A DNA stretch of 64,000 nucleotides from Nannocystis bainbridge (GTDB lineage: Bacteria > Myxococcota_A > Polyangia > Nannocystales > Nannocystaceae). The stretch's first letter is position 1. Every line of letters starts with the position of its first letter. Shown here one piece after another: positions 1-64,000 of the stretch. The position numbers and the translations under genes are program-made. Where the stretch lies: contig NZ_JAQNDL010000001.1 in NCBI RefSeq assembly GCF_028368995.1, forward strand, positions 2,368,001-2,432,000, given 5' to 3'. The notes below the pieces were generated by a model. That model made no database searches and had not been told where the DNA came from. It was given only the letters and a program-made list of their open reading frames with translations.

Positions 1-512
1 AACGCCGACTCGGCCTCGGCGTGCTCGCCGAGCGCGAGGAAGATGCGTGCGCGGTTGAGGTAGGCGTCGCCGTACCATGCGCGTCGGGCCAGCGCCTGTT
101 GCAAGTCCTCGAGGCCGCCGCGCGGGTCGCCGGCCTTGACCCCGCGCAGCCAGCCGCGCAGGTTCCACACCTCGGCCCAGTCGGGCCGCCGCTGCAGCGC
201 CGCCTCGACCGGCACCAGCGCCTCGGCTGGCTGGCCGACGGCCACGCACGCGTCGGCGAAGTTGTAGAGCGCCGCGGTGGTGTCGGGTGCGGCGGCCACA
301 GCGTCGCGCAGCAGGTCGAGGCCCTGTCCCATCGCTTCTGGCCGATGAGACAGGCTCGTCGTCAGCAGCCAGCCGGCGTAGTTGAGCGCCCCGGCGTGGC
401 GCGGGTCGAGCTTGATCGCCGCCTCGAAGGCGGCCAGCGCCGCGTCGACCTCACCGGCCCGGGCCCGCCGCTCGCCCTCGGCGTACGCTTCGTCGGCTGT
501 CTTGAAGGACAT
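1..512 (-). CDS. Tetratricopeptide-repeat protein (3' end runs off the window)
   Basis: Hand translation from ATG at 512: MSFKTADEAYAEGERRARAGEVDAALAAFEAAIKLDPRHAGALNYAGW...ALYNFADA...PDWAEVWNLRG...YGDAYLNRA, i.e. repeated TPR-type motifs. Not in the ORF track because no stop falls inside the window. Confidence 0.75.
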   Translation of the reverse strand, partial: MSFKTADEAYAEGERRARAGEVDAALAAFEAAIKLDPRHAGALNYAGWLLTTSLSHRPEAMGQGLDLLRDAVAAAPDTTAALYNFADACVAVGQPAEALVPVEAALQRRPDWAEVWNLRGWLRGVKAGDPRGGLEDLQQALARRAWYGDAYLNRARIFLALGEHAEAESA

Positions 513-522
513 GTCCAAGCGC

Positions 523-1233
523 TCAGGAGAAGGGTAGGGCCGACGCGCCGATCACCAGCGGGTGGGCGGCGATGATCGCGGCGGCGATCAGGAGGGCCAC
601 GCCGGCGCGCCACAAACCGATCTCGCCGGGCACGAAGCTGTTGCGGCCGGCGGCGATGGCGGCGAACGGGACGATCGAGGTGACGGCGGCGTAGCGCTGC
701 CAGCCGATCGGGTCCCGGCGGGCCCGCTTGCGGTCGATGCTGAACATGCCGGCCAGCGCCGGCACGGCGATCGCTGCGAACAGCACCAGCGACGCCACGT
801 CCCCGTTGGCGGCCGCGTGCGTCGCGGCCCACAGCACGAAGCCCCACAGCAGCGGGTGACGGGTGATTCGCAAGATCCCGCGGGCCGGCGTCGGGGCTTG
901 CAGCACGCGCTCCATGCCCACCGACGTCGGGTTCGGCGTCGTCAGCGAGCCGACGATCAGCAGCAGCGCGACCGGCATGACGACCAGCGGCGTCCACAAC
1001 GCCGCCAGGCCCGGCACCCACAGGTCGAAGTTGACCCCCGGGGCGGCGGCGCTGCGGTAGGCCATCACCAGCGCGACCAGGCCGGCGAGCGACAGCAGGG
1101 AGAACATGCCCTGGAAGCCAGGTTCGCGGATCTCGGCGACGAGGACCCGCCGCAGCGGTGAACCGGCGACCACGAGGTGGAGCAGGATCCACGCCCCGGC
1201 GGTCACGATCAGCGCGGTGAGCTCCGGCGTCAT
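523..1233 (-). CDS. NnrU-family integral membrane protein
   Basis: 236 aa with multiple TM segments; motifs GILRITRHPLLWG, HAAANGD and TSIVPFAAI match the NnrU family. Confidence 0.8.
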   Translation of the reverse strand: MTPELTALIVTAGAWILLHLVVAGSPLRRVLVAEIREPGFQGMFSLLSLAGLVALVMAYRSAAAPGVNFDLWVPGLAALWTPLVVMPVALLLIVGSLTTPNPTSVGMERVLQAPTPARGILRITRHPLLWGFVLWAATHAAANGDVASLVLFAAIAVPALAGMFSIDRKRARRDPIGWQRYAAVTSIVPFAAIAAGRNSFVPGEIGLWRAGVALLIAAAIIAAHPLVIGASALPFS

Positions 1234-1263
1234 GCCGGGGACTGTCGCACGCCCCCGAGGGGC

Positions 1264-2817
1264 CTAGAAGAGCTTCCAGCCCTTCTTGGCGGGCGCTGCT
1301 GGCGGCGTGGGTGCGGCGGGCTTGGGCGCTTCGGGGGCCTTGGTGGTAGGCGCGATCGCAGCGTCCGGCGTCGGCGCGCGCGGGCTCGAGCCCGACGGCG
1401 GCTTGCCGGGCCCGCCATGCTTGGCGAGCAGCGCCCTCGCGCGGGCCAGCAGCGGCTGGCCGCGCGCCGGATCGACCATCGCCACGAAGCAGGCGTAGCC
1501 GTGCACGGCGGCCAGCACGTCGCCGCCCTTGCCCCAGCGCTTGCCCGCGGGCCCGTCCTTCTCGATCTGGAACAGCGTCGCCCGGAACTTGCGCAGCTCG
1601 TCGCGGGCCACGCTCGGCTTGTCGTTGACGACGATGCCGGTGACCTCTTGCCGGCGACCGCGACGCATTACCCGCGTCTTGTCCGGGTGCACCACGAAGC
1701 CCTCGTGCGCGACGATGTCGGCGACCCCGCGCAGCAGCTTGCCGACGCGCTTGCTCTCGGCCGCCTCGCCGCGGCCGCTGAACGTGAGGTCGTCGGCGTA
1801 GCGGGTGTAGACGAAGCCCAGCGCCTGCGCGAGCCCGTGCAGGCGGCTGTCGAGGCGGCGGCACAGCAGGTTGGTGATCGCCGGGCTGCACGGCGAGCCC
1901 TGCGGCAGGTAGCGCTGCCCGCGGGCGACGAACCAGGTCGTGCCGTCGAGCGCGACCTCGTCGACGTCCGGCTCGGTGCAGATCAGCGCCAGCGTCGTCG
2001 CCACCGACTCGCTGTAGCCGAGGTGGCGGATGGCGCCCTTGACCCGCGGGAACGACACCGTCGGGAAGAAGTCCTTGAGGTCGAGGTTGACGACCACGTC
2101 GGCGCCGACGTGGGGCTTGGCGTTGGAGACGATCGAGCGCCCGGCGACGAACCCATGAGCGTGCGGGTCGACGTTCAGCTTGGCGAAGATGTGCTCGAGC
2201 GCCCACGTCTGGGCCCGCTTGAGGCGGGGCATCGGCGCGGAGATCAGGCGGAAGCCGCCTGTCTTTTTGGGCAGGAGGAAGCGGCGGTAATGCGAGACGC
2301 GCGAGACCTTGCGGTCGTAGGCGAGGAAGCGCAGCGCCTTGACCTCGACGCCGATCGCCTTGGCCAGCTCCTCGGGCGTGGCGAGCAGCGGCAGGCCCGC
2401 TTGCTTCAGCGTCTCTGCGTCGGCTGTCCTGTGGGACATGCCCCCGGAGACATCCACGCCGAGGTGGAGGATCTCGCCGGCCTTGCGCGCGGCCCACTTC
2501 TGGGCCCGCTCCTGGCGCTCACGCTCGCGCCGGGCCTTCGTCTCCTTCTGCTTGCGCCGCGACTCGAGCAGCCGGGCCTTGCGCTGCTCGGCGATCAGGA
2601 CCTTCTCGTTGTAGAGCTTGCGCGACTTCTCGCGCAGCTCGGCGAGCTGGCGCTCGAGCTCGCCGCGGCGCCGAATCTCCTCGGCCGGGTCGTGCGGCAC
2701 CGTTCCTTGCGCCGGCCAGAACCCGAGGCGAACCATCTCCTCGAGGATCACTTCCTCCTTGGAGGTGCTGCGGATCCGCTCGTACAGGGCTTCGCGGGTT
2801 GTCGGTTGGCCGGCCAT
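1264..2817 (-). CDS. Retron-type reverse transcriptase with a long charged N-terminal extension
   Basis: 517 aa with KKTGGFRLISAP, AHGF, region X NAKPH (NAxxH), DLKDFFPTV, LPQGSPCSP, YTRYADDLTFS and region Y QEVTGIVVN (VTG). Confidence 0.95.
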   Translation of the reverse strand: MAGQPTTREALYERIRSTSKEEVILEEMVRLGFWPAQGTVPHDPAEEIRRRGELERQLAELREKSRKLYNEKVLIAEQRKARLLESRRKQKETKARRERERQERAQKWAARKAGEILHLGVDVSGGMSHRTADAETLKQAGLPLLATPEELAKAIGVEVKALRFLAYDRKVSRVSHYRRFLLPKKTGGFRLISAPMPRLKRAQTWALEHIFAKLNVDPHAHGFVAGRSIVSNAKPHVGADVVVNLDLKDFFPTVSFPRVKGAIRHLGYSESVATTLALICTEPDVDEVALDGTTWFVARGQRYLPQGSPCSPAITNLLCRRLDSRLHGLAQALGFVYTRYADDLTFSGRGEAAESKRVGKLLRGVADIVAHEGFVVHPDKTRVMRRGRRQEVTGIVVNDKPSVARDELRKFRATLFQIEKDGPAGKRWGKGGDVLAAVHGYACFVAMVDPARGQPLLARARALLAKHGGPGKPPSGSSPRAPTPDAAIAPTTKAPEAPKPAAPTPPAAPAKKGWKLF

Positions 2818-2914
2818 GAAACAAAGGACGGGGGAAACAAACGCAGGAGGACGGACGGAGGAGACGGACGAAGAAGAATCAGGCGAGGCCGCTCAGCGGC
2901 GCGCGGAATAGGGT

Positions 2915-3146
2915 GTCATGACAACGGCGAAGACCCGCTACGAAGGCTCTAAGGACTGGACCGCTCAACTCCAGCGGCCCCGGGTAGCTGTCGCTCAGTC
3001 GCTTCATGGAAGTCACACCGGAATAGCGACAGCTACCCGATGGGCCGCACAGTCAAGAGCGGGCCAGTGAAGCGTGAACGAGCATTTCGCAAGGACGGCG
3101 ATCCACCGCCCGGGTTGCTAGGCTCGGCCTTCGCCGTTGTCATGAC
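2915..3146 (-). ncRNA. Retron msr-msd non-coding RNA
   Basis: Perfect 18-bp inverted repeat GTCATGACAACGGCGAAG (2915-2932) / CTTCGCCGTTGTCATGAC (3129-3146) = a1/a2. It encloses a long msd hairpin 2955-3068 (15-bp perfect core 2981-2995/3025-3039, plus 2974-2980/3042-3048 and 2955-2966/3057-3068) and a small msr stem-loop at ~3093-3111. Lies directly upstream of the RT. Confidence 0.9.
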
Positions 3147-3217
3147 GAAACTGGGTGGTGATGCGCCTCGTGGGAATGAGGGGAGCGACAGGGATTCGAG
3201 CTGGTCCGGAGGACAGG

Positions 3218-4870
3218 TCAGGCCAGCTGGCCCTGCGCTCGGCGGTGCTGGATCCGCAGGGCCAGTATATGCTCACACGGCCCCTTGTACAGTTTATTTT
3301 GCGTGTAGAAGTTGCACGTGCACGACGCGGAAGCGAGCCGCTCGTCGCGGTCGAGCGCGAGCTCGGGCTCGTAGTTGTGTGAGCCGTCGCGGACGCGTCC
3401 GCGCAGCACCAGCCCGCCCTCGCCCGAGGGCAACGCCTGCCGCACGGTCGCCATGTTCTGCTGGACCAGCGTCTGCGCCGCGGCCTCGCGGTCGTTGGCG
3501 AACCGCAGCTTGTCCATCGGCAGCGGGTCGCGGCTGAGCTCGCGGACGCGATAGACCTGCTTGTCGAGGTCGTACATCGCCCGGCCCGCCTGGGTGTACG
3601 CGGCCAGGGCCCCGTAGACCGCCGAGGTGTCGAGGTCGAGCTCGCGCGCGAGCGCCTCGGGGCGGTGGAACCAGTGCTTCTTGAGGCCGTCGAACACGCG
3701 CCGCTTGGTGAACTCGTCGACGGTGGCGCGCGGGGCCATGAGGTCGAAGTTGCCGGCGGTCGACCAGTCGTTGGCGGTCCAGCCGGACAGGCCGAGGGTG
3801 AAGTTCATGTCGCCGAGGTCGGCGATGTAGAACGACGGCAGGCCGGTGCCGAGCAGGTGGACGGTGAACTTCTTGGCCAGCTGGATGAGGCGCTCGAGGA
3901 TGAGGATCCGCCGGCGGCCCCACACGCGGACCTCGTGCTCCTTGTCGCCGCGGAAGATCGAGCGCGGGAACACGACCTCGCGGTTCCACGGCTCGAACAC
4001 GACCTTGACCGGCTGACCGGGCTTGAGGATGTACCGCAGGCTGCGCGGGCCGACCTTCTCCTTGTGACGGCGGAGGATGAAGCACAGGTTGTGCACGTCC
4101 ATCGGGTGGAGGTCGAACGAGATCGTCGGCAGCGTCATCGCCGAGCTGACCTGCAGGAACCCGCGCACCCACGAGTCGGGCAGGTCGATCTTCAGCTCCT
4201 TGAACTCGTCCTCGGCGGTGGTCTGGACCCCGAAGCCCGAAGGGTCGACCGTGAACATCGTCTGCTTGTAGCGGCGGATCTTCTGGAACTCGTCGTAGAG
4301 GGCCGCCGAATAGTCGATGTTGGTGGTCCCGCAGGCGAACTCCTGGACCTTGTTGAACACCTCGTAGCGGGCGCCGAGCCGGCCGTAGGTCGACTCGTCC
4401 TGCGAGAAGCACTCGAAGAAGACCTCGTCCGGGTGGACGGTGATCACCGGGTCGAGCACGAACCAGGCGTCGCGGTCCTTCTGGTACAGGTAATCGAAGT
4501 AGCGCCGCTTGGCGTTGTAGTAGCCCTGCATGCGCGCGCTGCTGGTGCGCTGCAGGGCCGAGAGCTCGTCCTGCATGCGCTTGAGGTCGGCGGCGTTGCG
4601 CGAGCGCTGCAGCGCGACCTGCTGCCAATTGACCTGCTCCTGCTTGGCCAGCCACTCCTTGTATTCGGTCCGGTCCTTGGGCTTGAAGCGCAGGTCGGAC
4701 ACGACGACGTCGTGCAGCGCCGAGATCGCCTCGCGGAACTCGAGGCACTTGCCGAGCTCGCCGACGAAGTAGGTCGGCTCGCGCCGGGTGTCCGGCGAGA
4801 ACGACATGCTGGTCGCCCGCGCCGACGAGTCGACGGCGGTGCTGCCGTGATAGCGGTACTCAAACTCCAC
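3218..4870 (-). CDS. SWIM zinc-finger protein (retron-associated)
   Basis: 550 aa with a C-terminal SWIM motif CTC-x(12)-CEH (ASCTCNFYTQNKLYKGPCEHILA) and an N-terminal coiled coil. GTG start overlaps the upstream stop by 11 nt. Confidence 0.88.
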   Translation of the reverse strand: MEFEYRYHGSTAVDSSARATSMSFSPDTRREPTYFVGELGKCLEFREAISALHDVVVSDLRFKPKDRTEYKEWLAKQEQVNWQQVALQRSRNAADLKRMQDELSALQRTSSARMQGYYNAKRRYFDYLYQKDRDAWFVLDPVITVHPDEVFFECFSQDESTYGRLGARYEVFNKVQEFACGTTNIDYSAALYDEFQKIRRYKQTMFTVDPSGFGVQTTAEDEFKELKIDLPDSWVRGFLQVSSAMTLPTISFDLHPMDVHNLCFILRRHKEKVGPRSLRYILKPGQPVKVVFEPWNREVVFPRSIFRGDKEHEVRVWGRRRILILERLIQLAKKFTVHLLGTGLPSFYIADLGDMNFTLGLSGWTANDWSTAGNFDLMAPRATVDEFTKRRVFDGLKKHWFHRPEALARELDLDTSAVYGALAAYTQAGRAMYDLDKQVYRVRELSRDPLPMDKLRFANDREAAAQTLVQQNMATVRQALPSGEGGLVLRGRVRDGSHNYEPELALDRDERLASASCTCNFYTQNKLYKGPCEHILALRIQHRRAQGQLA

Positions 4871-7800
4871 GCTGCACCTGTCCCTTCGTCCGCACCGGCG
4901 GCTGACGGATCTCGATCGGCAACGGCACGTCGCCGAAGCGCTGGCGGACCCCGACCATGGCGATCACGCTGGCCGCCCGGTCGCCGATCGCCATCGTCAA
5001 GCTCTGGCGGGTCATCAGCGCGGCGACCAATTGCGCGGCCTCGGGGCTCTTCTCCGCCTCGGCCGTCAGGAACCGGAACACCCGCGCCTTGGCGATCCGG
5101 CCGCGGTTGACCCGCGACAGCACGCCGAGGAAGTACGGCTCGAGCTCGCGCAGGCGCTCGATCGAGCCGGCCGCGTATTGCTCGAGGTAGTTGGTGGCGA
5201 ACAGCTGCACGTCGGCCGACGGGTGCTCGCTGAGGCGGCGCAGGTAGTCGAGGCCGTGCTCCTCGCGGAAGCAGCGGGTGATCATCTCGCGCCCGAACGC
5301 CTGCACGTCGGCGCGCACCGAGTCGGCGATCGCCACCAGCACGTCGGGCGGGAAGTCGGCCGGCTGCAGGCGCTCGCGGAAGAACTCGAAGGCGAACGCG
5401 CGCGAGTCGTCCCACTTGGCGTCGAGGATCCGGATCGCGTGCGGCAGCTCGCGCCCGATCCGCGCGACGTTGCGGTCGAAGAAGCTCCACGCCGCCTGGC
5501 GCACCGAGAGGATCTCGTGGCTGGCCAGGCGCGCGACCTCGGCGACGTCGAGGCTGTCGGGGTCGACGTTGCGCGCCAGCAAGATCCCGCCGAGCTCCTG
5601 CGCCGCGGAGGCCTTGGCCCGCAGGAGGCGCATGACGAGCTCCTTGTCGACGGAACCGAGGCCCTGCTCGAGGTCGCTCTTGAGCAGGCGCAAGACGAAG
5701 CTGTGCACGCCCTCGTGGGTCTCCTTGACCAACAGCGTGCCGATCAGCGGGGCCACGATCGCGGCGGCGAACCGCGGGTCGCGGGCGGCCAGGCGCTGGA
5801 CCACCGGGCGGATCGCGTCGCGCTGGTCGACGTGGGCCGAGGTCAGGAAGGCCAGCATCAGCCCACCGCGGTCGACGAGCACGCTGTCGGGCAGCTCGCC
5901 GAACAATCTGATGCCGAGGCTGCGCACCGCGGCGTGCTTGCTCTCGACCGCGAGCGCGGCGATGAGCTGCTCGGGCAGGTCCTCGGGGCGCGTGTCGTGG
6001 TTGAGCAGGATGTTGGCCGCCAGCAGCTGCGCCCCCTCGAGCGGGTGGGCGACCAGGTCGACGACGACGTTGAGGCCGACGCCGCGCAGCGGCCGGGCGA
6101 ACGCCCGCATCAGCGTCTCGCCCACGTCGGCCGCGATCGCGTCGGCGTCCGGCGTGGCCGGTAGCGCCAGCACGCCGGCCACGGCCCGGGCGATCAGCGT
6201 CGACGCGGCCGCGGCCGCCAGCGGCACGCCCTGCAGCAGCACGCGGGCGTAGGCGCGGGTGTCGGCGTGGGCCGAGAACAGCAGCGCGAGCACCAGGTCG
6301 TGGGCCCCGGCGAAGCGGGCCCGGTCGGCGTCGATCCACCCGTGGGCCAGCTTGCGCGCGGCCGGGACGGCGCAGCTCGCCACCGCGGCGACGAGCGCGA
6401 GGTCGGGGTTGTCGGCGTCGTAGCGGGCCCGGGCCAGCTCGAAGCCGAGCTGCGCGGTGACCTCGAACGGCCGCTCGAGCAGCATGACGATGCCGTCGAC
6501 GTCGAGCTGGGTCAGGAAGTCCTTGTTGTCGCGGATCGCCCTGACCGCAAATTCATGTACCAAAGTACATGTGCTTTCGGACAGGAGGTGCATGAGGCCG
6601 AACGGGACCTGGTCCCAGACCTTCGGGAACGCCTCCTCGCGGCTGGCGGGGGCCGGGTCGCCGGGCTTGTAGTTGGCGCGGCAGCGCCAGGTGGCGCCGC
6701 GCACCCGCGGCTCGTAGCGCGGGCTGTTGCCGCCGTAGAGGATGGCGTTGAAGGCGTGGTAGGCGGCGAACCGGTCCCAGCGGGTGACCTTGTTCTTGCG
6801 CGTGCTGTAGCTGTAGCGCGTGGCCGTCTTGACCTCCTGGCCGTCGGCGTCGGAAAACGGCAGCAGCACGCCGACCGCCAGCTTGACGTAGCCCATCGCG
6901 TCGCCGGCCTCGGCCAGGCGCCGCAGCGAGCGGAAGGCCCGGCGGCGCAGGTAGTCGCGGGTCTTGCTCGAGTAGGCCAGGCGCGAGTCGGGCCGCTTCA
7001 GCTCCTTGCTGACGTCGGTCCAGCGGCCGCCGCCGAGGAAGATGGTGCGGCGCGCACCGAAGGCCGCCGGGGTCTTTTCGATGCGATAGGCGATGAGGCC
7101 GAACACCTCGGCGTCGCCGCGGACCTCGGCCATCTTGAGCAGGTGGCGGACGTGACGGAAGTTGCCGACCTGCAGGGGGATCGTGCGCAGGCCGGCGAGC
7201 AGGCCCGGGCGCACGGTGTCGTCGTCGATGCGATAGATGTCCTCGAGCGCGGCGCTGTCGCCGGCGGCCAGGGCGGCCAGCAGCACGGCGGTGAACGCCT
7301 CCGGATCGCCCCTGCCGGCGAACTCGCGCAGCGCGGGCGGCAGAGCGGCGCGCGCCCGCGCGGCCACGGCCTCGCGCAGCTCGTCGCTCCAGCCGCGCAG
7401 CATCTCGAGCTGCATGCGCATCACCATGTCGCTCTTGCTCGCCCGCGGGATGAACAGCTTCAGCGCCTCGTCGAGGCTGCTGGGCTGCAGGCCAGGTTCG
7501 TTGCGGGCCCGCGCGAGCGCGGTGAAGGTGTCGGCGCCGCCGCAGCGGGCCAGAGCCCAGGCGATGCAGTAGTCGAGCATTTGATCGCCGGAGCCGATCA
7601 GGCGGATGAGGTGCGGCACGGCCTCGCGCAGGCGGTACTCGCCGGCCCGCCAGACCACCCGCGCCGGCTTCCACGGCTTGCGCCCGCCGCCGCCCTGCAA
7701 ACGGGCGAGGATCGCCTCGGCCGGGGTGGTGTAGGCGGGGCTGGCCTTTCGGCCAGGTGCCGCCGCGGCCGTCTCGCTCGGCGCGCCGCCCAGCGTGCGC

Positions 7801-8057
7801 CCGACCGCCGCCGCCTCGTTCGACTCGGTGTAGCCCTTGCGCTGCTTCTCGTCGACGAGCTTGGCGAACACCGAGCGCGCGGTGGCCTCGGCGACGGGGG
7901 CTTCGGTCTTGGTGCCGTCCTTCAGCGGCGCGCCGCGGCGGCCGAACTGGAAGTTGACGACGAACTTGCCCTTGCTCACCTCGCACAGGTCGACGATGTA
8001 GACCTTGTCGGAGGAGCCTTCGCGCAGGCCGAGGGAGACGCGTCGGATCAACTTCAC
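4860..8057 (-). CDS. WGR-domain protein with ARM/HEAT-like helical repeats (retron-associated)
   Basis: Likely GTG start at 8057 after GGGAG, giving ~1065 aa. N-terminal WGR-like domain (EGSSDKVY...VNFQFGRRG...KLVDEKQRKGY) followed by a long Leu/Ala-rich alpha-solenoid. The ORF-track extension to 9137 is antisense to another gene. Confidence 0.85.
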   Translation of the reverse strand: MKLIRRVSLGLREGSSDKVYIVDLCEVSKGKFVVNFQFGRRGAPLKDGTKTEAPVAEATARSVFAKLVDEKQRKGYTESNEAAAVGRTLGGAPSETAAAAPGRKASPAYTTPAEAILARLQGGGGRKPWKPARVVWRAGEYRLREAVPHLIRLIGSGDQMLDYCIAWALARCGGADTFTALARARNEPGLQPSSLDEALKLFIPRASKSDMVMRMQLEMLRGWSDELREAVAARARAALPPALREFAGRGDPEAFTAVLLAALAAGDSAALEDIYRIDDDTVRPGLLAGLRTIPLQVGNFRHVRHLLKMAEVRGDAEVFGLIAYRIEKTPAAFGARRTIFLGGGRWTDVSKELKRPDSRLAYSSKTRDYLRRRAFRSLRRLAEAGDAMGYVKLAVGVLLPFSDADGQEVKTATRYSYSTRKNKVTRWDRFAAYHAFNAILYGGNSPRYEPRVRGATWRCRANYKPGDPAPASREEAFPKVWDQVPFGLMHLLSESTCTLVHEFAVRAIRDNKDFLTQLDVDGIVMLLERPFEVTAQLGFELARARYDADNPDLALVAAVASCAVPAARKLAHGWIDADRARFAGAHDLVLALLFSAHADTRAYARVLLQGVPLAAAAASTLIARAVAGVLALPATPDADAIAADVGETLMRAFARPLRGVGLNVVVDLVAHPLEGAQLLAANILLNHDTRPEDLPEQLIAALAVESKHAAVRSLGIRLFGELPDSVLVDRGGLMLAFLTSAHVDQRDAIRPVVQRLAARDPRFAAAIVAPLIGTLLVKETHEGVHSFVLRLLKSDLEQGLGSVDKELVMRLLRAKASAAQELGGILLARNVDPDSLDVAEVARLASHEILSVRQAAWSFFDRNVARIGRELPHAIRILDAKWDDSRAFAFEFFRERLQPADFPPDVLVAIADSVRADVQAFGREMITRCFREEHGLDYLRRLSEHPSADVQLFATNYLEQYAAGSIERLRELEPYFLGVLSRVNRGRIAKARVFRFLTAEAEKSPEAAQLVAALMTRQSLTMAIGDRAASVIAMVGVRQRFGDVPLPIEIRQPPVRTKGQVQRGV

Positions 8058-8066
8058 GGCACTCCC

Positions 8067-8108
8067 GCTATAGCCCCGACCGGCTTGCACCTGCAAGCAG
8101 GTGCGAGC
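8067..8108 (-). promoter_or_regulatory. Candidate promoter overlapped by a palindromic operator, upstream of the retron operon
   Basis: Minus strand TTGCAG-N18-TATAGC (8096-8067). Inverted repeat GCTTGCACCTGC-AA-GCAGGTGCGAGC (8083-8108) covers the -35 region. Confidence 0.35.
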
Positions 8109-8244
8109 GCCGTCCGGGATCACGCGCCGGCCCGAGGCGCGGGGCCGCCCACCCGCGCGTGACCGCCGGCCCGGCCGCCCCGCGGTCCTCTTCGTGGTCC
8201 CGGACGGTACTCGCCGCCGCCCCGGCCTGATACAGTCGCAGGCG

Positions 8245-9855
8245 ATGTCGCGCCTCCGCCTCGCGTCCATCGTGGCGCTCGTCCTGCTGCCCGGGTGCGC
8301 CGACGACCCGGCCAGCGGCACCGAGTCCCTGCCCTCGTCGACCGGCACCAGCGGCGACCCCTCAAGCTCGACCACGACGGACACCGAGGCCGCGCCGACG
8401 ACCTCGACCGGCTCGTCGACGACCGGCGACGAGGAGCCCGCGCTCGCCCCCGCCCGGGGGATCCGCCTGACCCGCGCGACCCTCAACCAGGGCGTGCAGG
8501 TCGAGCTGGTGCGCGACGGCGTCGAGGTGCCGAGCAGCGAGCTCGGAGCGCGGCTGCTGGCCGGGCGCAAGGCGGTGATGCGCGCCGACTGGCTGCTGCA
8601 CGCCGGCTTCGCGCCGCGCGAGATCGTCGGCCGCCTGACCCTCTGGACCCCCGACGGCGAGACCCGCGTCGACGACTTCAAGGTGATGGTGAGCGGGCCG
8701 AGCAACGACGGCGACCTGTTCACGACCTTCTCGTGGGAGCTGCCGGCGGCGTTGGTCGGGCCGGGCCTGCAGTACCGCATCGAGGCGCTCGAGCCCGATC
8801 CGTCGCTGGCCACCGGCGAGGTCAGCGACCCGCCGCCGATCCTGCCGCTGGCCGGCCGCGGGACGCTGCAGATCGAGGACGCGGCGATGGAGATCAAGGT
8901 CGAGCTGGTGCCGCTGAAGCACGTCATCGACGGCATGACGTGCACGCCGACGATCACCGACGCGGACCTCGAGGCGATGCGGGTGTGGCTCGAGCAGCAC
9001 AACCCGATCCAGCGCGCGGTGCTGACGGTGCACGAGCCGTGGGAGTACACGGCGACGATCGGCGCCGAGCCCAACGGGTTCGTGCCGATCCTGAGCAAGC
9101 TGAGCGAGCTGCGAGCCGCCGACGCGCCGGCCGACAACGTCTATTACTACGGCCTGATCGAGAGCTGCGACGGCTACCCGCCGGGGCTGCTGGGCCAGGC
9201 GGCGGGCATCCCCGACCAGGCGACGCCCGGCTATGCGTATCAGCGATTGGCGGTCGGTCGCTATCAATCGTCAGGGGCCGGCGCGCGCGACACGTTCGTG
9301 CACGAGGTCGGCCACACGCAGGGCCTCTATCACATCCGCTGCAGCGGCGGCGAAGCCGGGGTCGACCTCGACTACCCCTACCCCAACGGACGCATCGGTC
9401 GCTGGGGCTATGGGATCCACGACACCGGCATGCGCTCGCCGACGAGCTTCCGCGATTACATGAGCTACTGCTCGCAATCGTGGGTGTCGGACTTCGGGTG
9501 GGAGAAGACTTTTAATAATATTCGCGAGCTGACCTCGTGGGACGCGGGCGGCGCTCCGATCGATCCGTCGGCGCAGCCGATCGTGGTCGGCACGCTGATG
9601 AAGGACGGCAAGTCCCGCTGGTACACGACCACGGGGACCGTGCCGCTGCGCGGGCGGGCCGAGGACACCTTCGTCGAGTTCGCGGTCGACGGCGAGACGG
9701 CGCGCGAGCCGGCGGCGGCGCTGGAGATCCCCGACAGCGAGGCGACGCTGGTGGTCGCGGCCCTGCCGGCGGGGACTTTGAGCGGCCTGTCCTTCAGGAC
9801 AGGCGGCAAGCTGCGCGCGGCGGTCGGCGCCAGCCAGGTCGTGCGTCTGCACTGA
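8245..9855 (+). CDS. Lipoprotein zinc metallopeptidase (metzincin, M66-like)
   Basis: ATG at 8245, lipobox LPGC, Thr/Ser-rich linker, HEVGHTQGLYH (HExxHxxGxxH) and a downstream Met-turn DYMSY. Confidence 0.8.
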   Translation: MSRLRLASIVALVLLPGCADDPASGTESLPSSTGTSGDPSSSTTTDTEAAPTTSTGSSTTGDEEPALAPARGIRLTRATLNQGVQVELVRDGVEVPSSELGARLLAGRKAVMRADWLLHAGFAPREIVGRLTLWTPDGETRVDDFKVMVSGPSNDGDLFTTFSWELPAALVGPGLQYRIEALEPDPSLATGEVSDPPPILPLAGRGTLQIEDAAMEIKVELVPLKHVIDGMTCTPTITDADLEAMRVWLEQHNPIQRAVLTVHEPWEYTATIGAEPNGFVPILSKLSELRAADAPADNVYYYGLIESCDGYPPGLLGQAAGIPDQATPGYAYQRLAVGRYQSSGAGARDTFVHEVGHTQGLYHIRCSGGEAGVDLDYPYPNGRIGRWGYGIHDTGMRSPTSFRDYMSYCSQSWVSDFGWEKTFNNIRELTSWDAGGAPIDPSAQPIVVGTLMKDGKSRWYTTTGTVPLRGRAEDTFVEFAVDGETAREPAAALEIPDSEATLVVAALPAGTLSGLSFRTGGKLRAAVGASQVVRLH

Positions 9856-9879
9856 GCGCGGCTCGGCGAGCGCGGCCAC

Positions 9880-10445
9880 GCGACGGCGACGGCGAGACGA
9901 CGCCGACCGGCACGACGACGACGTCCGGCTCGGACGCGACGACCGATCCGGAGATCGAGCCGGAGACCGAGCCGACCCCGTGCGCGGGCGAGGCGACGCC
10001 GATCGACGCCGCGGCGATCGCCTTCCTCGTGGTGCCAACCTTCCCGGTGCCGTGCGAAGGCAACACCGGCACCGGCTGCTGGGAGGGTCCGCCGGCCGAT
10101 TCGCTGACGGTGCACCTCTCCAGCGAGCCCTACGTGTGCGGCGAGCCGTTCGAGCACCCGCCCTGCGGCAACTGGGACCTCGCCTTCTCGATCCCGCCCG
10201 AGCTCCAGTCCCCGGGCGTCTATCACCTCAGCGGCCCCGCGATCGTCGGCCAGGCCATCGAGGTCGACGCCGAGCCGGTCGACGGCGCGTGCGAGACCCG
10301 CTGGGAGACCTTCCACGCCACGCTCGAGATCCTGGCGGTCGACGAGACCGGCGTCACCGGTCGCCTGTGCCACGTCGACTCGCCGCTCTACGCCGACGAC
10401 GACATCGACCTCGAGGGCAGCTTCTTCGCCCCGCGCTGCGAGTAG
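9880..10445 (+). pseudogene. Apparently headless Cys-containing secreted-protein ORF
   Basis: The frame reads as a typical Thr-rich linker plus globular domain (DGDGETTPTGTTTTSGS...APRCE). There is no start codon or signal peptide between the upstream stop (9855) and the linker. Confidence 0.45.
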
Positions 10446-10447
10446 CC

Positions 10448-10542
10448 GCCGCTGTCTCTTCGGACATGGCTTTCAGGGCATGTTCGCAAGGACATGCTCT
10501 CGCGGGCATGTCCCGGGCGACATGCCCCGGGGGACATGCCCG
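10448..10542. repeat. Array of 14-bp-period CATG-centred units between convergent genes
   Basis: CATG at 10465, 10479, 10493, 10507, 10521 and 10535 (exact 14-bp period), plus a degenerate GCTG at 10451. Confidence 0.85.
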
Positions 10543-12042
10543 CTACGGCCGGAACAGGCCGACCCAGCTCTGCTGCTCGCCGGCGACCACCAGCACGCCG
10601 CCGACGTAGGCGGTCCCGTCGGCGCCGACGGCCGTGTCGTAGGTGACCACGTCGGGCGGCAGCAGGTCGGGGCTGGGGGCGCGGTGGCGGACCTGACAGC
10701 GGACCTCGGCGTCGCCGCCGAGGCGGGCGATCCATGCCTCGCGCCACTCGAGCTGGGCGACCTTGTCCTTGACGCGCATGCTGCCGGCCAGCACCGCCTC
10801 GCCGTCGGGCGTGAAGCCGGCGCCGTCGAGCTGCCACTGGTCGCCGTCAGTCTCGTAGTCGGCCCGCGAGCGCTCCCACAGCAGCTCGTTGTCGGGGCCG
10901 AGCTTGTAGACCCAAAAGTTGGACACCGCGCCCTGCAGGCGCACGGCGGTGTAGAGCACGTCGCCGGCGCCGTCGACCGCGACCCAGCCAGGACCGTGGT
11001 TGTGCACGCTGCCGTCGGCCAGCGGCGAGAACACCCACTCGGCCGGCCCGCCGTCGGCCGCGAACTTGAGCAGCACCGCCTCGCCGATGTTGTAGTCGAC
11101 GTACTCGCGGGCGCCGACGTAGATCGAGCCGTCGCCCGCGACGGCTATCCGCCCGGCGTCGTCGTTGGAGAACATGCCGTTGCCCGCGCCGCTCCACACG
11201 GTCGACCACACCTCGGCGCCGTCGCCCGCGGCCAGCTTGCCGACCCACACGTCAGCGCCGCCGGGCCCGTCGGTGACCTCGCCGGCGATCACCACGTCGC
11301 CGTCAGGCGCCAGCGCGATGCCGCTGGCGCTGTCGTCGCTCATCGGCTCGGCGCCGTCCTTGTCCATGGTCCAGAGCACGTGGCCGTCGGCGCCATCGAG
11401 CTTGATGGCGCGGATGTCGTCCTCGTCGGCGCCAGCGACCGTGGCGGCGACGTAGACGTGACCGTCGGCGTCGACCACCCCGTCGACCGGCGTGAGCCGG
11501 ACGTCGGCTGGGGCGAGCAGCACGTCCCACGCGAGCTGAGCGTCTGGCCCGTAGCGGAGCACCCGGGTGCGCGCGAGGCCGATCGTCTGCATGCCCTCCT
11601 CGTCGCTGGTGATCTCCCGCTGGCGAGCGATCGCCACGAAGCTGCCGTCAGGGGCCGGCGCGACCGCGACCACCCACAGCTCGGACTCGGCCGAGGGCGC
11701 GAGGGCGACGACCTCGCCGGCGCGCCCGCAGGGGATCCTGCAAGCGCTGTCGCAGCCGTCACCATCGTCAGTGTTGCCGTCGTCGCACTCTTCGCTGGCC
11801 TCGAGGTAGCCGTTGCCGCACACGGGCACGGGCGGGTCGAAGCCAGGATCGCCGCTGCTGGTGCTGCTGTCCGGCTCACCGGTGGTGGTCGGCGCGGTGG
11901 TGGCAGTCGACGTGCTCGTGCCCGCGCCCGTGCTGGTCGCGGTGGTGCTGCCGTCGTCGGTCGAACTCGCGGTGGTCGCCGCGGGATCGTTGCAGGCGCA
12001 GAACAGCGCGAGGAGGGCCCCGAAGCGGCGCGTATCGAGCAT
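10543..12042 (-). CDS. Lipoprotein with a myxobacterial cysteine-rich repeat (DUF4215-like) and beta-propeller-like repeats
   Basis: Signal peptide ending CAC, Thr/Ser linker, CGNGYLEASEECDDGNTDDGDGCDSAC, then repeated 'AVDxDGxVYVxG' blades. Confidence 0.8.
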   Translation of the reverse strand: MLDTRRFGALLALFCACNDPAATTASSTDDGSTTATSTGAGTSTSTATTAPTTTGEPDSSTSSGDPGFDPPVPVCGNGYLEASEECDDGNTDDGDGCDSACRIPCGRAGEVVALAPSAESELWVVAVAPAPDGSFVAIARQREITSDEEGMQTIGLARTRVLRYGPDAQLAWDVLLAPADVRLTPVDGVVDADGHVYVAATVAGADEDDIRAIKLDGADGHVLWTMDKDGAEPMSDDSASGIALAPDGDVVIAGEVTDGPGGADVWVGKLAAGDGAEVWSTVWSGAGNGMFSNDDAGRIAVAGDGSIYVGAREYVDYNIGEAVLLKFAADGGPAEWVFSPLADGSVHNHGPGWVAVDGAGDVLYTAVRLQGAVSNFWVYKLGPDNELLWERSRADYETDGDQWQLDGAGFTPDGEAVLAGSMRVKDKVAQLEWREAWIARLGGDAEVRCQVRHRAPSPDLLPPDVVTYDTAVGADGTAYVGGVLVVAGEQQSWVGLFRP

Positions 12043-12162
12043 CGCGGTCAGGATGCCGCAGCCCCGCGCTCCCGCGCAACCCGAGCGGCTGCCTCCGTGC
12101 GCGACCCGGCGCGTGGTGCCTCGCGGGGCGGCCGGCTATCGTCGACGCGAAAGGAGGGTCCC

Positions 12163-12216
12163 ATGAAGACGAAATCGAAGGTGAAGGCGGGCGGCCTGAA
12201 CGTCAGCGGGCTGTGA
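12163..12216 (+). CDS. 17-aa micro-ORF MKTKSKVKAGGLNVSGL
   Basis: Strong SD AAGGAGGG just upstream of ATG 12163. G/C-ending codons are typical of the genome, and the ORF sits in an otherwise intergenic gap. Confidence 0.55.
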   Translation: MKTKSKVKAGGLNVSGL

Positions 12217-12306
12217 GCCGCGCGCGCCACGGCGGCGCAGCGAGGGCCCGACGCGCCGCGCCGGGCCCTTCGTGCGTCCGGGCTCCAGGCCCGGCCAGGG
12301 GCGCCG

Positions 12307-13539
12307 CTAGCACTCGTTCTTGTCGCACGGCTCGACCGGCGCGACCGCGTTGCCGACCCCGATCGCGCACCAGTCGGGCATGCCGGCGGGGACCCCAAAC
12401 TCCTGGTAGGGCGACTCGCCGGGCGCGAGCCAGTACGGGTGGTCGAGGAAGAAGTCCCACAGCGGGGCGAACGCGGTCTCGCCCGGCTGGACCGGGAACG
12501 GCGGCGTCGAGTGGTTGCAGTTGTGGATGCACTCGAGCACGAAGTGACCGCCGGCCTCGAGGTTCTGCTCGAGGTCCTTCGAGGTCTGCTCGAAGTCGAT
12601 GACGATGCAGAAATCGTCGGGGCCGCCCCACAGCACCATCGCCGGCATCTTGCGGGCGGGGGCCGTCCACGGCTTGATGGTGCCGCCGCCTGTCCCTCCG
12701 GACAGGGACATGAACGACGAAAGGACGTCGCCGCGGCCGCCGGCGAGCTGGCTGGTGAACAGGGCGCCGGCGCTGACGCCGGTCGAGGCGACGCAGTCCT
12801 GGTTGACGCTGAACTGCTCGGCCACGCACGACAGCATGTCGTCGAAGAACTGGAACTCGGCCTGGAGGTCGGCGTCGCTGTCGATGACGGTGAACGGCCA
12901 CTTGAAGAGCAGGCCCTCGCGCGCCTCGGGGATGACGGCGATGAAGCGCTTCTCATTGACCGCGTTCTGCACGTCGCCGCGGTCGTAGAAGTCCTGGGCG
13001 TCGCCGCCGAGCCAGTGCCACAGGAAGATCACCGGCAGGCGCTCGTCGGGCGCCGCGTCCTCGGGGGCGATGACGAGGAACTGACGCTCGACGGTGCCTC
13101 CGCCGAGCTGCTGCGGCAGGACGTTGTACGCCTGGCCCTCCATGTAGCCGACCTCGAGCGCGGGACAGGTGCCGCCGTACGCGGCGATATCGGGCGCGAG
13201 GGTGGCGCCGTCGGGCGGGGCGTCGTGGCAGCGCAGGAACTCGCCGCCGCTGCTGCCCATGTCGACCTTGGGAGGCTCGCCTGTGGTGCCGGTCTGTGGC
13301 TCCGAGGTGGTCGGTGGGCCGCTCGTGGTCGTCGTCTCGCCCTCGCTCGCGGTGCCGTCGTCGGTCGCCTGCGTGGTCGGCGTGGTGGTCGGCGCGCCCG
13401 TCGCCGCGGTGCTCGTGCTCGTGGTGGCGTCGGAGGTGCCGGCGCTGGTCGCCTCGGTGTCGCCCACGAGGTCGCCGCAGGCCAGGGTGGCGAGGACAGG
13501 AAGACAGAGGAGCCCACGACGCATGATGCCCGCCATCAT
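12307..13539 (-). CDS. Lipoprotein alpha/beta hydrolase (PHB depolymerase/esterase-like)
   Basis: Lipobox TLAC, Thr-rich linker, LPVIFLWHWLGG, nucleophile elbow GVSAG, and later D and H residues. Confidence 0.75.
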   Translation of the reverse strand: MMAGIMRRGLLCLPVLATLACGDLVGDTEATSAGTSDATTSTSTAATGAPTTTPTTQATDDGTASEGETTTTSGPPTTSEPQTGTTGEPPKVDMGSSGGEFLRCHDAPPDGATLAPDIAAYGGTCPALEVGYMEGQAYNVLPQQLGGGTVERQFLVIAPEDAAPDERLPVIFLWHWLGGDAQDFYDRGDVQNAVNEKRFIAVIPEAREGLLFKWPFTVIDSDADLQAEFQFFDDMLSCVAEQFSVNQDCVASTGVSAGALFTSQLAGGRGDVLSSFMSLSGGTGGGTIKPWTAPARKMPAMVLWGGPDDFCIVIDFEQTSKDLEQNLEAGGHFVLECIHNCNHSTPPFPVQPGETAFAPLWDFFLDHPYWLAPGESPYQEFGVPAGMPDWCAIGVGNAVAPVEPCDKNEC

Positions 13540-13740
13540 CGCATAGCCGGCGGCGCGGCCGCCAAGCCCGCGTTCGCTGATGCGAGGCCAGGCGCGCGAG
13601 TGGGCCGCTCCGTGGCGAGCCGTTCAGGCTTCGATCGCAGCGCTCGCGCGCCGCGTGCAGCCTGAACGCGCGGCTCCGGACGATCGACCCCGCGGATCGT
13701 CACGCGACGCGCGGTGAACGATCGCCCGAAAGCGGTTCGA

Positions 13741-13763
13741 CCCGCCTGTCGTGGACAGGCGGG
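13741..13763 (-). terminator. Hairpin downstream of the TonB-dependent receptor
   Basis: CCCGCCTGTC-GTG-GACAGGCGGG, a 10-bp perfect stem ~50 nt after the stop, with no clear U-tract. Confidence 0.35.
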
Positions 13764-13809
13764 CCGAGCTGAAACCTCGCAGCGGAGGTCCGGGTCTCAA
13801 AGTCCGGGA

Positions 13810-16800
13810 CTAGAAGCGGAGGCGGAGCTCGAACTGAGCGCCGATCGGCTGCTGGAACACGGTCTGGACCAGGAAGTTGCCCTGGGGCGGGAGCACGCCG
13901 CGCTGGAAGAAGCTGGTCGGGGCGTTCGGGCTCTGGACCTTGGCGTGCTTGAGGTCGTCGAGGTCGCCGCCGGCGATGGCGCGGCCCTGCGAGTACGAGT
14001 AGGTCTCGTCGACGCGGAGGACGGCCTTGTTGTTGGTGATGTTGACGAGGCGCGCAGAGACCTCGAGCTCGACCTCGCCGGGCAGCGGGTAGGCGTAGCT
14101 GATGCCCACGTTGGCGAAGTAGTTGGGCTCGAGCCGGCCGCCGGCGCCGCGCGGGATGGCGTAGACCAGGAACTGGCCGCTGTAGCGGTTGTTGTCGGCG
14201 AACACGCTGATCGGCGTGCCCGACTGGTAGCGGAAGTTGAGGCCGAGGGTCAGGCGGCCGGCCTTCTTGAGGTCGAACGAGTAGTAGCCGTCGAACTTGA
14301 CCTGGTGCGGCCGGTTGTCCCACAGCGGGCCGTAGCTGTTACGGACCAGCTCGGGGATGTCGTAGGTCGTCGTGGTGCCGAGGTCGATGGCGCCGGTGTT
14401 GCGGTTGACGAAGCCGTCGTAGTTACCGATCAGGCGGCTGTAGATGTAGCTGGCCTGGATGGTCCAGTTCTTGGCGAAGCGCTTGGTGATGTTGAACACC
14501 CACGCGTCGTAGTTGCGGACCGGCTTGTTGAAGAGCGTCCCGACCTTCGTGTACGCGTCGGCGAGGAAGGTGCAGCGGTTGAGCTCGCGGGCGAGCACGT
14601 CGCGCTGCGGGTCGTCGTCAGCGGCCTGGTCGAACTGATCCTGCAGCTTGGTACAGGCGTCCTGCTGGCGCTGGATGTCGGAGGCCGACACCGACTCGCC
14701 GGGGTTGGCGATGATGAAGTTGAGGCCGCCGTTGGTCGACACGTCCTCGACCGCGCGGCCGAGGCTCTCGTGCTGCCACTTGACGCCGACGAGCAGGTCT
14801 TCGATGACCTCCTGCTCGTAGCCGACGACGAACTTCTGCGTGTACATGCCGCGCAGCTTCGGCACGACGGAGCCCGCGGTGAGGCCGGTGGTCGACTGGT
14901 TGAAGTCGGTGCACCACTCGGTCGGGGCGCCGTTGATCGACCGCTCGCGCGACTCGCCGCCGATGAGCACCGGGGTGGAGCAGTCGGACGCGCGGTAGCT
15001 GCGGTTGACGTTGACGAGGCCGCCGAAGGCGCGGTTGTTCAACACGACCGGCAGCTGCTGGTAGAACCAGCCGTACGAGGCGTACAGGCGGCTCTTGCCC
15101 TCGTCCGTCCAGTCGTAGACGAGGCTGACGCGCGGGGCGACGTTGTCGTTGATGAAGATGTTGCGCTTGCCGAACACGTCCTTCATGTCCTGCATCTCCC
15201 AACGCACGCCGGCGTTGAGGTACAGGTTCGACATGATGGACCACTTGTCCTGGACGAACAGCGCGTAGTTCTGGGTGGTCAGCGTCGAGTTGTAGGCCGA
15301 GACGCGGACGCCGGCGCCGATCGGGCTGGCGATCGCGCGCAGGTCCTCTTGCTCATAGCGGACGCGGCCGAAGCCGAGAGTGCGGCGGTTGTCGGGGTTG
15401 TCGGCGTCGACGATGACGAGGCGGTTGTTGTTAACCCGGTTCGGGCTAACCTCGTTGCCGATCATGTAGTTGTTGGTCGACGGGTCGTAGCAGTACTCGC
15501 CGCCGCCGACCGTGCCAGCCGGACAGTTCTGGTAGAAGTCCGAGTCGTTCTGGCCCGAGTAGGCGGTGCCCTGCTTGAGGCGCACGCTGTCGATCTCGGT
15601 GCCGTACTTGAGCTGGTGCGCGCCGGCCCGCTTGCCGCTGAGGAAGTGGGTAAGGGCGACCTGGCCGCCGACGCGGTCGGACACCGACTGCGAGTAGGTG
15701 CCGATACCGCCCGACAGCCACACGCGCGTCGGACAGGTGAGACCCGGCAGGTTGGCGTTGTTACACGCCTCGTCGACGCCCTGGACCAGGCGCACGGCGC
15801 CATCGCGGTCGAGCAGGTCGTAGAGGTTGCGACCCTGACTGTCGGTCTCCTGCGTCAGCGGGGTGTTCCGCTGGATCTCGTTGTCGAGCTTCCACGCCTG
15901 CTTCTGCGAGAAGCGCGAGTAGTAGACGCCGGCGTCGATCTCGATCTTGTCGTTGGCGACGCGGCCCTCGTAGTCGAGGCCGACCTGGGTCTGGTTGCCG
16001 AGGTCGCTGCCGAAGCTGTTGTTGACGACGCCCGAGCCGACGCGCGAGGCGCCGCCGATGGTCGCGTTCGGGTTGGTGCCGAACGAGTTGGGCTCGGAGC
16101 CCGGGGGCTGGCGATAGCTGCGCCGCTGGGTGCCCGGGCCGCCGCCGCCCGACAGGCGCAGGCGGTGCTTGGGGTTGATCTGCCAGTCGATCGCGACCGT
16201 CCACCCCATGTTGAAGCGGCCGGTCTTGAACCGCTGCTCGGCGAACTTGACCGAGTCGATGTAGTTGCCGTTGGCCGCGCAGTCGTTGGTGCCGTTCTCG
16301 TAGGCACACTCCTCGTAGCCGCCCGAGCGGTCCTTGTCGCGGCGCTTGTAGAACGACTGGATCAGGGAGTTGTTGGTGCCGCCCGGCGCGACGCCGACGG
16401 CGAAGAACAACTTGTCCTTGATGATCGGACCGGACAGGGTGACGACGCCCTGGCCCTCGTAGTTGTTGATCTCGGCCACGCGCAGCGACTCGTCCGTCGC
16501 GCTGATGAAGCGCGGCAGGGCGATGCGCGGGGTCATGCGGAACAGCACCTGACCGCGAATCTTGTTGCTGCCGCCGATGCGGCGCGCCTTGACGAGGCCG
16601 CCAGAGGCGCCGCCGCTCTCGGCGTCGTACACGCCCTCGACGATCTCGACCTCGTCGATGAACTCCTGGACGATCGTCGCGCCGACGGTGCCGAACGCCG
16701 GGCTGGTGGCGTTCTGGCCGTCGACGACGTACTTGCTCTCGGCGCCCGTCGTGCCGCCGAGGCGGATGCCGGCGGCGTCGCGGCTGGCGGTCGGCGACAT

Positions 16801-17295
16801 GTCGACCACGGCCGTGAAGTCGCGGCTCGCCCCGCCGACCGGGATGTTGCGCGCCTGCTCCATCTTCACCTTGGTGACCTGGGCGGCGTCGTTGCGCGTC
16901 TTGGTCTGAACCTCGATGTCGACGCGGAACTTGAGCTTCGGATCGATCTGGAAGTTGGCGCGCATCTTGGCGCCGGGCAGGACGTCCATCGTCTTGTTGA
17001 CGTTGGCGTCCTGATACAGCACCTGCACCGTGTACTTGCCCTGCGGCAAGTTGCGGAAGGTGTAGAGGCCGTCCGCGTTGGTCATCACCTCGCGCGCGCC
17101 CTGGAGGCACGTACACTGAATGATGACGAGGGCGCCCGAGATCTTCTGACCGGAGTTTTGGTCAGTGACGACGCCGCTGATCGTGACGTCGGAGGCAGCC
17201 AGCGCGAGGTTAGGGGCCATCGCCGCGACCGCTGGCGGAATGACGACCAGCGGCAAGGACAACGAGTACTTGAGCAGAGAGCGGCTTGTCTTCAC
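13810..17295 (-). CDS. TonB-dependent receptor, Oar-like, with an N-terminal carboxypeptidase-regulatory-like domain
   Basis: GTG at 17295 after AAGGAG; signal peptide; ISGVVTD...GALV...TNADGLYTFRNLPQGKY; plug with YVVDG and GVYDAE; barrel motifs FVQDKW, LNAGVRWE, APRV; C-terminal ELRLRF. Confidence 0.9.
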   Translation of the reverse strand: MKTSRSLLKYSLSLPLVVIPPAVAAMAPNLALAASDVTISGVVTDQNSGQKISGALVIIQCTCLQGAREVMTNADGLYTFRNLPQGKYTVQVLYQDANVNKTMDVLPGAKMRANFQIDPKLKFRVDIEVQTKTRNDAAQVTKVKMEQARNIPVGGASRDFTAVVDMSPTASRDAAGIRLGGTTGAESKYVVDGQNATSPAFGTVGATIVQEFIDEVEIVEGVYDAESGGASGGLVKARRIGGSNKIRGQVLFRMTPRIALPRFISATDESLRVAEINNYEGQGVVTLSGPIIKDKLFFAVGVAPGGTNNSLIQSFYKRRDKDRSGGYEECAYENGTNDCAANGNYIDSVKFAEQRFKTGRFNMGWTVAIDWQINPKHRLRLSGGGGPGTQRRSYRQPPGSEPNSFGTNPNATIGGASRVGSGVVNNSFGSDLGNQTQVGLDYEGRVANDKIEIDAGVYYSRFSQKQAWKLDNEIQRNTPLTQETDSQGRNLYDLLDRDGAVRLVQGVDEACNNANLPGLTCPTRVWLSGGIGTYSQSVSDRVGGQVALTHFLSGKRAGAHQLKYGTEIDSVRLKQGTAYSGQNDSDFYQNCPAGTVGGGEYCYDPSTNNYMIGNEVSPNRVNNNRLVIVDADNPDNRRTLGFGRVRYEQEDLRAIASPIGAGVRVSAYNSTLTTQNYALFVQDKWSIMSNLYLNAGVRWEMQDMKDVFGKRNIFINDNVAPRVSLVYDWTDEGKSRLYASYGWFYQQLPVVLNNRAFGGLVNVNRSYRASDCSTPVLIGGESRERSINGAPTEWCTDFNQSTTGLTAGSVVPKLRGMYTQKFVVGYEQEVIEDLLVGVKWQHESLGRAVEDVSTNGGLNFIIANPGESVSASDIQRQQDACTKLQDQFDQAADDDPQRDVLARELNRCTFLADAYTKVGTLFNKPVRNYDAWVFNITKRFAKNWTIQASYIYSRLIGNYDGFVNRNTGAIDLGTTTTYDIPELVRNSYGPLWDNRPHQVKFDGYYSFDLKKAGRLTLGLNFRYQSGTPISVFADNNRYSGQFLVYAIPRGAGGRLEPNYFANVGISYAYPLPGEVELEVSARLVNITNNKAVLRVDETYSYSQGRAIAGGDLDDLKHAKVQSPNAPTSFFQRGVLPPQGNFLVQTVFQQPIGAQFELRLRF

Positions 17296-17507
17296 AGGAG
17301 GGTGCTCCTTGCGGTCACGGCGAGCGCCTCGGGCATCGGCTTGGATACCAGCGGGGGGTATATCACAACGAAAGCAACACTGAATACGGGAATCTTGCCT
17401 TGAGTCCCGCCCCCCCGGGGCCGGACGGCGATCAGACTTCCCCCCCGCTGCCGCGAAAACCGCGGGCGTACGCGAAGGCGTAGCGCGGCCCGACCACGCG
17501 AGGTCCG

Positions 17508-18374
17508 TCAGAGGTCCACGAGCTCGACGTCCTCGGGCGCGATCGCCTCGCCGAGGAACACCGCACCGACCCGCGCGAACCGGGCCGGAGCATCCGTAGC
17601 GAGGAAGCGGACGCCCGCCTGCCCTGCCCCGCCCTGCCCGCGGGTCCGGGGGCCGGCGCGCAGGTCCGATCGCAGGAGGCAGTCCACCACGACCTCGGCG
17701 GTCGTCTCGGCCGAATCGACCAACCTTACGCGCGGGCCGACGGCGGTGGCGATCGCCTGGCGCAGGACCGGGAAGTGGGTGCAGCCGAGGACGAGGCAGT
17801 CGAGCGCCGGTCGCTCGCCGACCACGCCGGCGAGGTAGCGCTGCGCGACCGCCTCGGCGACAGGCCCGCTGACCCAACCTTCCTCGGCGAGCGCGACGAA
17901 CAGCTGGCACGCGATCGACTCGACCTCGGCGGCCGGACGCGCGGCCCGGATGGCCCGCTCGTAGGCGCCGCCGCGGACGGTGCCCTCGGTGGCGATGACG
18001 CCGATCTGCCCGCTGACCGAGGCCGCGCAGGCGGCCGCGGCCCCCGGCTCGATGACGCCGATCACCGGCAACGGGGCGAACACCGCCGCGAGGTGGCCGA
18101 GCGCGACCGAAGAAGCGGTGTTGCAGGCGACGACCAGCAGCTTGATCCCGCGGCCGACCAGGACCCGCGCGGCCTGCTCGGCGTAGCGCGTGACGGTCTC
18201 GCCGCTCTTGGTCCCGTACGGCAGCCGGGCCGTGTCGCCGAGATAGATGAATCGCTCGTCTGGTAACGCGGCCCGCAGCGACCGCAGCACCGTGAGTCCA
18301 CCGACGCCGGAGTCGAACACGCCGATCGGTAGATCGGCCACGGTCGCTTCGGCCTCGCCTCGCGACCCGGTCAC
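17508..18374 (-). CDS. murI: Glutamate racemase
   Basis: Motifs IGVFDSGVGG, PYGTKS, VACNTAS and LGCTHFP. Confidence 0.97.
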   Translation of the reverse strand: MTGSRGEAEATVADLPIGVFDSGVGGLTVLRSLRAALPDERFIYLGDTARLPYGTKSGETVTRYAEQAARVLVGRGIKLLVVACNTASSVALGHLAAVFAPLPVIGVIEPGAAAACAASVSGQIGVIATEGTVRGGAYERAIRAARPAAEVESIACQLFVALAEEGWVSGPVAEAVAQRYLAGVVGERPALDCLVLGCTHFPVLRQAIATAVGPRVRLVDSAETTAEVVVDCLLRSDLRAGPRTRGQGGAGQAGVRFLATDAPARFARVGAVFLGEAIAPEDVELVDL

Positions 18375-18375
18375 G

Positions 18376-19521
18376 CTAGCCTCGAGCGAGGATGTTCTTG
18401 GCGATCACCATGCGCTGGACCTGCGAGGTGCCCTCGTAGATCTGCATGAGCTTGGCGTCGCGGTAGATCTTCTCGACCGGGTACTCGCGGGTGTAGCCGT
18501 AGCCGCCGAACACCTGCACGGCGTCCGAGGCGCACTTCACGACGTTGTCGGCCCCGATGCACTTGGCGATCGCGCTGGTGTTGGTGCGACGGATGCCCTT
18601 GTCGACCTCCCACGCCGCCTTGTTGTAGAGGAGGCGAGTGGTCTCGTAGGCCATCGCCATCTCGGCGATCATGAACTGGATCGCCTGGTGCTCGGAGATC
18701 GGCTTGCCGAAGGTCTTGCGCTCCTTGGCGTAGCGGGCCGACTCGTCGAGGCAGCGGCGGATCATGCCGGCGCACTGCGAGCCGATCATCGGCCGCGAGC
18801 GATCGAACACTTCCATGGCGACGTAGAAGCCCTTGCCGGGCTCGCCGAGGATGTCGGCGTCGGTCAGCGGGACGTCTTCGAAGATGACGTCGCAGGTCTC
18901 GGAGGCGCGCTGGCCGAGCTTCTTCTCTTTCTTGCCGATGCTGATGCCGGGCCGGTCGTTGTCGACGACGAAGGCCGTGATGCCGCGGTGGCCGAGCGCC
19001 GGGTCGAGGGTGGCGAAGCCGGTGAAGATGCTGGCGTGGCCGGCGTTGGTGATCCACCGCTTCTGCCCGCTGAGGCGCCAGCCGTTGCCGTCGCGCACGA
19101 GGCGGGTCTTCATCGCGGCGACGTCGGAGCCGGCCTCGGGCTCGCTGCAGGCGTAGCTGATGAAGATGAACTCCTCGGTCAGCCGGCGCAGGTGCTTCTG
19201 CTTCTGCTCCTCGGTGCCGGCGACCAGCAGCGGCAGCGCGCCGAGGTGGTTGCACATCACGCTGGTGGCGATCGCGGCGCAGCCGTAGGCGAGCTCCTCG
19301 GAGACGATGCAGCCGTCGAGGGTGTGGTAGCCGAGGCCGCCGTAGGCCTCGGGGATCTCGATGTTCATCAGGCCGAGGTCGAACGCGGCCTTGAACACGT
19401 CGACGGGGAACTTCTCGGCCTCGTCGTAATCGTGCGCGACCGGGATGATCGATTCGCGCGTGAATTTGCGCGCGGTCTGAATGAGGGCGTTCTGCTCGTC
19501 GGTGTACGTCGGGTCGAACAC
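18376..19521 (-). CDS. Acyl-CoA dehydrogenase
   Basis: Motifs SEPEAGSD, GQKRWITNA, RKTFGKPI, FGGYGY and IYEGTSQVQR. GTG start at 19521 chosen for typical length (381 aa). Confidence 0.93.
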   Translation of the reverse strand: MFDPTYTDEQNALIQTARKFTRESIIPVAHDYDEAEKFPVDVFKAAFDLGLMNIEIPEAYGGLGYHTLDGCIVSEELAYGCAAIATSVMCNHLGALPLLVAGTEEQKQKHLRRLTEEFIFISYACSEPEAGSDVAAMKTRLVRDGNGWRLSGQKRWITNAGHASIFTGFATLDPALGHRGITAFVVDNDRPGISIGKKEKKLGQRASETCDVIFEDVPLTDADILGEPGKGFYVAMEVFDRSRPMIGSQCAGMIRRCLDESARYAKERKTFGKPISEHQAIQFMIAEMAMAYETTRLLYNKAAWEVDKGIRRTNTSAIAKCIGADNVVKCASDAVQVFGGYGYTREYPVEKIYRDAKLMQIYEGTSQVQRMVIAKNILARG

Positions 19522-19583
19522 GGCGACCCCGCATACCATGGCCGCCGGACCAGCGCCAGCATCCGAGCCGGCCCACGCCCGCG

Positions 19584-19775
19584 TCACGGGCGGGCGTCAG
19601 GACCGTGCTGCGGCTCGTGAGTCGGCTCCGACCTGGCCCTTCGGGCAGCCGCGCGTCGGGCCACGAGCTCGCGGTCGGCGGCGCTGCTGGCGACCGCTCG
19701 ACCGCCGAGGATGTAGCCGATCAAGATCCCCAGCAAGAACACGCCCGGGATGTACAGGAAGTGCCCGAGCGTCAC
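19584..19775 (-). CDS. Small single-pass membrane protein at the end of the ccm operon
   Basis: GTG 19775 overlaps the upstream stop; HFLYIPGVFLLGILIGYILG TM segment followed by an Arg-rich tail. Confidence 0.6.
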   Translation of the reverse strand: MTLGHFLYIPGVFLLGILIGYILGGRAVASSAADRELVARRAAARRARSEPTHEPQHGPDARP

Positions 19776-20092
19776 GCGCCCGGTCCTCCGCGGGCCGCCG
19801 GTCGATCCAGCTCGCGTCGCAGGGCGTCGACGTCGGCGCGCAGCCGCGCCGAGCGGCGCCACAAGAACAGGCCGTAGGCGGCGAACAGCGCCCACAGGAT
19901 GCCGTAGGCCCAGACGATGTGCTGGTAGTCGCTGGCGGTCTTGGCCGCGGCCTTGTCCTCGAGGCTGGCGAGGATCTCCTTCTCCTCGCGGCTGGTGCCG
20001 ACGGCGGGCTCGTAGTCACCGTTATCGGCCGGCGCGGGCGCAGCTTCGAAGGCGAGGCCGGTGATCAGGACGGGCAGAGCGATCGGTGTCAT
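19772..20092 (-). CDS. ccmD: CcmD-like heme exporter protein D
   Basis: ATGA overlap with ccmC; VWAYGILWALFAAYGLFLWRR TM segment plus charged helical tail. Confidence 0.6.
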   Translation of the reverse strand: MTPIALPVLITGLAFEAAPAPADNGDYEPAVGTSREEKEILASLEDKAAAKTASDYQHIVWAYGILWALFAAYGLFLWRRSARLRADVDALRRELDRPAARGGPGA

Positions 20093-20769
20093 GCGCGAGA
20101 GTCCTCCAGGCGGACGTAGGCCTCGTCGAGCTCGCCGACGAGGACGAGCTGACGGGCGCGGATGGCGAACAGGCCGAAGCTGACCAGCAGCAGCGCGGAC
20201 AGGCCGGGCCAGAAGGTGGCCCACATCTCCGGCGGCAGCTTGGCGACCACGCCGGTGGTCGGGTGCGTGGTCTTCCACAGCTTGACCGCGTAGTAGATGA
20301 GCGGGACGTTGACGGCGCCGAAGATCGCCAGCGCCGCGGCCAGCCGCTCCGACGCGTGCTGGCCGAAGTGACGCAGCAGCAAGTAGGCGGCGATCACCAG
20401 CCAGAGCAGCGCGGTGGTGACCTGGCGGGCGTCGCCGGTCCACGGGGTGCCCCAGGTGGCGTGACCCCAGATCGGGCCGGTCAGCAGGACGCCGAGGCCG
20501 CCAAGGAACCCGATCTCCGCGGCCGCGAGGGCGACCGCGCCGGCCGTGCGCGAGCGCCGACGCAGCTGCACGCCCGCGGCCACGCCCGAGATGACGGCCA
20601 TGAGCATGCACAGCCAGCCCATCGGCACGTGGAAGAAGAAGATCTTGAAGGCGGTGCCCATGGTCCGCTCGTTGGGCGTCTGCAGGAACACCCGCTGCAC
20701 GCTGTAGACCACCAGCGGCGCGGCGGCGAGGAACAGCAAGGGGACCACGAGCTCGGACTTTCGCTTCAT
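20089..20769 (-). CDS. ccmC: Heme exporter / cytochrome c biogenesis protein CcmC
   Basis: FFFHVP, Trp-rich GPIWGHATWGTPWTGDAR and TTHP motifs; start ATG 20769. Confidence 0.9.
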   Translation of the reverse strand: MKRKSELVVPLLFLAAAPLVVYSVQRVFLQTPNERTMGTAFKIFFFHVPMGWLCMLMAVISGVAAGVQLRRRSRTAGAVALAAAEIGFLGGLGVLLTGPIWGHATWGTPWTGDARQVTTALLWLVIAAYLLLRHFGQHASERLAAALAIFGAVNVPLIYYAVKLWKTTHPTTGVVAKLPPEMWATFWPGLSALLLVSFGLFAIRARQLVLVGELDEAYVRLEDSRA

Positions 20770-21605
20770 CGGGGCTCCTCTCGGCCGGCGGCGCGCAGGC
20801 TTTGGCGCGCGTGCTGCCGCGCGGCCTGGGCCGTGCGGGCCGGCGCGGCCCCCACGAGCACCGGCTCGAACAGCAGCGCGCCGAGGCCGAGCAAGATGAC
20901 GTCGAGCGCGGCCATCTGGCCGAGGTAGCTCGGGAGGTTGGGATTCTTGTCGAGCAGCGCGCGGGTGGTCACCAGCGCGAACATCAACACCGGGGTGGTG
21001 ACCGGGTAGAGGATCACCGCGAGCAGCATGTTCTTGCCGCCGCCGCCGGCCAGCCCGGCGGCGAACAGGGTGCCGATGGCGACGTAGCCGAGGCAGCCGA
21101 GGACCACGAGCGCGACTGTCTCGAGGGGCATGTCCCAAAAGACCTGTCCCGCGGGGAACATCGAGGCCAGCCCGGGCACCAGCAGGGCGCAGCAGACCAG
21201 CAGCACCAGCAGGGTCGAGCCGGCCTTGGCGACGTAGATCGCCAGGCGCTCGACCGGCGCGGCCAGCAGCGCCCGCAGGGTGTCGGCCTCGCGCTCGCGA
21301 TCAAAGGCGCGGGTCAAGGTGATGGTGCCGACGAACGCGACCGTGAGCCACAGCAGGCCCGGAACCGCGGGCAAGGTGTGCTTCTTCTCGAGCGCCGCGA
21401 ACGACAGGTAGAACATGCCGAGCACGACCAGGGTGAAGAAGGTCGAGGTCAGGACCAGCTCGAGGTCGCGCAGCTCTTGCCGCAGCTCGCTGCGGAGGAG
21501 GAGCAGGCTCTGGCGGAGCAGACGCACCGGCGCCAGGTGTAGCACAGGGTCGGCGCGCGGCGGAACCGGCCGATGCGAAGCCTGCGGCCAGCCGCCGCGG
21601 CTCAC
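20766..21605 (-). CDS. ccmB: Heme exporter protein CcmB
   Basis: Multi-TM protein with FDREREADTLRALL and LYPVTTP motifs, located between ccmA and ccmC. Confidence 0.85.
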   Translation of the reverse strand: MSRGGWPQASHRPVPPRADPVLHLAPVRLLRQSLLLLRSELRQELRDLELVLTSTFFTLVVLGMFYLSFAALEKKHTLPAVPGLLWLTVAFVGTITLTRAFDREREADTLRALLAAPVERLAIYVAKAGSTLLVLLVCCALLVPGLASMFPAGQVFWDMPLETVALVVLGCLGYVAIGTLFAAGLAGGGGKNMLLAVILYPVTTPVLMFALVTTRALLDKNPNLPSYLGQMAALDVILLGLGALLFEPVLVGAAPARTAQAARQHARQSLRAAGREEPR

Positions 21606-22360
21606 GCGGCGGCGTGATCGTCGGGGCCGACGGCGGCGAGGACCTCACTCGCGCGGGCGGCGAAGGCGGCCGGGTCGTCGCCGCCGCGCTCGACCTCGCG
21701 GACGATCACCCCGGCCTCGAGCAGCACCAGGCGATCGCACACGCGCAGCAGCGTGCCCTGGTCGTGGGAGCTGAGCAGGATCGCCGTTCCGCGGTCGCGC
21801 TCGGCCAGCAGCGCCCCCGCCAATTGCGAGCGCCCGCGGGCGTCGAGCGCCGTGAACGGCTCGTCGAGCAGCAGCAGCTCCGGATCACCGGCGACGGCCC
21901 GGGCCAGCGCGACCCGCTGGGCCATGCCGCGCGAGAAGGTCGAGACCGGGCGATCGAGGGCGTCGGCCGGCAGCCCCAGGTCGCGGAGGACGGCGTCGGC
22001 TGGCCGCGAGGACAGGCCGGCCGCGTGCCGCAATTCGGCGAACAGCTCGAGGTTGGCGCGCGCGCCGAGGCCGGGATAAAGCTGCGGCGCGTGGGCGACG
22101 TAGGCCAGGCGGGCGCGCAGCTCGAGGTCGATGTCGCCGACCACGCGCCCGCCGAATTGCCGCTCACCGCCGTCGGGCTGCAGGAGGCCGGCGAGGATCA
22201 AGAACAGCGTGGTCTTGCCGGCCCCGTTGGCGCCGACGAGGCCGGTGATGGTGCGAGGGCGCAGCTCGAGGTCGACGCTGCGCAGGACGACCTTGCGGCC
22301 GAACCGCTGGGAGATCGATCTCAGGACGATCGGGGTGATCGGCTCGCGGGGGCCGCTCAT
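21602..22360 (-). CDS. ccmA: Heme ABC exporter ATP-binding protein CcmA
   Basis: Walker A GANGAGKTT, signature FSRGMAQR, Walker B LLLLDEP; start ATG 22360. Confidence 0.88.
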   Translation of the reverse strand: MSGPREPITPIVLRSISQRFGRKVVLRSVDLELRPRTITGLVGANGAGKTTLFLILAGLLQPDGGERQFGGRVVGDIDLELRARLAYVAHAPQLYPGLGARANLELFAELRHAAGLSSRPADAVLRDLGLPADALDRPVSTFSRGMAQRVALARAVAGDPELLLLDEPFTALDARGRSQLAGALLAERDRGTAILLSSHDQGTLLRVCDRLVLLEAGVIVREVERGGDDPAAFAARASEVLAAVGPDDHAAA

Positions 22361-24294
22361 GCCTTGTCCTGCCACGCGGCGCCCGGGTCGGCGTGGCGCG
22401 GCCGCGAGTCGAGGGCGTCGAGCTGGCAGTAGACCTGGTCGAGGGCGGCGACGATCGGCTCGCGCTCGCCGGGGCTGGCGGCCTCGAGCTTGCGCATCAG
22501 GGCCGCCTTGCGCTTCAGTAGCCGCTCGCGCAAGGAGGCGCGCGGGCGCAGAGCGAACGCGAGGCCGCAGGCGAACGCGACGAACAGACCGAAGCCGAGG
22601 CCGAGCCACTTGTAGGTGCGCGGGCGCGTGACGAGGCCGTCGATCACGAGGTCGTAGGCCTGGCCCTGCGGCATGGCGCCGATCTCGTAGACGTCGAGGT
22701 CGACGCGGCTCTCACCGTTCTCGTGCGGCGGCCGCACCGGGCCCTTCTTGGCGCCCTTGGTGAGCTTGAGGCCGTCGACCACGACGGTGCGGCCGTCGAC
22801 GATCGGGAACGGGGCGCTCCAGCGGATCTCGGCGGTGCCATCGTGCTCGAGCAGGTAGGCGGTCGAGAGGTCGATCAGCTCGCCCGGCGGCAGCGGCCCG
22901 CTGATGGTGGTGAACGGCGCGTCCGCGTCGTGGTCGAGCACCTGGTCGGCGCGGTCGCGCACGACCAGGCCGGTGGCCCCTTCGGCGCCGTTGAGCTTGT
23001 AGGGCTTGCCGGGCCAGTAGGCGGACTCGCCGTCGACGAACACCTGCAGCAGGTGGTCGACCCGCGCGAGGTCGTTCTCCATCGACTCGACGCCGAACTG
23101 CACCGCCGAGCGCACGCGCGTCAGGTCGGTGGTGACCGGGAAGACGCGCATCTCGACGGCGACGCCCATGCGCTCGTCGAGGGTGAAGAAGGCCGACTTC
23201 CACGGGGCCCCGGCGTACGAGGCCTCGACGTGGAACAGGCCCTCGCCGGTGAGCGGGATGTCGCCGATGCGGGCGACGCCGTCCTCGCCGGTGGCGTCCT
23301 CGAAGCGCTTGCTGAAGCCGGTCGTGTCCTGCTTGACGATCGCCACCGGGATGCCGTTGATCGGCCGATCGTCGGGGCCCACGACGGTGACGCGCACGCT
23401 GCCGGGCAAGATCGTCGGCACCGCGCGCGGGCCCATCATCTGCCGCTTCTGCGGGGCCTGCGGGCGCAGGACCGCCAGCACCAGGGCCATGCCGACGTCC
23501 TTGCCGGTCAGCGAGAACGGCTGGCTGCGCTCGGTGCCGGTCGGCAGGTCGGCCTCGGCCACCAGCGAGACGTCGGCCGCGAGGGCGTCGAGCTCGGGGA
23601 AGCGCGAGGTGCCGCGGGCGTCGCTGACGGCCTCGCGGGTCTCGGTCTTGCCGTCGGGCCCGGTCAGCAGGAGTCGAACCTTGACGCCCACGACCGGGGT
23701 GCCGCCGCGCAGGTCGAGGGTGCCGACCAGCAGCGTGCCCTTCGGCGTGCCCGGGTTGTCGAACGCGACGCCCGGCAGCGGCACGTCGGCCTGGCTCGGC
23801 GGCGGCGCGGCGGGGCCCGAGCCCGGGTCGGTCGCGGGGCCGGCGGCGGCGCCGGACGAACCTGCCCCTTTGACCAGGAGCACGCGGAAGCCCTGGGCCG
23901 GCGACACGGCGATCGGCTGCGAGGCCTGGCGCTCGCCGTCGAGGTCGGCGCGGGCGACCGCGGTGCCGCCGTGGAACGCGGAGAGATCGGTGAAGTTGGC
24001 GCGGCCGTCCTGGCCGGCCACGACGGTCCGCGTCTCGGTCTTGCTGCCGTCCTGCGACTTCAGCTCGAGCTCGACGGTGACGCCCACCGCGGGCTGGCTG
24101 AACGAGCCGAGCAGCGCGCGCACGGTGATCGTGCCCGGCTCGGTCTGCGGGTCGGCGCGCGGGATGCCGGACATCGCCCGCGGGTCGATCGGCGGCCCGC
24201 CGGCCGGCTGGGCCGAAGCATGTCCCGTAAGACATGTCCCAACGAACATGAACGAAAGGGCAGCCGCGCGCAGCGGCCGGCGTGACGCAGTCAT
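22357..24294 (-). CDS. Exported protein with three carboxypeptidase-regulatory-like beta-sandwich repeats and a C-terminal membrane anchor
   Basis: ATG 24294, signal peptide, three 'GxxVxL...GxAxF' repeats and a C-terminal TM (WLGLGFGLFVAFACGLAFAL); coupled to ccmA. Confidence 0.7.
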   Translation of the reverse strand: MTASRRPLRAAALSFMFVGTCLTGHASAQPAGGPPIDPRAMSGIPRADPQTEPGTITVRALLGSFSQPAVGVTVELELKSQDGSKTETRTVVAGQDGRANFTDLSAFHGGTAVARADLDGERQASQPIAVSPAQGFRVLLVKGAGSSGAAAGPATDPGSGPAAPPPSQADVPLPGVAFDNPGTPKGTLLVGTLDLRGGTPVVGVKVRLLLTGPDGKTETREAVSDARGTSRFPELDALAADVSLVAEADLPTGTERSQPFSLTGKDVGMALVLAVLRPQAPQKRQMMGPRAVPTILPGSVRVTVVGPDDRPINGIPVAIVKQDTTGFSKRFEDATGEDGVARIGDIPLTGEGLFHVEASYAGAPWKSAFFTLDERMGVAVEMRVFPVTTDLTRVRSAVQFGVESMENDLARVDHLLQVFVDGESAYWPGKPYKLNGAEGATGLVVRDRADQVLDHDADAPFTTISGPLPPGELIDLSTAYLLEHDGTAEIRWSAPFPIVDGRTVVVDGLKLTKGAKKGPVRPPHENGESRVDLDVYEIGAMPQGQAYDLVIDGLVTRPRTYKWLGLGFGLFVAFACGLAFALRPRASLRERLLKRKAALMRKLEAASPGEREPIVAALDQVYCQLDALDSRPRHADPGAAWQDKA

Positions 24295-25052
24295 GGGCCG
24301 ATCTCCCCCGAGCTCGCCGAGTTGCCGCGCTTCTCGCCGACGCTCACCTTGCTGCTGCGCGCGAGCGAGACGCCGCAGTGCTTGCAGAACTTGGCGTCGT
24401 TGTCGTTGTTGCCGACGCAGTTGGCGCAGATCCGCGAGGTGCGGTCGAGGTCCGGCGCCGAGATCTCGGTCATGTTGCGCACCGGCGCCGATGACTGCAG
24501 CGGCGGCGGCGTGGCGTCCTCGACCGGCGCGCGGGTCGGGGTCGCCGTCGTCGCGGCCTCCGGGCTGGCCTGGCGGTCGAGCTCGGACAGGACCTTCTGC
24601 AGCTCGGGGTGGAGGTCGCCGCCGCCGTCGAGGGCGCGCATGACCTCGATCGCGCGCACGCGGTAGGTGCCGATCACCGCCTCGAAGTCGGCGGTCGACA
24701 GCTTGCCCATGCCGTGGTCGAACTCGAGCTCCTTGATCGCGCGCAGCAGCCGGCGCTTCTCCTCGCGCAGCTCCGACTGGCTGAAGTGGCCGACGCCGCG
24801 GCCGACCTGGGCCAGCGAGTCGGGCCGGGCCAGCGCGCGCACCATCGCGAACATGCGGCCGAGCGCGTAGACCAGCATGGCGCCGGCGACCGCGAGGGCG
24901 ATCGTCGCCTCCTCGAGCGGGCCGGCGGCGCGGGCGGCGAACAGCACCAGCGCGAACGCGAGGAGCGCGAGGCCGGCGGTCCACAGGGCGGTGCGCGGGG
25001 GCTTCGGCGCAGCCGCGGCGCGAGCTTCCTTGCTCTGCGGCGCTTCGGTCAC
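24291..25052 (-). CDS. Membrane protein with a C-terminal zinc ribbon
   Basis: GTG 25052; two TM segments; IKELEFDHGMGKLSTADF (resembles the CcmI N-terminal segment); CANC...FCKHCG zinc ribbon. Confidence 0.7.
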   Translation of the reverse strand: MTEAPQSKEARAAAAPKPPRTALWTAGLALLAFALVLFAARAAGPLEEATIALAVAGAMLVYALGRMFAMVRALARPDSLAQVGRGVGHFSQSELREEKRRLLRAIKELEFDHGMGKLSTADFEAVIGTYRVRAIEVMRALDGGGDLHPELQKVLSELDRQASPEAATTATPTRAPVEDATPPPLQSSAPVRNMTEISAPDLDRTSRICANCVGNNDNDAKFCKHCGVSLARSSKVSVGEKRGNSASSGEIGP

Positions 25053-25054
25053 GC

Positions 25055-27070
25055 TCAGGCGTCCTCTCCCGGCCCGTCGCTCTTGCGCGTGCCGACGCAG
25101 ATCAGCGAACCCGCGAGCATGACGGCGAAGCCGAACCAGATCCAGTTGACGAGCGGGTTGATGTAGAGGCTCATCTGCGTCCAGCCGGTGGTCATGTCGA
25201 CCTCCTGGATCGAGACGTACACGTCCTCGCCGAAGGTCATGTAGCGCGAGACCTCGGTGGTCGGCTGCTCGGGCAGCTGGAAGTACCACCAGCGGGCCGG
25301 CAGCAGGGTGGTCTTGTGGTCGCCGCCCTTGAGCACGGCGATGTGGGCCGTGATCATCTCTTTCTGCCAGTCCTCGGTCGCGCGCAGGCCGTCGTGGCGG
25401 ATCACGTACTCACCGAGCTCGGTGGTGTCGCCGGGGCGCAGCGTGGTCTTGCGCTCGATCTTGTAGGCGTTGCCGGCCCAGCCGAAGAACATCAGCACGA
25501 TGCCGAGGTGGACGATGTAGCCGCCGTAGCGCCGGCGCGCGCGCAGGACCAGGCCGATCATCGCGTCGAGGAGGCTCTGCGGGCGCTGGCGCCGGCGCAG
25601 GGCCACGCCGCGGTAGAACTCCTGGACGATGGTCCAGAAGGTGAAGGCGCACAGGCCGAAGCAGGCCAGGCCCCACGGCGAGCCGAGGCCGATCGCCAAC
25701 AGGGCGATCACCGTGACCACGCCGGCGATCAGCGGGCCCATGAACTGCTTGATGAGGTTGACCTGCGAGGTCTTGCGCCACGCCAGCAGCGGACCGACGC
25801 CGGTCAGCAGCAGCAGCGCCAGGCCGAGCGGGCGCATGTAGCGGTTGAAGAACGGGGCGCCGATGGTGACGCGCTCGCCCGGGTCCTGCCAGGCGAGCAG
25901 GTCGGGGTAGCGCTCGGCGAGGACCATCCGCCACTCGGTGAAGGTCGGCCACATGGTCGCGCCGAGCACGAACAGCGCGGCGACCAGGAACAGCCAGTTG
26001 TTGACCAGGAACGCGAACTCGCGCGACAGCACGCTCTCGAGCTCGCCGCGCGAGCGCAGCAGCGGCAGGCGCCAGATCACCAGGCCGAAGCTGAACAGCA
26101 CGATCACCAGCATGAAGGCGCCGAAGGTCCACGCCAGCACCGGGTCGGCGCCGAAGGCGTGCACGCTCTGGACCACGCCGCTGCGGGTCATGAACGTGCC
26201 GACGATCGTCAGCAGGAAGCTGACGACCACCAGCGACACGTTCCACACCTTCATCATGCCGCGGCGCTCCTGGATCATGATCGAGTGCAGGAACGCGGTG
26301 ACGGTGAACCACGGCAGCAGGCCCGCGTTCTCGACCGGGTCCCAGGCCCAGTAACCGCCCCACCCCAGCTCCTCGTAGGCCCACAGGCCGCCGAGGATGA
26401 GGCCGAAGGTCAGGAACATCCACGAGAACAGGGTCCAGCGGCGGACGCTGCGCTGCCACGCGGCGTCGACCTGGCCGGTGATCAGCGCCGCCATGCCGAA
26501 CGCGTACGGCACCGCCAGCGAGACGTAGCCGAGGTACAGGCTCGGCGGGTGCACGATCATGTAAAGGTTCTGCAGCAGCGGGTTCAGGCCCTTGCCCTGG
26601 GTCGGGATGTCCAGCATGTAGACGCCGAACGGGTCCTTGATGAACAGCAGCAGCCCGGCGAAGAACGCGGTGATGACCGAAAGGACAGCCGCGGCGTGCG
26701 GGATCAGCTCGCGGTGGCGGTTGCGGTTGGCGTGCAGCGCCAGCGAGGCGAACAGGGTGTGCAGCAGGACCCAGAACAGCATGCTGCCGTCGAGCCCGCC
26801 CCAGAACGACGTGATCTTGTAGAACAGCGGCATCGCGGCGTCGCTGGTCTTCTGCACGTACTGGATCGAGTAGTCGCCGGCGATGAACCCGTAGATGATG
26901 AGCGACGAGGCGAACGCCGCCAGGGCGAAGCTGGCGTACACGCCCTGCAGGCCGGCCTCGATCAGCCGCTCGGACCGACGCGCGGCGCCGAGGGCGGAGA
27001 AGCCGGTGCTGGCCAGGCTGAGCACGAAAAGCAGGAGGATCGAGGCTGTACCGAGGGTAGCGATGGACAT
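25055..27070 (-). CDS. ccmF: Cytochrome c heme lyase CcmF
   Basis: Motifs GLNPLLQ, HPP, WGGYWAWDPVEN, TRSG and SVHAF; start ATG 27070. Confidence 0.96.
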   Translation of the reverse strand: MSIATLGTASILLLFVLSLASTGFSALGAARRSERLIEAGLQGVYASFALAAFASSLIIYGFIAGDYSIQYVQKTSDAAMPLFYKITSFWGGLDGSMLFWVLLHTLFASLALHANRNRHRELIPHAAAVLSVITAFFAGLLLFIKDPFGVYMLDIPTQGKGLNPLLQNLYMIVHPPSLYLGYVSLAVPYAFGMAALITGQVDAAWQRSVRRWTLFSWMFLTFGLILGGLWAYEELGWGGYWAWDPVENAGLLPWFTVTAFLHSIMIQERRGMMKVWNVSLVVVSFLLTIVGTFMTRSGVVQSVHAFGADPVLAWTFGAFMLVIVLFSFGLVIWRLPLLRSRGELESVLSREFAFLVNNWLFLVAALFVLGATMWPTFTEWRMVLAERYPDLLAWQDPGERVTIGAPFFNRYMRPLGLALLLLTGVGPLLAWRKTSQVNLIKQFMGPLIAGVVTVIALLAIGLGSPWGLACFGLCAFTFWTIVQEFYRGVALRRRQRPQSLLDAMIGLVLRARRRYGGYIVHLGIVLMFFGWAGNAYKIERKTTLRPGDTTELGEYVIRHDGLRATEDWQKEMITAHIAVLKGGDHKTTLLPARWWYFQLPEQPTTEVSRYMTFGEDVYVSIQEVDMTTGWTQMSLYINPLVNWIWFGFAVMLAGSLICVGTRKSDGPGEDA

Positions 27071-27090
27071 GAGAGCTTCCTTGGGACAGG

Positions 27091-27510
27091 TCAGCGACCG
27101 TTCTTGCTGGGATCGGCGGAGGGCCGCTCCTCGTACTTCGAGGGGCACTTGGCGGCCATCTCCTCCGACTCGAAGCGGCCGCCCTGCAGCTCGCCGGTGA
27201 GGATGACCTCGCCGCCCTCGGCGAAGGTGTCGGGCACCATGCTGGTGAAGTGCACGGGCATGCGCCGACCCTCGCGCTCGATGTCGAAGGTGTAGTCGCC
27301 GGCCTCGCCCTTCTTCTGCTTGACGGTGCCGGGCACCACGGTGCCGTGGACCTTGATCATGCGGCCGCTGTACATGGCCGGGTTGTCGACGACCTTGTCG
27401 ACGAAGATGTAGTCGAGCACGCCCTCGCCACTGCTGGTGCTGACGAGGTAGAACACCGCGCCGCCGACGAAGAGACCGATGAAGACCTTGGACGAGACGG
27501 GCAGCGCCAT
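27091..27510 (-). CDS. ccmE: Heme chaperone CcmE, CxxxY (System I*) variant
   Basis: N-terminal TM, VPDTFAEG, and AKCPSKY in place of the canonical AKHDENY. Confidence 0.9.
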   Translation of the reverse strand: MALPVSSKVFIGLFVGGAVFYLVSTSSGEGVLDYIFVDKVVDNPAMYSGRMIKVHGTVVPGTVKQKKGEAGDYTFDIEREGRRMPVHFTSMVPDTFAEGGEVILTGELQGGRFESEEMAAKCPSKYEERPSADPSKNGR

Positions 27511-27516
27511 GATGGA

Positions 27517-28581
27517 TTAGCCTCCGATGCTGATCATCGCCTTGTCCGGGCCTCCGTGGCCATCCAGGGCGAAAGTGTGACCCGCCTGCTTGAACCCGAG
27601 GACCGCGCGTACGCGCGCCGCGAGGGCGACCGGGCCGGCGGATCGCAGGACCGAGCGTAGATCGCCGGCGTCGTCGCGGGCGAGACAATTATGCAGCGAT
27701 CCTGCGGCAGACAGCCGCAGCCGATTGCAAGAGGCGCAGAAGTTCTCGGTCATGGGGGCGATGACGCCGACGCGGCGGCCTGCGTGAGGGCCGGAGGCGA
27801 CGCGCCAGTACGTCGCAGGGCCGAGGCCGCGCACGCCCTCGCCGCTGTCGCTCACGAGCGGCGCAGCGGCCGCGTCGGCGATGCGTTCGCGGATCTCCGC
27901 AGCCGGCATCAGCTCACCCGGGACATAGAGGCGGCCGGCAGACATCGGCATGACCTCGATGAAGCGCGGCACGTGGCCGCGCTGCCACGCCCACAGCGCG
28001 AGCTCGCCGAGCTCGCCGTCGTTGAAGCCGCGGATCGCCACGGTGTTGATCTTGATGTTCTCGAAGCCGACGTCGCCGGCAGCGTCGAGGCCGGCCAGCA
28101 CCTCCGACAGCACGCCCCGGCGGGTGATCGCGGCGAAGCGCGCGGGGTCGAGGCTGTCGAGGCTGACGGTGAGGCCGCGCAGGCCGGCGCGACGCAGCGG
28201 CCCGGCCAGCTCGGCGAGCCGGGCGCCGTTGGTGGTCAGGGCGACATCGATCGGGATCGCCGCCAGCGCCTCGACCAGCTCGACCAGGCCGCGGCGCACC
28301 ATCGGCTCACCGCCGGTGAGGCGCACGCGCTCGACGCCGAGGCCCGCGAACACCTGGACGATCGTGGCGACCTCCTCGAGCGTGAGCAGGTCGGCGCGCG
28401 CGAGCCGGTCGATGCCCTCCTCGGGCATGCAGTAGGTGCAGCGGTAGTTGCAGCGGTCGGTCAGCGAGACGCGCAAGTAGCGGATCCGCCGCGCCTGCGG
28501 GTCGACCAGAGTCCCCGGCAGGGAGGGCTCTCCGACCACCCCGGACGGCGGCCGCGCGGTGCGGAGTTGAACCAGGGTCAT
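27517..28581 (-). CDS. moaA: GTP 3',8-cyclase (molybdenum cofactor biosynthesis)
   Basis: YLRVSLTDRCNYRCTYC radical-SAM motif, RLTGGEP, FCASCNRLR and C-terminal IGG. Confidence 0.95.
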   Translation of the reverse strand: MTLVQLRTARPPSGVVGEPSLPGTLVDPQARRIRYLRVSLTDRCNYRCTYCMPEEGIDRLARADLLTLEEVATIVQVFAGLGVERVRLTGGEPMVRRGLVELVEALAAIPIDVALTTNGARLAELAGPLRRAGLRGLTVSLDSLDPARFAAITRRGVLSEVLAGLDAAGDVGFENIKINTVAIRGFNDGELGELALWAWQRGHVPRFIEVMPMSAGRLYVPGELMPAAEIRERIADAAAAPLVSDSGEGVRGLGPATYWRVASGPHAGRRVGVIAPMTENFCASCNRLRLSAAGSLHNCLARDDAGDLRSVLRSAGPVALAARVRAVLGFKQAGHTFALDGHGGPDKAMISIGG

Positions 28582-28741
28582 GCGCCGACAACCTGCTGCG
28601 ACACCTTCATGTTACCACAGGTGCGGGCAGCGCCCGCCGGGGCCGAAAGCGGGCTCGGCCACGTGGCGGCCCCTGTAGCGGGCGGCCCGTGGCCGAGTTC
28701 GTCGGCCTCGCGCGCGGCGCGGGCCGAACTCGTGATCCGGC

Positions 28742-29290
28742 TCAGTGCGCTGCGGCCTTGTGCTCGGCCTTGGCCTCGGCCTTGTGCTCGCCGCCACCGT
28801 GACCAGCGCTGTGCTCGCCGCCACCATGACCGCCGCCGTGGGCTTCGATCTCGGCGAGGATCTTGGCGCGCCGCTCGGGCACGTTGTCGACGCCGACCGG
28901 GAGGCCCTTGCCCTCGTTCGTCTGCTCCTTCCAACGGACGAACGTCTCCTGCTCGTCGTTGAGGGCGTCACGGCTCTTGAGGTCGAACATCGTGAAGCCG
29001 AAGAAGATGCCGACGAAGATGATGGTGCCGAGGAAGACGAACAGGTGGAACTTGTCGTCGTACTTCAGGTGCATGAAGTAGGCGACCACCAGCGTCGCCT
29101 TCACGAAGGCGACGACCATCGCCACCGTGAGGCTGGCGGGGCCGAGGTCGGCGAACGAGACCGCGAAGGTCAGGCCGGTGAGGACGAACAGGGCGCCGAT
29201 GACGCCGTTGTACGTGCTCATCGGCGAGATGTGCTCGTGGACCTCGTGCGGGTGCTCGACCGGCTGACCGTTGAGAAAGACCTTTGCCAT
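28742..29290 (-). CDS. ctaF: Cytochrome c oxidase subunit IV family protein with a His-rich tail
   Basis: Three TM segments with KATLVVAYFMHLKY. Confidence 0.85.
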   Translation of the reverse strand: MAKVFLNGQPVEHPHEVHEHISPMSTYNGVIGALFVLTGLTFAVSFADLGPASLTVAMVVAFVKATLVVAYFMHLKYDDKFHLFVFLGTIIFVGIFFGFTMFDLKSRDALNDEQETFVRWKEQTNEGKGLPVGVDNVPERRAKILAEIEAHGGGHGGGEHSAGHGGGEHKAEAKAEHKAAAH

Positions 29291-29312
29291 GACAATCAAC
29301 TCCGGGCGAGGG

Positions 29313-29999
29313 TCACTTGACCAGGTAGAGGAGCGGGAAGAGGAAGATCCAGACCAGGTCGACGAGGTGCCAGTAAAGGCCGGTGTTCTCGATCGCCACG
29401 TAGTTCTTGGCGCTGAACTCGCCGCGTCCGGCGCGGATGAACATCCACAACATGATGGCGAGGCCGATCACGACGTGCACGCCGTGGAGGCCGGTCATCA
29501 GGAAGTAGACGCCGAAGAAGATGTGCGGCAGGCCCTCGATCTCGTAGCCGTGGAGGTGCGCCGAGTAGAACTTGCCCGGCAGCATGCCGTGCTCGAACTT
29601 GGCGCTGTACTCGAAGTACTTGACCACCATGAAGATGCAGCCGCACAGCATGGTCAGCACGAGCATCAGGCGCAGCTTCTTGGCGTCGCCGAGCTGGATC
29701 GAGCGGACACCGAGGGCCATCGTGTACGACGAGGACAGCAGGACCACGGTGTTGATGCCGCCGGCCCACTTGCTGAGGTGCTCGTGCGCCTCGAGCACCA
29801 TCTCCGGGTAGAACATCCGGAGGATGAAGTAGGCGAGGAACAGGCCCGAGAACATCAGGATCTCGGTGGCCAGGAAGAGCCACATCCCGAGCTTCGCCGA
29901 GGCCGTCTGCTGGCCCATCGTGTCGAAGTGGTGGGCCAGGTGCGGGTTGTGCTCGTCGTCGTCGACGTGGGCGGGCGCGTGGGCGTGATCGTTGCTCAT
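29313..29999 (-). CDS. ctaE: Cytochrome c oxidase subunit III
   Basis: Motifs [18 protein letters not shown] and YWHLVDLVW. Confidence 0.95.
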
Positions 30000-30038
30000 G
30001 GCTTCGTACCCCGGTGAAAACTCAGCGTGGAGAGGCTC

Positions 30039-31682
<1,644 letters not shown>

Positions 31683-31714
31683 GGGAAACTCCGTGGAGTG
31701 CCGCGGGCGACGCG

Positions 31715-32743
31715 TTACTTCTGGGCCTTGATGTAGGCGATGAGCGCGGCGATCTGCTTGTCGTCGAAGCGCCCGGCGAAGCTGGGCATCTGCGGGCTGA
31801 AGCCGGACACGATCTTGGCGTTGGGCTCGAGGATCGACTCGCGGATGTAGTTCTCGTCGACGGTGATCGTGCTGCCGTCGGCCAGGGTCTCGGTCTTGCC
31901 GAACAGACCCTTGAAGCTCGGGCCGGTCTTGACCGTGCCGTCGGTGGTGTGGCAGCTCGCGCAGCCGCCACGGGTGACGACGCGGGCGCCGAAGTCCTCG
32001 GCCGTCTCGGCGTCGCCCTGCTTGAGCTCGCAGGCCTTGGCGAGCACCGCCTGGTACTCCTCCTGCGGGACCACGTGGACGCGGCCGACCATGCTCGAGT
32101 GCTCGTCACCGCAGTACTCGGTGCACATCAGCGGGTACAGGCCCGCCTTGGTCGCCTCGAACCAGAGCACCGTGTAGCGCCCGGGGACCACGTCCTTCTT
32201 CAGGCGGAACGCCGGCAGGTAGAACGAGTGGATGACGTCGACCGAGGTCATGGTCAGGCGCATCGGCTGGCCGACCGGGACGTACAGGTCGTTCGTCAGC
32301 GAACAGCCCTTCACCTCGGGGTACTCGATCGTCCACGACCACTTCTGACCCGTCACCCGCACGTCCATCGCGTCCGGCGGCGGGGTCACCTGCTTCATGT
32401 ATTCGACCTCGCCCCAGATGAACAGGATGACGAAGAAGACCGTCGGGATGGCGCTCCAGATGAACTCGAGCTTGCCGTTGTGGGTCAGCGGCGAGGTCTT
32501 GGCGTGGCCATGGGCGGGCTTCTTGTACTTCCACATGAAGTACGCCTGGACCCCGATCATGCCGACGAAGGCGACGCCGCAGAGGATCCAGAAGAAGATG
32601 TAGAGCGTGTCGAGCGCCTCGGCGTTGGCCGAGGCCGCCGGCAAGAGGCTCCACGGGGAGTCCGACATCGGCGGCGTGCCCGGGTTCGAGGGCGGCAACG
32701 CTGCTTCCGCGGCGGCAGGGGCGATCAAGAGCGAGAAGAGCAC
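31715..32743 (-). CDS. ctaC: Cytochrome c oxidase subunit II with a fused cytochrome c
   Basis: GTG 32743 after GGAGG; CuA ligands DVIHSF...[12 protein letters not shown]; C-terminal CASCH...MP. Confidence 0.95.
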
Positions 32744-32766
32744 GGGGTTACCTCCGCAGGACCCTG

Positions 32767-33606
32767 TCAGGTCGTGGCCCGGCGTTCGCGCCGCCAGTAC
32801 ACGAGCAGGGTTGTTCCGATCAATAACACAGTCACGGCGCCCGCGATGCGCATGAGACCGAACGCAAACGGGCCGTAGCGACCGAGGGTCGCATCGTAGT
32901 GAAAGCAACTGAGGATGAGCCGGTCGATGGTGGTCCCGACGCGACCCTCGCTCGCCTCGATGAGGCCGAACTTCAGGTCGCTGGGGTTGTACGACAGGCC
33001 GTAGACGTAGCGGGCGATCTTGCCCTCGGGGGACAGGAACGCGATCACCGCCGGGTGCGCGTACTGGTCCTGCTCCGGGTCGTACGTGTACGAAATCCCG
33101 AGCTGGGCCGCGAGCAGGCGGACGTTCAGAGCGTCGCCGGTGAGGAAGGCCCAGTCGGCGTCATCGCCCCGGTTCAGCGAGTTCAGGTGGTTCTGCCGCT
33201 TCGGTGCGGCCAGCTCCGGCGTCTCGCGCGGGTCGATGCTGACGGTGACCACCCGGAAGTGCTCGTCCCCCGGCGTCCAGTCGAGCTTGTGCAGCGCGTC
33301 GGTCAGCTCGTTGAGCTGGACGTTGCAAAGCACCGGACAGCGGAAGTAGTTCATCGTCACCAGCACCGGCCGCTTGCCGTCGAGGTAGTCCCCGAGCGTG
33401 ACCCGCTTGCCGGTGTGGTCGACGAACGCGAGGCCGCGGTCGACGTCGAGGCCGAGGTGCTCGTCGACGTCGATCGCCGTCATCGCCGGCGCCAGCATCT
33501 GGTTGCTGCCCGCCTCGCGCGCCTCACCGGGCGCAGCGCGCACGACCGCGGCCGACCCGAGGGCCAGCGCGGCGGCGAGACATGCTGCGGAGATCCGGCA
33601 AGACAT
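32767..33606 (-). CDS. SCO-family copper chaperone
   Basis: CPVLC (CxxxC), SIDP, YAHP and a C-terminal TM. Confidence 0.9.
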   Translation of the reverse strand: MSCRISAACLAAALALGSAAVVRAAPGEAREAGSNQMLAPAMTAIDVDEHLGLDVDRGLAFVDHTGKRVTLGDYLDGKRPVLVTMNYFRCPVLCNVQLNELTDALHKLDWTPGDEHFRVVTVSIDPRETPELAAPKRQNHLNSLNRGDDADWAFLTGDALNVRLLAAQLGISYTYDPEQDQYAHPAVIAFLSPEGKIARYVYGLSYNPSDLKFGLIEASEGRVGTTIDRLILSCFHYDATLGRYGPFAFGLMRIAGAVTVLLIGTTLLVYWRRERRATT

Positions 33607-33623
33607 GGCGACGACTCGACGAC

Positions 33624-34427
33624 TCAGTGGGCAGGCGCCGGCGCGGGCGTGGTCTTGCCCGGGTCGCTCTTGGCGCCGACCGGCTCGACGGTGCCGCCGG
33701 GCGCAGGCTTGCTGCTCTCGGACTGGCCCTTGTCGGCGTTGATCGGCATGGCCTCGTCCTTGGTGCCCGGGGGCAAGTTGGCGGGGGCGCCCTCGGCCGG
33801 CTTGGCGGCGCCGTCAGCCGGCGCAGCAGCGGCAGCGCCCTCGGCCGGCGCGCCCGCAGGCGCGGTGCCCCCGGCCGGCGCGGTGCCCTCGGCCGGCGCG
33901 GTGCCGTCGGCCGGAGCCGCGGCACCCTCGGCGCCCGGGACCGCGGGCGCGGTGCCGTCGGCCGGCTCACCGGCGGGCGGCGTGCCCGTCGGCGCGGCGG
34001 CCTTCTGCCCGCCCGCGGCGACGTCGTCGGGATGGACCCACCCGGCCGGCGCCGCGAAGGCGCCGATCTTCTCCGGCTTGGCGAGGATCAGGTCGCGCGC
34101 CGAAGCCAGCGGGATGTAGTTGTAGCGAGCGGCGACCTTGCCGTTGGCGTCGGTCAGCACGTCCTCGCCGGCGCCGCGGGTCCGCGCGTCCATGTCCGCC
34201 CGGTACTTGGCGAGCAGGCTCGAGCCCTCTTTGCCGCGCTCGGCGGTGAGGTCGCGGGCCTGGTCGTTGAACAGCTGCACGCAGGTGACCAGCGACAGCA
34301 GCGTCAGCGCGCCGAGGCCCCAGATGATGTTGAACAGCTCGCGCGTCGGCGGCGCGTCGAGCTCGTGGCCGCCGCCGTGGCCGTGGCCGGGGCCGTGTGA
34401 AGTGGAGTCGTGGTGATGCTCGGTCAT
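33624..34427 (-). CDS. Single-pass membrane protein, possible ActG-like small subunit, with His-rich N-terminus and Pro/Ala-rich tail
   Basis: Follows actF; one TM, YNYIPL motif and APADGT-type repeats. Confidence 0.55.
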   Translation of the reverse strand: MTEHHHDSTSHGPGHGHGGGHELDAPPTRELFNIIWGLGALTLLSLVTCVQLFNDQARDLTAERGKEGSSLLAKYRADMDARTRGAGEDVLTDANGKVAARYNYIPLASARDLILAKPEKIGAFAAPAGWVHPDDVAAGGQKAAAPTGTPPAGEPADGTAPAVPGAEGAAAPADGTAPAEGTAPAGGTAPAGAPAEGAAAAAPADGAAKPAEGAPANLPPGTKDEAMPINADKGQSESSKPAPGGTVEPVGAKSDPGKTTPAPAPAH

Positions 34428-34444
34428 GACTGCCTCCGCTCCGC

Positions 34445-35701
34445 TCAGAAGTTCTCGAACTGGATCGACTCCGCGATCCGCGGGTCACCGGTCGGGACCA
34501 GGGCCTTGCGGCCGAGCGCCCAGGTGAAGCCGGCGATGAACACGCCAGCCACGCCGAGCAGCGCCAGGAAATCGACCGGGCCGATGTGCAGGTGCATCAC
34601 GTGGTCCGTGCTCTCCTGGGCGTGGTGGTGCGCCAGGACCGGCTGGACCAGCCAGTACATGTCGACGACCTCCATGAACAGGATCCACACCGCGGCCAGC
34701 GTCAACGGCAAGGCGTTGCGCTTGGAACCGCGGGGCAGCAGGAAGAAGAACGGGATGAAGAAGCGGCCGCCGGCGAGCAGGAAGGTCAGCGGCAGGAAGT
34801 CGTCGGCGATGCGGTAACCGAACCACATCGTCTCTTCCGGGATGTTCGCGTACCAGATCAGGAAGTACTGGCTGAACGCGATGTACGTGTAGAACACCGT
34901 GAAGCCGAACAGGAACTTGCCGAGGTCGTGGAAGTGCTCGGTCGTGACGACGCCGCGCAGGTAGCCCGACTTGTGCAGCAGGATGATCGTCAGCGTGATG
35001 AACGCGAAGATCGAGAGGGCGCTGCCGGCGAAGTAGTAGACGCCGAACATGGTCGAGAACCAGTGCGGGTCGAGCGACATCAGCAGGTCGAACGCCGCGA
35101 AGGTCAGCGACAGCGCGAACAGGAACAGCGCCGGCGCGGCCCAGAACCGCATCGAGTGCGCGGCGCGCATGCCGGCCTCGGGGTTGCCGTCGGAGCCGGT
35201 GCTCTTGCCGTAGAAGAACGCCGAGAGGCCCGTCCAGACCACGAAGTACGTGATCATGCGGTACAGGAAGGACGTCTCGTTGAGGTAGCCCTTCTTCGCG
35301 TTGAGCATGAAGTCATGCTCGACCGCGGCGACGTCCGTCCAGTGATAGAGGTCGTGGGCGCCGAGGAAGATGATCGGCAGGCCGAGGAGGCACATCACCG
35401 GCAGGGTGATCATGGCGTTCTCGGCGATCCGGCGGACCGCGATCGACCAGCCGGCGCGGACCAGGTGCTGGACGATGACGAAGAACAGACCGCCGAGGCC
35501 GATGGCCAGACAGACCATGTAGGCGACCAGGTAGGCGTACCAGAACGCGTGGCTGTCGCCGTGCGAGGTCGCCCAGGCGCCGCCGATGCCGGCGGCCCCG
35601 ATCAGGAGGCCGATGATCGGCATCTTGCGCCACATCGAGCCGGCCGGGATGTGGACCTGATCGGCCGGGATGACGAACGGCTTGTCGTGAGCGTGGCTCA
35701 T
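34445..35701 (-). CDS. actF: Alternative complex III subunit ActF
   Basis: NrfD-like multi-TM protein with MSLDPHWFSTMFG, HDLGK and YFLIWYANIPEE; start ATG 35701. Confidence 0.9.
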   Translation of the reverse strand: MSHAHDKPFVIPADQVHIPAGSMWRKMPIIGLLIGAAGIGGAWATSHGDSHAFWYAYLVAYMVCLAIGLGGLFFVIVQHLVRAGWSIAVRRIAENAMITLPVMCLLGLPIIFLGAHDLYHWTDVAAVEHDFMLNAKKGYLNETSFLYRMITYFVVWTGLSAFFYGKSTGSDGNPEAGMRAAHSMRFWAAPALFLFALSLTFAAFDLLMSLDPHWFSTMFGVYYFAGSALSIFAFITLTIILLHKSGYLRGVVTTEHFHDLGKFLFGFTVFYTYIAFSQYFLIWYANIPEETMWFGYRIADDFLPLTFLLAGGRFFIPFFFLLPRGSKRNALPLTLAAVWILFMEVVDMYWLVQPVLAHHHAQESTDHVMHLHIGPVDFLALLGVAGVFIAGFTWALGRKALVPTGDPRIAESIQFENF

Positions 35702-35703
35702 GG

Positions 35704-36342
35704 CTACTTGGCCTCCTCGGGCGTGCGCGCGACCTGCAGCGTGCGGACCCACACCGAGATCGCCCAGCGGTCTTGCGCCGGGATCTGGGCGGCGTACGGC
35801 ATCATCGTGCCCTTGCCGTTGGTGATGACGTCGAAGAAGTGGCCGAGCGGCATGGCCCGGATCTGCGGGTCGTTGAGGTTCTTCGGAGCGACGCTGAAGC
35901 CGCCGCCGCGCTGAGTCGCCACGCCCTGGCCGCCGCCCGTGTAGTCGTGGCAGGGCTGGCAGTAGATGTTGTAGCGCTCCTCGCCGCGGGCCATCAGCTC
36001 GGTGCTGAGCTTGATCGCCGCCGGGAGACGGTCGAGCAGGCGGCCGTCAGGGCCGCGGCCGCGGTACAGCTCGTCGTCGTCGTGCAGCTGCCCGACGGCC
36101 ACGGTGCCGGCCAACGGCAGGCGCGCCGCCCTACCCTCGCACTGGTTCGGGTTGTGGGCCTTGGCGCAGTCGACGGTCTGGAAGAACTCGTTGACCTCCT
36201 GGGCGTCGAAGCGCTGCTGGAAGTCCATCTGGTTGATCAGGTGGACCGGGGGCAGCTCGGACCGGTTGCCCTGACAGCCCGCGAGGGCGCCGAGCGTACC
36301 GAGGCAGAGGGCGATGGCCTGGATCTGGTTCGTGCGTGCCAT
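35704..36342 (-). CDS. actE: Alternative complex III monoheme lipoprotein ActE
   Basis: Lipobox LAGC, single CQPCH, MMPYA...DRWAI. Confidence 0.9.
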   Translation of the reverse strand: MARTNQIQAIALCLGTLGALAGCQGNRSELPPVHLINQMDFQQRFDAQEVNEFFQTVDCAKAHNPNQCEGRAARLPLAGTVAVGQLHDDDELYRGRGPDGRLLDRLPAAIKLSTELMARGEERYNIYCQPCHDYTGGGQGVATQRGGGFSVAPKNLNDPQIRAMPLGHFFDVITNGKGTMMPYAAQIPAQDRWAISVWVRTLQVARTPEEAK

Positions 36343-36343
36343 G

Positions 36344-36889
36344 TCAGTCCTCGACCTCCTCGATGTGCAAGGCGCCGGTGCGCTCGAGCAGCTCGCGGGT
36401 CTTCTGCGGGTCGTACTTGGGGTCGCGCGCCTCGATGGCGATGAAGAACTTGTCGTCCGTGTGGCGCAGGAACCGCTCGCTGTTGAACAGCGAGTGGTAC
36501 CACATGGGCAGCCGGTTCAAGCCCAGCATGCCGAACACCGCGCCGAACGACGCGAACAGCACGCCGAGCTCGAACGTCACCGGCACGAAGGCCTGCCAGC
36601 TGAAGTACGGCTTGCCGGCGATGATGATCGGGTAGTCGACCGTCGAGGTCCACCACTGCAGCAGCATCGCCAGCGAGGCGCCGGTCATGCCCATGGCGAA
36701 CACGATCCACGGCAGCACGCTGGGACCGAGGCCCATGGCCTTGTCGAGGTTGTGCACCGCGAACGGCGTGTGCGAGTCCCACACCTTGTAGCCGGCGTCC
36801 CGGACCTGCTCGCACGCGTGGTAGACGGCGCGGGCCGTGTCGTACTCGGCGAGCAAGCCGTAGGTCTTCTTCTTGATGGGCTTACTCAT
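36344..36889 (-). CDS. actD: Alternative complex III subunit ActD (DUF3341-like)
   Basis: HTPFAVH, GKPYFSW, PVTFE and two TM segments. Confidence 0.9.
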   Translation of the reverse strand: MSKPIKKKTYGLLAEYDTARAVYHACEQVRDAGYKVWDSHTPFAVHNLDKAMGLGPSVLPWIVFAMGMTGASLAMLLQWWTSTVDYPIIIAGKPYFSWQAFVPVTFELGVLFASFGAVFGMLGLNRLPMWYHSLFNSERFLRHTDDKFFIAIEARDPKYDPQKTRELLERTGALHIEEVED

Positions 36890-36891
36890 GG

Positions 36892-38313
36892 CTAGTGCTG
36901 CTCCCCGTGCGAATCACCGTGCGAATCACCGTGGTAGTGCGGGTTTGCGATCGCCATCACGCTCTTGACCTCGCCGATGGCGACGGTCGGGAGGTAGCGG
37001 ACGAACAGGCAGAACAGGGTGAAGAAGAGGCCGAAGCTGCCGACCAGGGTCGACACGTCCCACACCGTCGGCGAGTAGTAGTCCCAGCTCGACGGCAGGA
37101 AGTCGCGGTGGAGCGAGGTCACCGTGATGACGAAGCGCTCGAACCACATGCCGATGTTGACGAAGATCGAGAGGATGAACAGCCACACCACCGAGCGCCG
37201 GATCCGCTTGAACCAGAAGAACTGCGGCGAGATGACGTTGCAGCTGACCATGATCCAGTAGGCCCACCAGTAGTCACCGAACAGGCGGTTCTGGAACGCG
37301 AAGCTCTCGTACGGGTTGCCCGAGTACCAGGCGATGAAGAACTCCATCGCGTACGCGTAGCCGACCATCGTGCCCGTCAGCAGGATGATCTTCGCCATGT
37401 TCTCGAGGTGCTTGACCGTGATGATGTGCTCGAGCTTGAACCAGGCCCGAACCGGCAGCAGCAGGGTGAGCACCATCGCGAAGCCGGAGAAGATGGCGCC
37501 GGCGACGAAGTAGGGCGGGAAGATCGTGGTGTGCCAGCCGGGCAGCTGCGAGGCGGCGAAGTCGAAGGACACGATCGTGTGCACGGAGAGCACCAGCGGG
37601 GTGCTCAGACCGGCGAGGATCATGTAGGCCTTCTCGTAGTTGAGCCAGTGGCGCGTGGACCCGCGCCAGCCGAGCGAGAACAGCCCGTAGGCGAAGCGCC
37701 GGATCGGCGTCTTGGCCCGGTCGCGCATCGTCGCCAGGTCGGGGATGAGGCCGACGTACCAGAACAGCAGCGAGACCGTGAAGTAGGTCGAGACCGCGAA
37801 CACGTCCCAGAGGAGCGGGCTGCGGAAGTTCGGCCACATCTCCATCTGGTTCGGCAGCGGCAGCGGCCAGTAGATGAACCAGGGGCGACCGGTGTGGAAC
37901 GTCGGGAACTGCAGCGCGCAGATGACGGCGAAGATCGTCATCGCCTCCGCGGCGCGGTTGATCGACGTGCGCCACTTCTGGCGGAACAGGAACAGAACCG
38001 CCGAGATGAGCGTCCCGGCGTGGCCGATGCCGACCCAGAACACGAAGTTGACGATCGCCCAACCCCACGCCACCGGGTTGTTGAGGCCCCAGATGCCGGT
38101 GCCCATGTAGAGCAGGTAAGCGATCGAGATGAGGTACACGCCGAGCAACATCACCGACGGGATGAACGCGATCCACCAGCGGCTGCTGGGGACCTCGATC
38201 GGCCGCGCGACGGCCTCCGTCACGTCGTGGAAGGTGACGTGGTCACCCTCGACGAGTTCCATGCGGCCGGTGATCGGGTCGAGTTCGTCTTTGTACTGAG
38301 CCATGTGCGTCAC
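36892..38313 (-). CDS. actC: Alternative complex III quinol-oxidising subunit ActC (NrfD/PsrC family)
   Basis: Motifs [32 protein letters not shown] and ERFVI. Confidence 0.93.
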
Positions 38314-38319
38314 CTGGGC

Positions 38320-41300
38320 TTAGTGCGCCGGGGCGTGGTCGGCCTTGTGCTCGGCGGCAGCACCGTGGGGTGCGGCAGCAGCGGGCGCGGCGGCCGGCGC
38401 CGGAGCGGACGGAGCGAGCTCGGTGTTGGGGTTGCGGATCCGGCCGAGATAGGTGGTGCGCGGCCGCGTGTTGAGGTCGGAGAGGACGCCGTAGTGCCGG
38501 ATGTTGGCGCGGAGCTGCGAGACCCGAGTGGTCGGGTCGGCGACATCGCCGAACACGATGGCCTGCGAGGCACACGACTGCTCGCACGCCATGACGATGA
38601 CGCCGTCCTTGACGGTGTCCTCGCCCGCGGTGTGGGCCTGGATCTTGGCCTCTTGGATCCGCTGGACGCAGTACGAGCACTTCTCGATGACGCCGCGGAA
38701 GCGCACCGTGACGTCCGGGTTCTTCTGCATCCACAGCAACTTCTCGTCGTCGCTGTTGATCGGGTCGCGGTTGAAGTTGAAGAAGTTGAACCGCCGGACC
38801 TTGTACGGGCAGTTGTTGGCGCAGTACCGCGTGCCGATGCAGCGGTTGTACGCCATGTCGTTCAGGCCCTCGGGGCTGTGCGCGGTGGCGGCCACCGGGC
38901 ACACGTTCTCGCACGGGGCGGTCTCACAGTGCTGGCACAGCATCGGCTGGACGACCGCGGCCGGGTCCTCCTTGGCGCCGCTGTAGTAGCGGTCCAGGCG
39001 GATCCAGTGCATCTCGCGGCCGTTGGCGACCTGGGCCCGGCCGACGACCGGGATGTTGTTCTCGGCCTGACAGGCGACGACGCAGGCGCTGCAGCCGTTG
39101 CACTTGTTGAGGTCGATGACCATGCCCCACTGCTGCTTGCCGACCATCGCCGGCGCGCCGAAGTCGGGGTGGGTGTTGTGATCCCACAGCGAGACCAGCT
39201 TGTCGGCCGCCATGAGGTCGCCCTTGATGGCGAACTCGCGGCCGGTGGCCTTGAAGTGGTCGACGGTGGTCTCGCGCACGATCGGGCGCTCGGGGTAGCC
39301 GCGGCCCGGATTCAGCAGCTTGGGGTCGTGGTCGTCGCGCGTCGACGCGGTGTCGATCGCTGGCGACAGCGAGCCCCAGTCCTGCGTCGAGTAGATCTTG
39401 CGCTGACCGCCGGCCTTGCTGACGTCGCCGCCCTGGACGAACCAGAGGTTGGCGGCCGACTGCAGGGGGTAGACATCGATGCCCGAGCCGTTGGCGGCGA
39501 GGCCGATGTTCTCGCGGCCGTAGCCGAGCGCGAGCGAGACGGTGTCGTCGGCCTGGCCCGGGGCGATCCAGATCGGGATCTGGATCGAGCGGCCGCCGAC
39601 GCTGACGGTCACGAGGTCGCAGTTCTCGACGCCGAGCTTGCGCGCGGTGTCGATGCTGACGTAGGCCGCGTTGTCCCAGGTCAGCTTCGTCATCGGGTGC
39701 GGCAGCTCCTGCAGCCACCCGACGTTGGCGAACCGACCATCGGCGACCTTGGGGTCGATGTGGAAGTTGATCTCGAACTTGCTGGCGGTGAAGTCGGCCG
39801 CCTTGATCGCCTCGGCGACCTTGGCGTACTCGCGCGGGATCGGGTTCTGGCCCGAGCGCGGGACGCCGTGGACGACGCCGTCGTGCAGCCAGCGGCGCCA
39901 GACCTTGTCGGACCACATGGCGCCGAGGGCCTTCCGCCAGTAGCCCTGGACCAGGCTGTAGCCGTCGACCTGAGCGTCGCTGGCGATCCAGGACAGCAGC
40001 TCGAGCGCGCTCTTGCTCTGGTGGAGCGGAGCGATCAGCGGCTGGACGATCGAGATGGTGGCGTCGGCCGCCTCGAGGTCGCCCCACGCCTCGAAGTAGG
40101 TGGTCGCGGGCAGGTGCCACGCGGCCAGCTTGCCGGTCTCGTCGTTGTAGAGGCCGTGGTGGATGAGCGTGACGCCCTTGAGCTTGCCGGCCAGGTCGAG
40201 CTCGCCCGGGGTCTCGTAGACCGGGTTGCACTCGACGACCAGCACGGTGTCGATGCCGGCGCCGAGCGCCGCCGCGAGCGCGGTGACCGGCTCGGCCACC
40301 ACCGCGGTGTCGTCGTGGCGCAGGCGGACGCTGCTGCCGACGTTGCCGAGCATGACGTTGATGAGCAGGCCGAGCGCGTGGACCCACGCGGGCTGGCGCT
40401 CGCCGACGATCACGAGGCTGTGCGCGTCGCGGGCGTCCTTGGCCGCCAGCAGGTCCTTGGCCAGGACCTTGACGAACTGCTGCTCGGCGTCGGTGAGGGT
40501 GACGGCCGGCAGGCTGCCCAGCACCGCCTCGGCGCCGCTCGGCGCCTTGGTGCTGCCCTTGATCTCGTTCATCAGCGCGACGAGGACCGCGCCGACCTGG
40601 CTGGCGCGCATGCGCAGGCGGTGGTCGGCCTGGGCGCCGGTGATGCTGAAGTGCGGCTCGACGACGTAGAGCCGGTTCATGCTGGCGGCGTCGTCCTGCG
40701 AGTGGACGTCGCGGCCGGCGGCGAACTCCCGCTGGAGGCGGACGCTGTCTTGCTCGCCGCACAGGAAGTCGGAGTCGGCCGAGAAGATGACGCGCGTGCC
40801 GGCGGGGGTGACCTGGCCGCCCGCGCTGCCCTTGCCCTGGATGTGCGAGGTGAAGCGGGTGCCCGCGCCACACAGCATCTCGGCGCCGGCGTCGGCGTTC
40901 TGCGAGCCGACGACGTCGCCGTTGTAGAGCTTGGCCTTGGGGAAGTTGGTGGTGAAGGTCTTGACGGCCTCACGCAGCGACGGCGACAGCACCGTCGGCA
41001 GCACGACCGCGAGCCCCTGGCCGCCCTTGCCGCGCAGCGCCTTGAAGGTCGCGCCGAGCTCCTCGGTGGCGGTGTCCCAGTCGGTCGCCTCCTGCACGTC
41101 GCCGTTGCGCTTCAGCGGGGTCCGCGAGCGCGCCGGGTCGTACAGGACCATGACGCTGGCCTGGGCCCACGAGTCGGTCGCGCCGAGCGAGCCGCTGTGG
41201 CGCGGGTTACCCTCGACCTTGGTCGGGCGCCCGTCCTGCGACTCGACCAGCAGGCCCTGCACGGTGCCGCCGACCTGGTACGCGGTGGCGTAGAAGACCG

Positions 41301-41583
41301 CCTGGCCGGGGATGGTGTCCTCGGGCCGCTTGCTCAGCGGGACGATGTGCTCGACCGGCTTGCGCACGCACCCGGCCGAGACCAGCGCCGTCGAGGCGCC
41401 GACGAGGCCCATGAACTTGCGCCGCGCCAGCGAGGTCGCGGGCACGAAGCTGGTGCCGCCGCCGCTCTGCTGCGCGCTCGCGTCCTTGAGGCCCGGGAAC
41501 TCGTCGTGCTGCGGGGCCAGCGTGCCGTCGTGATCCGCGAGGCTGCGCCAGTATGCCTTGAGGTTGTCGGTGGACTTGGTCAT
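38320..41583 (-). CDS. actB: Alternative complex III subunit ActB (molybdopterin-oxidoreductase-like domain plus Fe-S domain)
   Basis: YWRSL leader, TAT motif RRKFM, GRPTKVEGNP; C-terminal CNGCSACVVAC, CQHCETAPCENVCP, CIGTRYCANNCP and KCSYC. Confidence 0.93.
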   Translation of the reverse strand: MTKSTDNLKAYWRSLADHDGTLAPQHDEFPGLKDASAQQSGGGTSFVPATSLARRKFMGLVGASTALVSAGCVRKPVEHIVPLSKRPEDTIPGQAVFYATAYQVGGTVQGLLVESQDGRPTKVEGNPRHSGSLGATDSWAQASVMVLYDPARSRTPLKRNGDVQEATDWDTATEELGATFKALRGKGGQGLAVVLPTVLSPSLREAVKTFTTNFPKAKLYNGDVVGSQNADAGAEMLCGAGTRFTSHIQGKGSAGGQVTPAGTRVIFSADSDFLCGEQDSVRLQREFAAGRDVHSQDDAASMNRLYVVEPHFSITGAQADHRLRMRASQVGAVLVALMNEIKGSTKAPSGAEAVLGSLPAVTLTDAEQQFVKVLAKDLLAAKDARDAHSLVIVGERQPAWVHALGLLINVMLGNVGSSVRLRHDDTAVVAEPVTALAAALGAGIDTVLVVECNPVYETPGELDLAGKLKGVTLIHHGLYNDETGKLAAWHLPATTYFEAWGDLEAADATISIVQPLIAPLHQSKSALELLSWIASDAQVDGYSLVQGYWRKALGAMWSDKVWRRWLHDGVVHGVPRSGQNPIPREYAKVAEAIKAADFTASKFEINFHIDPKVADGRFANVGWLQELPHPMTKLTWDNAAYVSIDTARKLGVENCDLVTVSVGGRSIQIPIWIAPGQADDTVSLALGYGRENIGLAANGSGIDVYPLQSAANLWFVQGGDVSKAGGQRKIYSTQDWGSLSPAIDTASTRDDHDPKLLNPGRGYPERPIVRETTVDHFKATGREFAIKGDLMAADKLVSLWDHNTHPDFGAPAMVGKQQWGMVIDLNKCNGCSACVVACQAENNIPVVGRAQVANGREMHWIRLDRYYSGAKEDPAAVVQPMLCQHCETAPCENVCPVAATAHSPEGLNDMAYNRCIGTRYCANNCPYKVRRFNFFNFNRDPINSDDEKLLWMQKNPDVTVRFRGVIEKCSYCVQRIQEAKIQAHTAGEDTVKDGVIVMACEQSCASQAIVFGDVADPTTRVSQLRANIRHYGVLSDLNTRPRTTYLGRIRNPNTELAPSAPAPAAAPAAAAPHGAAAEHKADHAPAH

Positions 41584-41607
41584 GCGAAAAACCTGTCTGG
41601 CGGCGGG

Positions 41608-42261
41608 TTAGCGGTGGCACCCCGAGCAATGCTCCGGCGGGTTGACGTCGCGCTTGCGCTTCGGATCCTTGGCGGCGTCGTACGCCTTGCCGTCCGTGGC
41701 GGGGTCCCACGCCATGTTGGTGATCTGATCGACGGGCCGGAGGTTCGGCTCCGGGTTGCGGTGACACTCGAGGCACCAACCCATCGACAGCGGCTGGTCC
41801 ATCTCGACGATCGTCATCTGATCGATGCGACCGTGGCAGGACGAGCAGCCGACGCCCGCCGCGAGGTGCGGGCGGTGATCGAAGAACGCGAAGTCCGGCA
41901 GCTGGTGGACGCGCACCCACGGGATGGTCTCGCCCGTCTCGAAGCTGTCGCGCACGAGCTTGAGCCGCGGGCTGTCGGTCTTGACCAGCGAGTGGCAGTT
42001 CATGCAGGTCGCCGCCGGGGGCACGGCCGCGACGGCGGCGCGCTCGACCGTGTTGTGGCAGTAGCGACAGTCCATGCCCATGTCACCCGCGTGCAGCTTG
42101 TGGCTGAACGGCACCGGCTGGATCGGGCGGTAGCCGACGTCCGTGTACTTCGGCGAGAAGTAGTACCAGACGAAGCCGACGAGGCCGGCGAGCGCGAAGG
42201 GGCCGAGCACAGCGACGGCGAGCGGGATGTTGTTGGTCCAGCGGGGAAAGATGGCCGGCAC
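41608..42261 (-). CDS. actA: Alternative complex III pentaheme cytochrome ActA
   Basis: N-terminal TM and five CxxCH motifs (CRYCH, CMNCH, CSSCH, CLECH, CSGCH). Confidence 0.93.
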   Translation of the reverse strand: MPAIFPRWTNNIPLAVAVLGPFALAGLVGFVWYYFSPKYTDVGYRPIQPVPFSHKLHAGDMGMDCRYCHNTVERAAVAAVPPAATCMNCHSLVKTDSPRLKLVRDSFETGETIPWVRVHQLPDFAFFDHRPHLAAGVGCSSCHGRIDQMTIVEMDQPLSMGWCLECHRNPEPNLRPVDQITNMAWDPATDGKAYDAAKDPKRKRDVNPPEHCSGCHR

Positions 42262-42388
42262 TTCAGTTCACCCTCTTCTTAAAAGGTCCAGGGAGGCCGC
42301 AGGGACCCCCCGTGCTGGGACGTGTTCGTGGCGCGACATGAAAGCAGCGAGAAACGACCAGGACCCTTGTTTCGCGGCGCACCCTAAC

Positions 42389-42405
42389 AGCACCGCGGGC
42401 GCCAG
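42389..42405 (-). promoter_or_regulatory. Candidate sigma-54 promoter for the act-cta operon
   Basis: Minus strand CTGGCGCCCGCGGTGCT = GG-N10-GC, ~130 nt upstream of actA. A chance match is possible at this GC content. Confidence 0.35.
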
Positions 42406-42708
42406 TGCAACAGTCGTGAGCGGGCCCGAGGTCGAATGCGCCGGCAAGTTTCGCGGCATTTCGTATGGATTGTGAATGACGGGCTCGGCGCCGCCGACCG
42501 GTGCGACCGCGGGTCTCAGTCCGGGCGGTCGAGCGCGGCGCTGCGGCGCGTACAGGTGTTCGCAAATCGCAGATCCGAGGCGCGGCCCGGGCGACATGTG
42601 CGGAGGCACAAGAGACCCGAAGTGCGATCTCTCGAAGGCCGCTGAGGCGGCTTTTCGGCTCGCCGTATGCGTCTGCGTCGCGAGACCGGGACAGCGGCGA
42701 TTCGTCGC

Positions 42709-43191
42709 TCACGGCGCCGTCGCTGCGGGCGCGCTGGCCTGCTCGCGCCAACGCGGAGAGAAGGTTTTGATGTAACTCACCACTGCGCGCACGTCGTCGT
42801 CGCGCAGACCACCCCACGCAGGCATGCCCTTGTCGACCTTGCCGCGCTTGATGGTATTGGCGAGGTCGCCATCGGTCGGCAGTTCGTCGCCCGGTGTCGA
42901 CTTATAAAGGAAGTGCGCCGCCCGAAAGTCCCGTGCTTCGAGGTTGCGCGCCGCCGGGCCGTTGCCGCCGCCGTCGTAGCCGTGACACGAGGCGCAGTAG
43001 CGGTTGAAGAGCTTCTGCCCGTGATTGAGGGTTTCGGCCGGGATGTCGACGCCGCCCAGCCGCTGCGCCTCGGCAAACGGCGGAGGCCCCGCTTCGCAGG
43101 CCAGCAGCAGGCAGGACGCGACGAAGAGGAATCGCCGGACCGGCAATCCAGCGACCACAATCGCCGTGTTGAATTTGATGTTCAATGTCAT
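42709..43191 (-). CDS. Monoheme c-type cytochrome, probable lipoprotein
   Basis: LLAC, CASCH and GMPAW. Exact start uncertain. Confidence 0.85.
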   Translation of the reverse strand: MTLNIKFNTAIVVAGLPVRRFLFVASCLLLACEAGPPPFAEAQRLGGVDIPAETLNHGQKLFNRYCASCHGYDGGGNGPAARNLEARDFRAAHFLYKSTPGDELPTDGDLANTIKRGKVDKGMPAWGGLRDDDVRAVVSYIKTFSPRWREQASAPAATAP

Positions 43192-43210
43192 GAGTCGGAA
43201 TTGAACACCG

Positions 43211-43921
43211 TCACGGAGACCGGTTGCAGCCCCCGGACCGCTGGCGCATCTCCCGGAGGACGTGCTGCGAGCGATGGAACACCTCGTCGAGGCCCAGCTC
43301 GTCGTCGCTGCTGTAGTAGCCGCGGATGTTGCCGTCGCCGTCGATGAGCACGAGCTTGGTGGTGTGCGCGATGTCGATCATGCCCGACGGCCCCGTCCGC
43401 TTGTCCATCGCGGTGGCGAACCCGCCGACGACGAGCTTCTCCATGGCCTCGTAGGGCCCGGTGACGAAGCGCCAGCGGCTCTCGTCGGCGCCGAGGTGGC
43501 CGGCGTAGGTCTTGAGCACCGCCGGCGTGTCGGTCTCGGGGTCGACCGAGAAGCTGATCAGCTTGACGGCGTCGATGCCGTGCTGGACGTAGCGCTCCTG
43601 CAGGCCCAGCATGGCCCGCGAGATCTTCGGGCACGTGCTCGGGCACGAGGTGAAGATCAGGCCGGCCACCCACACCTGCCCGCGCATCGACTCGGGCGTG
43701 AACGGCTGGCCGTCCTGGTCGACCAGCTCGAACGCCGGCAGCTGCGACAGCACCGGCGGCGGCTCGGGCACGTGGCGGGTGCACGGGCGCATGGCGGTGA
43801 CCAGCACGAAGCCGGCCACGGTGGCGAAGTGCCACGGGTACTGCATGAACTTGCGGCGCAGCCAGCCGCCCTCGACCATGCCAGGCAGCTCGGGCTCGCG
43901 GGGCTCGGGGCCGTCGCTCAT
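43211..43921 (-). CDS. Second SCO-family protein
   Basis: ATG 43921 overlaps the ctaB stop; FTSCPSTCP, SVDPETDTP and IAHT. Confidence 0.9.
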   Translation of the reverse strand: MSDGPEPREPELPGMVEGGWLRRKFMQYPWHFATVAGFVLVTAMRPCTRHVPEPPPVLSQLPAFELVDQDGQPFTPESMRGQVWVAGLIFTSCPSTCPKISRAMLGLQERYVQHGIDAVKLISFSVDPETDTPAVLKTYAGHLGADESRWRFVTGPYEAMEKLVVGGFATAMDKRTGPSGMIDIAHTTKLVLIDGDGNIRGYYSSDDELGLDEVFHRSQHVLREMRQRSGGCNRSP

Positions 43922-44904
43922 CGCAGCACCACGTCGAGCACGAGGCCCACGATCAGCGCCGGCAGGTAGATCAGCGAGGCGAAGAAGAACTGCCGCGCCC
44001 ACCGCATCTCGCTGGCGCGGTCGCCGAAGGCGCGCAGGCCGGTGCAGGCCCAGCCGAGGAAGCCGAGGCTGAGCAGCAGGGCGAGCGCGCAGTAGAGCGG
44101 ACCGGTGAGGCCGATCACGCTCGGCAGGATCGAGATCGGCAGCAGCAGCATCGACCACAAGAACGCCTGCACGCGCGCGGCCGACTCGCCGCGGACCACG
44201 GACACGCAGCGGATGCCGGCGCGCGCGTACTCCTGGCGGCGGAACAGCATGATCGCCAGGAAGTGCGGCATCTGCCACACCAGCAGGATCAGGAACAGGG
44301 CGATGCCGCCGAGGTCGAGCCGGCCGGTCACCGCGGTCCAGCCGAGCAGCGGCGGCGCGGCCCCCGGGAACGCGCCGATCAGCAGCGCCAGCGGCGTGCG
44401 GTACTTGAGCGGGGTGTACACCAGCACGTAGCCGACGGTGGCCCACAGCGTGAGCAGCAGGGTCAGCGGGTTGGTGAACAGCGACAGGGTCGCGACCGAG
44501 GCCAGCAGCAGCGCGGCGGCGAAGCCGAGGCCGGTCGCGGAGGACATGCGGCGGGCGGCCAGCGGGCGGTCCTTGGTGCGGGCCATCAGCGGGTCCCTCG
44601 CCCGCTCGAGCCACATGTTGAAGGCGCTGGCGGCCGCGACCGCGAGGCTGGCCCCGACCACGCCGGCGAACCCGGCGGCGAAGCCCGGCGAGCACCAGCC
44701 GTCGGCCACGGTCTCGGCCGGGAACGGCGCGTCGTCCGACTGCAGCGCCAGCCAGGCGGCGCCGGCGGCCGTCATGGCGCACATGCGGGTGACGCCGGGC
44801 TTGGTCAGCTCCCACAGGTCGCGGCCCGGGGTGTGGCGCTTGCGCTTCGGCGCGGGGATGTCCGAAGGGACATGTTCCGAAGGACTGGCGGTGTCGTGGC
44901 TCAC
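43918..44904 (-). CDS. ctaB: Protoheme IX farnesyltransferase (heme O synthase)
   Basis: LTKP, N...ERARDPLMARTKDRPL, YTPLK and WQMPHF; GTG 44904. Confidence 0.93.
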   Translation of the reverse strand: MSHDTASPSEHVPSDIPAPKRKRHTPGRDLWELTKPGVTRMCAMTAAGAAWLALQSDDAPFPAETVADGWCSPGFAAGFAGVVGASLAVAAASAFNMWLERARDPLMARTKDRPLAARRMSSATGLGFAAALLLASVATLSLFTNPLTLLLTLWATVGYVLVYTPLKYRTPLALLIGAFPGAAPPLLGWTAVTGRLDLGGIALFLILLVWQMPHFLAIMLFRRQEYARAGIRCVSVVRGESAARVQAFLWSMLLLPISILPSVIGLTGPLYCALALLLSLGFLGWACTGLRAFGDRASEMRWARQFFFASLIYLPALIVGLVLDVVLR

Positions 44905-45389
44905 AGTTGCACCGCCTTGCCCTCGTTGCGGCAGAAGCTGTCGAACGCGCGGTAGGCGTCGGCGCAGGCGCAGTCCTTGGTCCGCTTGCACTGGGTGCCG
45001 CGCTCCTTGCAGGTGAGGAACACCCACTTGCCGTCCATGCTCTCGCTGGCGGGCAGCTTGGCGCAGCCCTCCTTGCGGTCCTGGCTCTTGAGACAGTGGA
45101 AGATGGCCTGCTTGACGCCGTGGTTGCACATCACCGCGGTCGCGTCGCACTGCTTGTGCCAGGCGATGACGGCGTCGATGCAGCCCTCGGCGTCGAGCGA
45201 CTTGCCCTTCTCTTCCATCACCGGGAACACCGCCTGGACCACGCGCTCGCCGTGCACGTAGGCCCGGTGCATCTGCCAGGTCATCAGGCCGCCGAGCGCG
45301 AAGATGCCGATCATCACGGTGCGCAGGCTGAGGCCTCGCGACTGCGTCTCCGGCCGCGGAGGACCGGCAGAAGGGTCAGGGCTTGTCAC
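44901..45389 (-). CDS. Membrane-anchored Cys-rich hypothetical protein
   Basis: One TM followed by a ~95-aa domain with 10 Cys; stop overlaps the ctaB start (GTGA). Start uncertain. Confidence 0.65.
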   Translation of the reverse strand: MTSPDPSAGPPRPETQSRGLSLRTVMIGIFALGGLMTWQMHRAYVHGERVVQAVFPVMEEKGKSLDAEGCIDAVIAWHKQCDATAVMCNHGVKQAIFHCLKSQDRKEGCAKLPASESMDGKWVFLTCKERGTQCKRTKDCACADAYRAFDSFCRNEGKAVQL

Positions 45390-45516
45390 GGGCGCGACGC
45401 TAGCCGCCGAGGCCGGGGCGGTCAACGGCGCGGCGACCGGCGGTCGCACCCTCCGGGCACGCCGTCCGGCGCCCGTGTGGATCCTCCTATGTCCCCGTGC
45501 TATGCGGCGTGGCGCG

Positions 45517-46446
45517 ATGCTCGGACATTTCTGGACGATCGGGCCCAACCTGCGACACCGCCTGCTGCCCCACGCGGCGCCGGCGGCGACGCCGTGGTCC
45601 ACGACCTTGCAGGACCGTCGGGTCGGCGAGGTGCGCCTCACCGGGGCGCTCGCCCGCCTGCCCGGCGCGCAGGAGCTGGTGGTCCTGGTCCACGGGCTCG
45701 GCGGGGCGATCGACAGTTCGTACGTCATCAAGGCGGCGCGGGCGGCCGCGGCGGTCGGGCTCGACAGCCTGCGCCTGTCGCTCCGCGGCGCCGACCGCAG
45801 CGGCGAGGACTTCTATCACGCGGGCCTCGTCGACGACCTCACCGCGGCGCTGCAGAGCCCTGCGCTCGCCGACTACGCCCGCGTGTACGTGATCGGCTTC
45901 TCGCTCGGCGGACACATGACCTTGCGCTGGGCGATGACACCGAGCGACCCGCGCGTGCGGGCGGTCGCCAGCGTGTGCGCCCCGCTCGACCTGGCGGCCG
46001 GCTGCGCCGCGATCGACCACCCACGCGCCGCCCTGTACCGCGGCCACGTGCTGGCCGGCCTGCGCGAGATCTACGCCGCCGTCGCCGCCCGCAGGCCGGT
46101 GCCGACGCCGCTGCCGCTGATCCACACGATAAAGACCATCCGCGCGTGGGACCGCCTCGCGGTCGTGCCGCGCCACGGCTTCTGCAGCGTCGACGACTAC
46201 TACGCCAGCGAGAGCGCCGGCCCGCGGCTGCGCGCCCTCGCGCTGCCCACCCTCATCGTCGCCGCGCACGGCGACCCGATGATCCCCGCGGCCACGGTCG
46301 CGCCCCACCTCCACGACCTCCCCGAGCACGTCAGCGCGCGGTGGGTCCCCGGCGGCCACGTCGGCTTCCGCGCCGGCCTCGATCTCGGCATGGGCGACGC
46401 GCCGGGCCTGGAGCCGCAAGTCCTGGCCTGGTTGCGCCGCCAGTGA
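45517..46446 (+). CDS. Alpha/beta hydrolase (YheT-like)
   Basis: Motifs VHGLGG, FYHAG, GFSLGG, DPMIP and GGHVGF. Confidence 0.88.
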   Translation: MLGHFWTIGPNLRHRLLPHAAPAATPWSTTLQDRRVGEVRLTGALARLPGAQELVVLVHGLGGAIDSSYVIKAARAAAAVGLDSLRLSLRGADRSGEDFYHAGLVDDLTAALQSPALADYARVYVIGFSLGGHMTLRWAMTPSDPRVRAVASVCAPLDLAAGCAAIDHPRAALYRGHVLAGLREIYAAVAARRPVPTPLPLIHTIKTIRAWDRLAVVPRHGFCSVDDYYASESAGPRLRALALPTLIVAAHGDPMIPAATVAPHLHDLPEHVSARWVPGGHVGFRAGLDLGMGDAPGLEPQVLAWLRRQ

Positions 46447-46452
46447 GCGACT

Positions 46453-48153
46453 ATGCTGCGGGCCGCCGTGCCGCCCGCCCCGCCGCATCCTGGCCCGTCT
46501 GGAGCCCGATCCGCCGGGGCAGCGGGGCCGCTCGAAGCCGCTTCGAACATGCCCCTCGGGACAGGTCCTGAGGGCCAGGCAGGACCGTCCGGGGCGACTT
46601 CCTCACCCATGTCCCTCGGGACAGGTCCCGGAGGACAGGCCGGTCCGCCCGCGAACATGTCCCTCAGAGCAGGTCCTCGAGGACAGGCCGGTTCGGCCTC
46701 GTCTTCCAACCTGTCTTTCAGGGCAGGTCCAAGAGAGTCGAGGCTCGCCCCTTCCGCCTCGGCCTCCAACATGTCTCTCGGGGCAGGTTCCAGCGCTCGC
46801 GCCCCGCGCCCGCCCGACCTGCTCGCCCCGCACCTGCCGCGCGAGACCGAGCCCGCGGGGCCGCCCGACCTGCTCGCCCCGCACCTGCCGCCGGTGACCC
46901 GCCAGCTGAGCCTGCGCCCGCCCGACCTGCTGCCGCCGGGCGCCGGTCCCGGGCCCGTGCCGCCGGCCGCCCCGCTGTCGGCGCAGTGCCCGGCCTGCAG
47001 CCTGCACGCGCTGGTCGCGGTCCACCTGCGCCGGGCCGCGGGCGGGCGCTGGCGGCAGCTCGGCGCCCGCGAGCGACCTGTCCCCGAGGACCTGACCCTC
47101 GATACATGTCCGGTGTGCTTCGGGGTGTGGCTCGACCACGGCGAGCTCGACCAGCTCGGCGACGCCGAGGTCGACCCTGCCTTCCTCAAGACCGTGGTCG
47201 GTCGCTCGGCCGGCCGCATGTGCCCGCGCGGCCACGGCTTCATGAACGAGCACCTGCTCCCGGGCATGCTCCGGACCCCCGTCGACCGCTGCCCGCGCTG
47301 CCGCGGGATCTGGCTCGACGGCGACGAGCGCCACGCCCTCGCCCGCTCGACCACCCCGTCCGGCCAGGAGGACCCCAAGGTCCTGCTGGCCAAGCGCGGC
47401 GTCCAGTGGGCCGCCCAGGTCCTGACCCAGCTGCCGATCGAGGTCGACAACCCGCGGCGAGGGATCCCCTGGGTCGTGCTCGGCCTCGGCGCCCTGCTGC
47501 TCGGCTGCTACGTCGCCTCGGTGCTCGGCCTCGTCTACGCCCGCGAGTACGCGCTGGTGGCCGGCAAGGTGCTCGCCGAGCCGGCGCGCATCTACACCGT
47601 CCTCACGCACACGCTGTTCCACGCCGACTGGTTCCACCTGCTGTTCAACCTCTACTTCCTGTACGTGTTCGGCAGGAACGTCGAGCACGTGTTCGGCCGC
47701 CGGCGCTTCCTCATCCTGTACTTCGGGGCAGGTGTGTTCGGCGGGCTGCTGCAGCTGGTCCTGACCCGCGCCACCGGCACGCCGGTGATCGGCGCCTCGG
47801 GGGCGATCGCCGGGGTGTGCGGCGCCTACCTGGTGACCTTCCCGCGCGCGCGGCTGCTGCATACGCTGCCGCTCGTGTACGTGCCGCTGAAGATCCCGGC
47901 GTGGATCTACCTCGGGGCGTGGATCGGCTTCCAGGCGGCGATGGCGGCCCTGTCCGACGCGCAGGAGTTCGCGTGGTCCTCCCACCTCGGCGGCTTCGCG
48001 CTCGGGGCCGCGCTCGCGCTGCCGGTGCTGCGCAGCGTCCGGCGCGAGGTCGGCGAGGCGGTGCGGGTCAAGTCGGCGGCGGCGATCTTCGGCAAGGTGC
48101 CGCGCCGGCGCGGGCCGCCGATCGTGGTCCAGCCGGTCCGGAGGTCGCCGTGA
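46453..48153 (+). CDS. Rhomboid intramembrane serine protease with N-terminal TFIIB-type zinc-finger domains
   Basis: CPAC...LDTCPVCFGVWLDHGEL and CPRGH...VDRCPRCRGIWLDGDE; rhomboid HADWFHLLFN, GASG and SHLGG. Start uncertain because the N-terminus is low-complexity. Confidence 0.85.
   Translation: MLRAAVPPAPPHPGPSGARSAGAAGPLEAASNMPLGTGPEGQAGPSGATSSPMSLGTGPGGQAGPPANMSLRAGPRGQAGSASSSNLSFRAGPRESRLAPSASASNMSLGAGSSARAPRPPDLLAPHLPRETEPAGPPDLLAPHLPPVTRQLSLRPPDLLPPGAGPGPVPPAAPLSAQCPACSLHALVAVHLRRAAGGRWRQLGARERPVPEDLTLDTCPVCFGVWLDHGELDQLGDAEVDPAFLKTVVGRSAGRMCPRGHGFMNEHLLPGMLRTPVDRCPRCRGIWLDGDERHALARSTTPSGQEDPKVLLAKRGVQWAAQVLTQLPIEVDNPRRGIPWVVLGLGALLLGCYVASVLGLVYAREYALVAGKVLAEPARIYTVLTHTLFHADWFHLLFNLYFLYVFGRNVEHVFGRRRFLILYFGAGVFGGLLQLVLTRATGTPVIGASGAIAGVCGAYLVTFPRARLLHTLPLVYVPLKIPAWIYLGAWIGFQAAMAALSDAQEFAWSSHLGGFALGAALALPVLRSVRREVGEAVRVKSAAAIFGKVPRRRGPPIVVQPVRRSP
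46545..46790. repeat. Five degenerate blocks of the 14-bp-period motif
   Basis: Cores at 46548/46562/46576, 46608/46622/46636, 46656/46670/46684, 46710/46724 and 46770/46784. Confidence 0.8.
46810..46932 (+). repeat. 30-bp direct repeat (two full copies plus a partial third) encoding PPDLLAPHLP
   Basis: CCGCCCGACCTGCTCGCCCCGCACCTGCCG at 46810 and 46861, partial copy at 46918. Confidence 0.8.
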
Positions 48154-51100
48154 GCGAGACCTCGAGCCAGGACGAGGCGCCGACCCGGCTCGCGGTCACC
48201 GTCGCCGGCGAAGTCGACGAGCAGACCGCGTCCTCGTCGCCGGCCGAGCACGAGGCGCGACGGCTGCTCGCCGCCATGCCCGCGCGGCTCGGCCGCTACC
48301 GCCTGCTCGAGCGGCTCGGCAGCGGGGCGATGGGGGTGGTCTACGCGGCCCGCGACGAGGCGCTGGCGCGCAAGGTCGCGCTCAAGGTGCTGCTGCGCGG
48401 GAGCACGGCCGACCCGCACGCGCTCCACCGCTTGACCCGCGAGGCCCAGGCGATGGCCCGCATCGCCCACCCCAATGTGGTCGTGGTCCACGAGGTCGGC
48501 GAGAGCGACGGCCTGCTGTTCGTCGCCATGGAGATGGTCGACGGGGTCACGCTCGACCAGTGGTGCCGCCCGCTCGGCGGTCCGCGGCCGGACTGGCGGG
48601 CCCGCCTCGACATGTTCCTTCAGGCAGGTCGGGGCCTGGCCGCCGCCCATGAGGTCGGCCTGGTCCACCGCGACTTCAAGCCCAGCAACGTGCTCGTCGA
48701 CGCCCGCGGGCGCGCGCGCGTGCTCGACTTCGGGCTCGCGCGCATCGACGGCGAGCGGGTCGAGGCCGGGGCCTCGATCGTCGCCCGCGGCTCGTTCGAC
48801 GTCGAGCTGACGCGCAGCGGCACCATGCTCGGCACGCCGGCCTACATGCCGCCGGAGCAGTTCGAGGGCCGCCCGGCGACCGCGGTGAGCGACCAGTTCA
48901 GCTTCTGCGTCGCGCTCTACGAGACGCTCGCCGGGGTGCGACCGTTCGCCGGGCGCACCCCGTACGCGCTGCTGCAGACCATCCGCAGCGGCCAGGTCCG
49001 CCCGCCCCCGCGCGATGTCGAGGCGCACGCGGCGTTGTTCACGATCCTCCGCCGCGGCCTCGCCGTCGACCCGGCCCGCCGCTGGCCCGACATGCCGTCG
49101 CTGCTGCACGCGCTCGAGCGGGTGGTGCGGCCGCGGCAGGTGCGACGGGCCACGGTCGCGCTCGGCGTCGCCGCGGCGCTGGCCGGCGGGTTCGGCATCG
49201 CGGCGCTGTCGCTGCGCGGCGAGGCGCCGTGCGCCGCGATCCCGGAGCGCATGGTCGGGGTCGCCGACCCGGGCCGGCGCGCCGAGGTCCACGCGGCGCT
49301 GCTGGCCTCGGGCAAGCCCTACGCGGGTGCTCTGGCCGCCAGCGTCGACGCGGCGCTGACCGACTACGCCGCGGCGTGGACGCGGGTCGCGGTCGAGAAC
49401 TGCGAAGCGACCCGGGTCGTCGGGGACCAGAGCGAGCCGATGCTCGACCTGCGCGCCGCCTGCCTCGACCGTCGGCTCGCCGGCCTCGGCAACGCCGTCG
49501 AGCAATTGCTCGTGCCAGGTCCGCAGGCCTCGCAGCGGGCCCTCGACCTCGTCGACGGCCTCGAGCCGCTAGCCCCCTGCTCCGACCGCGAGCGCCTCGG
49601 CGCCGTCCCGCCGCCGACCGACCCCGAGGCCCGCGCCCGCCTGGCCGCCGTCGAGCGCGACCGCGCCAGCGCAGCGACGCTGCGGGCCGCCGGGCGCGAC
49701 AAGGAGGCGCTGGTGGTCGCCGAGGCCAGCCGCGCCGCCGCAGCGGACCTCGGCTTCGCGCCGGCGCTGGCCGAGGCGGCGCTGGCCGTGTCGCGCCTCG
49801 AGCTCGAGCTCGGCCAGCACGAGAACGCCGCCGCGCACCTGGCCGAGGCGACCACCGCGGCCGCGATCGCCGGCCGCGACGACCTGCTGGTCGACGCCTG
49901 GCTGGCGGCGATCTGGCAGCACAGCGTGCGCGGCGCCTCGCCCGACGTCACCGCGACGCTGATCCGCACCGCCGAGGTCGCGCTGGCCCGCGCGCGCGAG
50001 ACCCCGCGGCTGGCGGTGCTGTTCCACAGCACGGTCGCCCACGCCTACCAGCGGCTGTCGATGCCCGACCGCGCGAGCGCCCACTACGAGGCCGCGCTGG
50101 CCCTGCTCGACGCGCCGGAGATCAGCGAGATCCAGCGCCTGCGGGTCCGCCTCAACCGCGCCACCCACCTGGTCGAGACCGACGGCGGCGAGCTGGCCGA
50201 GAGCACCCTGCAGGCCGTGCTCGCCGACTTCGAGCGCCTGCTCGGGGTCGGCCACCCGCTGACCTCGAACGTGATCTACACCCTCGCCAACCTGGCCGAA
50301 AAGCAAGGTCACATCGAGCGCGCGCTGGCCGAGTTCGAGAGGGCGCGCGCGATCAAGCTGGCCGAGCACGGCCCCGACCACCCGGGCACGATGCTGGCCG
50401 ACGAGCGGATCGCGTCGGTGCTCGAGCAGCTCGGGCGCGAGGACGAGGCGCTGCGGATCTACGACGACCTGCTGGTCCGCACCCGCGCGCGCGACGGCGA
50501 CCGCAGCACCACCGTCGCCCGCCTGCTCAACAACTCGGTCACCCTGCTGGTCACGCGCGGCGCCCTCGACCTCGCCCACGCGCGCGCCAGCGAGGCGCTG
50601 GCGATCGACAGCGCCTTGCTCGGGGACGACCACGCCGACGTGGCGATCAAGCGGGTCAACCTCGCCGAGGTGCTGTCGACCCGCGGCGAGCACGACGAGG
50701 CCGTGGCCCAGCTCGAGCGGGCGCGCGTGGTGTTCTCGCGCACCCTCGGGCCGGCGCACGAGTTCGTGGCGATCACCTGGAGCGCCGCCGGCATGTCGCT
50801 GTCGGCGCTCGGCCGCCACGCGGACGCCCTCACCGCCTTCACCAAGGCCCGCGCGCTGCTGGTCGACAAGTTCGGCGCCGACTACCCCGACCTGCCGACC
50901 CTCGACCTCGCGTTCGGCGAGGCGCTGATCGCCGCCGGGCAATTCGACGAGGGTCTGCAGCGGGTCCGCGACGGCGCCGAGCGGATCGGCGCGCTCCTGG
51001 GGCCGACCAGCGCCGCGGCCCTGCTCGCCCGCGGCCAGCTCGGCAATTGCTTCCTGCGGGCCCGCCGGCTCGATCGCGCCGTCGCCACGCTCGAGGCCGC

Positions 51101-51299
51101 CGTGCGCGACGCCGAGGCCGCCGAGCTCGACGCCCACGATCTCGCCGTGCTGCGCCTCGGCCTGGCGGAGGCGCTCGCGGCTCGTGGCGACCGCGAGCGC
51201 GTGCGGGCTCTCGCCGGGCCCCTCGCGACCTCGCTGGCCGCCGACGACCCGCTGCGCGCCGCGGCCGAGCGCCTGCTCGCCGGCCCGCGCCCGCGCTGA
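48150..51299 (+). CDS. Membrane Ser/Thr protein kinase with C-terminal TPR repeats
   Basis: GTG 48150 overlaps the rhomboid stop; GSGAMG, VALK, HRDFKPSN, DFG and GTPAYMPPE; TM; repeated GxxHP-type TPRs. Confidence 0.93.
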   Translation: MSETSSQDEAPTRLAVTVAGEVDEQTASSSPAEHEARRLLAAMPARLGRYRLLERLGSGAMGVVYAARDEALARKVALKVLLRGSTADPHALHRLTREAQAMARIAHPNVVVVHEVGESDGLLFVAMEMVDGVTLDQWCRPLGGPRPDWRARLDMFLQAGRGLAAAHEVGLVHRDFKPSNVLVDARGRARVLDFGLARIDGERVEAGASIVARGSFDVELTRSGTMLGTPAYMPPEQFEGRPATAVSDQFSFCVALYETLAGVRPFAGRTPYALLQTIRSGQVRPPPRDVEAHAALFTILRRGLAVDPARRWPDMPSLLHALERVVRPRQVRRATVALGVAAALAGGFGIAALSLRGEAPCAAIPERMVGVADPGRRAEVHAALLASGKPYAGALAASVDAALTDYAAAWTRVAVENCEATRVVGDQSEPMLDLRAACLDRRLAGLGNAVEQLLVPGPQASQRALDLVDGLEPLAPCSDRERLGAVPPPTDPEARARLAAVERDRASAATLRAAGRDKEALVVAEASRAAAADLGFAPALAEAALAVSRLELELGQHENAAAHLAEATTAAAIAGRDDLLVDAWLAAIWQHSVRGASPDVTATLIRTAEVALARARETPRLAVLFHSTVAHAYQRLSMPDRASAHYEAALALLDAPEISEIQRLRVRLNRATHLVETDGGELAESTLQAVLADFERLLGVGHPLTSNVIYTLANLAEKQGHIERALAEFERARAIKLAEHGPDHPGTMLADERIASVLEQLGREDEALRIYDDLLVRTRARDGDRSTTVARLLNNSVTLLVTRGALDLAHARASEALAIDSALLGDDHADVAIKRVNLAEVLSTRGEHDEAVAQLERARVVFSRTLGPAHEFVAITWSAAGMSLSALGRHADALTAFTKARALLVDKFGADYPDLPTLDLAFGEALIAAGQFDEGLQRVRDGAERIGALLGPTSAAALLARGQLGNCFLRARRLDRAVATLEAAVRDAEAAELDAHDLAVLRLGLAEALAARGDRERVRALAGPLATSLAADDPLRAAAERLLAGPRPR

Positions 51300-51472
51300 G
51301 CCGGCGGAACACTGTCATGCGCCCGCGAGGTCGGCGAGCGACATGTCCCCTGTGACATGTCCAAAGAGTCATGAACTCTCGCGGCGCCCGTGTCTCGCCT
51401 GGAGCCGGCGCCGGCCCGCTTCTGGCGCTCCGGCCCAACCCGTGCGACCCTGCCACCGTGAACAATAGACTT

Positions 51473-53218
51473 ATGTGGAAGCGGACCTCGATCCTCGCGG
51501 CCGCTGCCGGTGCCGCCCTCACCTTCGCGCACGCGCGCCCGGCCGACGCTTGCGGGGTCAACGGCTGCGACGGCGGCGTGCCCGGGCCGATGCCGGTCAA
51601 CCAGGACGGCGAGAACGTGCTGTTCGTCCTCAACCCCGGCGAGGTCGAGGTCCACATCCAGATCAGCATCGACCCTGACACCAACGCGCAGAAGTTCGCC
51701 TGGCTGATCCCGATCGCCCAGATCCCCGAGTTCGAGGTCGGCTCGCAGCCGCTGTTCGACGCGCTCCTGCAGGCCTCCGTGCCGCAGTACGGCCTGACCC
51801 AGACCTTCGAGCAGTGCGGCGAGGAGGGCATCTCGGCCGGCCTCACCTCGCCGAACGGCGGCGGCACCGACAGCGGCGGCGGCTCCACTGGCGACGCCGC
51901 GACCACCGGGGCGACCGGCGGCGACCCGGTGCTGCTCAAGACCACCGCCGGCGCGTTCGAGATCGTCGTCCTGCAGGACAAGACCGTCGCGCCGATCAAA
52001 GAGTGGCTGCTCGACAACGATTTCCTGTGGATCGACGGCGCCGACGAGACCTTCCAGCAGTACCTCGACGCCGGCCAGGTGATCGTCGCGCTCAAGCTGA
52101 CCGGCGGGGCCGACGAGGGTGACGTGCACCCGATCGTGCTGCGCTACCCGTCCGACGAGAACTGCTTTCCGCTGCGGCTGACCCGCTTCTCGTCGGTCCA
52201 GGACATGGACATCCGCGTGTTCCTGCTGGCCAACGGCCGCGCCGCGCCGACCAACTACCGCCACGTCCTCGTCAACCCGCTCAAGATCGACTGGCTCAAC
52301 TTCGCCGCCAACTACAAAGAAGTCATCGGCAAGGCGGTCGACGAGCTCGAGGCCGACGGCCTGGCCTTCGTCACCGAGTACGCGGGCGCCACCAGCATCA
52401 CCGCGCCGTTCGCCTTCAACGTCTACAGCCCCAACTGGAACGAGGCGCCGTTCGCCGGCCTCGCGCCCGAGCAGGTCATCGAGCGCCTCAACGAGCAGGG
52501 CCTGACGAACTGCTACGAGCCGGGCTTCTGCTTCTACAACCACCCGCTGGTCGAGGGCCTGCTGCGCGAGTACCTGCCGGCCCCGGACGGCCTGTCCGAC
52601 GAGGAGTTCTACGGCGGCCTGGCCAGCTACGTCGACCAGATCGACGCGATGAAGTGGGGCGACGGCAGCGGCTTCGCCACCGGCCTGGCCGAACGCATCA
52701 TCACCCCCGGCCTGCACGCACAGGACCTGCTCGACACCTTCCCGTACCTCACCCGCATGTACACCGTCATCTCGCCGAACGAGATGATCGCGGACCCGAC
52801 CTTCCACATCAACCCGGACCTCGAAGACGTCGACAACGTCCGCGTCGCCACCAACTACAACCTGTGCGACGGCAACAGCGTCGTCACCCTCCCGGACGAG
52901 CGCGAGATCTTCGTGCCCGACGCCGGCCCGTGGCCCGAATTCATCGGCGAGATGTTCTGGGCCGAGGAGATCAGCCAGATCGCCCTCAAGGGCAAGCCGA
53001 TGCACCTCGTCAACAACACCGCCGCGATCAACACCAAGATCGAGGCGTGGAACACCCGCCACGGCTGGCCTCGCAACGCCGCCTCCGGCACCGCCGGCAA
53101 CGACGGCGGCGGCGAGTCCGGCTGCGGCTGCGCCAGCGACCCGGCGCCCAACGGCGCGGCCCTGCTCGGGCTTACGGGGCTCGGCCTGCTGGCGCTGCGC
53201 CGGCGCCGGCGGGCGTGA
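51473..53218 (+). CDS. DUF2330-like exported protein with a MYXO-CTERM sorting signal
   Basis: ATG 51473, signal ending ADAC, FAWLIP, FPLRLT, FVTEYA and YLTRMYT; tail SGCGCA...LLGLTGLGLLALRRRRRA. Confidence 0.82.
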   Translation: MWKRTSILAAAAGAALTFAHARPADACGVNGCDGGVPGPMPVNQDGENVLFVLNPGEVEVHIQISIDPDTNAQKFAWLIPIAQIPEFEVGSQPLFDALLQASVPQYGLTQTFEQCGEEGISAGLTSPNGGGTDSGGGSTGDAATTGATGGDPVLLKTTAGAFEIVVLQDKTVAPIKEWLLDNDFLWIDGADETFQQYLDAGQVIVALKLTGGADEGDVHPIVLRYPSDENCFPLRLTRFSSVQDMDIRVFLLANGRAAPTNYRHVLVNPLKIDWLNFAANYKEVIGKAVDELEADGLAFVTEYAGATSITAPFAFNVYSPNWNEAPFAGLAPEQVIERLNEQGLTNCYEPGFCFYNHPLVEGLLREYLPAPDGLSDEEFYGGLASYVDQIDAMKWGDGSGFATGLAERIITPGLHAQDLLDTFPYLTRMYTVISPNEMIADPTFHINPDLEDVDNVRVATNYNLCDGNSVVTLPDEREIFVPDAGPWPEFIGEMFWAEEISQIALKGKPMHLVNNTAAINTKIEAWNTRHGWPRNAASGTAGNDGGGESGCGCASDPAPNGAALLGLTGLGLLALRRRRRA

Positions 53219-53237
53219 AGCTCCGGGGGTGTCCGAT

Positions 53238-53561
53238 CGGGCATGTCTGAAGGGACATGCTCGTTCGAGCATGTCCTTCGGCGCGATGCTCGGACGCACA
53301 TGTCCCTTCGGGCATGCCTGAAGCGACATGTCGCTTCGGGCATGCCAATCGCTGGCATTCACGAAGAAAATTGTCCAACGGGCATGCCCGGAGCGACATG
53401 CCCCTTCAGGCATGCCCCTCGATGGCATTCAGCAAGAGACTTGTGCAACGGGCATGCCTGGAGAGACGCGCCTGTTCGGGCATGTCCCTCGATGGCATTC
53501 ACGAAGAGACTTGTCGGACGGGCACGCCTGAAGCGACATGCCCCTTCGGGCATGCCGCTCG
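53238..53561. repeat. 70-bp tandem repeat (~3.6 copies) built from 14-bp palindromic subunits
   Basis: Units start at 53309, 53379, 53449 and 53519; each carries a variant of the palindrome GGCATGCCTGAAGCGACATGTCGCTTCGGGCATGCC. Further 14-bp units at 53242/53256/53270. Lies between convergent genes. Confidence 0.9.
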
Positions 53562-53571
53562 TCTCGGGGCC

Positions 53572-54255
53572 TCACGGCTGCGCCGGTTGGGCGCCGCCGG
53601 CGGGGGCCGCCTGCACGGCGCCTGCGGGTCCGGGCGCGGGCGCGGGCGCCTCGGCGATCGCGGGCGTCACCGGCGCGGCCGGGGGCGCGGCGACCTGGGT
53701 CGGCGGGGCCGAGGGCACCACCGCCGGCGGGGTGGCGACCACCACCGGCGCGACCGGGGCCGCGTTCACCTGCGGCACGGCCGGCAGCGGGCGCGCCGTG
53801 GTCGAGGCCGCGCCGCCCATGACGCCGTCGTAATGCCCGAGATAGCTCCACTCGGGGTCGAACAGCATCGTCGCCACCACGAACTCGCCGGTCTTGGGCC
53901 GCACGCGGATCTCGAACGCGTGCCCGTCCTTGGCCGCGCGATCGGCGACGGTCAGCGGGTCGGGCTGGGCGTCCTTGTCGAGGTCGATGTGGCTGAACTG
54001 CCCCGGCTGCTTGTTCAGCGCCTCCTGCAGCTTGTCGGCCGTCTTCAGGCGGTTGAAGCTCACGAGCATCGACACCGGCTCGACCGCGAGGTCGGCGGAC
54101 AGCGGGCGATCGACGCCGGTCGGCGCCGGGGCCCCGGCCATCGACGCCCGGGTGAAGGTGGCGTCCTCGTCTCCGGATGGGTCGACCGGCTTGCCGCACG
54201 CGACGGCGAGGACGGCGAGGACCAGGGCTGCGCTCCGAGCTGTACTTTCGAACAT
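53572..54255 (-). CDS. Hypothetical lipoprotein with a Pro/Ala-rich tail
   Basis: ATG 54255 after GGAGG; lipobox AVAC; IDLDKDAQPD EF-hand-like loop. Confidence 0.7.
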   Translation of the reverse strand: MFESTARSAALVLAVLAVACGKPVDPSGDEDATFTRASMAGAPAPTGVDRPLSADLAVEPVSMLVSFNRLKTADKLQEALNKQPGQFSHIDLDKDAQPDPLTVADRAAKDGHAFEIRVRPKTGEFVVATMLFDPEWSYLGHYDGVMGGAASTTARPLPAVPQVNAAPVAPVVVATPPAVVPSAPPTQVAAPPAAPVTPAIAEAPAPAPGPAGAVQAAPAGGAQPAQP

Positions 54256-54424
54256 GTTGCCTCCGCGAGGGCTCACGCCCCGAGAGCGAGGAGAGCGCGG
54301 CCCGGACGGCGCCGCGGGGCCGGTCGCACGGCGAGGGGCCCGCCCGGCAGTATAACGAGGCCGCGACCGCACGGCAGCCGGCGCGCACGCGACCCGGTAA
54401 ACGGCCTATACTGCCGCGGCCGCC

Positions 54425-55933
<1,509 letters not shown>

Positions 55934-56020
55934 CGCCGGTCGCGCGCGACCGCGAGTGCGCGTGCAGGCGACCTCGGAGGTCGCCCCTGGTCGCGGTCGA
56001 GCGATCCGCCCGTCCCGCCG

Positions 56021-56668
56021 CTACCGGGCCAGCATCGACTCGACGCAGTTGTGCGCCGCCGGGCGGCCCCAGTCGCGGACGTTGACGTACGCGTGGACCA
56101 GCTGGCCCGCGGCGTCGACGAAGTACGTGTCGGGCAGCTTCTCGCTGCCGTAGGCCGTGTGCAGCTTGCCGGTCGGGTCCCACAGCACGCGCACGCCGGT
56201 CTGCTCGAGGCCCATGCGGGCCAGGAACGGCGCCACCAGGGTCTGGTCCTGGTCGACGCTGACCGCCACGATCACCACGTCGTCGCGGTGCTCCAGGCGC
56301 TCGGCCAGGCGGTCGAGCTGCGGCCACTCGCGGATGCACGGCTCGCACCACGTGGCCCAGAAGTTGAGGACCACGAACTTGCCGCTCAGGTCGGCCAGGC
56401 TGACCGGCTGGCCGGCGCGGTCTTGCAGCGTGAAGTCGGGCGCCGGGCCCTCGCGCAGCTCGGGCTCGAGCGCGCGGCAGGCCGCCTCGGCCTGGGCCTT
56501 GGCGGCCGGGCCGAGCGAGGCGGCGAACCAGAACATCCACAGCGAGCCGATGGCGATGAACACCACGTAGGCGAGCGGGCCCAGCAGGCCGCGGCGCTCT
56601 TCCCCGTCCTCGAGGACAGGTGCTCTCAAGCCCGCGGGCTCGCCCGCCGGAGGCCGCGTGTCCGTCAC
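56021..56668 (-). CDS. TlpA/ResA/CcmG-family thiol-disulfide oxidoreductase
   Basis: TM anchor, APDFTL, LNFWATWCEPC and LPDTY; GTGA overlap with the upstream DsbA gene. Confidence 0.9.
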   Translation of the reverse strand: MTDTRPPAGEPAGLRAPVLEDGEERRGLLGPLAYVVFIAIGSLWMFWFAASLGPAAKAQAEAACRALEPELREGPAPDFTLQDRAGQPVSLADLSGKFVVLNFWATWCEPCIREWPQLDRLAERLEHRDDVVIVAVSVDQDQTLVAPFLARMGLEQTGVRVLWDPTGKLHTAYGSEKLPDTYFVDAAGQLVHAYVNVRDWGRPAAHNCVESMLAR

Positions 56669-58083
56669 TTGCCGGGCTTCTCCTCGGCGTCGGCCATGAT
56701 CTTGTCATAGACCTGGCCGCGCGGCGTGCCCTCGTCGACCAGCTTCTGCGCCTTGGCCTTCTCCTCCTCGATGAGGGTCTTGAAGCCTTCGTAGGGCTGG
56801 GCGCCGGACAGGAAGCGGCCGTTGACGAAGAACGACGGGGTGCCGCCGCTCTTCAGCCGGTTGGCCACCGCCTCGTCGTCCTTGACCATCTGCTCGGTCT
56901 CGGCGGCGGCGAGGTCGAGCTCGAACATCGCCACGTCGAGGCCGAGCTCCTGGGCGTGCTTCTTGACTGTCTCTTCGGACATGTCCGAAGGGCTCTGGAA
57001 CAGGCGGTCGTGCATCTCCCACGCCTTGCCCTGGCGGTGGGCCGCCAGCATCGCCCGGGCGCCGACGCGCGCCTGCGGGTGCATCGCCAGCGGGCGCTGA
57101 CGGAACACGATGCGCACGTCATTGGGGTAGTTCTGCTTGACGTCGGCCAGGGCCGCGTTGACGCGCTTGCAGAACGGGCACTGGAAATCGCTGAACTCGA
57201 CGATCGTGACGAGCGCGTCGTCGGGACCGAACTGCGGGCGGGCGTCGAGCGGCACGCGGTAGGTCTTGCTCGGATCGGGGCCGTCGTCGCGCTGGCTCGG
57301 GGCCTTGCCGGGCCCGCCGCCGCCGCGCTGGGCCTTGGCGTCCTTCATCATCGCGCCGTAGACCTCGGCGCGCGCGGTGCCCTGGCTCTCGAGCTGGCGG
57401 GCCTGCTCGCGCTCGTACTCGAAGATCTCGCGCCACTGCTTGGCCGGCAGCGAGCCCGAGTAGGGGCGGCCGTTGACCAGGAAGTACGGCGTACCGGTCG
57501 CGCCGGCCTTGCCGCCGGACACGTAGTCGCTGTCGATCGCGGCCTTGGCGGCGTCGCTGGTGCGGTCGGCGTTGAACTTGGCGAGGTCGAGGCCGAGCTG
57601 CTGCGCGTGGGCCTCGAAGGTCTTGTCGTCGAGCTTCTTCTGGTTGCCGAACAGGAGGTCGTGCATCTCCCAGAACTTGCCCTGCTGGTGCGCAGCCCAC
57701 GCCGCCTGCGACGCGGGCGGCGCCAGGTTGTGGCCCGGCAGCGGGTAGTGCTTGAAGATCAGGCGCACGTCGCCCTCGTAGGTGCCCATCGCGTCCTTCA
57801 GCGGGTCGGTGACCTTGGCGCAGAACGGGCACTGGAAGTCGGAGTACTCGATCACGGTGACGAGCGCGTCGTTCGGGCCCAGCTGCGGCTCGTCGCCGCG
57901 CAGATCGGCGCGGTAGCGGTCGCCCTGCTCGAGCTTGGCCGAGGGCACGAAGAAGCGGTCGCGGACCCACTGCCCGGCGTAGAAGCCGACCCCGATGGTC
58001 GCCGCGAACCCGAGGACCGCGACCAGGATCGAGGTGGTGGATCGCTTGTTGGGGGTGGGTGCAGGCGTCGTGGCGTCGGACAT
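56665..58083 (-). CDS. DsbA-family protein with two thioredoxin-fold domains
   Basis: ATG 58083; TM; two SDFQCPFC motifs and two GTP cis-Pro loops. Confidence 0.9.
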   Translation of the reverse strand: MSDATTPAPTPNKRSTTSILVAVLGFAATIGVGFYAGQWVRDRFFVPSAKLEQGDRYRADLRGDEPQLGPNDALVTVIEYSDFQCPFCAKVTDPLKDAMGTYEGDVRLIFKHYPLPGHNLAPPASQAAWAAHQQGKFWEMHDLLFGNQKKLDDKTFEAHAQQLGLDLAKFNADRTSDAAKAAIDSDYVSGGKAGATGTPYFLVNGRPYSGSLPAKQWREIFEYEREQARQLESQGTARAEVYGAMMKDAKAQRGGGGPGKAPSQRDDGPDPSKTYRVPLDARPQFGPDDALVTIVEFSDFQCPFCKRVNAALADVKQNYPNDVRIVFRQRPLAMHPQARVGARAMLAAHRQGKAWEMHDRLFQSPSDMSEETVKKHAQELGLDVAMFELDLAAAETEQMVKDDEAVANRLKSGGTPSFFVNGRFLSGAQPYEGFKTLIEEEKAKAQKLVDEGTPRGQVYDKIMADAEEKPGK

Positions 58084-58203
58084 CGTCGACCTCGTGGGTA
58101 CCCAATAGTAGCGCGCGATGCAAACCGGGAGGGGACGCCCGGCCCCGTCGCGCACGGGGCCGGGCGGGTCAGGACCAGGCGATGCCTGGCCCGGAGACCA
58201 GGC

Positions 58204-60312
58204 TCACTTGGCCGGAGCCGGAGCCGGGGCCGGGGCCGGGGTCGGCGCCTTGGCCGGCGCGCCGCCCTTGGCCGCGGCGTCCTTCTCCTTCTTCTGCGTC
58301 GCCTCGAAGCCGCCGTTCAGCTCCTCCTCGAGCACGCTCTTGAAGCGCTCGATCGGCTGCGCGCCGCTCATGAGGCGGCCGTTGATGAGGAAGCCGGGCG
58401 CGCCGCGGACCTCCATCTTGCCGCACTCCGCCATGTCGTCCTTGACGCGCTGGGCGGTCCCGGCGTCGTTGTAGTCGCGCTCGAACTTGACCAGGTCGAG
58501 CCCCAGCTGGGTCGCGAACGCCTTGAAGTCCTCGTCGGACCGCTTGGTCTTGTCGGCGAACAGCAGGTCGTGCATCTCCCAGAACTTGCCCTGGTTCTGC
58601 GCGGCGACGCCGGCGCGGTGGGCCGGCTCGGCCATCTTGTGCATCGGCAGCGGGTAGTTGCGGAAGTAGATCGCAACCTTGTCGCCGTAGTCCTTGACGA
58701 TCTGCGCCACGGTGTCGGCGCCGCGCTTGCAGAACGGGCAGTCGAAGTCCGAGCACTCGACGATCGTGATCTTCGGGTTCTTGAGGTTGCCCTTGCCGGC
58801 GAGGCCCTTGGTCGCGACCTCGCGGCGCTTGAAGTCGGCCGGCGGCGGCGCCGGCGGGATCTTCAGCTCGGTCTCGAAGCCCTTGATCATCTCCTCGTAC
58901 AGCTTGTCCTTGGCCGGCTTCTTCTCGGCCAGGAACTTCTCGGCCTTGACCTTCTCCTCGTCGATCAGCTTCTGGAACGCCTCGAACGGCTGCGCGCCCG
59001 AGAGGTGGCGGCCGTTGACGTAGAACGCCGGCGTGCCGTTCGAGCCGAACTTCTGCGCGGTCTGCTCGTCCTCCTTGATCATCTGCTCGAGCTTCGGGTC
59101 GGCCAGGTCCTTCTTCCACTGGTCGAAGTTGAGGCCGGCGATCTGGCGCGCGTAGCCCTCGAAGTCGGCGTCGCTGAGCGCCTTCTGGTTGGCGAACAGG
59201 AGGTCGTGCATCTCCCAGAACTTGCCCTGCTGGCCGGCGGCCAGCGAGGCCTTGGCGGCCGGGCGGGCGCGGTCGTGGAAGCCGAGCGGCAGCTGGCGGA
59301 ACACGACGCGCACGTCGTTGGGGTACTTCTCCTTGATCTGCTTGAGCGTCGGCGTGACGCGGTTGCAGAACGGGCACTGGAAGTCGCTGAACTCGATCAC
59401 CGTGACCAGCGCGTCGGCCGGGCCGAACGCCGGGCGGTTGTCGGCCGGCACCGCGTAGTTGGCGGCCGGGTCGGGCTCGCCGACCTTGGGCTTGTTCTCG
59501 GGCGGCGGCTCCTTCCGCTCGTCCTTGGCGGCCTTCATGATGCGCGCGTAGATCTCGCTGCGCTTGCTGCCGTCCTTGACCAGCTGCTCGGCCGCGGCCT
59601 TCTCCTCGTCGACCAGCTTCTTCAGGCCGTCGATCGTGCGCGGCGCGCCGCGCTGCCACTTGCCGTTGATGAAGAAGCTCGGGGTGCCGCGCACGCCGAA
59701 CTTCTTGCCGAGCGCCAGATCCTCGTTGACCTGCGCCTGGTAGGTCTTGGCGTCGAGCGTGGCCTTGAACTTGGCCATGTCGAGCTTCAGCTCCTCGGCG
59801 TACTTCTCGACGTCGGCGCGCGTCATCGCCTTCTGGTTCTTGAAGAGGATGTCGTGCATCTCCCAGAACTTGCCCTGCTCACCGGCCGCCAGCGCCGCCT
59901 CCGAGCCCATCGCCGCGTCCTTGTGCATCGGCAGCGGGTACTGCTTGAACACCACGCGCACGTCGTTGGCGTACGCGGGGTCCTTGATCAGCTCGTTCAG
60001 CATGTCCGTGAACTTCGAGCAGAACGGGCACTGGAAGTCGCTGAACTCGATGATCGTGACCAGCGGGTCGGCGGCGCCCTTGACCTGGTCCTTGTCGCCG
60101 TAGGTGACGCGGAACCGCTCGCCCTGGATCTTGGCGTTCAGCGAGTCGTCGACCTGGTCCATGGTGACCAGCCCGCCGGAGGCGGCGGCGGCCGGACCGG
60201 CGGCCGCGGCTTCTTCCTTCTTGCCGCCGCGGTTGCCGGTGCAACCAGTGAGAGGAGAAGCGGCCAGGGCGAGCGCCGAGACCAGGAACACGGGGAGGCT
60301 GATGCGTTTCAT
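58204..60312 (-). CDS. DsbA-family lipoprotein with three thioredoxin-fold domains
   Basis: ATG 60312; lipobox LTGC; three CPFC motifs with GTP/GTP/GAP loops. Confidence 0.9.
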   Translation of the reverse strand: MKRISLPVFLVSALALAASPLTGCTGNRGGKKEEAAAAGPAAAASGGLVTMDQVDDSLNAKIQGERFRVTYGDKDQVKGAADPLVTIIEFSDFQCPFCSKFTDMLNELIKDPAYANDVRVVFKQYPLPMHKDAAMGSEAALAAGEQGKFWEMHDILFKNQKAMTRADVEKYAEELKLDMAKFKATLDAKTYQAQVNEDLALGKKFGVRGTPSFFINGKWQRGAPRTIDGLKKLVDEEKAAAEQLVKDGSKRSEIYARIMKAAKDERKEPPPENKPKVGEPDPAANYAVPADNRPAFGPADALVTVIEFSDFQCPFCNRVTPTLKQIKEKYPNDVRVVFRQLPLGFHDRARPAAKASLAAGQQGKFWEMHDLLFANQKALSDADFEGYARQIAGLNFDQWKKDLADPKLEQMIKEDEQTAQKFGSNGTPAFYVNGRHLSGAQPFEAFQKLIDEEKVKAEKFLAEKKPAKDKLYEEMIKGFETELKIPPAPPPADFKRREVATKGLAGKGNLKNPKITIVECSDFDCPFCKRGADTVAQIVKDYGDKVAIYFRNYPLPMHKMAEPAHRAGVAAQNQGKFWEMHDLLFADKTKRSDEDFKAFATQLGLDLVKFERDYNDAGTAQRVKDDMAECGKMEVRGAPGFLINGRLMSGAQPIERFKSVLEEELNGGFEATQKKEKDAAAKGGAPAKAPTPAPAPAPAPAK

Positions 60313-60393
60313 GGGGCTCTGTGTCTGTAGTTTGCTGGGTGGTTGAAAGAACATGTCACAAAAACCATGTCCAAAAGGACATGTGGGGAGTCG

Positions 60394-61830
60394 TCACTGG
60401 TGGAGATCGGCGCTCGGGAACTGGTTGGGAGGGATCGCCTCCGCTTCCAGGATCGTGCGCACGACGGTCTCGCGGGCGGCGCCGGCGGCGATCCGCTCCT
60501 GGGCGTGCGCGAGCTCGGTCGCGACGTCGGCGGCGAGCGCCTCGGCGCCGCGAAAGCCGTCGACATAGCGACCGTTGAGGAAGATCGCCGGGGTGGCGTC
60601 GAGCCCGAGCCTGCGGGCGTATACGAGGTCGTCGCGGACGACCTGGGCGACCTCGGCGCTGTCGAGGTCGGCGAGGAAGCGGGCCTCGTCGAGGCCGAGC
60701 TCGCGGGCGATCGCCGCGTAGGTGCGGCGGCCGAGCCGGGGCGCGGTGAACAGCTTGTCGGCGAAGTCCCAGAAGCGGTTCTGGCGGTCGGCGGCGACCA
60801 CCGCCCGGGCGGCGCTGTCGGCCCCGGGGTGGATCGGCAGCGGCAGCTGGCGGTAGGCGATCCGGACGTCGTCCGGATAGCGCCGCCGCAGCTCGGCGAT
60901 GCCCTCGGTCGCGGCCTTGCGACAATACGGGCACTCGAAGTCCATGAACGCGACCAGCAGCACCGGCGCGTCGGCGGGCCCGAGCGTCGGCGCGACGCCG
61001 GCGTCGACGGCATAGCGCTTGCCCGCCTCGGCCCGCTGCGGAGGCGGCGCCTCGGCGGCCTTGAACCGCTCGGCGAGCAGCCGCCGCTGCTGCGCCGTGG
61101 CGTCGTCGACCGCCAGCGGAGCGGTCACCGCCGCGTCCATGACGGCGCCATAGAGGTCGGCGCGGGCGGTGCCCTCGCGCAGGCGCGCCTGGGCGGCGAC
61201 GATCTCCTCGTCGATCAGCGCGTGCCAGGCCGCCTCGTCGCGGAAGCCGATCAGCGGCCGGCCGTTCACCAGCGCCACCGGGCTGAAGTAAATCCCGAGC
61301 TCCACCGCCTGGCGGCGATGGCGGATCCGCGTGCCCGAATAGACCCCCGCGTCGAGGTCGTCGAGGAAGCGCGGCACGTCGAGCCCGAGCGCCTCGGCGT
61401 CCGCCTTGAGCGCCGCGCGGTCGAACTTCAGCGTGTCGTAGAGCCGGCGGTGCATCGGCCAGAACTGGCCCTGCGCCCCGGCGGCCAGCGCGGCCTCGGC
61501 GGCCCGCTCGCCGTCGGCGAAGCCGGGCAAGGTCTGGCTGCGGAACACCACCCGCAAGTCGTCGCCGTAGTCCTCGACCAGGTGATCGAGGACCTTCCAC
61601 GTGCGCGCGCACGGCGGGCAGGCGTAGTCGGAGAAGACGACGATCGTGACGAGCGGCTCGGCGCCGCCGAGCGCGTGCTCGTCAGGGTCGAGGTCGACGC
61701 GGTAGCGCTGCGACGGCGCGGCGACCGGCGCGGCGGATGATTCAGGAGCGCTCGGGGAGCACTCGCAGGCTGCGTTGCTCAGCGCCAGGCCGAAGGCGAC
61801 CTGACCGAGCCAGAGATGTGGGACACGCAT
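60394..61830 (-). CDS. Divergent DsbA-family protein with two domains
   Basis: ATG 61830; SDYACPPC and MDFECPYC with FSP/ATP loops. Confidence 0.85.
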   Translation of the reverse strand: MRVPHLWLGQVAFGLALSNAACECSPSAPESSAAPVAAPSQRYRVDLDPDEHALGGAEPLVTIVVFSDYACPPCARTWKVLDHLVEDYGDDLRVVFRSQTLPGFADGERAAEAALAAGAQGQFWPMHRRLYDTLKFDRAALKADAEALGLDVPRFLDDLDAGVYSGTRIRHRRQAVELGIYFSPVALVNGRPLIGFRDEAAWHALIDEEIVAAQARLREGTARADLYGAVMDAAVTAPLAVDDATAQQRRLLAERFKAAEAPPPQRAEAGKRYAVDAGVAPTLGPADAPVLLVAFMDFECPYCRKAATEGIAELRRRYPDDVRIAYRQLPLPIHPGADSAARAVVAADRQNRFWDFADKLFTAPRLGRRTYAAIARELGLDEARFLADLDSAEVAQVVRDDLVYARRLGLDATPAIFLNGRYVDGFRGAEALAADVATELAHAQERIAAGAARETVVRTILEAEAIPPNQFPSADLHQ

Positions 61831-61956
61831 GAGGGGACCGTCTCGAACACCCGGAGGGCGCCGCCGAGGCGCGCAGCGCCGGCTCCCGCGTGCAGGTGCA
61901 CGAGGCACCTGCAGCCTCTCGGGCGCGACCCAAAGCCTCCGGCCGACCCGAGCGGA

Positions 61957-62490
61957 CTACACGGGCGCGACGCGAGGCGGGGGTGCTTCGGGACAGGTCG
62001 TTCGGGACAGCAGCGGCGGGTCGTCGCGCGGGCGCGCGGCCGTGAGCGCCACGCGCTGCGGCGACCACTCGTCGCGCAGGAGCGCGGCGACCGCGGCACT
62101 CGAGGGCCCGAGCAGGTCGGGCGGGGCCCGCGGCGGCAGACCGCCGCGCTGGAGCTTGCCGCAGGTCTCGTCGGTCGGGTCGCACACGGCCCGCTTGAAC
62201 AGCACCTCGAGCAGGCGCGAACAGGAGCCGCGCGACAGCTTGAGGACCGACGGGTCGACGACCAGGTCGGCCAGGAGATCGCCGCCGCACAGGACCTCGG
62301 CGTCCGGGTCGTCCTCGTCGCCGCAGAATTCCGCGGCGCCGAGCAGCTCGACCAGCCGCAGGTGAATGTCGCTGCGCAGGTCGGGGGTGCCCGGAACCGC
62401 GGCCTCCGCGCTCGATGCGGCCACGGCCGCGCCCAGCCAAAGGCTGAGCACGACGAGGCAGCGCAAGAAGCTGGCGAACACGGCAGGCAC
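61957..62490 (-). CDS. Hypothetical exported protein
   Basis: GTG 62490, signal-like N-terminus, several Cys, ends PPPRVAPV. Confidence 0.5.
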   Translation of the reverse strand: MPAVFASFLRCLVVLSLWLGAAVAASSAEAAVPGTPDLRSDIHLRLVELLGAAEFCGDEDDPDAEVLCGGDLLADLVVDPSVLKLSRGSCSRLLEVLFKRAVCDPTDETCGKLQRGGLPPRAPPDLLGPSSAAVAALLRDEWSPQRVALTAARPRDDPPLLSRTTCPEAPPPRVAPV

Positions 62491-62503
62491 GGAGGGCGGC
62501 GAA

Positions 62504-62532
62504 ACGTTAGGCGGGTTTTGTAAACTGCGCAA
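62504..62532 (-). promoter_or_regulatory. Sigma-70-like promoter for the hypothetical-DsbA cluster
   Basis: Minus strand TTGCGC-N17-TAACGT. Confidence 0.45.
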
Positions 62533-62632
62533 GCCGCCATCCATTCCCGCCCGTGCGCCCGACCACGAACAGCGGTCGCCAGGGGCCGCTGGCCTGGTGG
62601 CGCCCCCGCGGACCGGCGTCGGACCCAAAGCA

Positions 62633-62665
62633 CGAAGCCCTGTCACCGGGGGTGACAGGGCTTCG
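62633..62665 (-). terminator. Hairpin terminator after tRNA-Gly
   Basis: CGAAGCCCTGTCACC-GGG-GGTGACAGGGCTTCG, a perfect 15-bp stem. Confidence 0.75.
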
Positions 62666-62673
62666 ATTTTCTG

Positions 62674-62746
<73 letters not shown>

Positions 62747-62829
62747 AGGATCGTGCAGAACAACGTCCGAAGACGGAACCCTGCCGGTTGGTTCAGGTTT
62801 TTGCCCCGCGCCGTGACGAGGGGAGGCGG

Positions 62830-62857
62830 AGAATATACGAGCCCCATGGAGTGTCAA
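62830..62857 (-). promoter_or_regulatory. Sigma-70 promoter for tRNA-Gly
   Basis: Minus strand TTGACA-N16-TATTCT. Confidence 0.6.
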
Positions 62858-63057
62858 GCCCCCTTCGACACGTTCGCGCAAAACCTTGCAGAGGCGCCTG
62901 GACCGCTCGTGCGCGCGAGATCTGGGGGTTCGGGGGTCCGCGGCAGGGGGCGCGCCGTGTTCGTGCAGGAGCTCACAAGTGCGCGGGTGATGCAGCTTGA
63001 CGCCGTCCCGAGGGATCGAGTACACACGCTCGCCCCGGGCCCCCAAGTCCGGGTCAT

Positions 63058-63130
63058 TCCGACATAGCTCAGTCGGTAGAGCAGCGGACTGTTAATCCGC
63101 GGGTCGTAGGTTCGAGTCCTACTGTCGGAG
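63058..63130 (+). tRNA. tRNA-Asn (GTT)
   Basis: TCCGACATAGCTCAGTCGGTAGAGCAGCGGACTGTTAATCCGCGGGTCGTAGGTTCGAGTCCTACTGTCGGAG, 73 nt. Confidence 0.97.
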
Positions 63131-63136
63131 CCCAGC

Positions 63137-63171
63137 AAAACCCCTCCAGCGCGCGCGCCGGAGGGGTTTTT
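63137..63171. terminator. Bidirectional intrinsic terminator
   Basis: AAAACCCCTCC...GGAGGGGTTTTT between tRNA-Asn and the convergent CDS. Confidence 0.85.
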
Positions 63172-63195
63172 CCTTTGGGTCGCGCGGGCGACGGG

Positions 63196-63999
63196 TCAGC
63201 GCCGGCGCCGGCGCGCGAGCCCGAGGAGGCCGACCAGCGACATGGCCCACAGGCCAGGCCCGCCCTGCCCCGCCGCGCAGGCGCAGCCCTCGGCCGCGCC
63301 CTCGTCACCGCCGACCGCGGGCAACGCCTCGTCCGGGGTCGCGGTGACGACCTTGTCGTGGACCCGCGGGTTGCCGAACGCGTCGTAGGCGACGAGCACG
63401 AAGTTGTAGGTCTTGCCGTTCTCGAGCCCCGCGATGGCCACGCTTTCGCTGCTGAACGGGATGTGATCGCTGCACACGTGGTCCCAGTCGAGCGCGTGCA
63501 GGCCGGCGCTGACCCGCAGCCCGCAGCCCGCGTCGCACAGGCCCGCGGGGCCGTTGTCGTCGCCGTCGTCGCAGGCCTCGCCGGCCTCGACCACGCCGTT
63601 GCCGCAGACGCCCGGGTCCTCGACGCCCTGCCCGGCGATCTTCACGGTCGAGAACGGCTCGGCGCCGCACAGGTTGCCGGCGGTGAAGTAGTGGGTGCCG
63701 CTCGGGAGATCGAGCAGGTCGGGCGTCGCCTTGTCGAGGCCGAGCGAGGCGCCGCTGTCCGCCTCCTCGCACAGGACGCGGAAGCCCGCGATGTCGCCGG
63801 CGCCCGGCACTTCCCAGTGGAGCTCGACGCCGCCGCTGCCCGGCTCGGCGGTGAGGCCTGTGACCTTCATCAGCGGCGGCGAGAAGTCGTACGCCAGCGT
63901 CGGAATGTCGGACAGCTTGGAGAGCGCGTTGTCCGGCCCGTAGAAGAAGTCCTGCGCTTGGCACCCCGCGATGGCGTTCTCGTTGGGCGAGCACAGCCA
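63196..63999 (-). CDS. MYXO-CTERM surface protein with an FN3-like domain and cysteine-rich repeat (5' end outside the window)
   Basis: Frame is open to the window edge; VTGLTAEPG...LHW, CGNGVVEAGEACDDG, GLENGKTYNF; tail GCAC...LVGLLGLARRRRR. Confidence 0.8.
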   Translation of the reverse strand, partial: WLCSPNENAIAGCQAQDFFYGPDNALSKLSDIPTLAYDFSPPLMKVTGLTAEPGSGGVELHWEVPGAGDIAGFRVLCEEADSGASLGLDKATPDLLDLPSGTHYFTAGNLCGAEPFSTVKIAGQGVEDPGVCGNGVVEAGEACDDGDDNGPAGLCDAGCGLRVSAGLHALDWDHVCSDHIPFSSESVAIAGLENGKTYNFVLVAYDAFGNPRVHDKVVTATPDEALPAVGGDEGAAEGCACAAGQGGPGLWAMSLVGLLGLARRRRR

Positions 64000-64000
64000 C

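Follow-up and report, generated by a model that had tools for sequence, protein, structure and literature searches.

REP and BIME elements (REPINs), the clustered extragenic palindromes of enterobacteria and pseudomonads, are able to form hairpins, and the BIME-2 clusters among them bind gyrase. Tandem arrays are also found as operators for cooperative dimeric repressors, examples being the MetJ met-boxes, the omega heptads and ParR/parC. The abstract of a study of HIP1, a cyanobacterial word (GCGATCGC), describes it as 15- to 300-fold over-represented, conserved within and between ORFs, and of unknown function (PMC5861425). Uptake sequences are reported to be asymmetric 9- to 12-mers of which one copy is enough, the neisserial DUS often being placed as inverted repeats in terminators (PMC2397512), and DUS dialects are reported among related taxa (PMC3630211).

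The window analysed here, a 64,000-nucleotide stretch of the Nannocystis bainbridge genome, carries a word that, within the searches made, is not accounted for by any described repeat family or binding site. At gathering score Rfam returned two tRNAs only in the window and no family matching the word, plasmid and phage records gave no match, and literature searches found no description, in keeping with the sequence-only reading, which knew of none. The word is built from 14-bp modules, TGYCC-N4-GGRCA, tiled head to tail with CATG cores every 14 bp; in its extended form it is approximately RCM-TGTCC-N4-GGACA-KGY, which is dyad-symmetric. The 14-bp phasing, first proposed from the letters of the window, is confirmed and lies far above chance. 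RCATGY cores in the window form 14 pairs at 14 bp, 9 at 28 bp and 5 at 42 bp versus 0-2 at other distances (200 dinucleotide-preserving shuffles: mean 0.05, maximum 1), and across the whole 11-Mb genome 2,363 pairs lie 14 bp apart, compared with 21 and 26 at spacings of 13 and 15 bp. The autocorrelation peaks predicted at 14, 28 and 42 bp were found genome-wide, along with others at 56, 70 and 84 bp. Of the unit originally suggested, GGACAKGTCC-N4, the period stands and the form can be improved upon: exact TGTCC-N4-GGACA has 1,987 copies, about twice the count of GGACATGTCC (956), and TGTCC-Nk-GGACA with any other k from 0 to 12 has at most 16 copies each.

Modules are spread in thousands of copies across all contigs, as a genome-wide motif should be, and make up about 2,800 arrays. 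The motif had been placed both inside and between genes, and 793 of the 1,987 exact copies (about 40%) do fall within genes. The excess anticipated there over amino-acid-preserving shuffles amounts to about 70-fold, with 763 genic exact modules observed versus 10.5 expected (sd 3.6; 15 synonymous-codon shuffles). The proposal that this is not one inserted element also holds, spacers and flanks being unrelated: adjacent modules have identical spacers in 3.3% of cases (null 1.3%), the commonest spacer accounts for 3.5% of modules, and 45 sampled long arrays showed unrelated spacers and no master copy. Since neighbouring spacers are unrelated, the exact phasing is not merely a product of recent slippage. 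Like HIP1, the word is an over-represented and conserved palindrome characteristic of a clade, with an excess over synonymous shuffles and, in genes only, conservation beyond controls. HIP1, however, is a continuous 8-mer whose published abstract mentions neither tandem arrays nor a tie to gene ends (PMC5861425), whereas the word described here is bipartite with a free and fast-changing centre, is arrayed at a 14-bp phase, and outside genes reaches about 9 times its density within them.

About 20 loci had been singled out in the window (22 listed), of which 16 contain at least one module matching at least 9/10 positions of TGYCC-N4-GGRCA. The other six (1105, 23861, 42595, 48611, 54239 and 61994) reach only 8/10, a level that is background in the window (159 matches with N4 vs 152 with N5). 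Even so, the 54239 locus, a weak single module (8/10) at 54241..54254 near the start of gene 53572-54276, is kept in four related genomes (L005-L008). The most extensive arrays lie between convergent genes: seven abutting modules at 10453..10550 fill a 97-bp spacer (stops 10445 and 10543), and about 20 modules in four arrays at 53230..53552 nearly fill another (stops 53218 and 53572), including a 70-bp (5-module) tandem duplication found only in this genome among those compared. Two modules lie at 498..525 (9/10, 8/10), and the right half-site GCTCA includes the TCA stop of minus-strand gene 523-1233. Two more at 44859..44886 (10/10, 8/10) occupy a gene junction just past gene 44901-45317, whose stop is at 44901, and an exact module at 60368-60381, preceded by a weak one (together 60354..60381), lies 12 bp past the stop (60394) of gene 60394-61830; both loci are kept in L005-L008. 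Between same-strand genes, three modules at 24221..24262, some 25-70 bp past the stop at 24291, keep their half-sites and differ in their spacers across three related genomes. Two modules at 51344..51371, which follow the 51299 stop by 45 bp and precede the DUF2330 gene by about 100 bp, keep their cores and differ in their spacers in L005-L008. A cluster of short arrays at 46536..46785 (46550-46577, 46610-46637, 46658-46685, 46712-46725 and 46772-46785), again between same-strand genes, varies in number and layout between species.

Within genes of the window we found two modules at 2425..2452 (10/10, 9/10; minus-strand gene 1264-2817; kept in G001), two weaker ones at 6556..6583 (8/10, 9/10; gene 4860-9098), three at 21117..21158 (9, 8 and 9 of 10; a CcmB/ABC-2-like membrane protein gene, 20766-21545) and two at 47079..47106 (a rhomboid/zinc-ribbon protein gene, 46771-48153). 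Two modules at 56968..56995 (9/10, 8/10; gene 56665-58083) are nearly invariant in L005-L008, and three to four at 55519..55574, in the linker after the kinase domain of a Ser/Thr kinase gene, are kept across species despite insertions and deletions in the adjoining sequence. A single exact module at 12691..12704, in gene 12307-13539, is preserved in G001 and G010 but altered in G007; another, TGTCC-TTCA-GGACA with complementary flanks at 9788..9801, lies in a weakly supported ORF.

The main pattern, absent from the sequence-only reading, is a sharp pile-up after stop codons. With gene coordinates and classes taken from a crude in-house gene caller, successive 25-bp bins from 0 to 75 bp past the stop hold 1,240, 1,451 and 1,149 modules versus about 50 before it, and arrays often start at the stop codon itself (modes -3 and +2, median 15). 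They are present in 649 of 1,387 convergent intergenic regions, most commonly as 5-6 modules (70-84 bp) and often as the whole spacer. Convergent spacers carry 8.11 modules per kb, same-strand spacers 2.53, divergent spacers 0.84 and genic sequence 0.40, leaving divergent promoter regions with a roughly tenfold deficit relative to convergent spacers. Genic copies fall in weakly constrained parts such as disordered linkers. That earlier reading was likewise silent on the convergent-pair link, on how fast the 4-bp centre changes and on how rapidly copy number shifts between species.

Our tentative preference, held at somewhat less than probable, is for a clade-specific dyad-symmetric word that is read as double-stranded DNA by a putative dimeric protein and accumulates at gene ends. 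One dimer of a sequence-specific protein would occupy each 14-bp module; because modules abut exactly, neighbours have a CATG junction in common, and with such shared junctions bound dimers would sit head to tail, each rotated by about 120 degrees relative to the one before. The word would build up where it leaves expression undisturbed, behind stop codons and chiefly between convergent genes; weakly constrained gene parts would also hold it and divergent promoter regions hardly at all. As for the role of the arrays, we would favour the marking or insulating of gene ends, for example via topology or nucleoid structure. The half-sites behave as separate contacts: mutual information between them is at most 0.02, each matches the consensus independently, and left/right complementarity within a module (0.109) is close to the null (0.126), pairing being no better than for random half-sites. 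Independent half-sites, together with almost no hairpin covariation or strand asymmetry, are easier to reconcile with a dimeric protein that binds DNA than with structured RNA. Abutting symmetric units at exact spacing recall the MetJ, omega and ParR/parC arrays and suggest similar head-to-tail cooperative binding, but those arrays number few per replicon and lie at promoters or centromeres, whereas the thousands seen here avoid promoter regions. The PadR-type operator, ATGT-N8-ACAT, fits the word; as a reader, a PadR-family regulator was rejected, PF03551 having 0 matches in G000 and matches in 14 of 14 control genomes. The dimeric reader is putative, and the analysis turned up no protein for the part.

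Another reading, which we judge rather unlikely, takes the modules for REP-like 3' untranslated hairpins, RNA or extruded single-stranded DNA stem-loops with the 4-nt spacers as loops, which would halt transcription, attenuate it or shield the 3' ends of mRNAs and would owe their common stem to a shared hairpin-binding factor or to common descent. The pile-up behind stops and the occupancy of convergent spacers agree with such a role, as does the rarity of strict hairpin-plus-T-run terminators: only 260 of 6,301 gene 3' regions have one and 1,856 have arrays, and where both are present (115 regions) the two overlap in 80. The arrays form strong hairpins when folded (z -6.6 and -4.9), that at 10440-10550 folding far better than its shuffles, and hairpin loops would correspond to the fast-changing spacers. 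A minority has longer palindromes (R_i:L_i+2 complementarity 0.213 vs 0.126; spacer complementarity at lag 2 of 4.3% vs 1.2%), and complementary variants are in weak excess (C-G 385 vs 287 expected). Between same-strand genes G-T combinations slightly exceed A-C on the sense strand (316/241, 129/107 and 197/179), but A-C mismatches are nearly as common, which with the random pairing of half-sites speaks against this reading, and stable tetraloops are not favoured on the sense strand (TTCG 106 vs CGAA 104). An intrinsic terminator was rejected, since from the second base after 500 arrays the T fraction is 0.11-0.23 with no T-run; a strict terminator accompanies only the 115 of 1,856 array-bearing 3' regions. 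The word resembles Rho-independent terminators in its place behind genes and its hairpin potential, but has a conserved stem sequence and no T-tract, whereas the tRNA genes of this genome use ordinary hairpin-plus-T terminators, with a module within 120 nt downstream of only 9 of 102 predicted tRNAs. Multi-module arrays also occur within genuine genes, kinases among them, where termination would do harm.

As many-copy palindromes behind genes and convergent pairs, clustered, hairpin-capable and numbering hundreds to thousands, REP and BIME elements are among the nearest likenesses. The copies described here differ in sharing ten fixed bases only, with free loops and a 14-bp abutting unit, in lacking defined ends and in their large genic share. 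Alignability over the whole length, loop and flanking tetranucleotide included, was not found in the 45 long arrays, whose loops lack the conservation seen in REP families. The Y1 (IS200/IS605-like, RAYT) transposase domain PF01797 had 0 matches in G000 (90% complete) and did match in control genomes. A MITE was rejected: 1,274 array boundaries show only a fading half-site, with no terminal inverted repeats or target-site duplication.

More doubtful than our preferred reading is a gene-end code written by a clade-specific DNA-binding or DNA-cutting protein that polymerises in 14-bp steps and covers the spacers behind roughly a fifth of genes and about half of convergent pairs. In one variant a type IIA topoisomerase or an accessory factor would have strong sites in the modules; the staggered overhang of cleavage would be the 4-bp centre, free and fast-mutating, and the arrays would relieve supercoiling where transcription units meet, as a sequence-encoded counterpart of the gyrase-binding BIME-2 clusters. 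The sequence-only reading, a binding code for a protein that wraps or polymerises on DNA, is partly supported, with protein binding, wrapping and polymerisation all putative.

Comparison between species bears on a further alternative, non-functional molecular drive, which we consider improbable and in which a sequence-specific enzyme, for instance a nuclease, recombinase or topoisomerase that cuts within the 4-bp centre, or a repair bias such as biased mismatch repair would go on writing and reshuffling a word that persists under weak selection. Between two species the centre shows about double the change of the sequence around it, within genes (17.2% vs 9.8%) as well as in intergenic arrays (35.5% vs 18.4% in the flanking 60 bp). 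Copy number turns over quickly: in 81 of the 202 orthologous spacers where either genome has an array, the other lacks one, and module count is kept in only 38 of 121 shared-array spacers. Such fast array turnover is unusual for conserved binding sites. The near-cognate class with T to C at the first base stands at 0.3 of expectation, as if its copies were being converted, and other near-cognates are enriched; the word is found mostly where constraint on the DNA is weak, in gene-end spacers and disordered linkers. The tie to gene 3' ends, the fast centre and the copy-number change together keep REP-like, terminator-like and molecular-drive readings alive. Against drive, genic modules keep all ten fixed bases between G000 and G010 in 49 of 77 cases versus 40.7% of phase-matched controls (p=6e-5), with 4.2% of fixed bases changed versus 10.4%. 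The same pattern was taken in the HIP1 study, as far as its abstract goes, as evidence of selection rather than replenishment (PMC5861425). Half-sites of intergenic arrays change no more slowly than their flanks (17.2% vs 18.4%, p=0.19), so half-site constraint is evident in genes only. Vsr-type repair was not found in G000, and was found in 1 of 7 genomes of the same genus and in 0 of 12 from two sister genera; weak constraint alone also gives no account of the tenfold divergent-versus-convergent deficit.

Graded abundance among relatives (copies per genome: 333-2,090 within the genus, 67-696 in one sister genus, 87-169 in another, and a background of at most 20 in the 14 other genera searched), brought out by the proposed look at related genera, is as expected if the word co-evolved with a trans-acting factor. 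It is shared, as are the thousands of copies on all contigs, within genes and as inverted repeats behind them, with the DUS/USS of Neisseriaceae and Pasteurellaceae, but a self-recognition or uptake tag for a surface or periplasmic receptor or for recombination, placed at gene ends as the cheapest site, is very improbable, since the known tags are asymmetric words, effective as one copy, with a demonstrated transformation role whereas this word is its own inverted repeat, and such a tag would explain neither the exact 14-bp arrays and free centre nor the avoidance of divergent promoters.

If a protein reads the word, a large share of the genes of these myxobacteria would have their ends explicitly marked in the sequence, and how bacteria insulate converging transcription units or organise a chromosome of 11-13 Mb would become directly testable. 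If, on the other hand, a bias of repair or cleavage has left the word as its footprint, this would be a clean natural case of molecular drive that writes a bipartite palindrome into genes and spacers alike, with a measurable hot spot of mutation in the middle. Annotation of terminators and small ORFs in these genomes should take the word into account, and the arrays, whose copy number varies between species, offer a practical marker. On both views it joins HIP1 as a second and independent case of a hyper-abundant palindrome with no known function.

Pairs of CATG-type cores set exactly 14 bp apart, on which the sequence-only reading had remarked, are a real property of the window, whose G+C content is 70%. 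RCATGY cores stand 14 bp apart in 14 pairs, 28 bp apart in 9 and 42 bp apart in 5, against 0–2 at other distances, and 200 dinucleotide-preserving shuffles of the window gave a mean of 0.05 pairs at 14 bp and a maximum of 1. Genome-wide (11.05 Mb, five contigs) the autocorrelation proposed in that reading showed its predicted peaks at 14, 28 and 42 bp, declining further through 56, 70 and 84 bp, with 2,363 pairs at 14 bp versus 21 and 26 at 13 and 15 bp. The logo around the core is GGRCATGYCC followed by four almost free bases. However, GGACATGTCC occurs 956 times and the inverted arrangement TGTCC-N4-GGACA 1,987 times, so the unit is the 14-bp module TGYCC-N4-GGRCA, two 5-bp half-sites (ten fixed bases) around a free 4-bp spacer, and the CATG junctions first noticed are produced by gapless abutment of modules. 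No spacing other than k = 4 in TGTCC-Nk-GGACA, for k from 0 to 12, yields more than 16 copies; with one mismatch permitted there are 8,730 modules, versus 1,811 and 1,675 when the half-sites are set 3 or 5 bp apart. Among the 22 loci originally listed, 16 carry a module matching at least 9 of the ten fixed bases; the best match at the other six is 8/10, a background level for the window. Seeding at 9/10 and extending in phase at 7/10, we found approximately 2,790 arrays of two or more modules, of which 1,365 have two, 604 three, 186 four, 319 five, 204 six, 75 seven and 35 eight or more.

Modules concentrate at gene ends. Using gene coordinates from our own codon-bias caller (checked against Pfam matches for 18 proteins only), we counted 8.11 modules per kb between convergent genes, 2.53 between same-strand genes, 0.84 between divergent genes and 0.40 within genes. 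Past the stop codon, the first three 25-bp bins (0–75 bp) hold 1,240, 1,451 and 1,149 modules; each bin ahead of the stop holds about 50, and the N5 control gives about 30. Array starts lie a median of 15 bp from the stop and have two modes, at −3, where the TGA of the stop codon supplies the first bases of the module, and at +2, which reads TGA-CA-TGTCC. Nearly half of the convergent spacers (649 of 1,387) carry arrays, most often of five (169) or six (134) modules, and in a quarter of these spacers the uncovered remainder is 22 bp or less; the window spacer at 10446–10542 is exactly seven modules, stop to stop. Very few modules lie inside a same-strand run of genes at approximately 25055–45317 (minus strand), which includes 38320–41583 and its neighbours and encodes, among others, a 1,087-aa 4Fe-4S protein and a UbiA prenyltransferase. 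Such scarcity fits a picture in which arrays mark where transcription units end, and not every gene end.

Called genes nevertheless contain 793 of the 1,987 exact modules (TGTCC-N4-GGACA). With 30 nt removed from both ends, the 7,086 well-supported genes contained 763 exact modules versus 10.5 (sd 3.6) in synonymous shuffles preserving every protein and overall codon usage, and the N3 and N5 controls gave 6 and 2, so the excess survives the amino-acid-preserving comparison that the sequence-only reading had called for. In the mismatch spectrum of these genic modules the third half-site base is tolerant, and C to T at the fifth base is enriched 70-fold, the same as the exact word. Other single-base variants at the third to fifth positions are all enriched 4- to 70-fold. 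T to C at the first base (CGTCC...GGACA or TGTCC...GGACG) is depleted genome-wide to 0.3 of the shuffle expectation, perhaps through CpG-to-TpG conversion or selection. The distribution of modules over genes is over-dispersed, with at least three in 43 genes, and the richest encode Ser/Thr kinases, TPR, WD40 and ScpA-domain proteins with long low-complexity linkers, much like the modules in a kinase linker at window 55519–55574. Several Ser/Thr kinases, including L125 (G000:C2:1216680-1218890, in the genome under study), have long Pro/Ser/Val-rich tandem peptide repeats, with a period of 12 residues in L125; up to 10 exact modules are embedded in the repeat DNA, GAC-ATG-TCC being read as a recurring Asp-Met-Ser.

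Comparison with relatives shows which parts of the module are held. Synteny with three related genomes extends across the whole window, and arrays recur at matching places (e.g. 24.2, 51.3 and 60.4 kb) with their cores kept and their spacers different. Over 1.40 Mb aligned with the related genome G010, 49 of 77 genic modules kept all ten fixed bases versus 40.7% of phase-matched controls (n = 3,080; p=6e-5). The rate of change was 4.2% versus 10.4% at fixed bases (p=4e-10) and 17.2% versus 9.8% at spacer bases (p=5e-5). For arrays between genes, the rates were 17.2% at half-sites versus 18.4% in the flanking 60 bp (p=0.19), and 35.5% at spacers (p=8e-35 relative to half-sites). The fixed bases are thus protected in genes, and in genes and intergenic arrays alike the 4-bp centre is a hot spot. 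For 649 orthologous intergenic spacers, arrays were present in both genomes in 121, in ours only in 53 and in G010 only in 28, and module counts were equal in just 38 of the 121, which implies rapid gain and loss. One instance is the duplication at window 53287–53557, where a 70-bp block of three good and two degenerate modules forms approximately four tandem repeats; the orthologous spacers of four related genomes have only 2–6 modules. Two other window segments vary in length although synteny is otherwise tight. The region 9858–10490 spans about 0.6 kb here, whereas its counterpart measures about 1.8 kb in G001 and about 8 kb in both G007 and G010, and the convergent spacer at 55934–56020 is 87 bp here and 390, 1,967 and 177 bp in three relatives. 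At 56665–60312 two adjoining thioredoxin/DsbA-domain protein genes are repetitive both internally and mutually, with segments sharing 66–73% DNA identity and three DsbA-like domains in 58204–60312.

Read as RNA, the arrays fold strongly (z −6.6 and −4.9), but any run of palindromes must fold, and signatures of selection for pairing are weak. Complementarity within a module is at the level of half-sites paired at random, mutual information across paired positions does not exceed 0.02, G-T and A-C combinations on the sense strand number 316 versus 241, 129 versus 107 and 197 versus 179, and loops lack a sense-strand preference (TTCG 106, CGAA 104). Longer palindromes exist in a minority of arrays (R_i:L_i+2 complementarity 0.213 versus 0.126; spacers two apart complementary in 4.3% versus 1.2%). 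Exact 14-bp abutment with unrelated neighbouring spacers points to a constraint on spacing itself. No T-tract was found 3' of arrays. Of 6,301 gene 3' regions, 260 have a strict hairpin-plus-T terminator and 1,856 have arrays; where both are present they mostly overlap, and in the window such terminators are not commoner than in shuffles. An Rfam search of the window returned tRNAs only (aragorn: Gly, 62674–62746, minus strand; Asn, 63058–63130, plus strand), each followed by a GC-rich hairpin and a T-run, indicating that the organism has ordinary intrinsic terminators, mainly after stable-RNA genes. By eye, tRNA genes have such terminators downstream, and a module is present in the 120 nt that follow only 9 of the 102 predicted tRNAs. 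Two AT-richer, module-free clusters, of about 29 predicted tRNA genes in 2.6 kb (G000:C2:2556665-2559233) and about 7 in 0.8 kb (G000:C2:2356727-2357509), are possibly a mobile or phage-derived tRNA array.

Taken together, the data are best matched by a dyad-symmetric DNA word that a putative dimeric protein reads, with one dimer to each module; the word would be tolerated or put to use at gene ends and kept out of promoters. The core of the earlier proposal of a protein-binding code agrees with this. The PadR, RAYT and Vsr leads all failed. A REP-like role stays alive on the strength of gene-end placement, hairpin potential and rapid turnover; RAYT/REP as such is rejected, as the genome has no Y1 transposase match. 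Molecular drive likewise stays alive on the strength of the hot-spot centre and the single depleted near-cognate class; one candidate agent, Vsr-type very-short-patch repair, is rejected, being absent here, from all but 1 of 7 same-genus genomes and from all 12 genomes of the two word-carrying sister genera. As the sequence-only reading had held, the arrays are not copies of one inserted element. A master element or MITE is rejected, because each array has spacers of its own and neither a recurrent motif nor a duplication marks the array ends. PadR was considered for its operator, ATGT-N8-ACAT, and is rejected, as PF03551 has no match in this 11-Mb genome versus matches in 14 of 14 control genomes (unusual for a large soil bacterium, if not a search artefact). 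Plasmid or phage origin is dismissed, window 53220–53570 having no blastn match among plasmid and phage records.

Of the suggested functional analogues HIP1, DUS and matS, the first comes nearest. Among described systems, HIP1 (PMC5861425) is the most similar in its abundance, its conservation and its unknown function; the word here differs in being bipartite, in arrays and tied to gene ends. Localisation of the parS or matS kind is ruled out, with arrays on all five contigs (22–104 per full 250-kb bin) and no origin- or terminus-like pattern. The literature searched held no description of the word, in keeping with the earlier statement that none was known; motif strings retrieved p53 response-element papers only, and queries pairing Nannocystis or myxobacteria with palindromes, intergenic tandem repeats, terminators or REP gave nothing relevant.

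Exact modules number 333–2,090 in seven other genomes of the genus, 67–696 and 87–169 per genome in the two sister genera, 5–20 in one further genus and at most 11 in the other 13 genera, with 0–10 for a reversed-pattern control. This graded distribution resembles that of uptake-sequence dialects (PMC3630211, PMC2397512). Of 10 same-genus genomes 9 have double modules, and of 30 other genomes none, and the tandem form was absent in the one genome examined from each sister genus; in G013, from a sister genus, 40 of 50 exact modules fall within ORFs (3-kb flanks; the caller is crude and was trained on our genome). An insensitive 5-mer autocorrelation of 20-kb loci from other Nannocystaceae MAGs gave 13-bp peaks that are ordinary single tandem repeats. 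Given the counts across genera and the absence of the tandem form from the sister-genus genomes, the arrays look like a within-genus elaboration of a word older than the genus.
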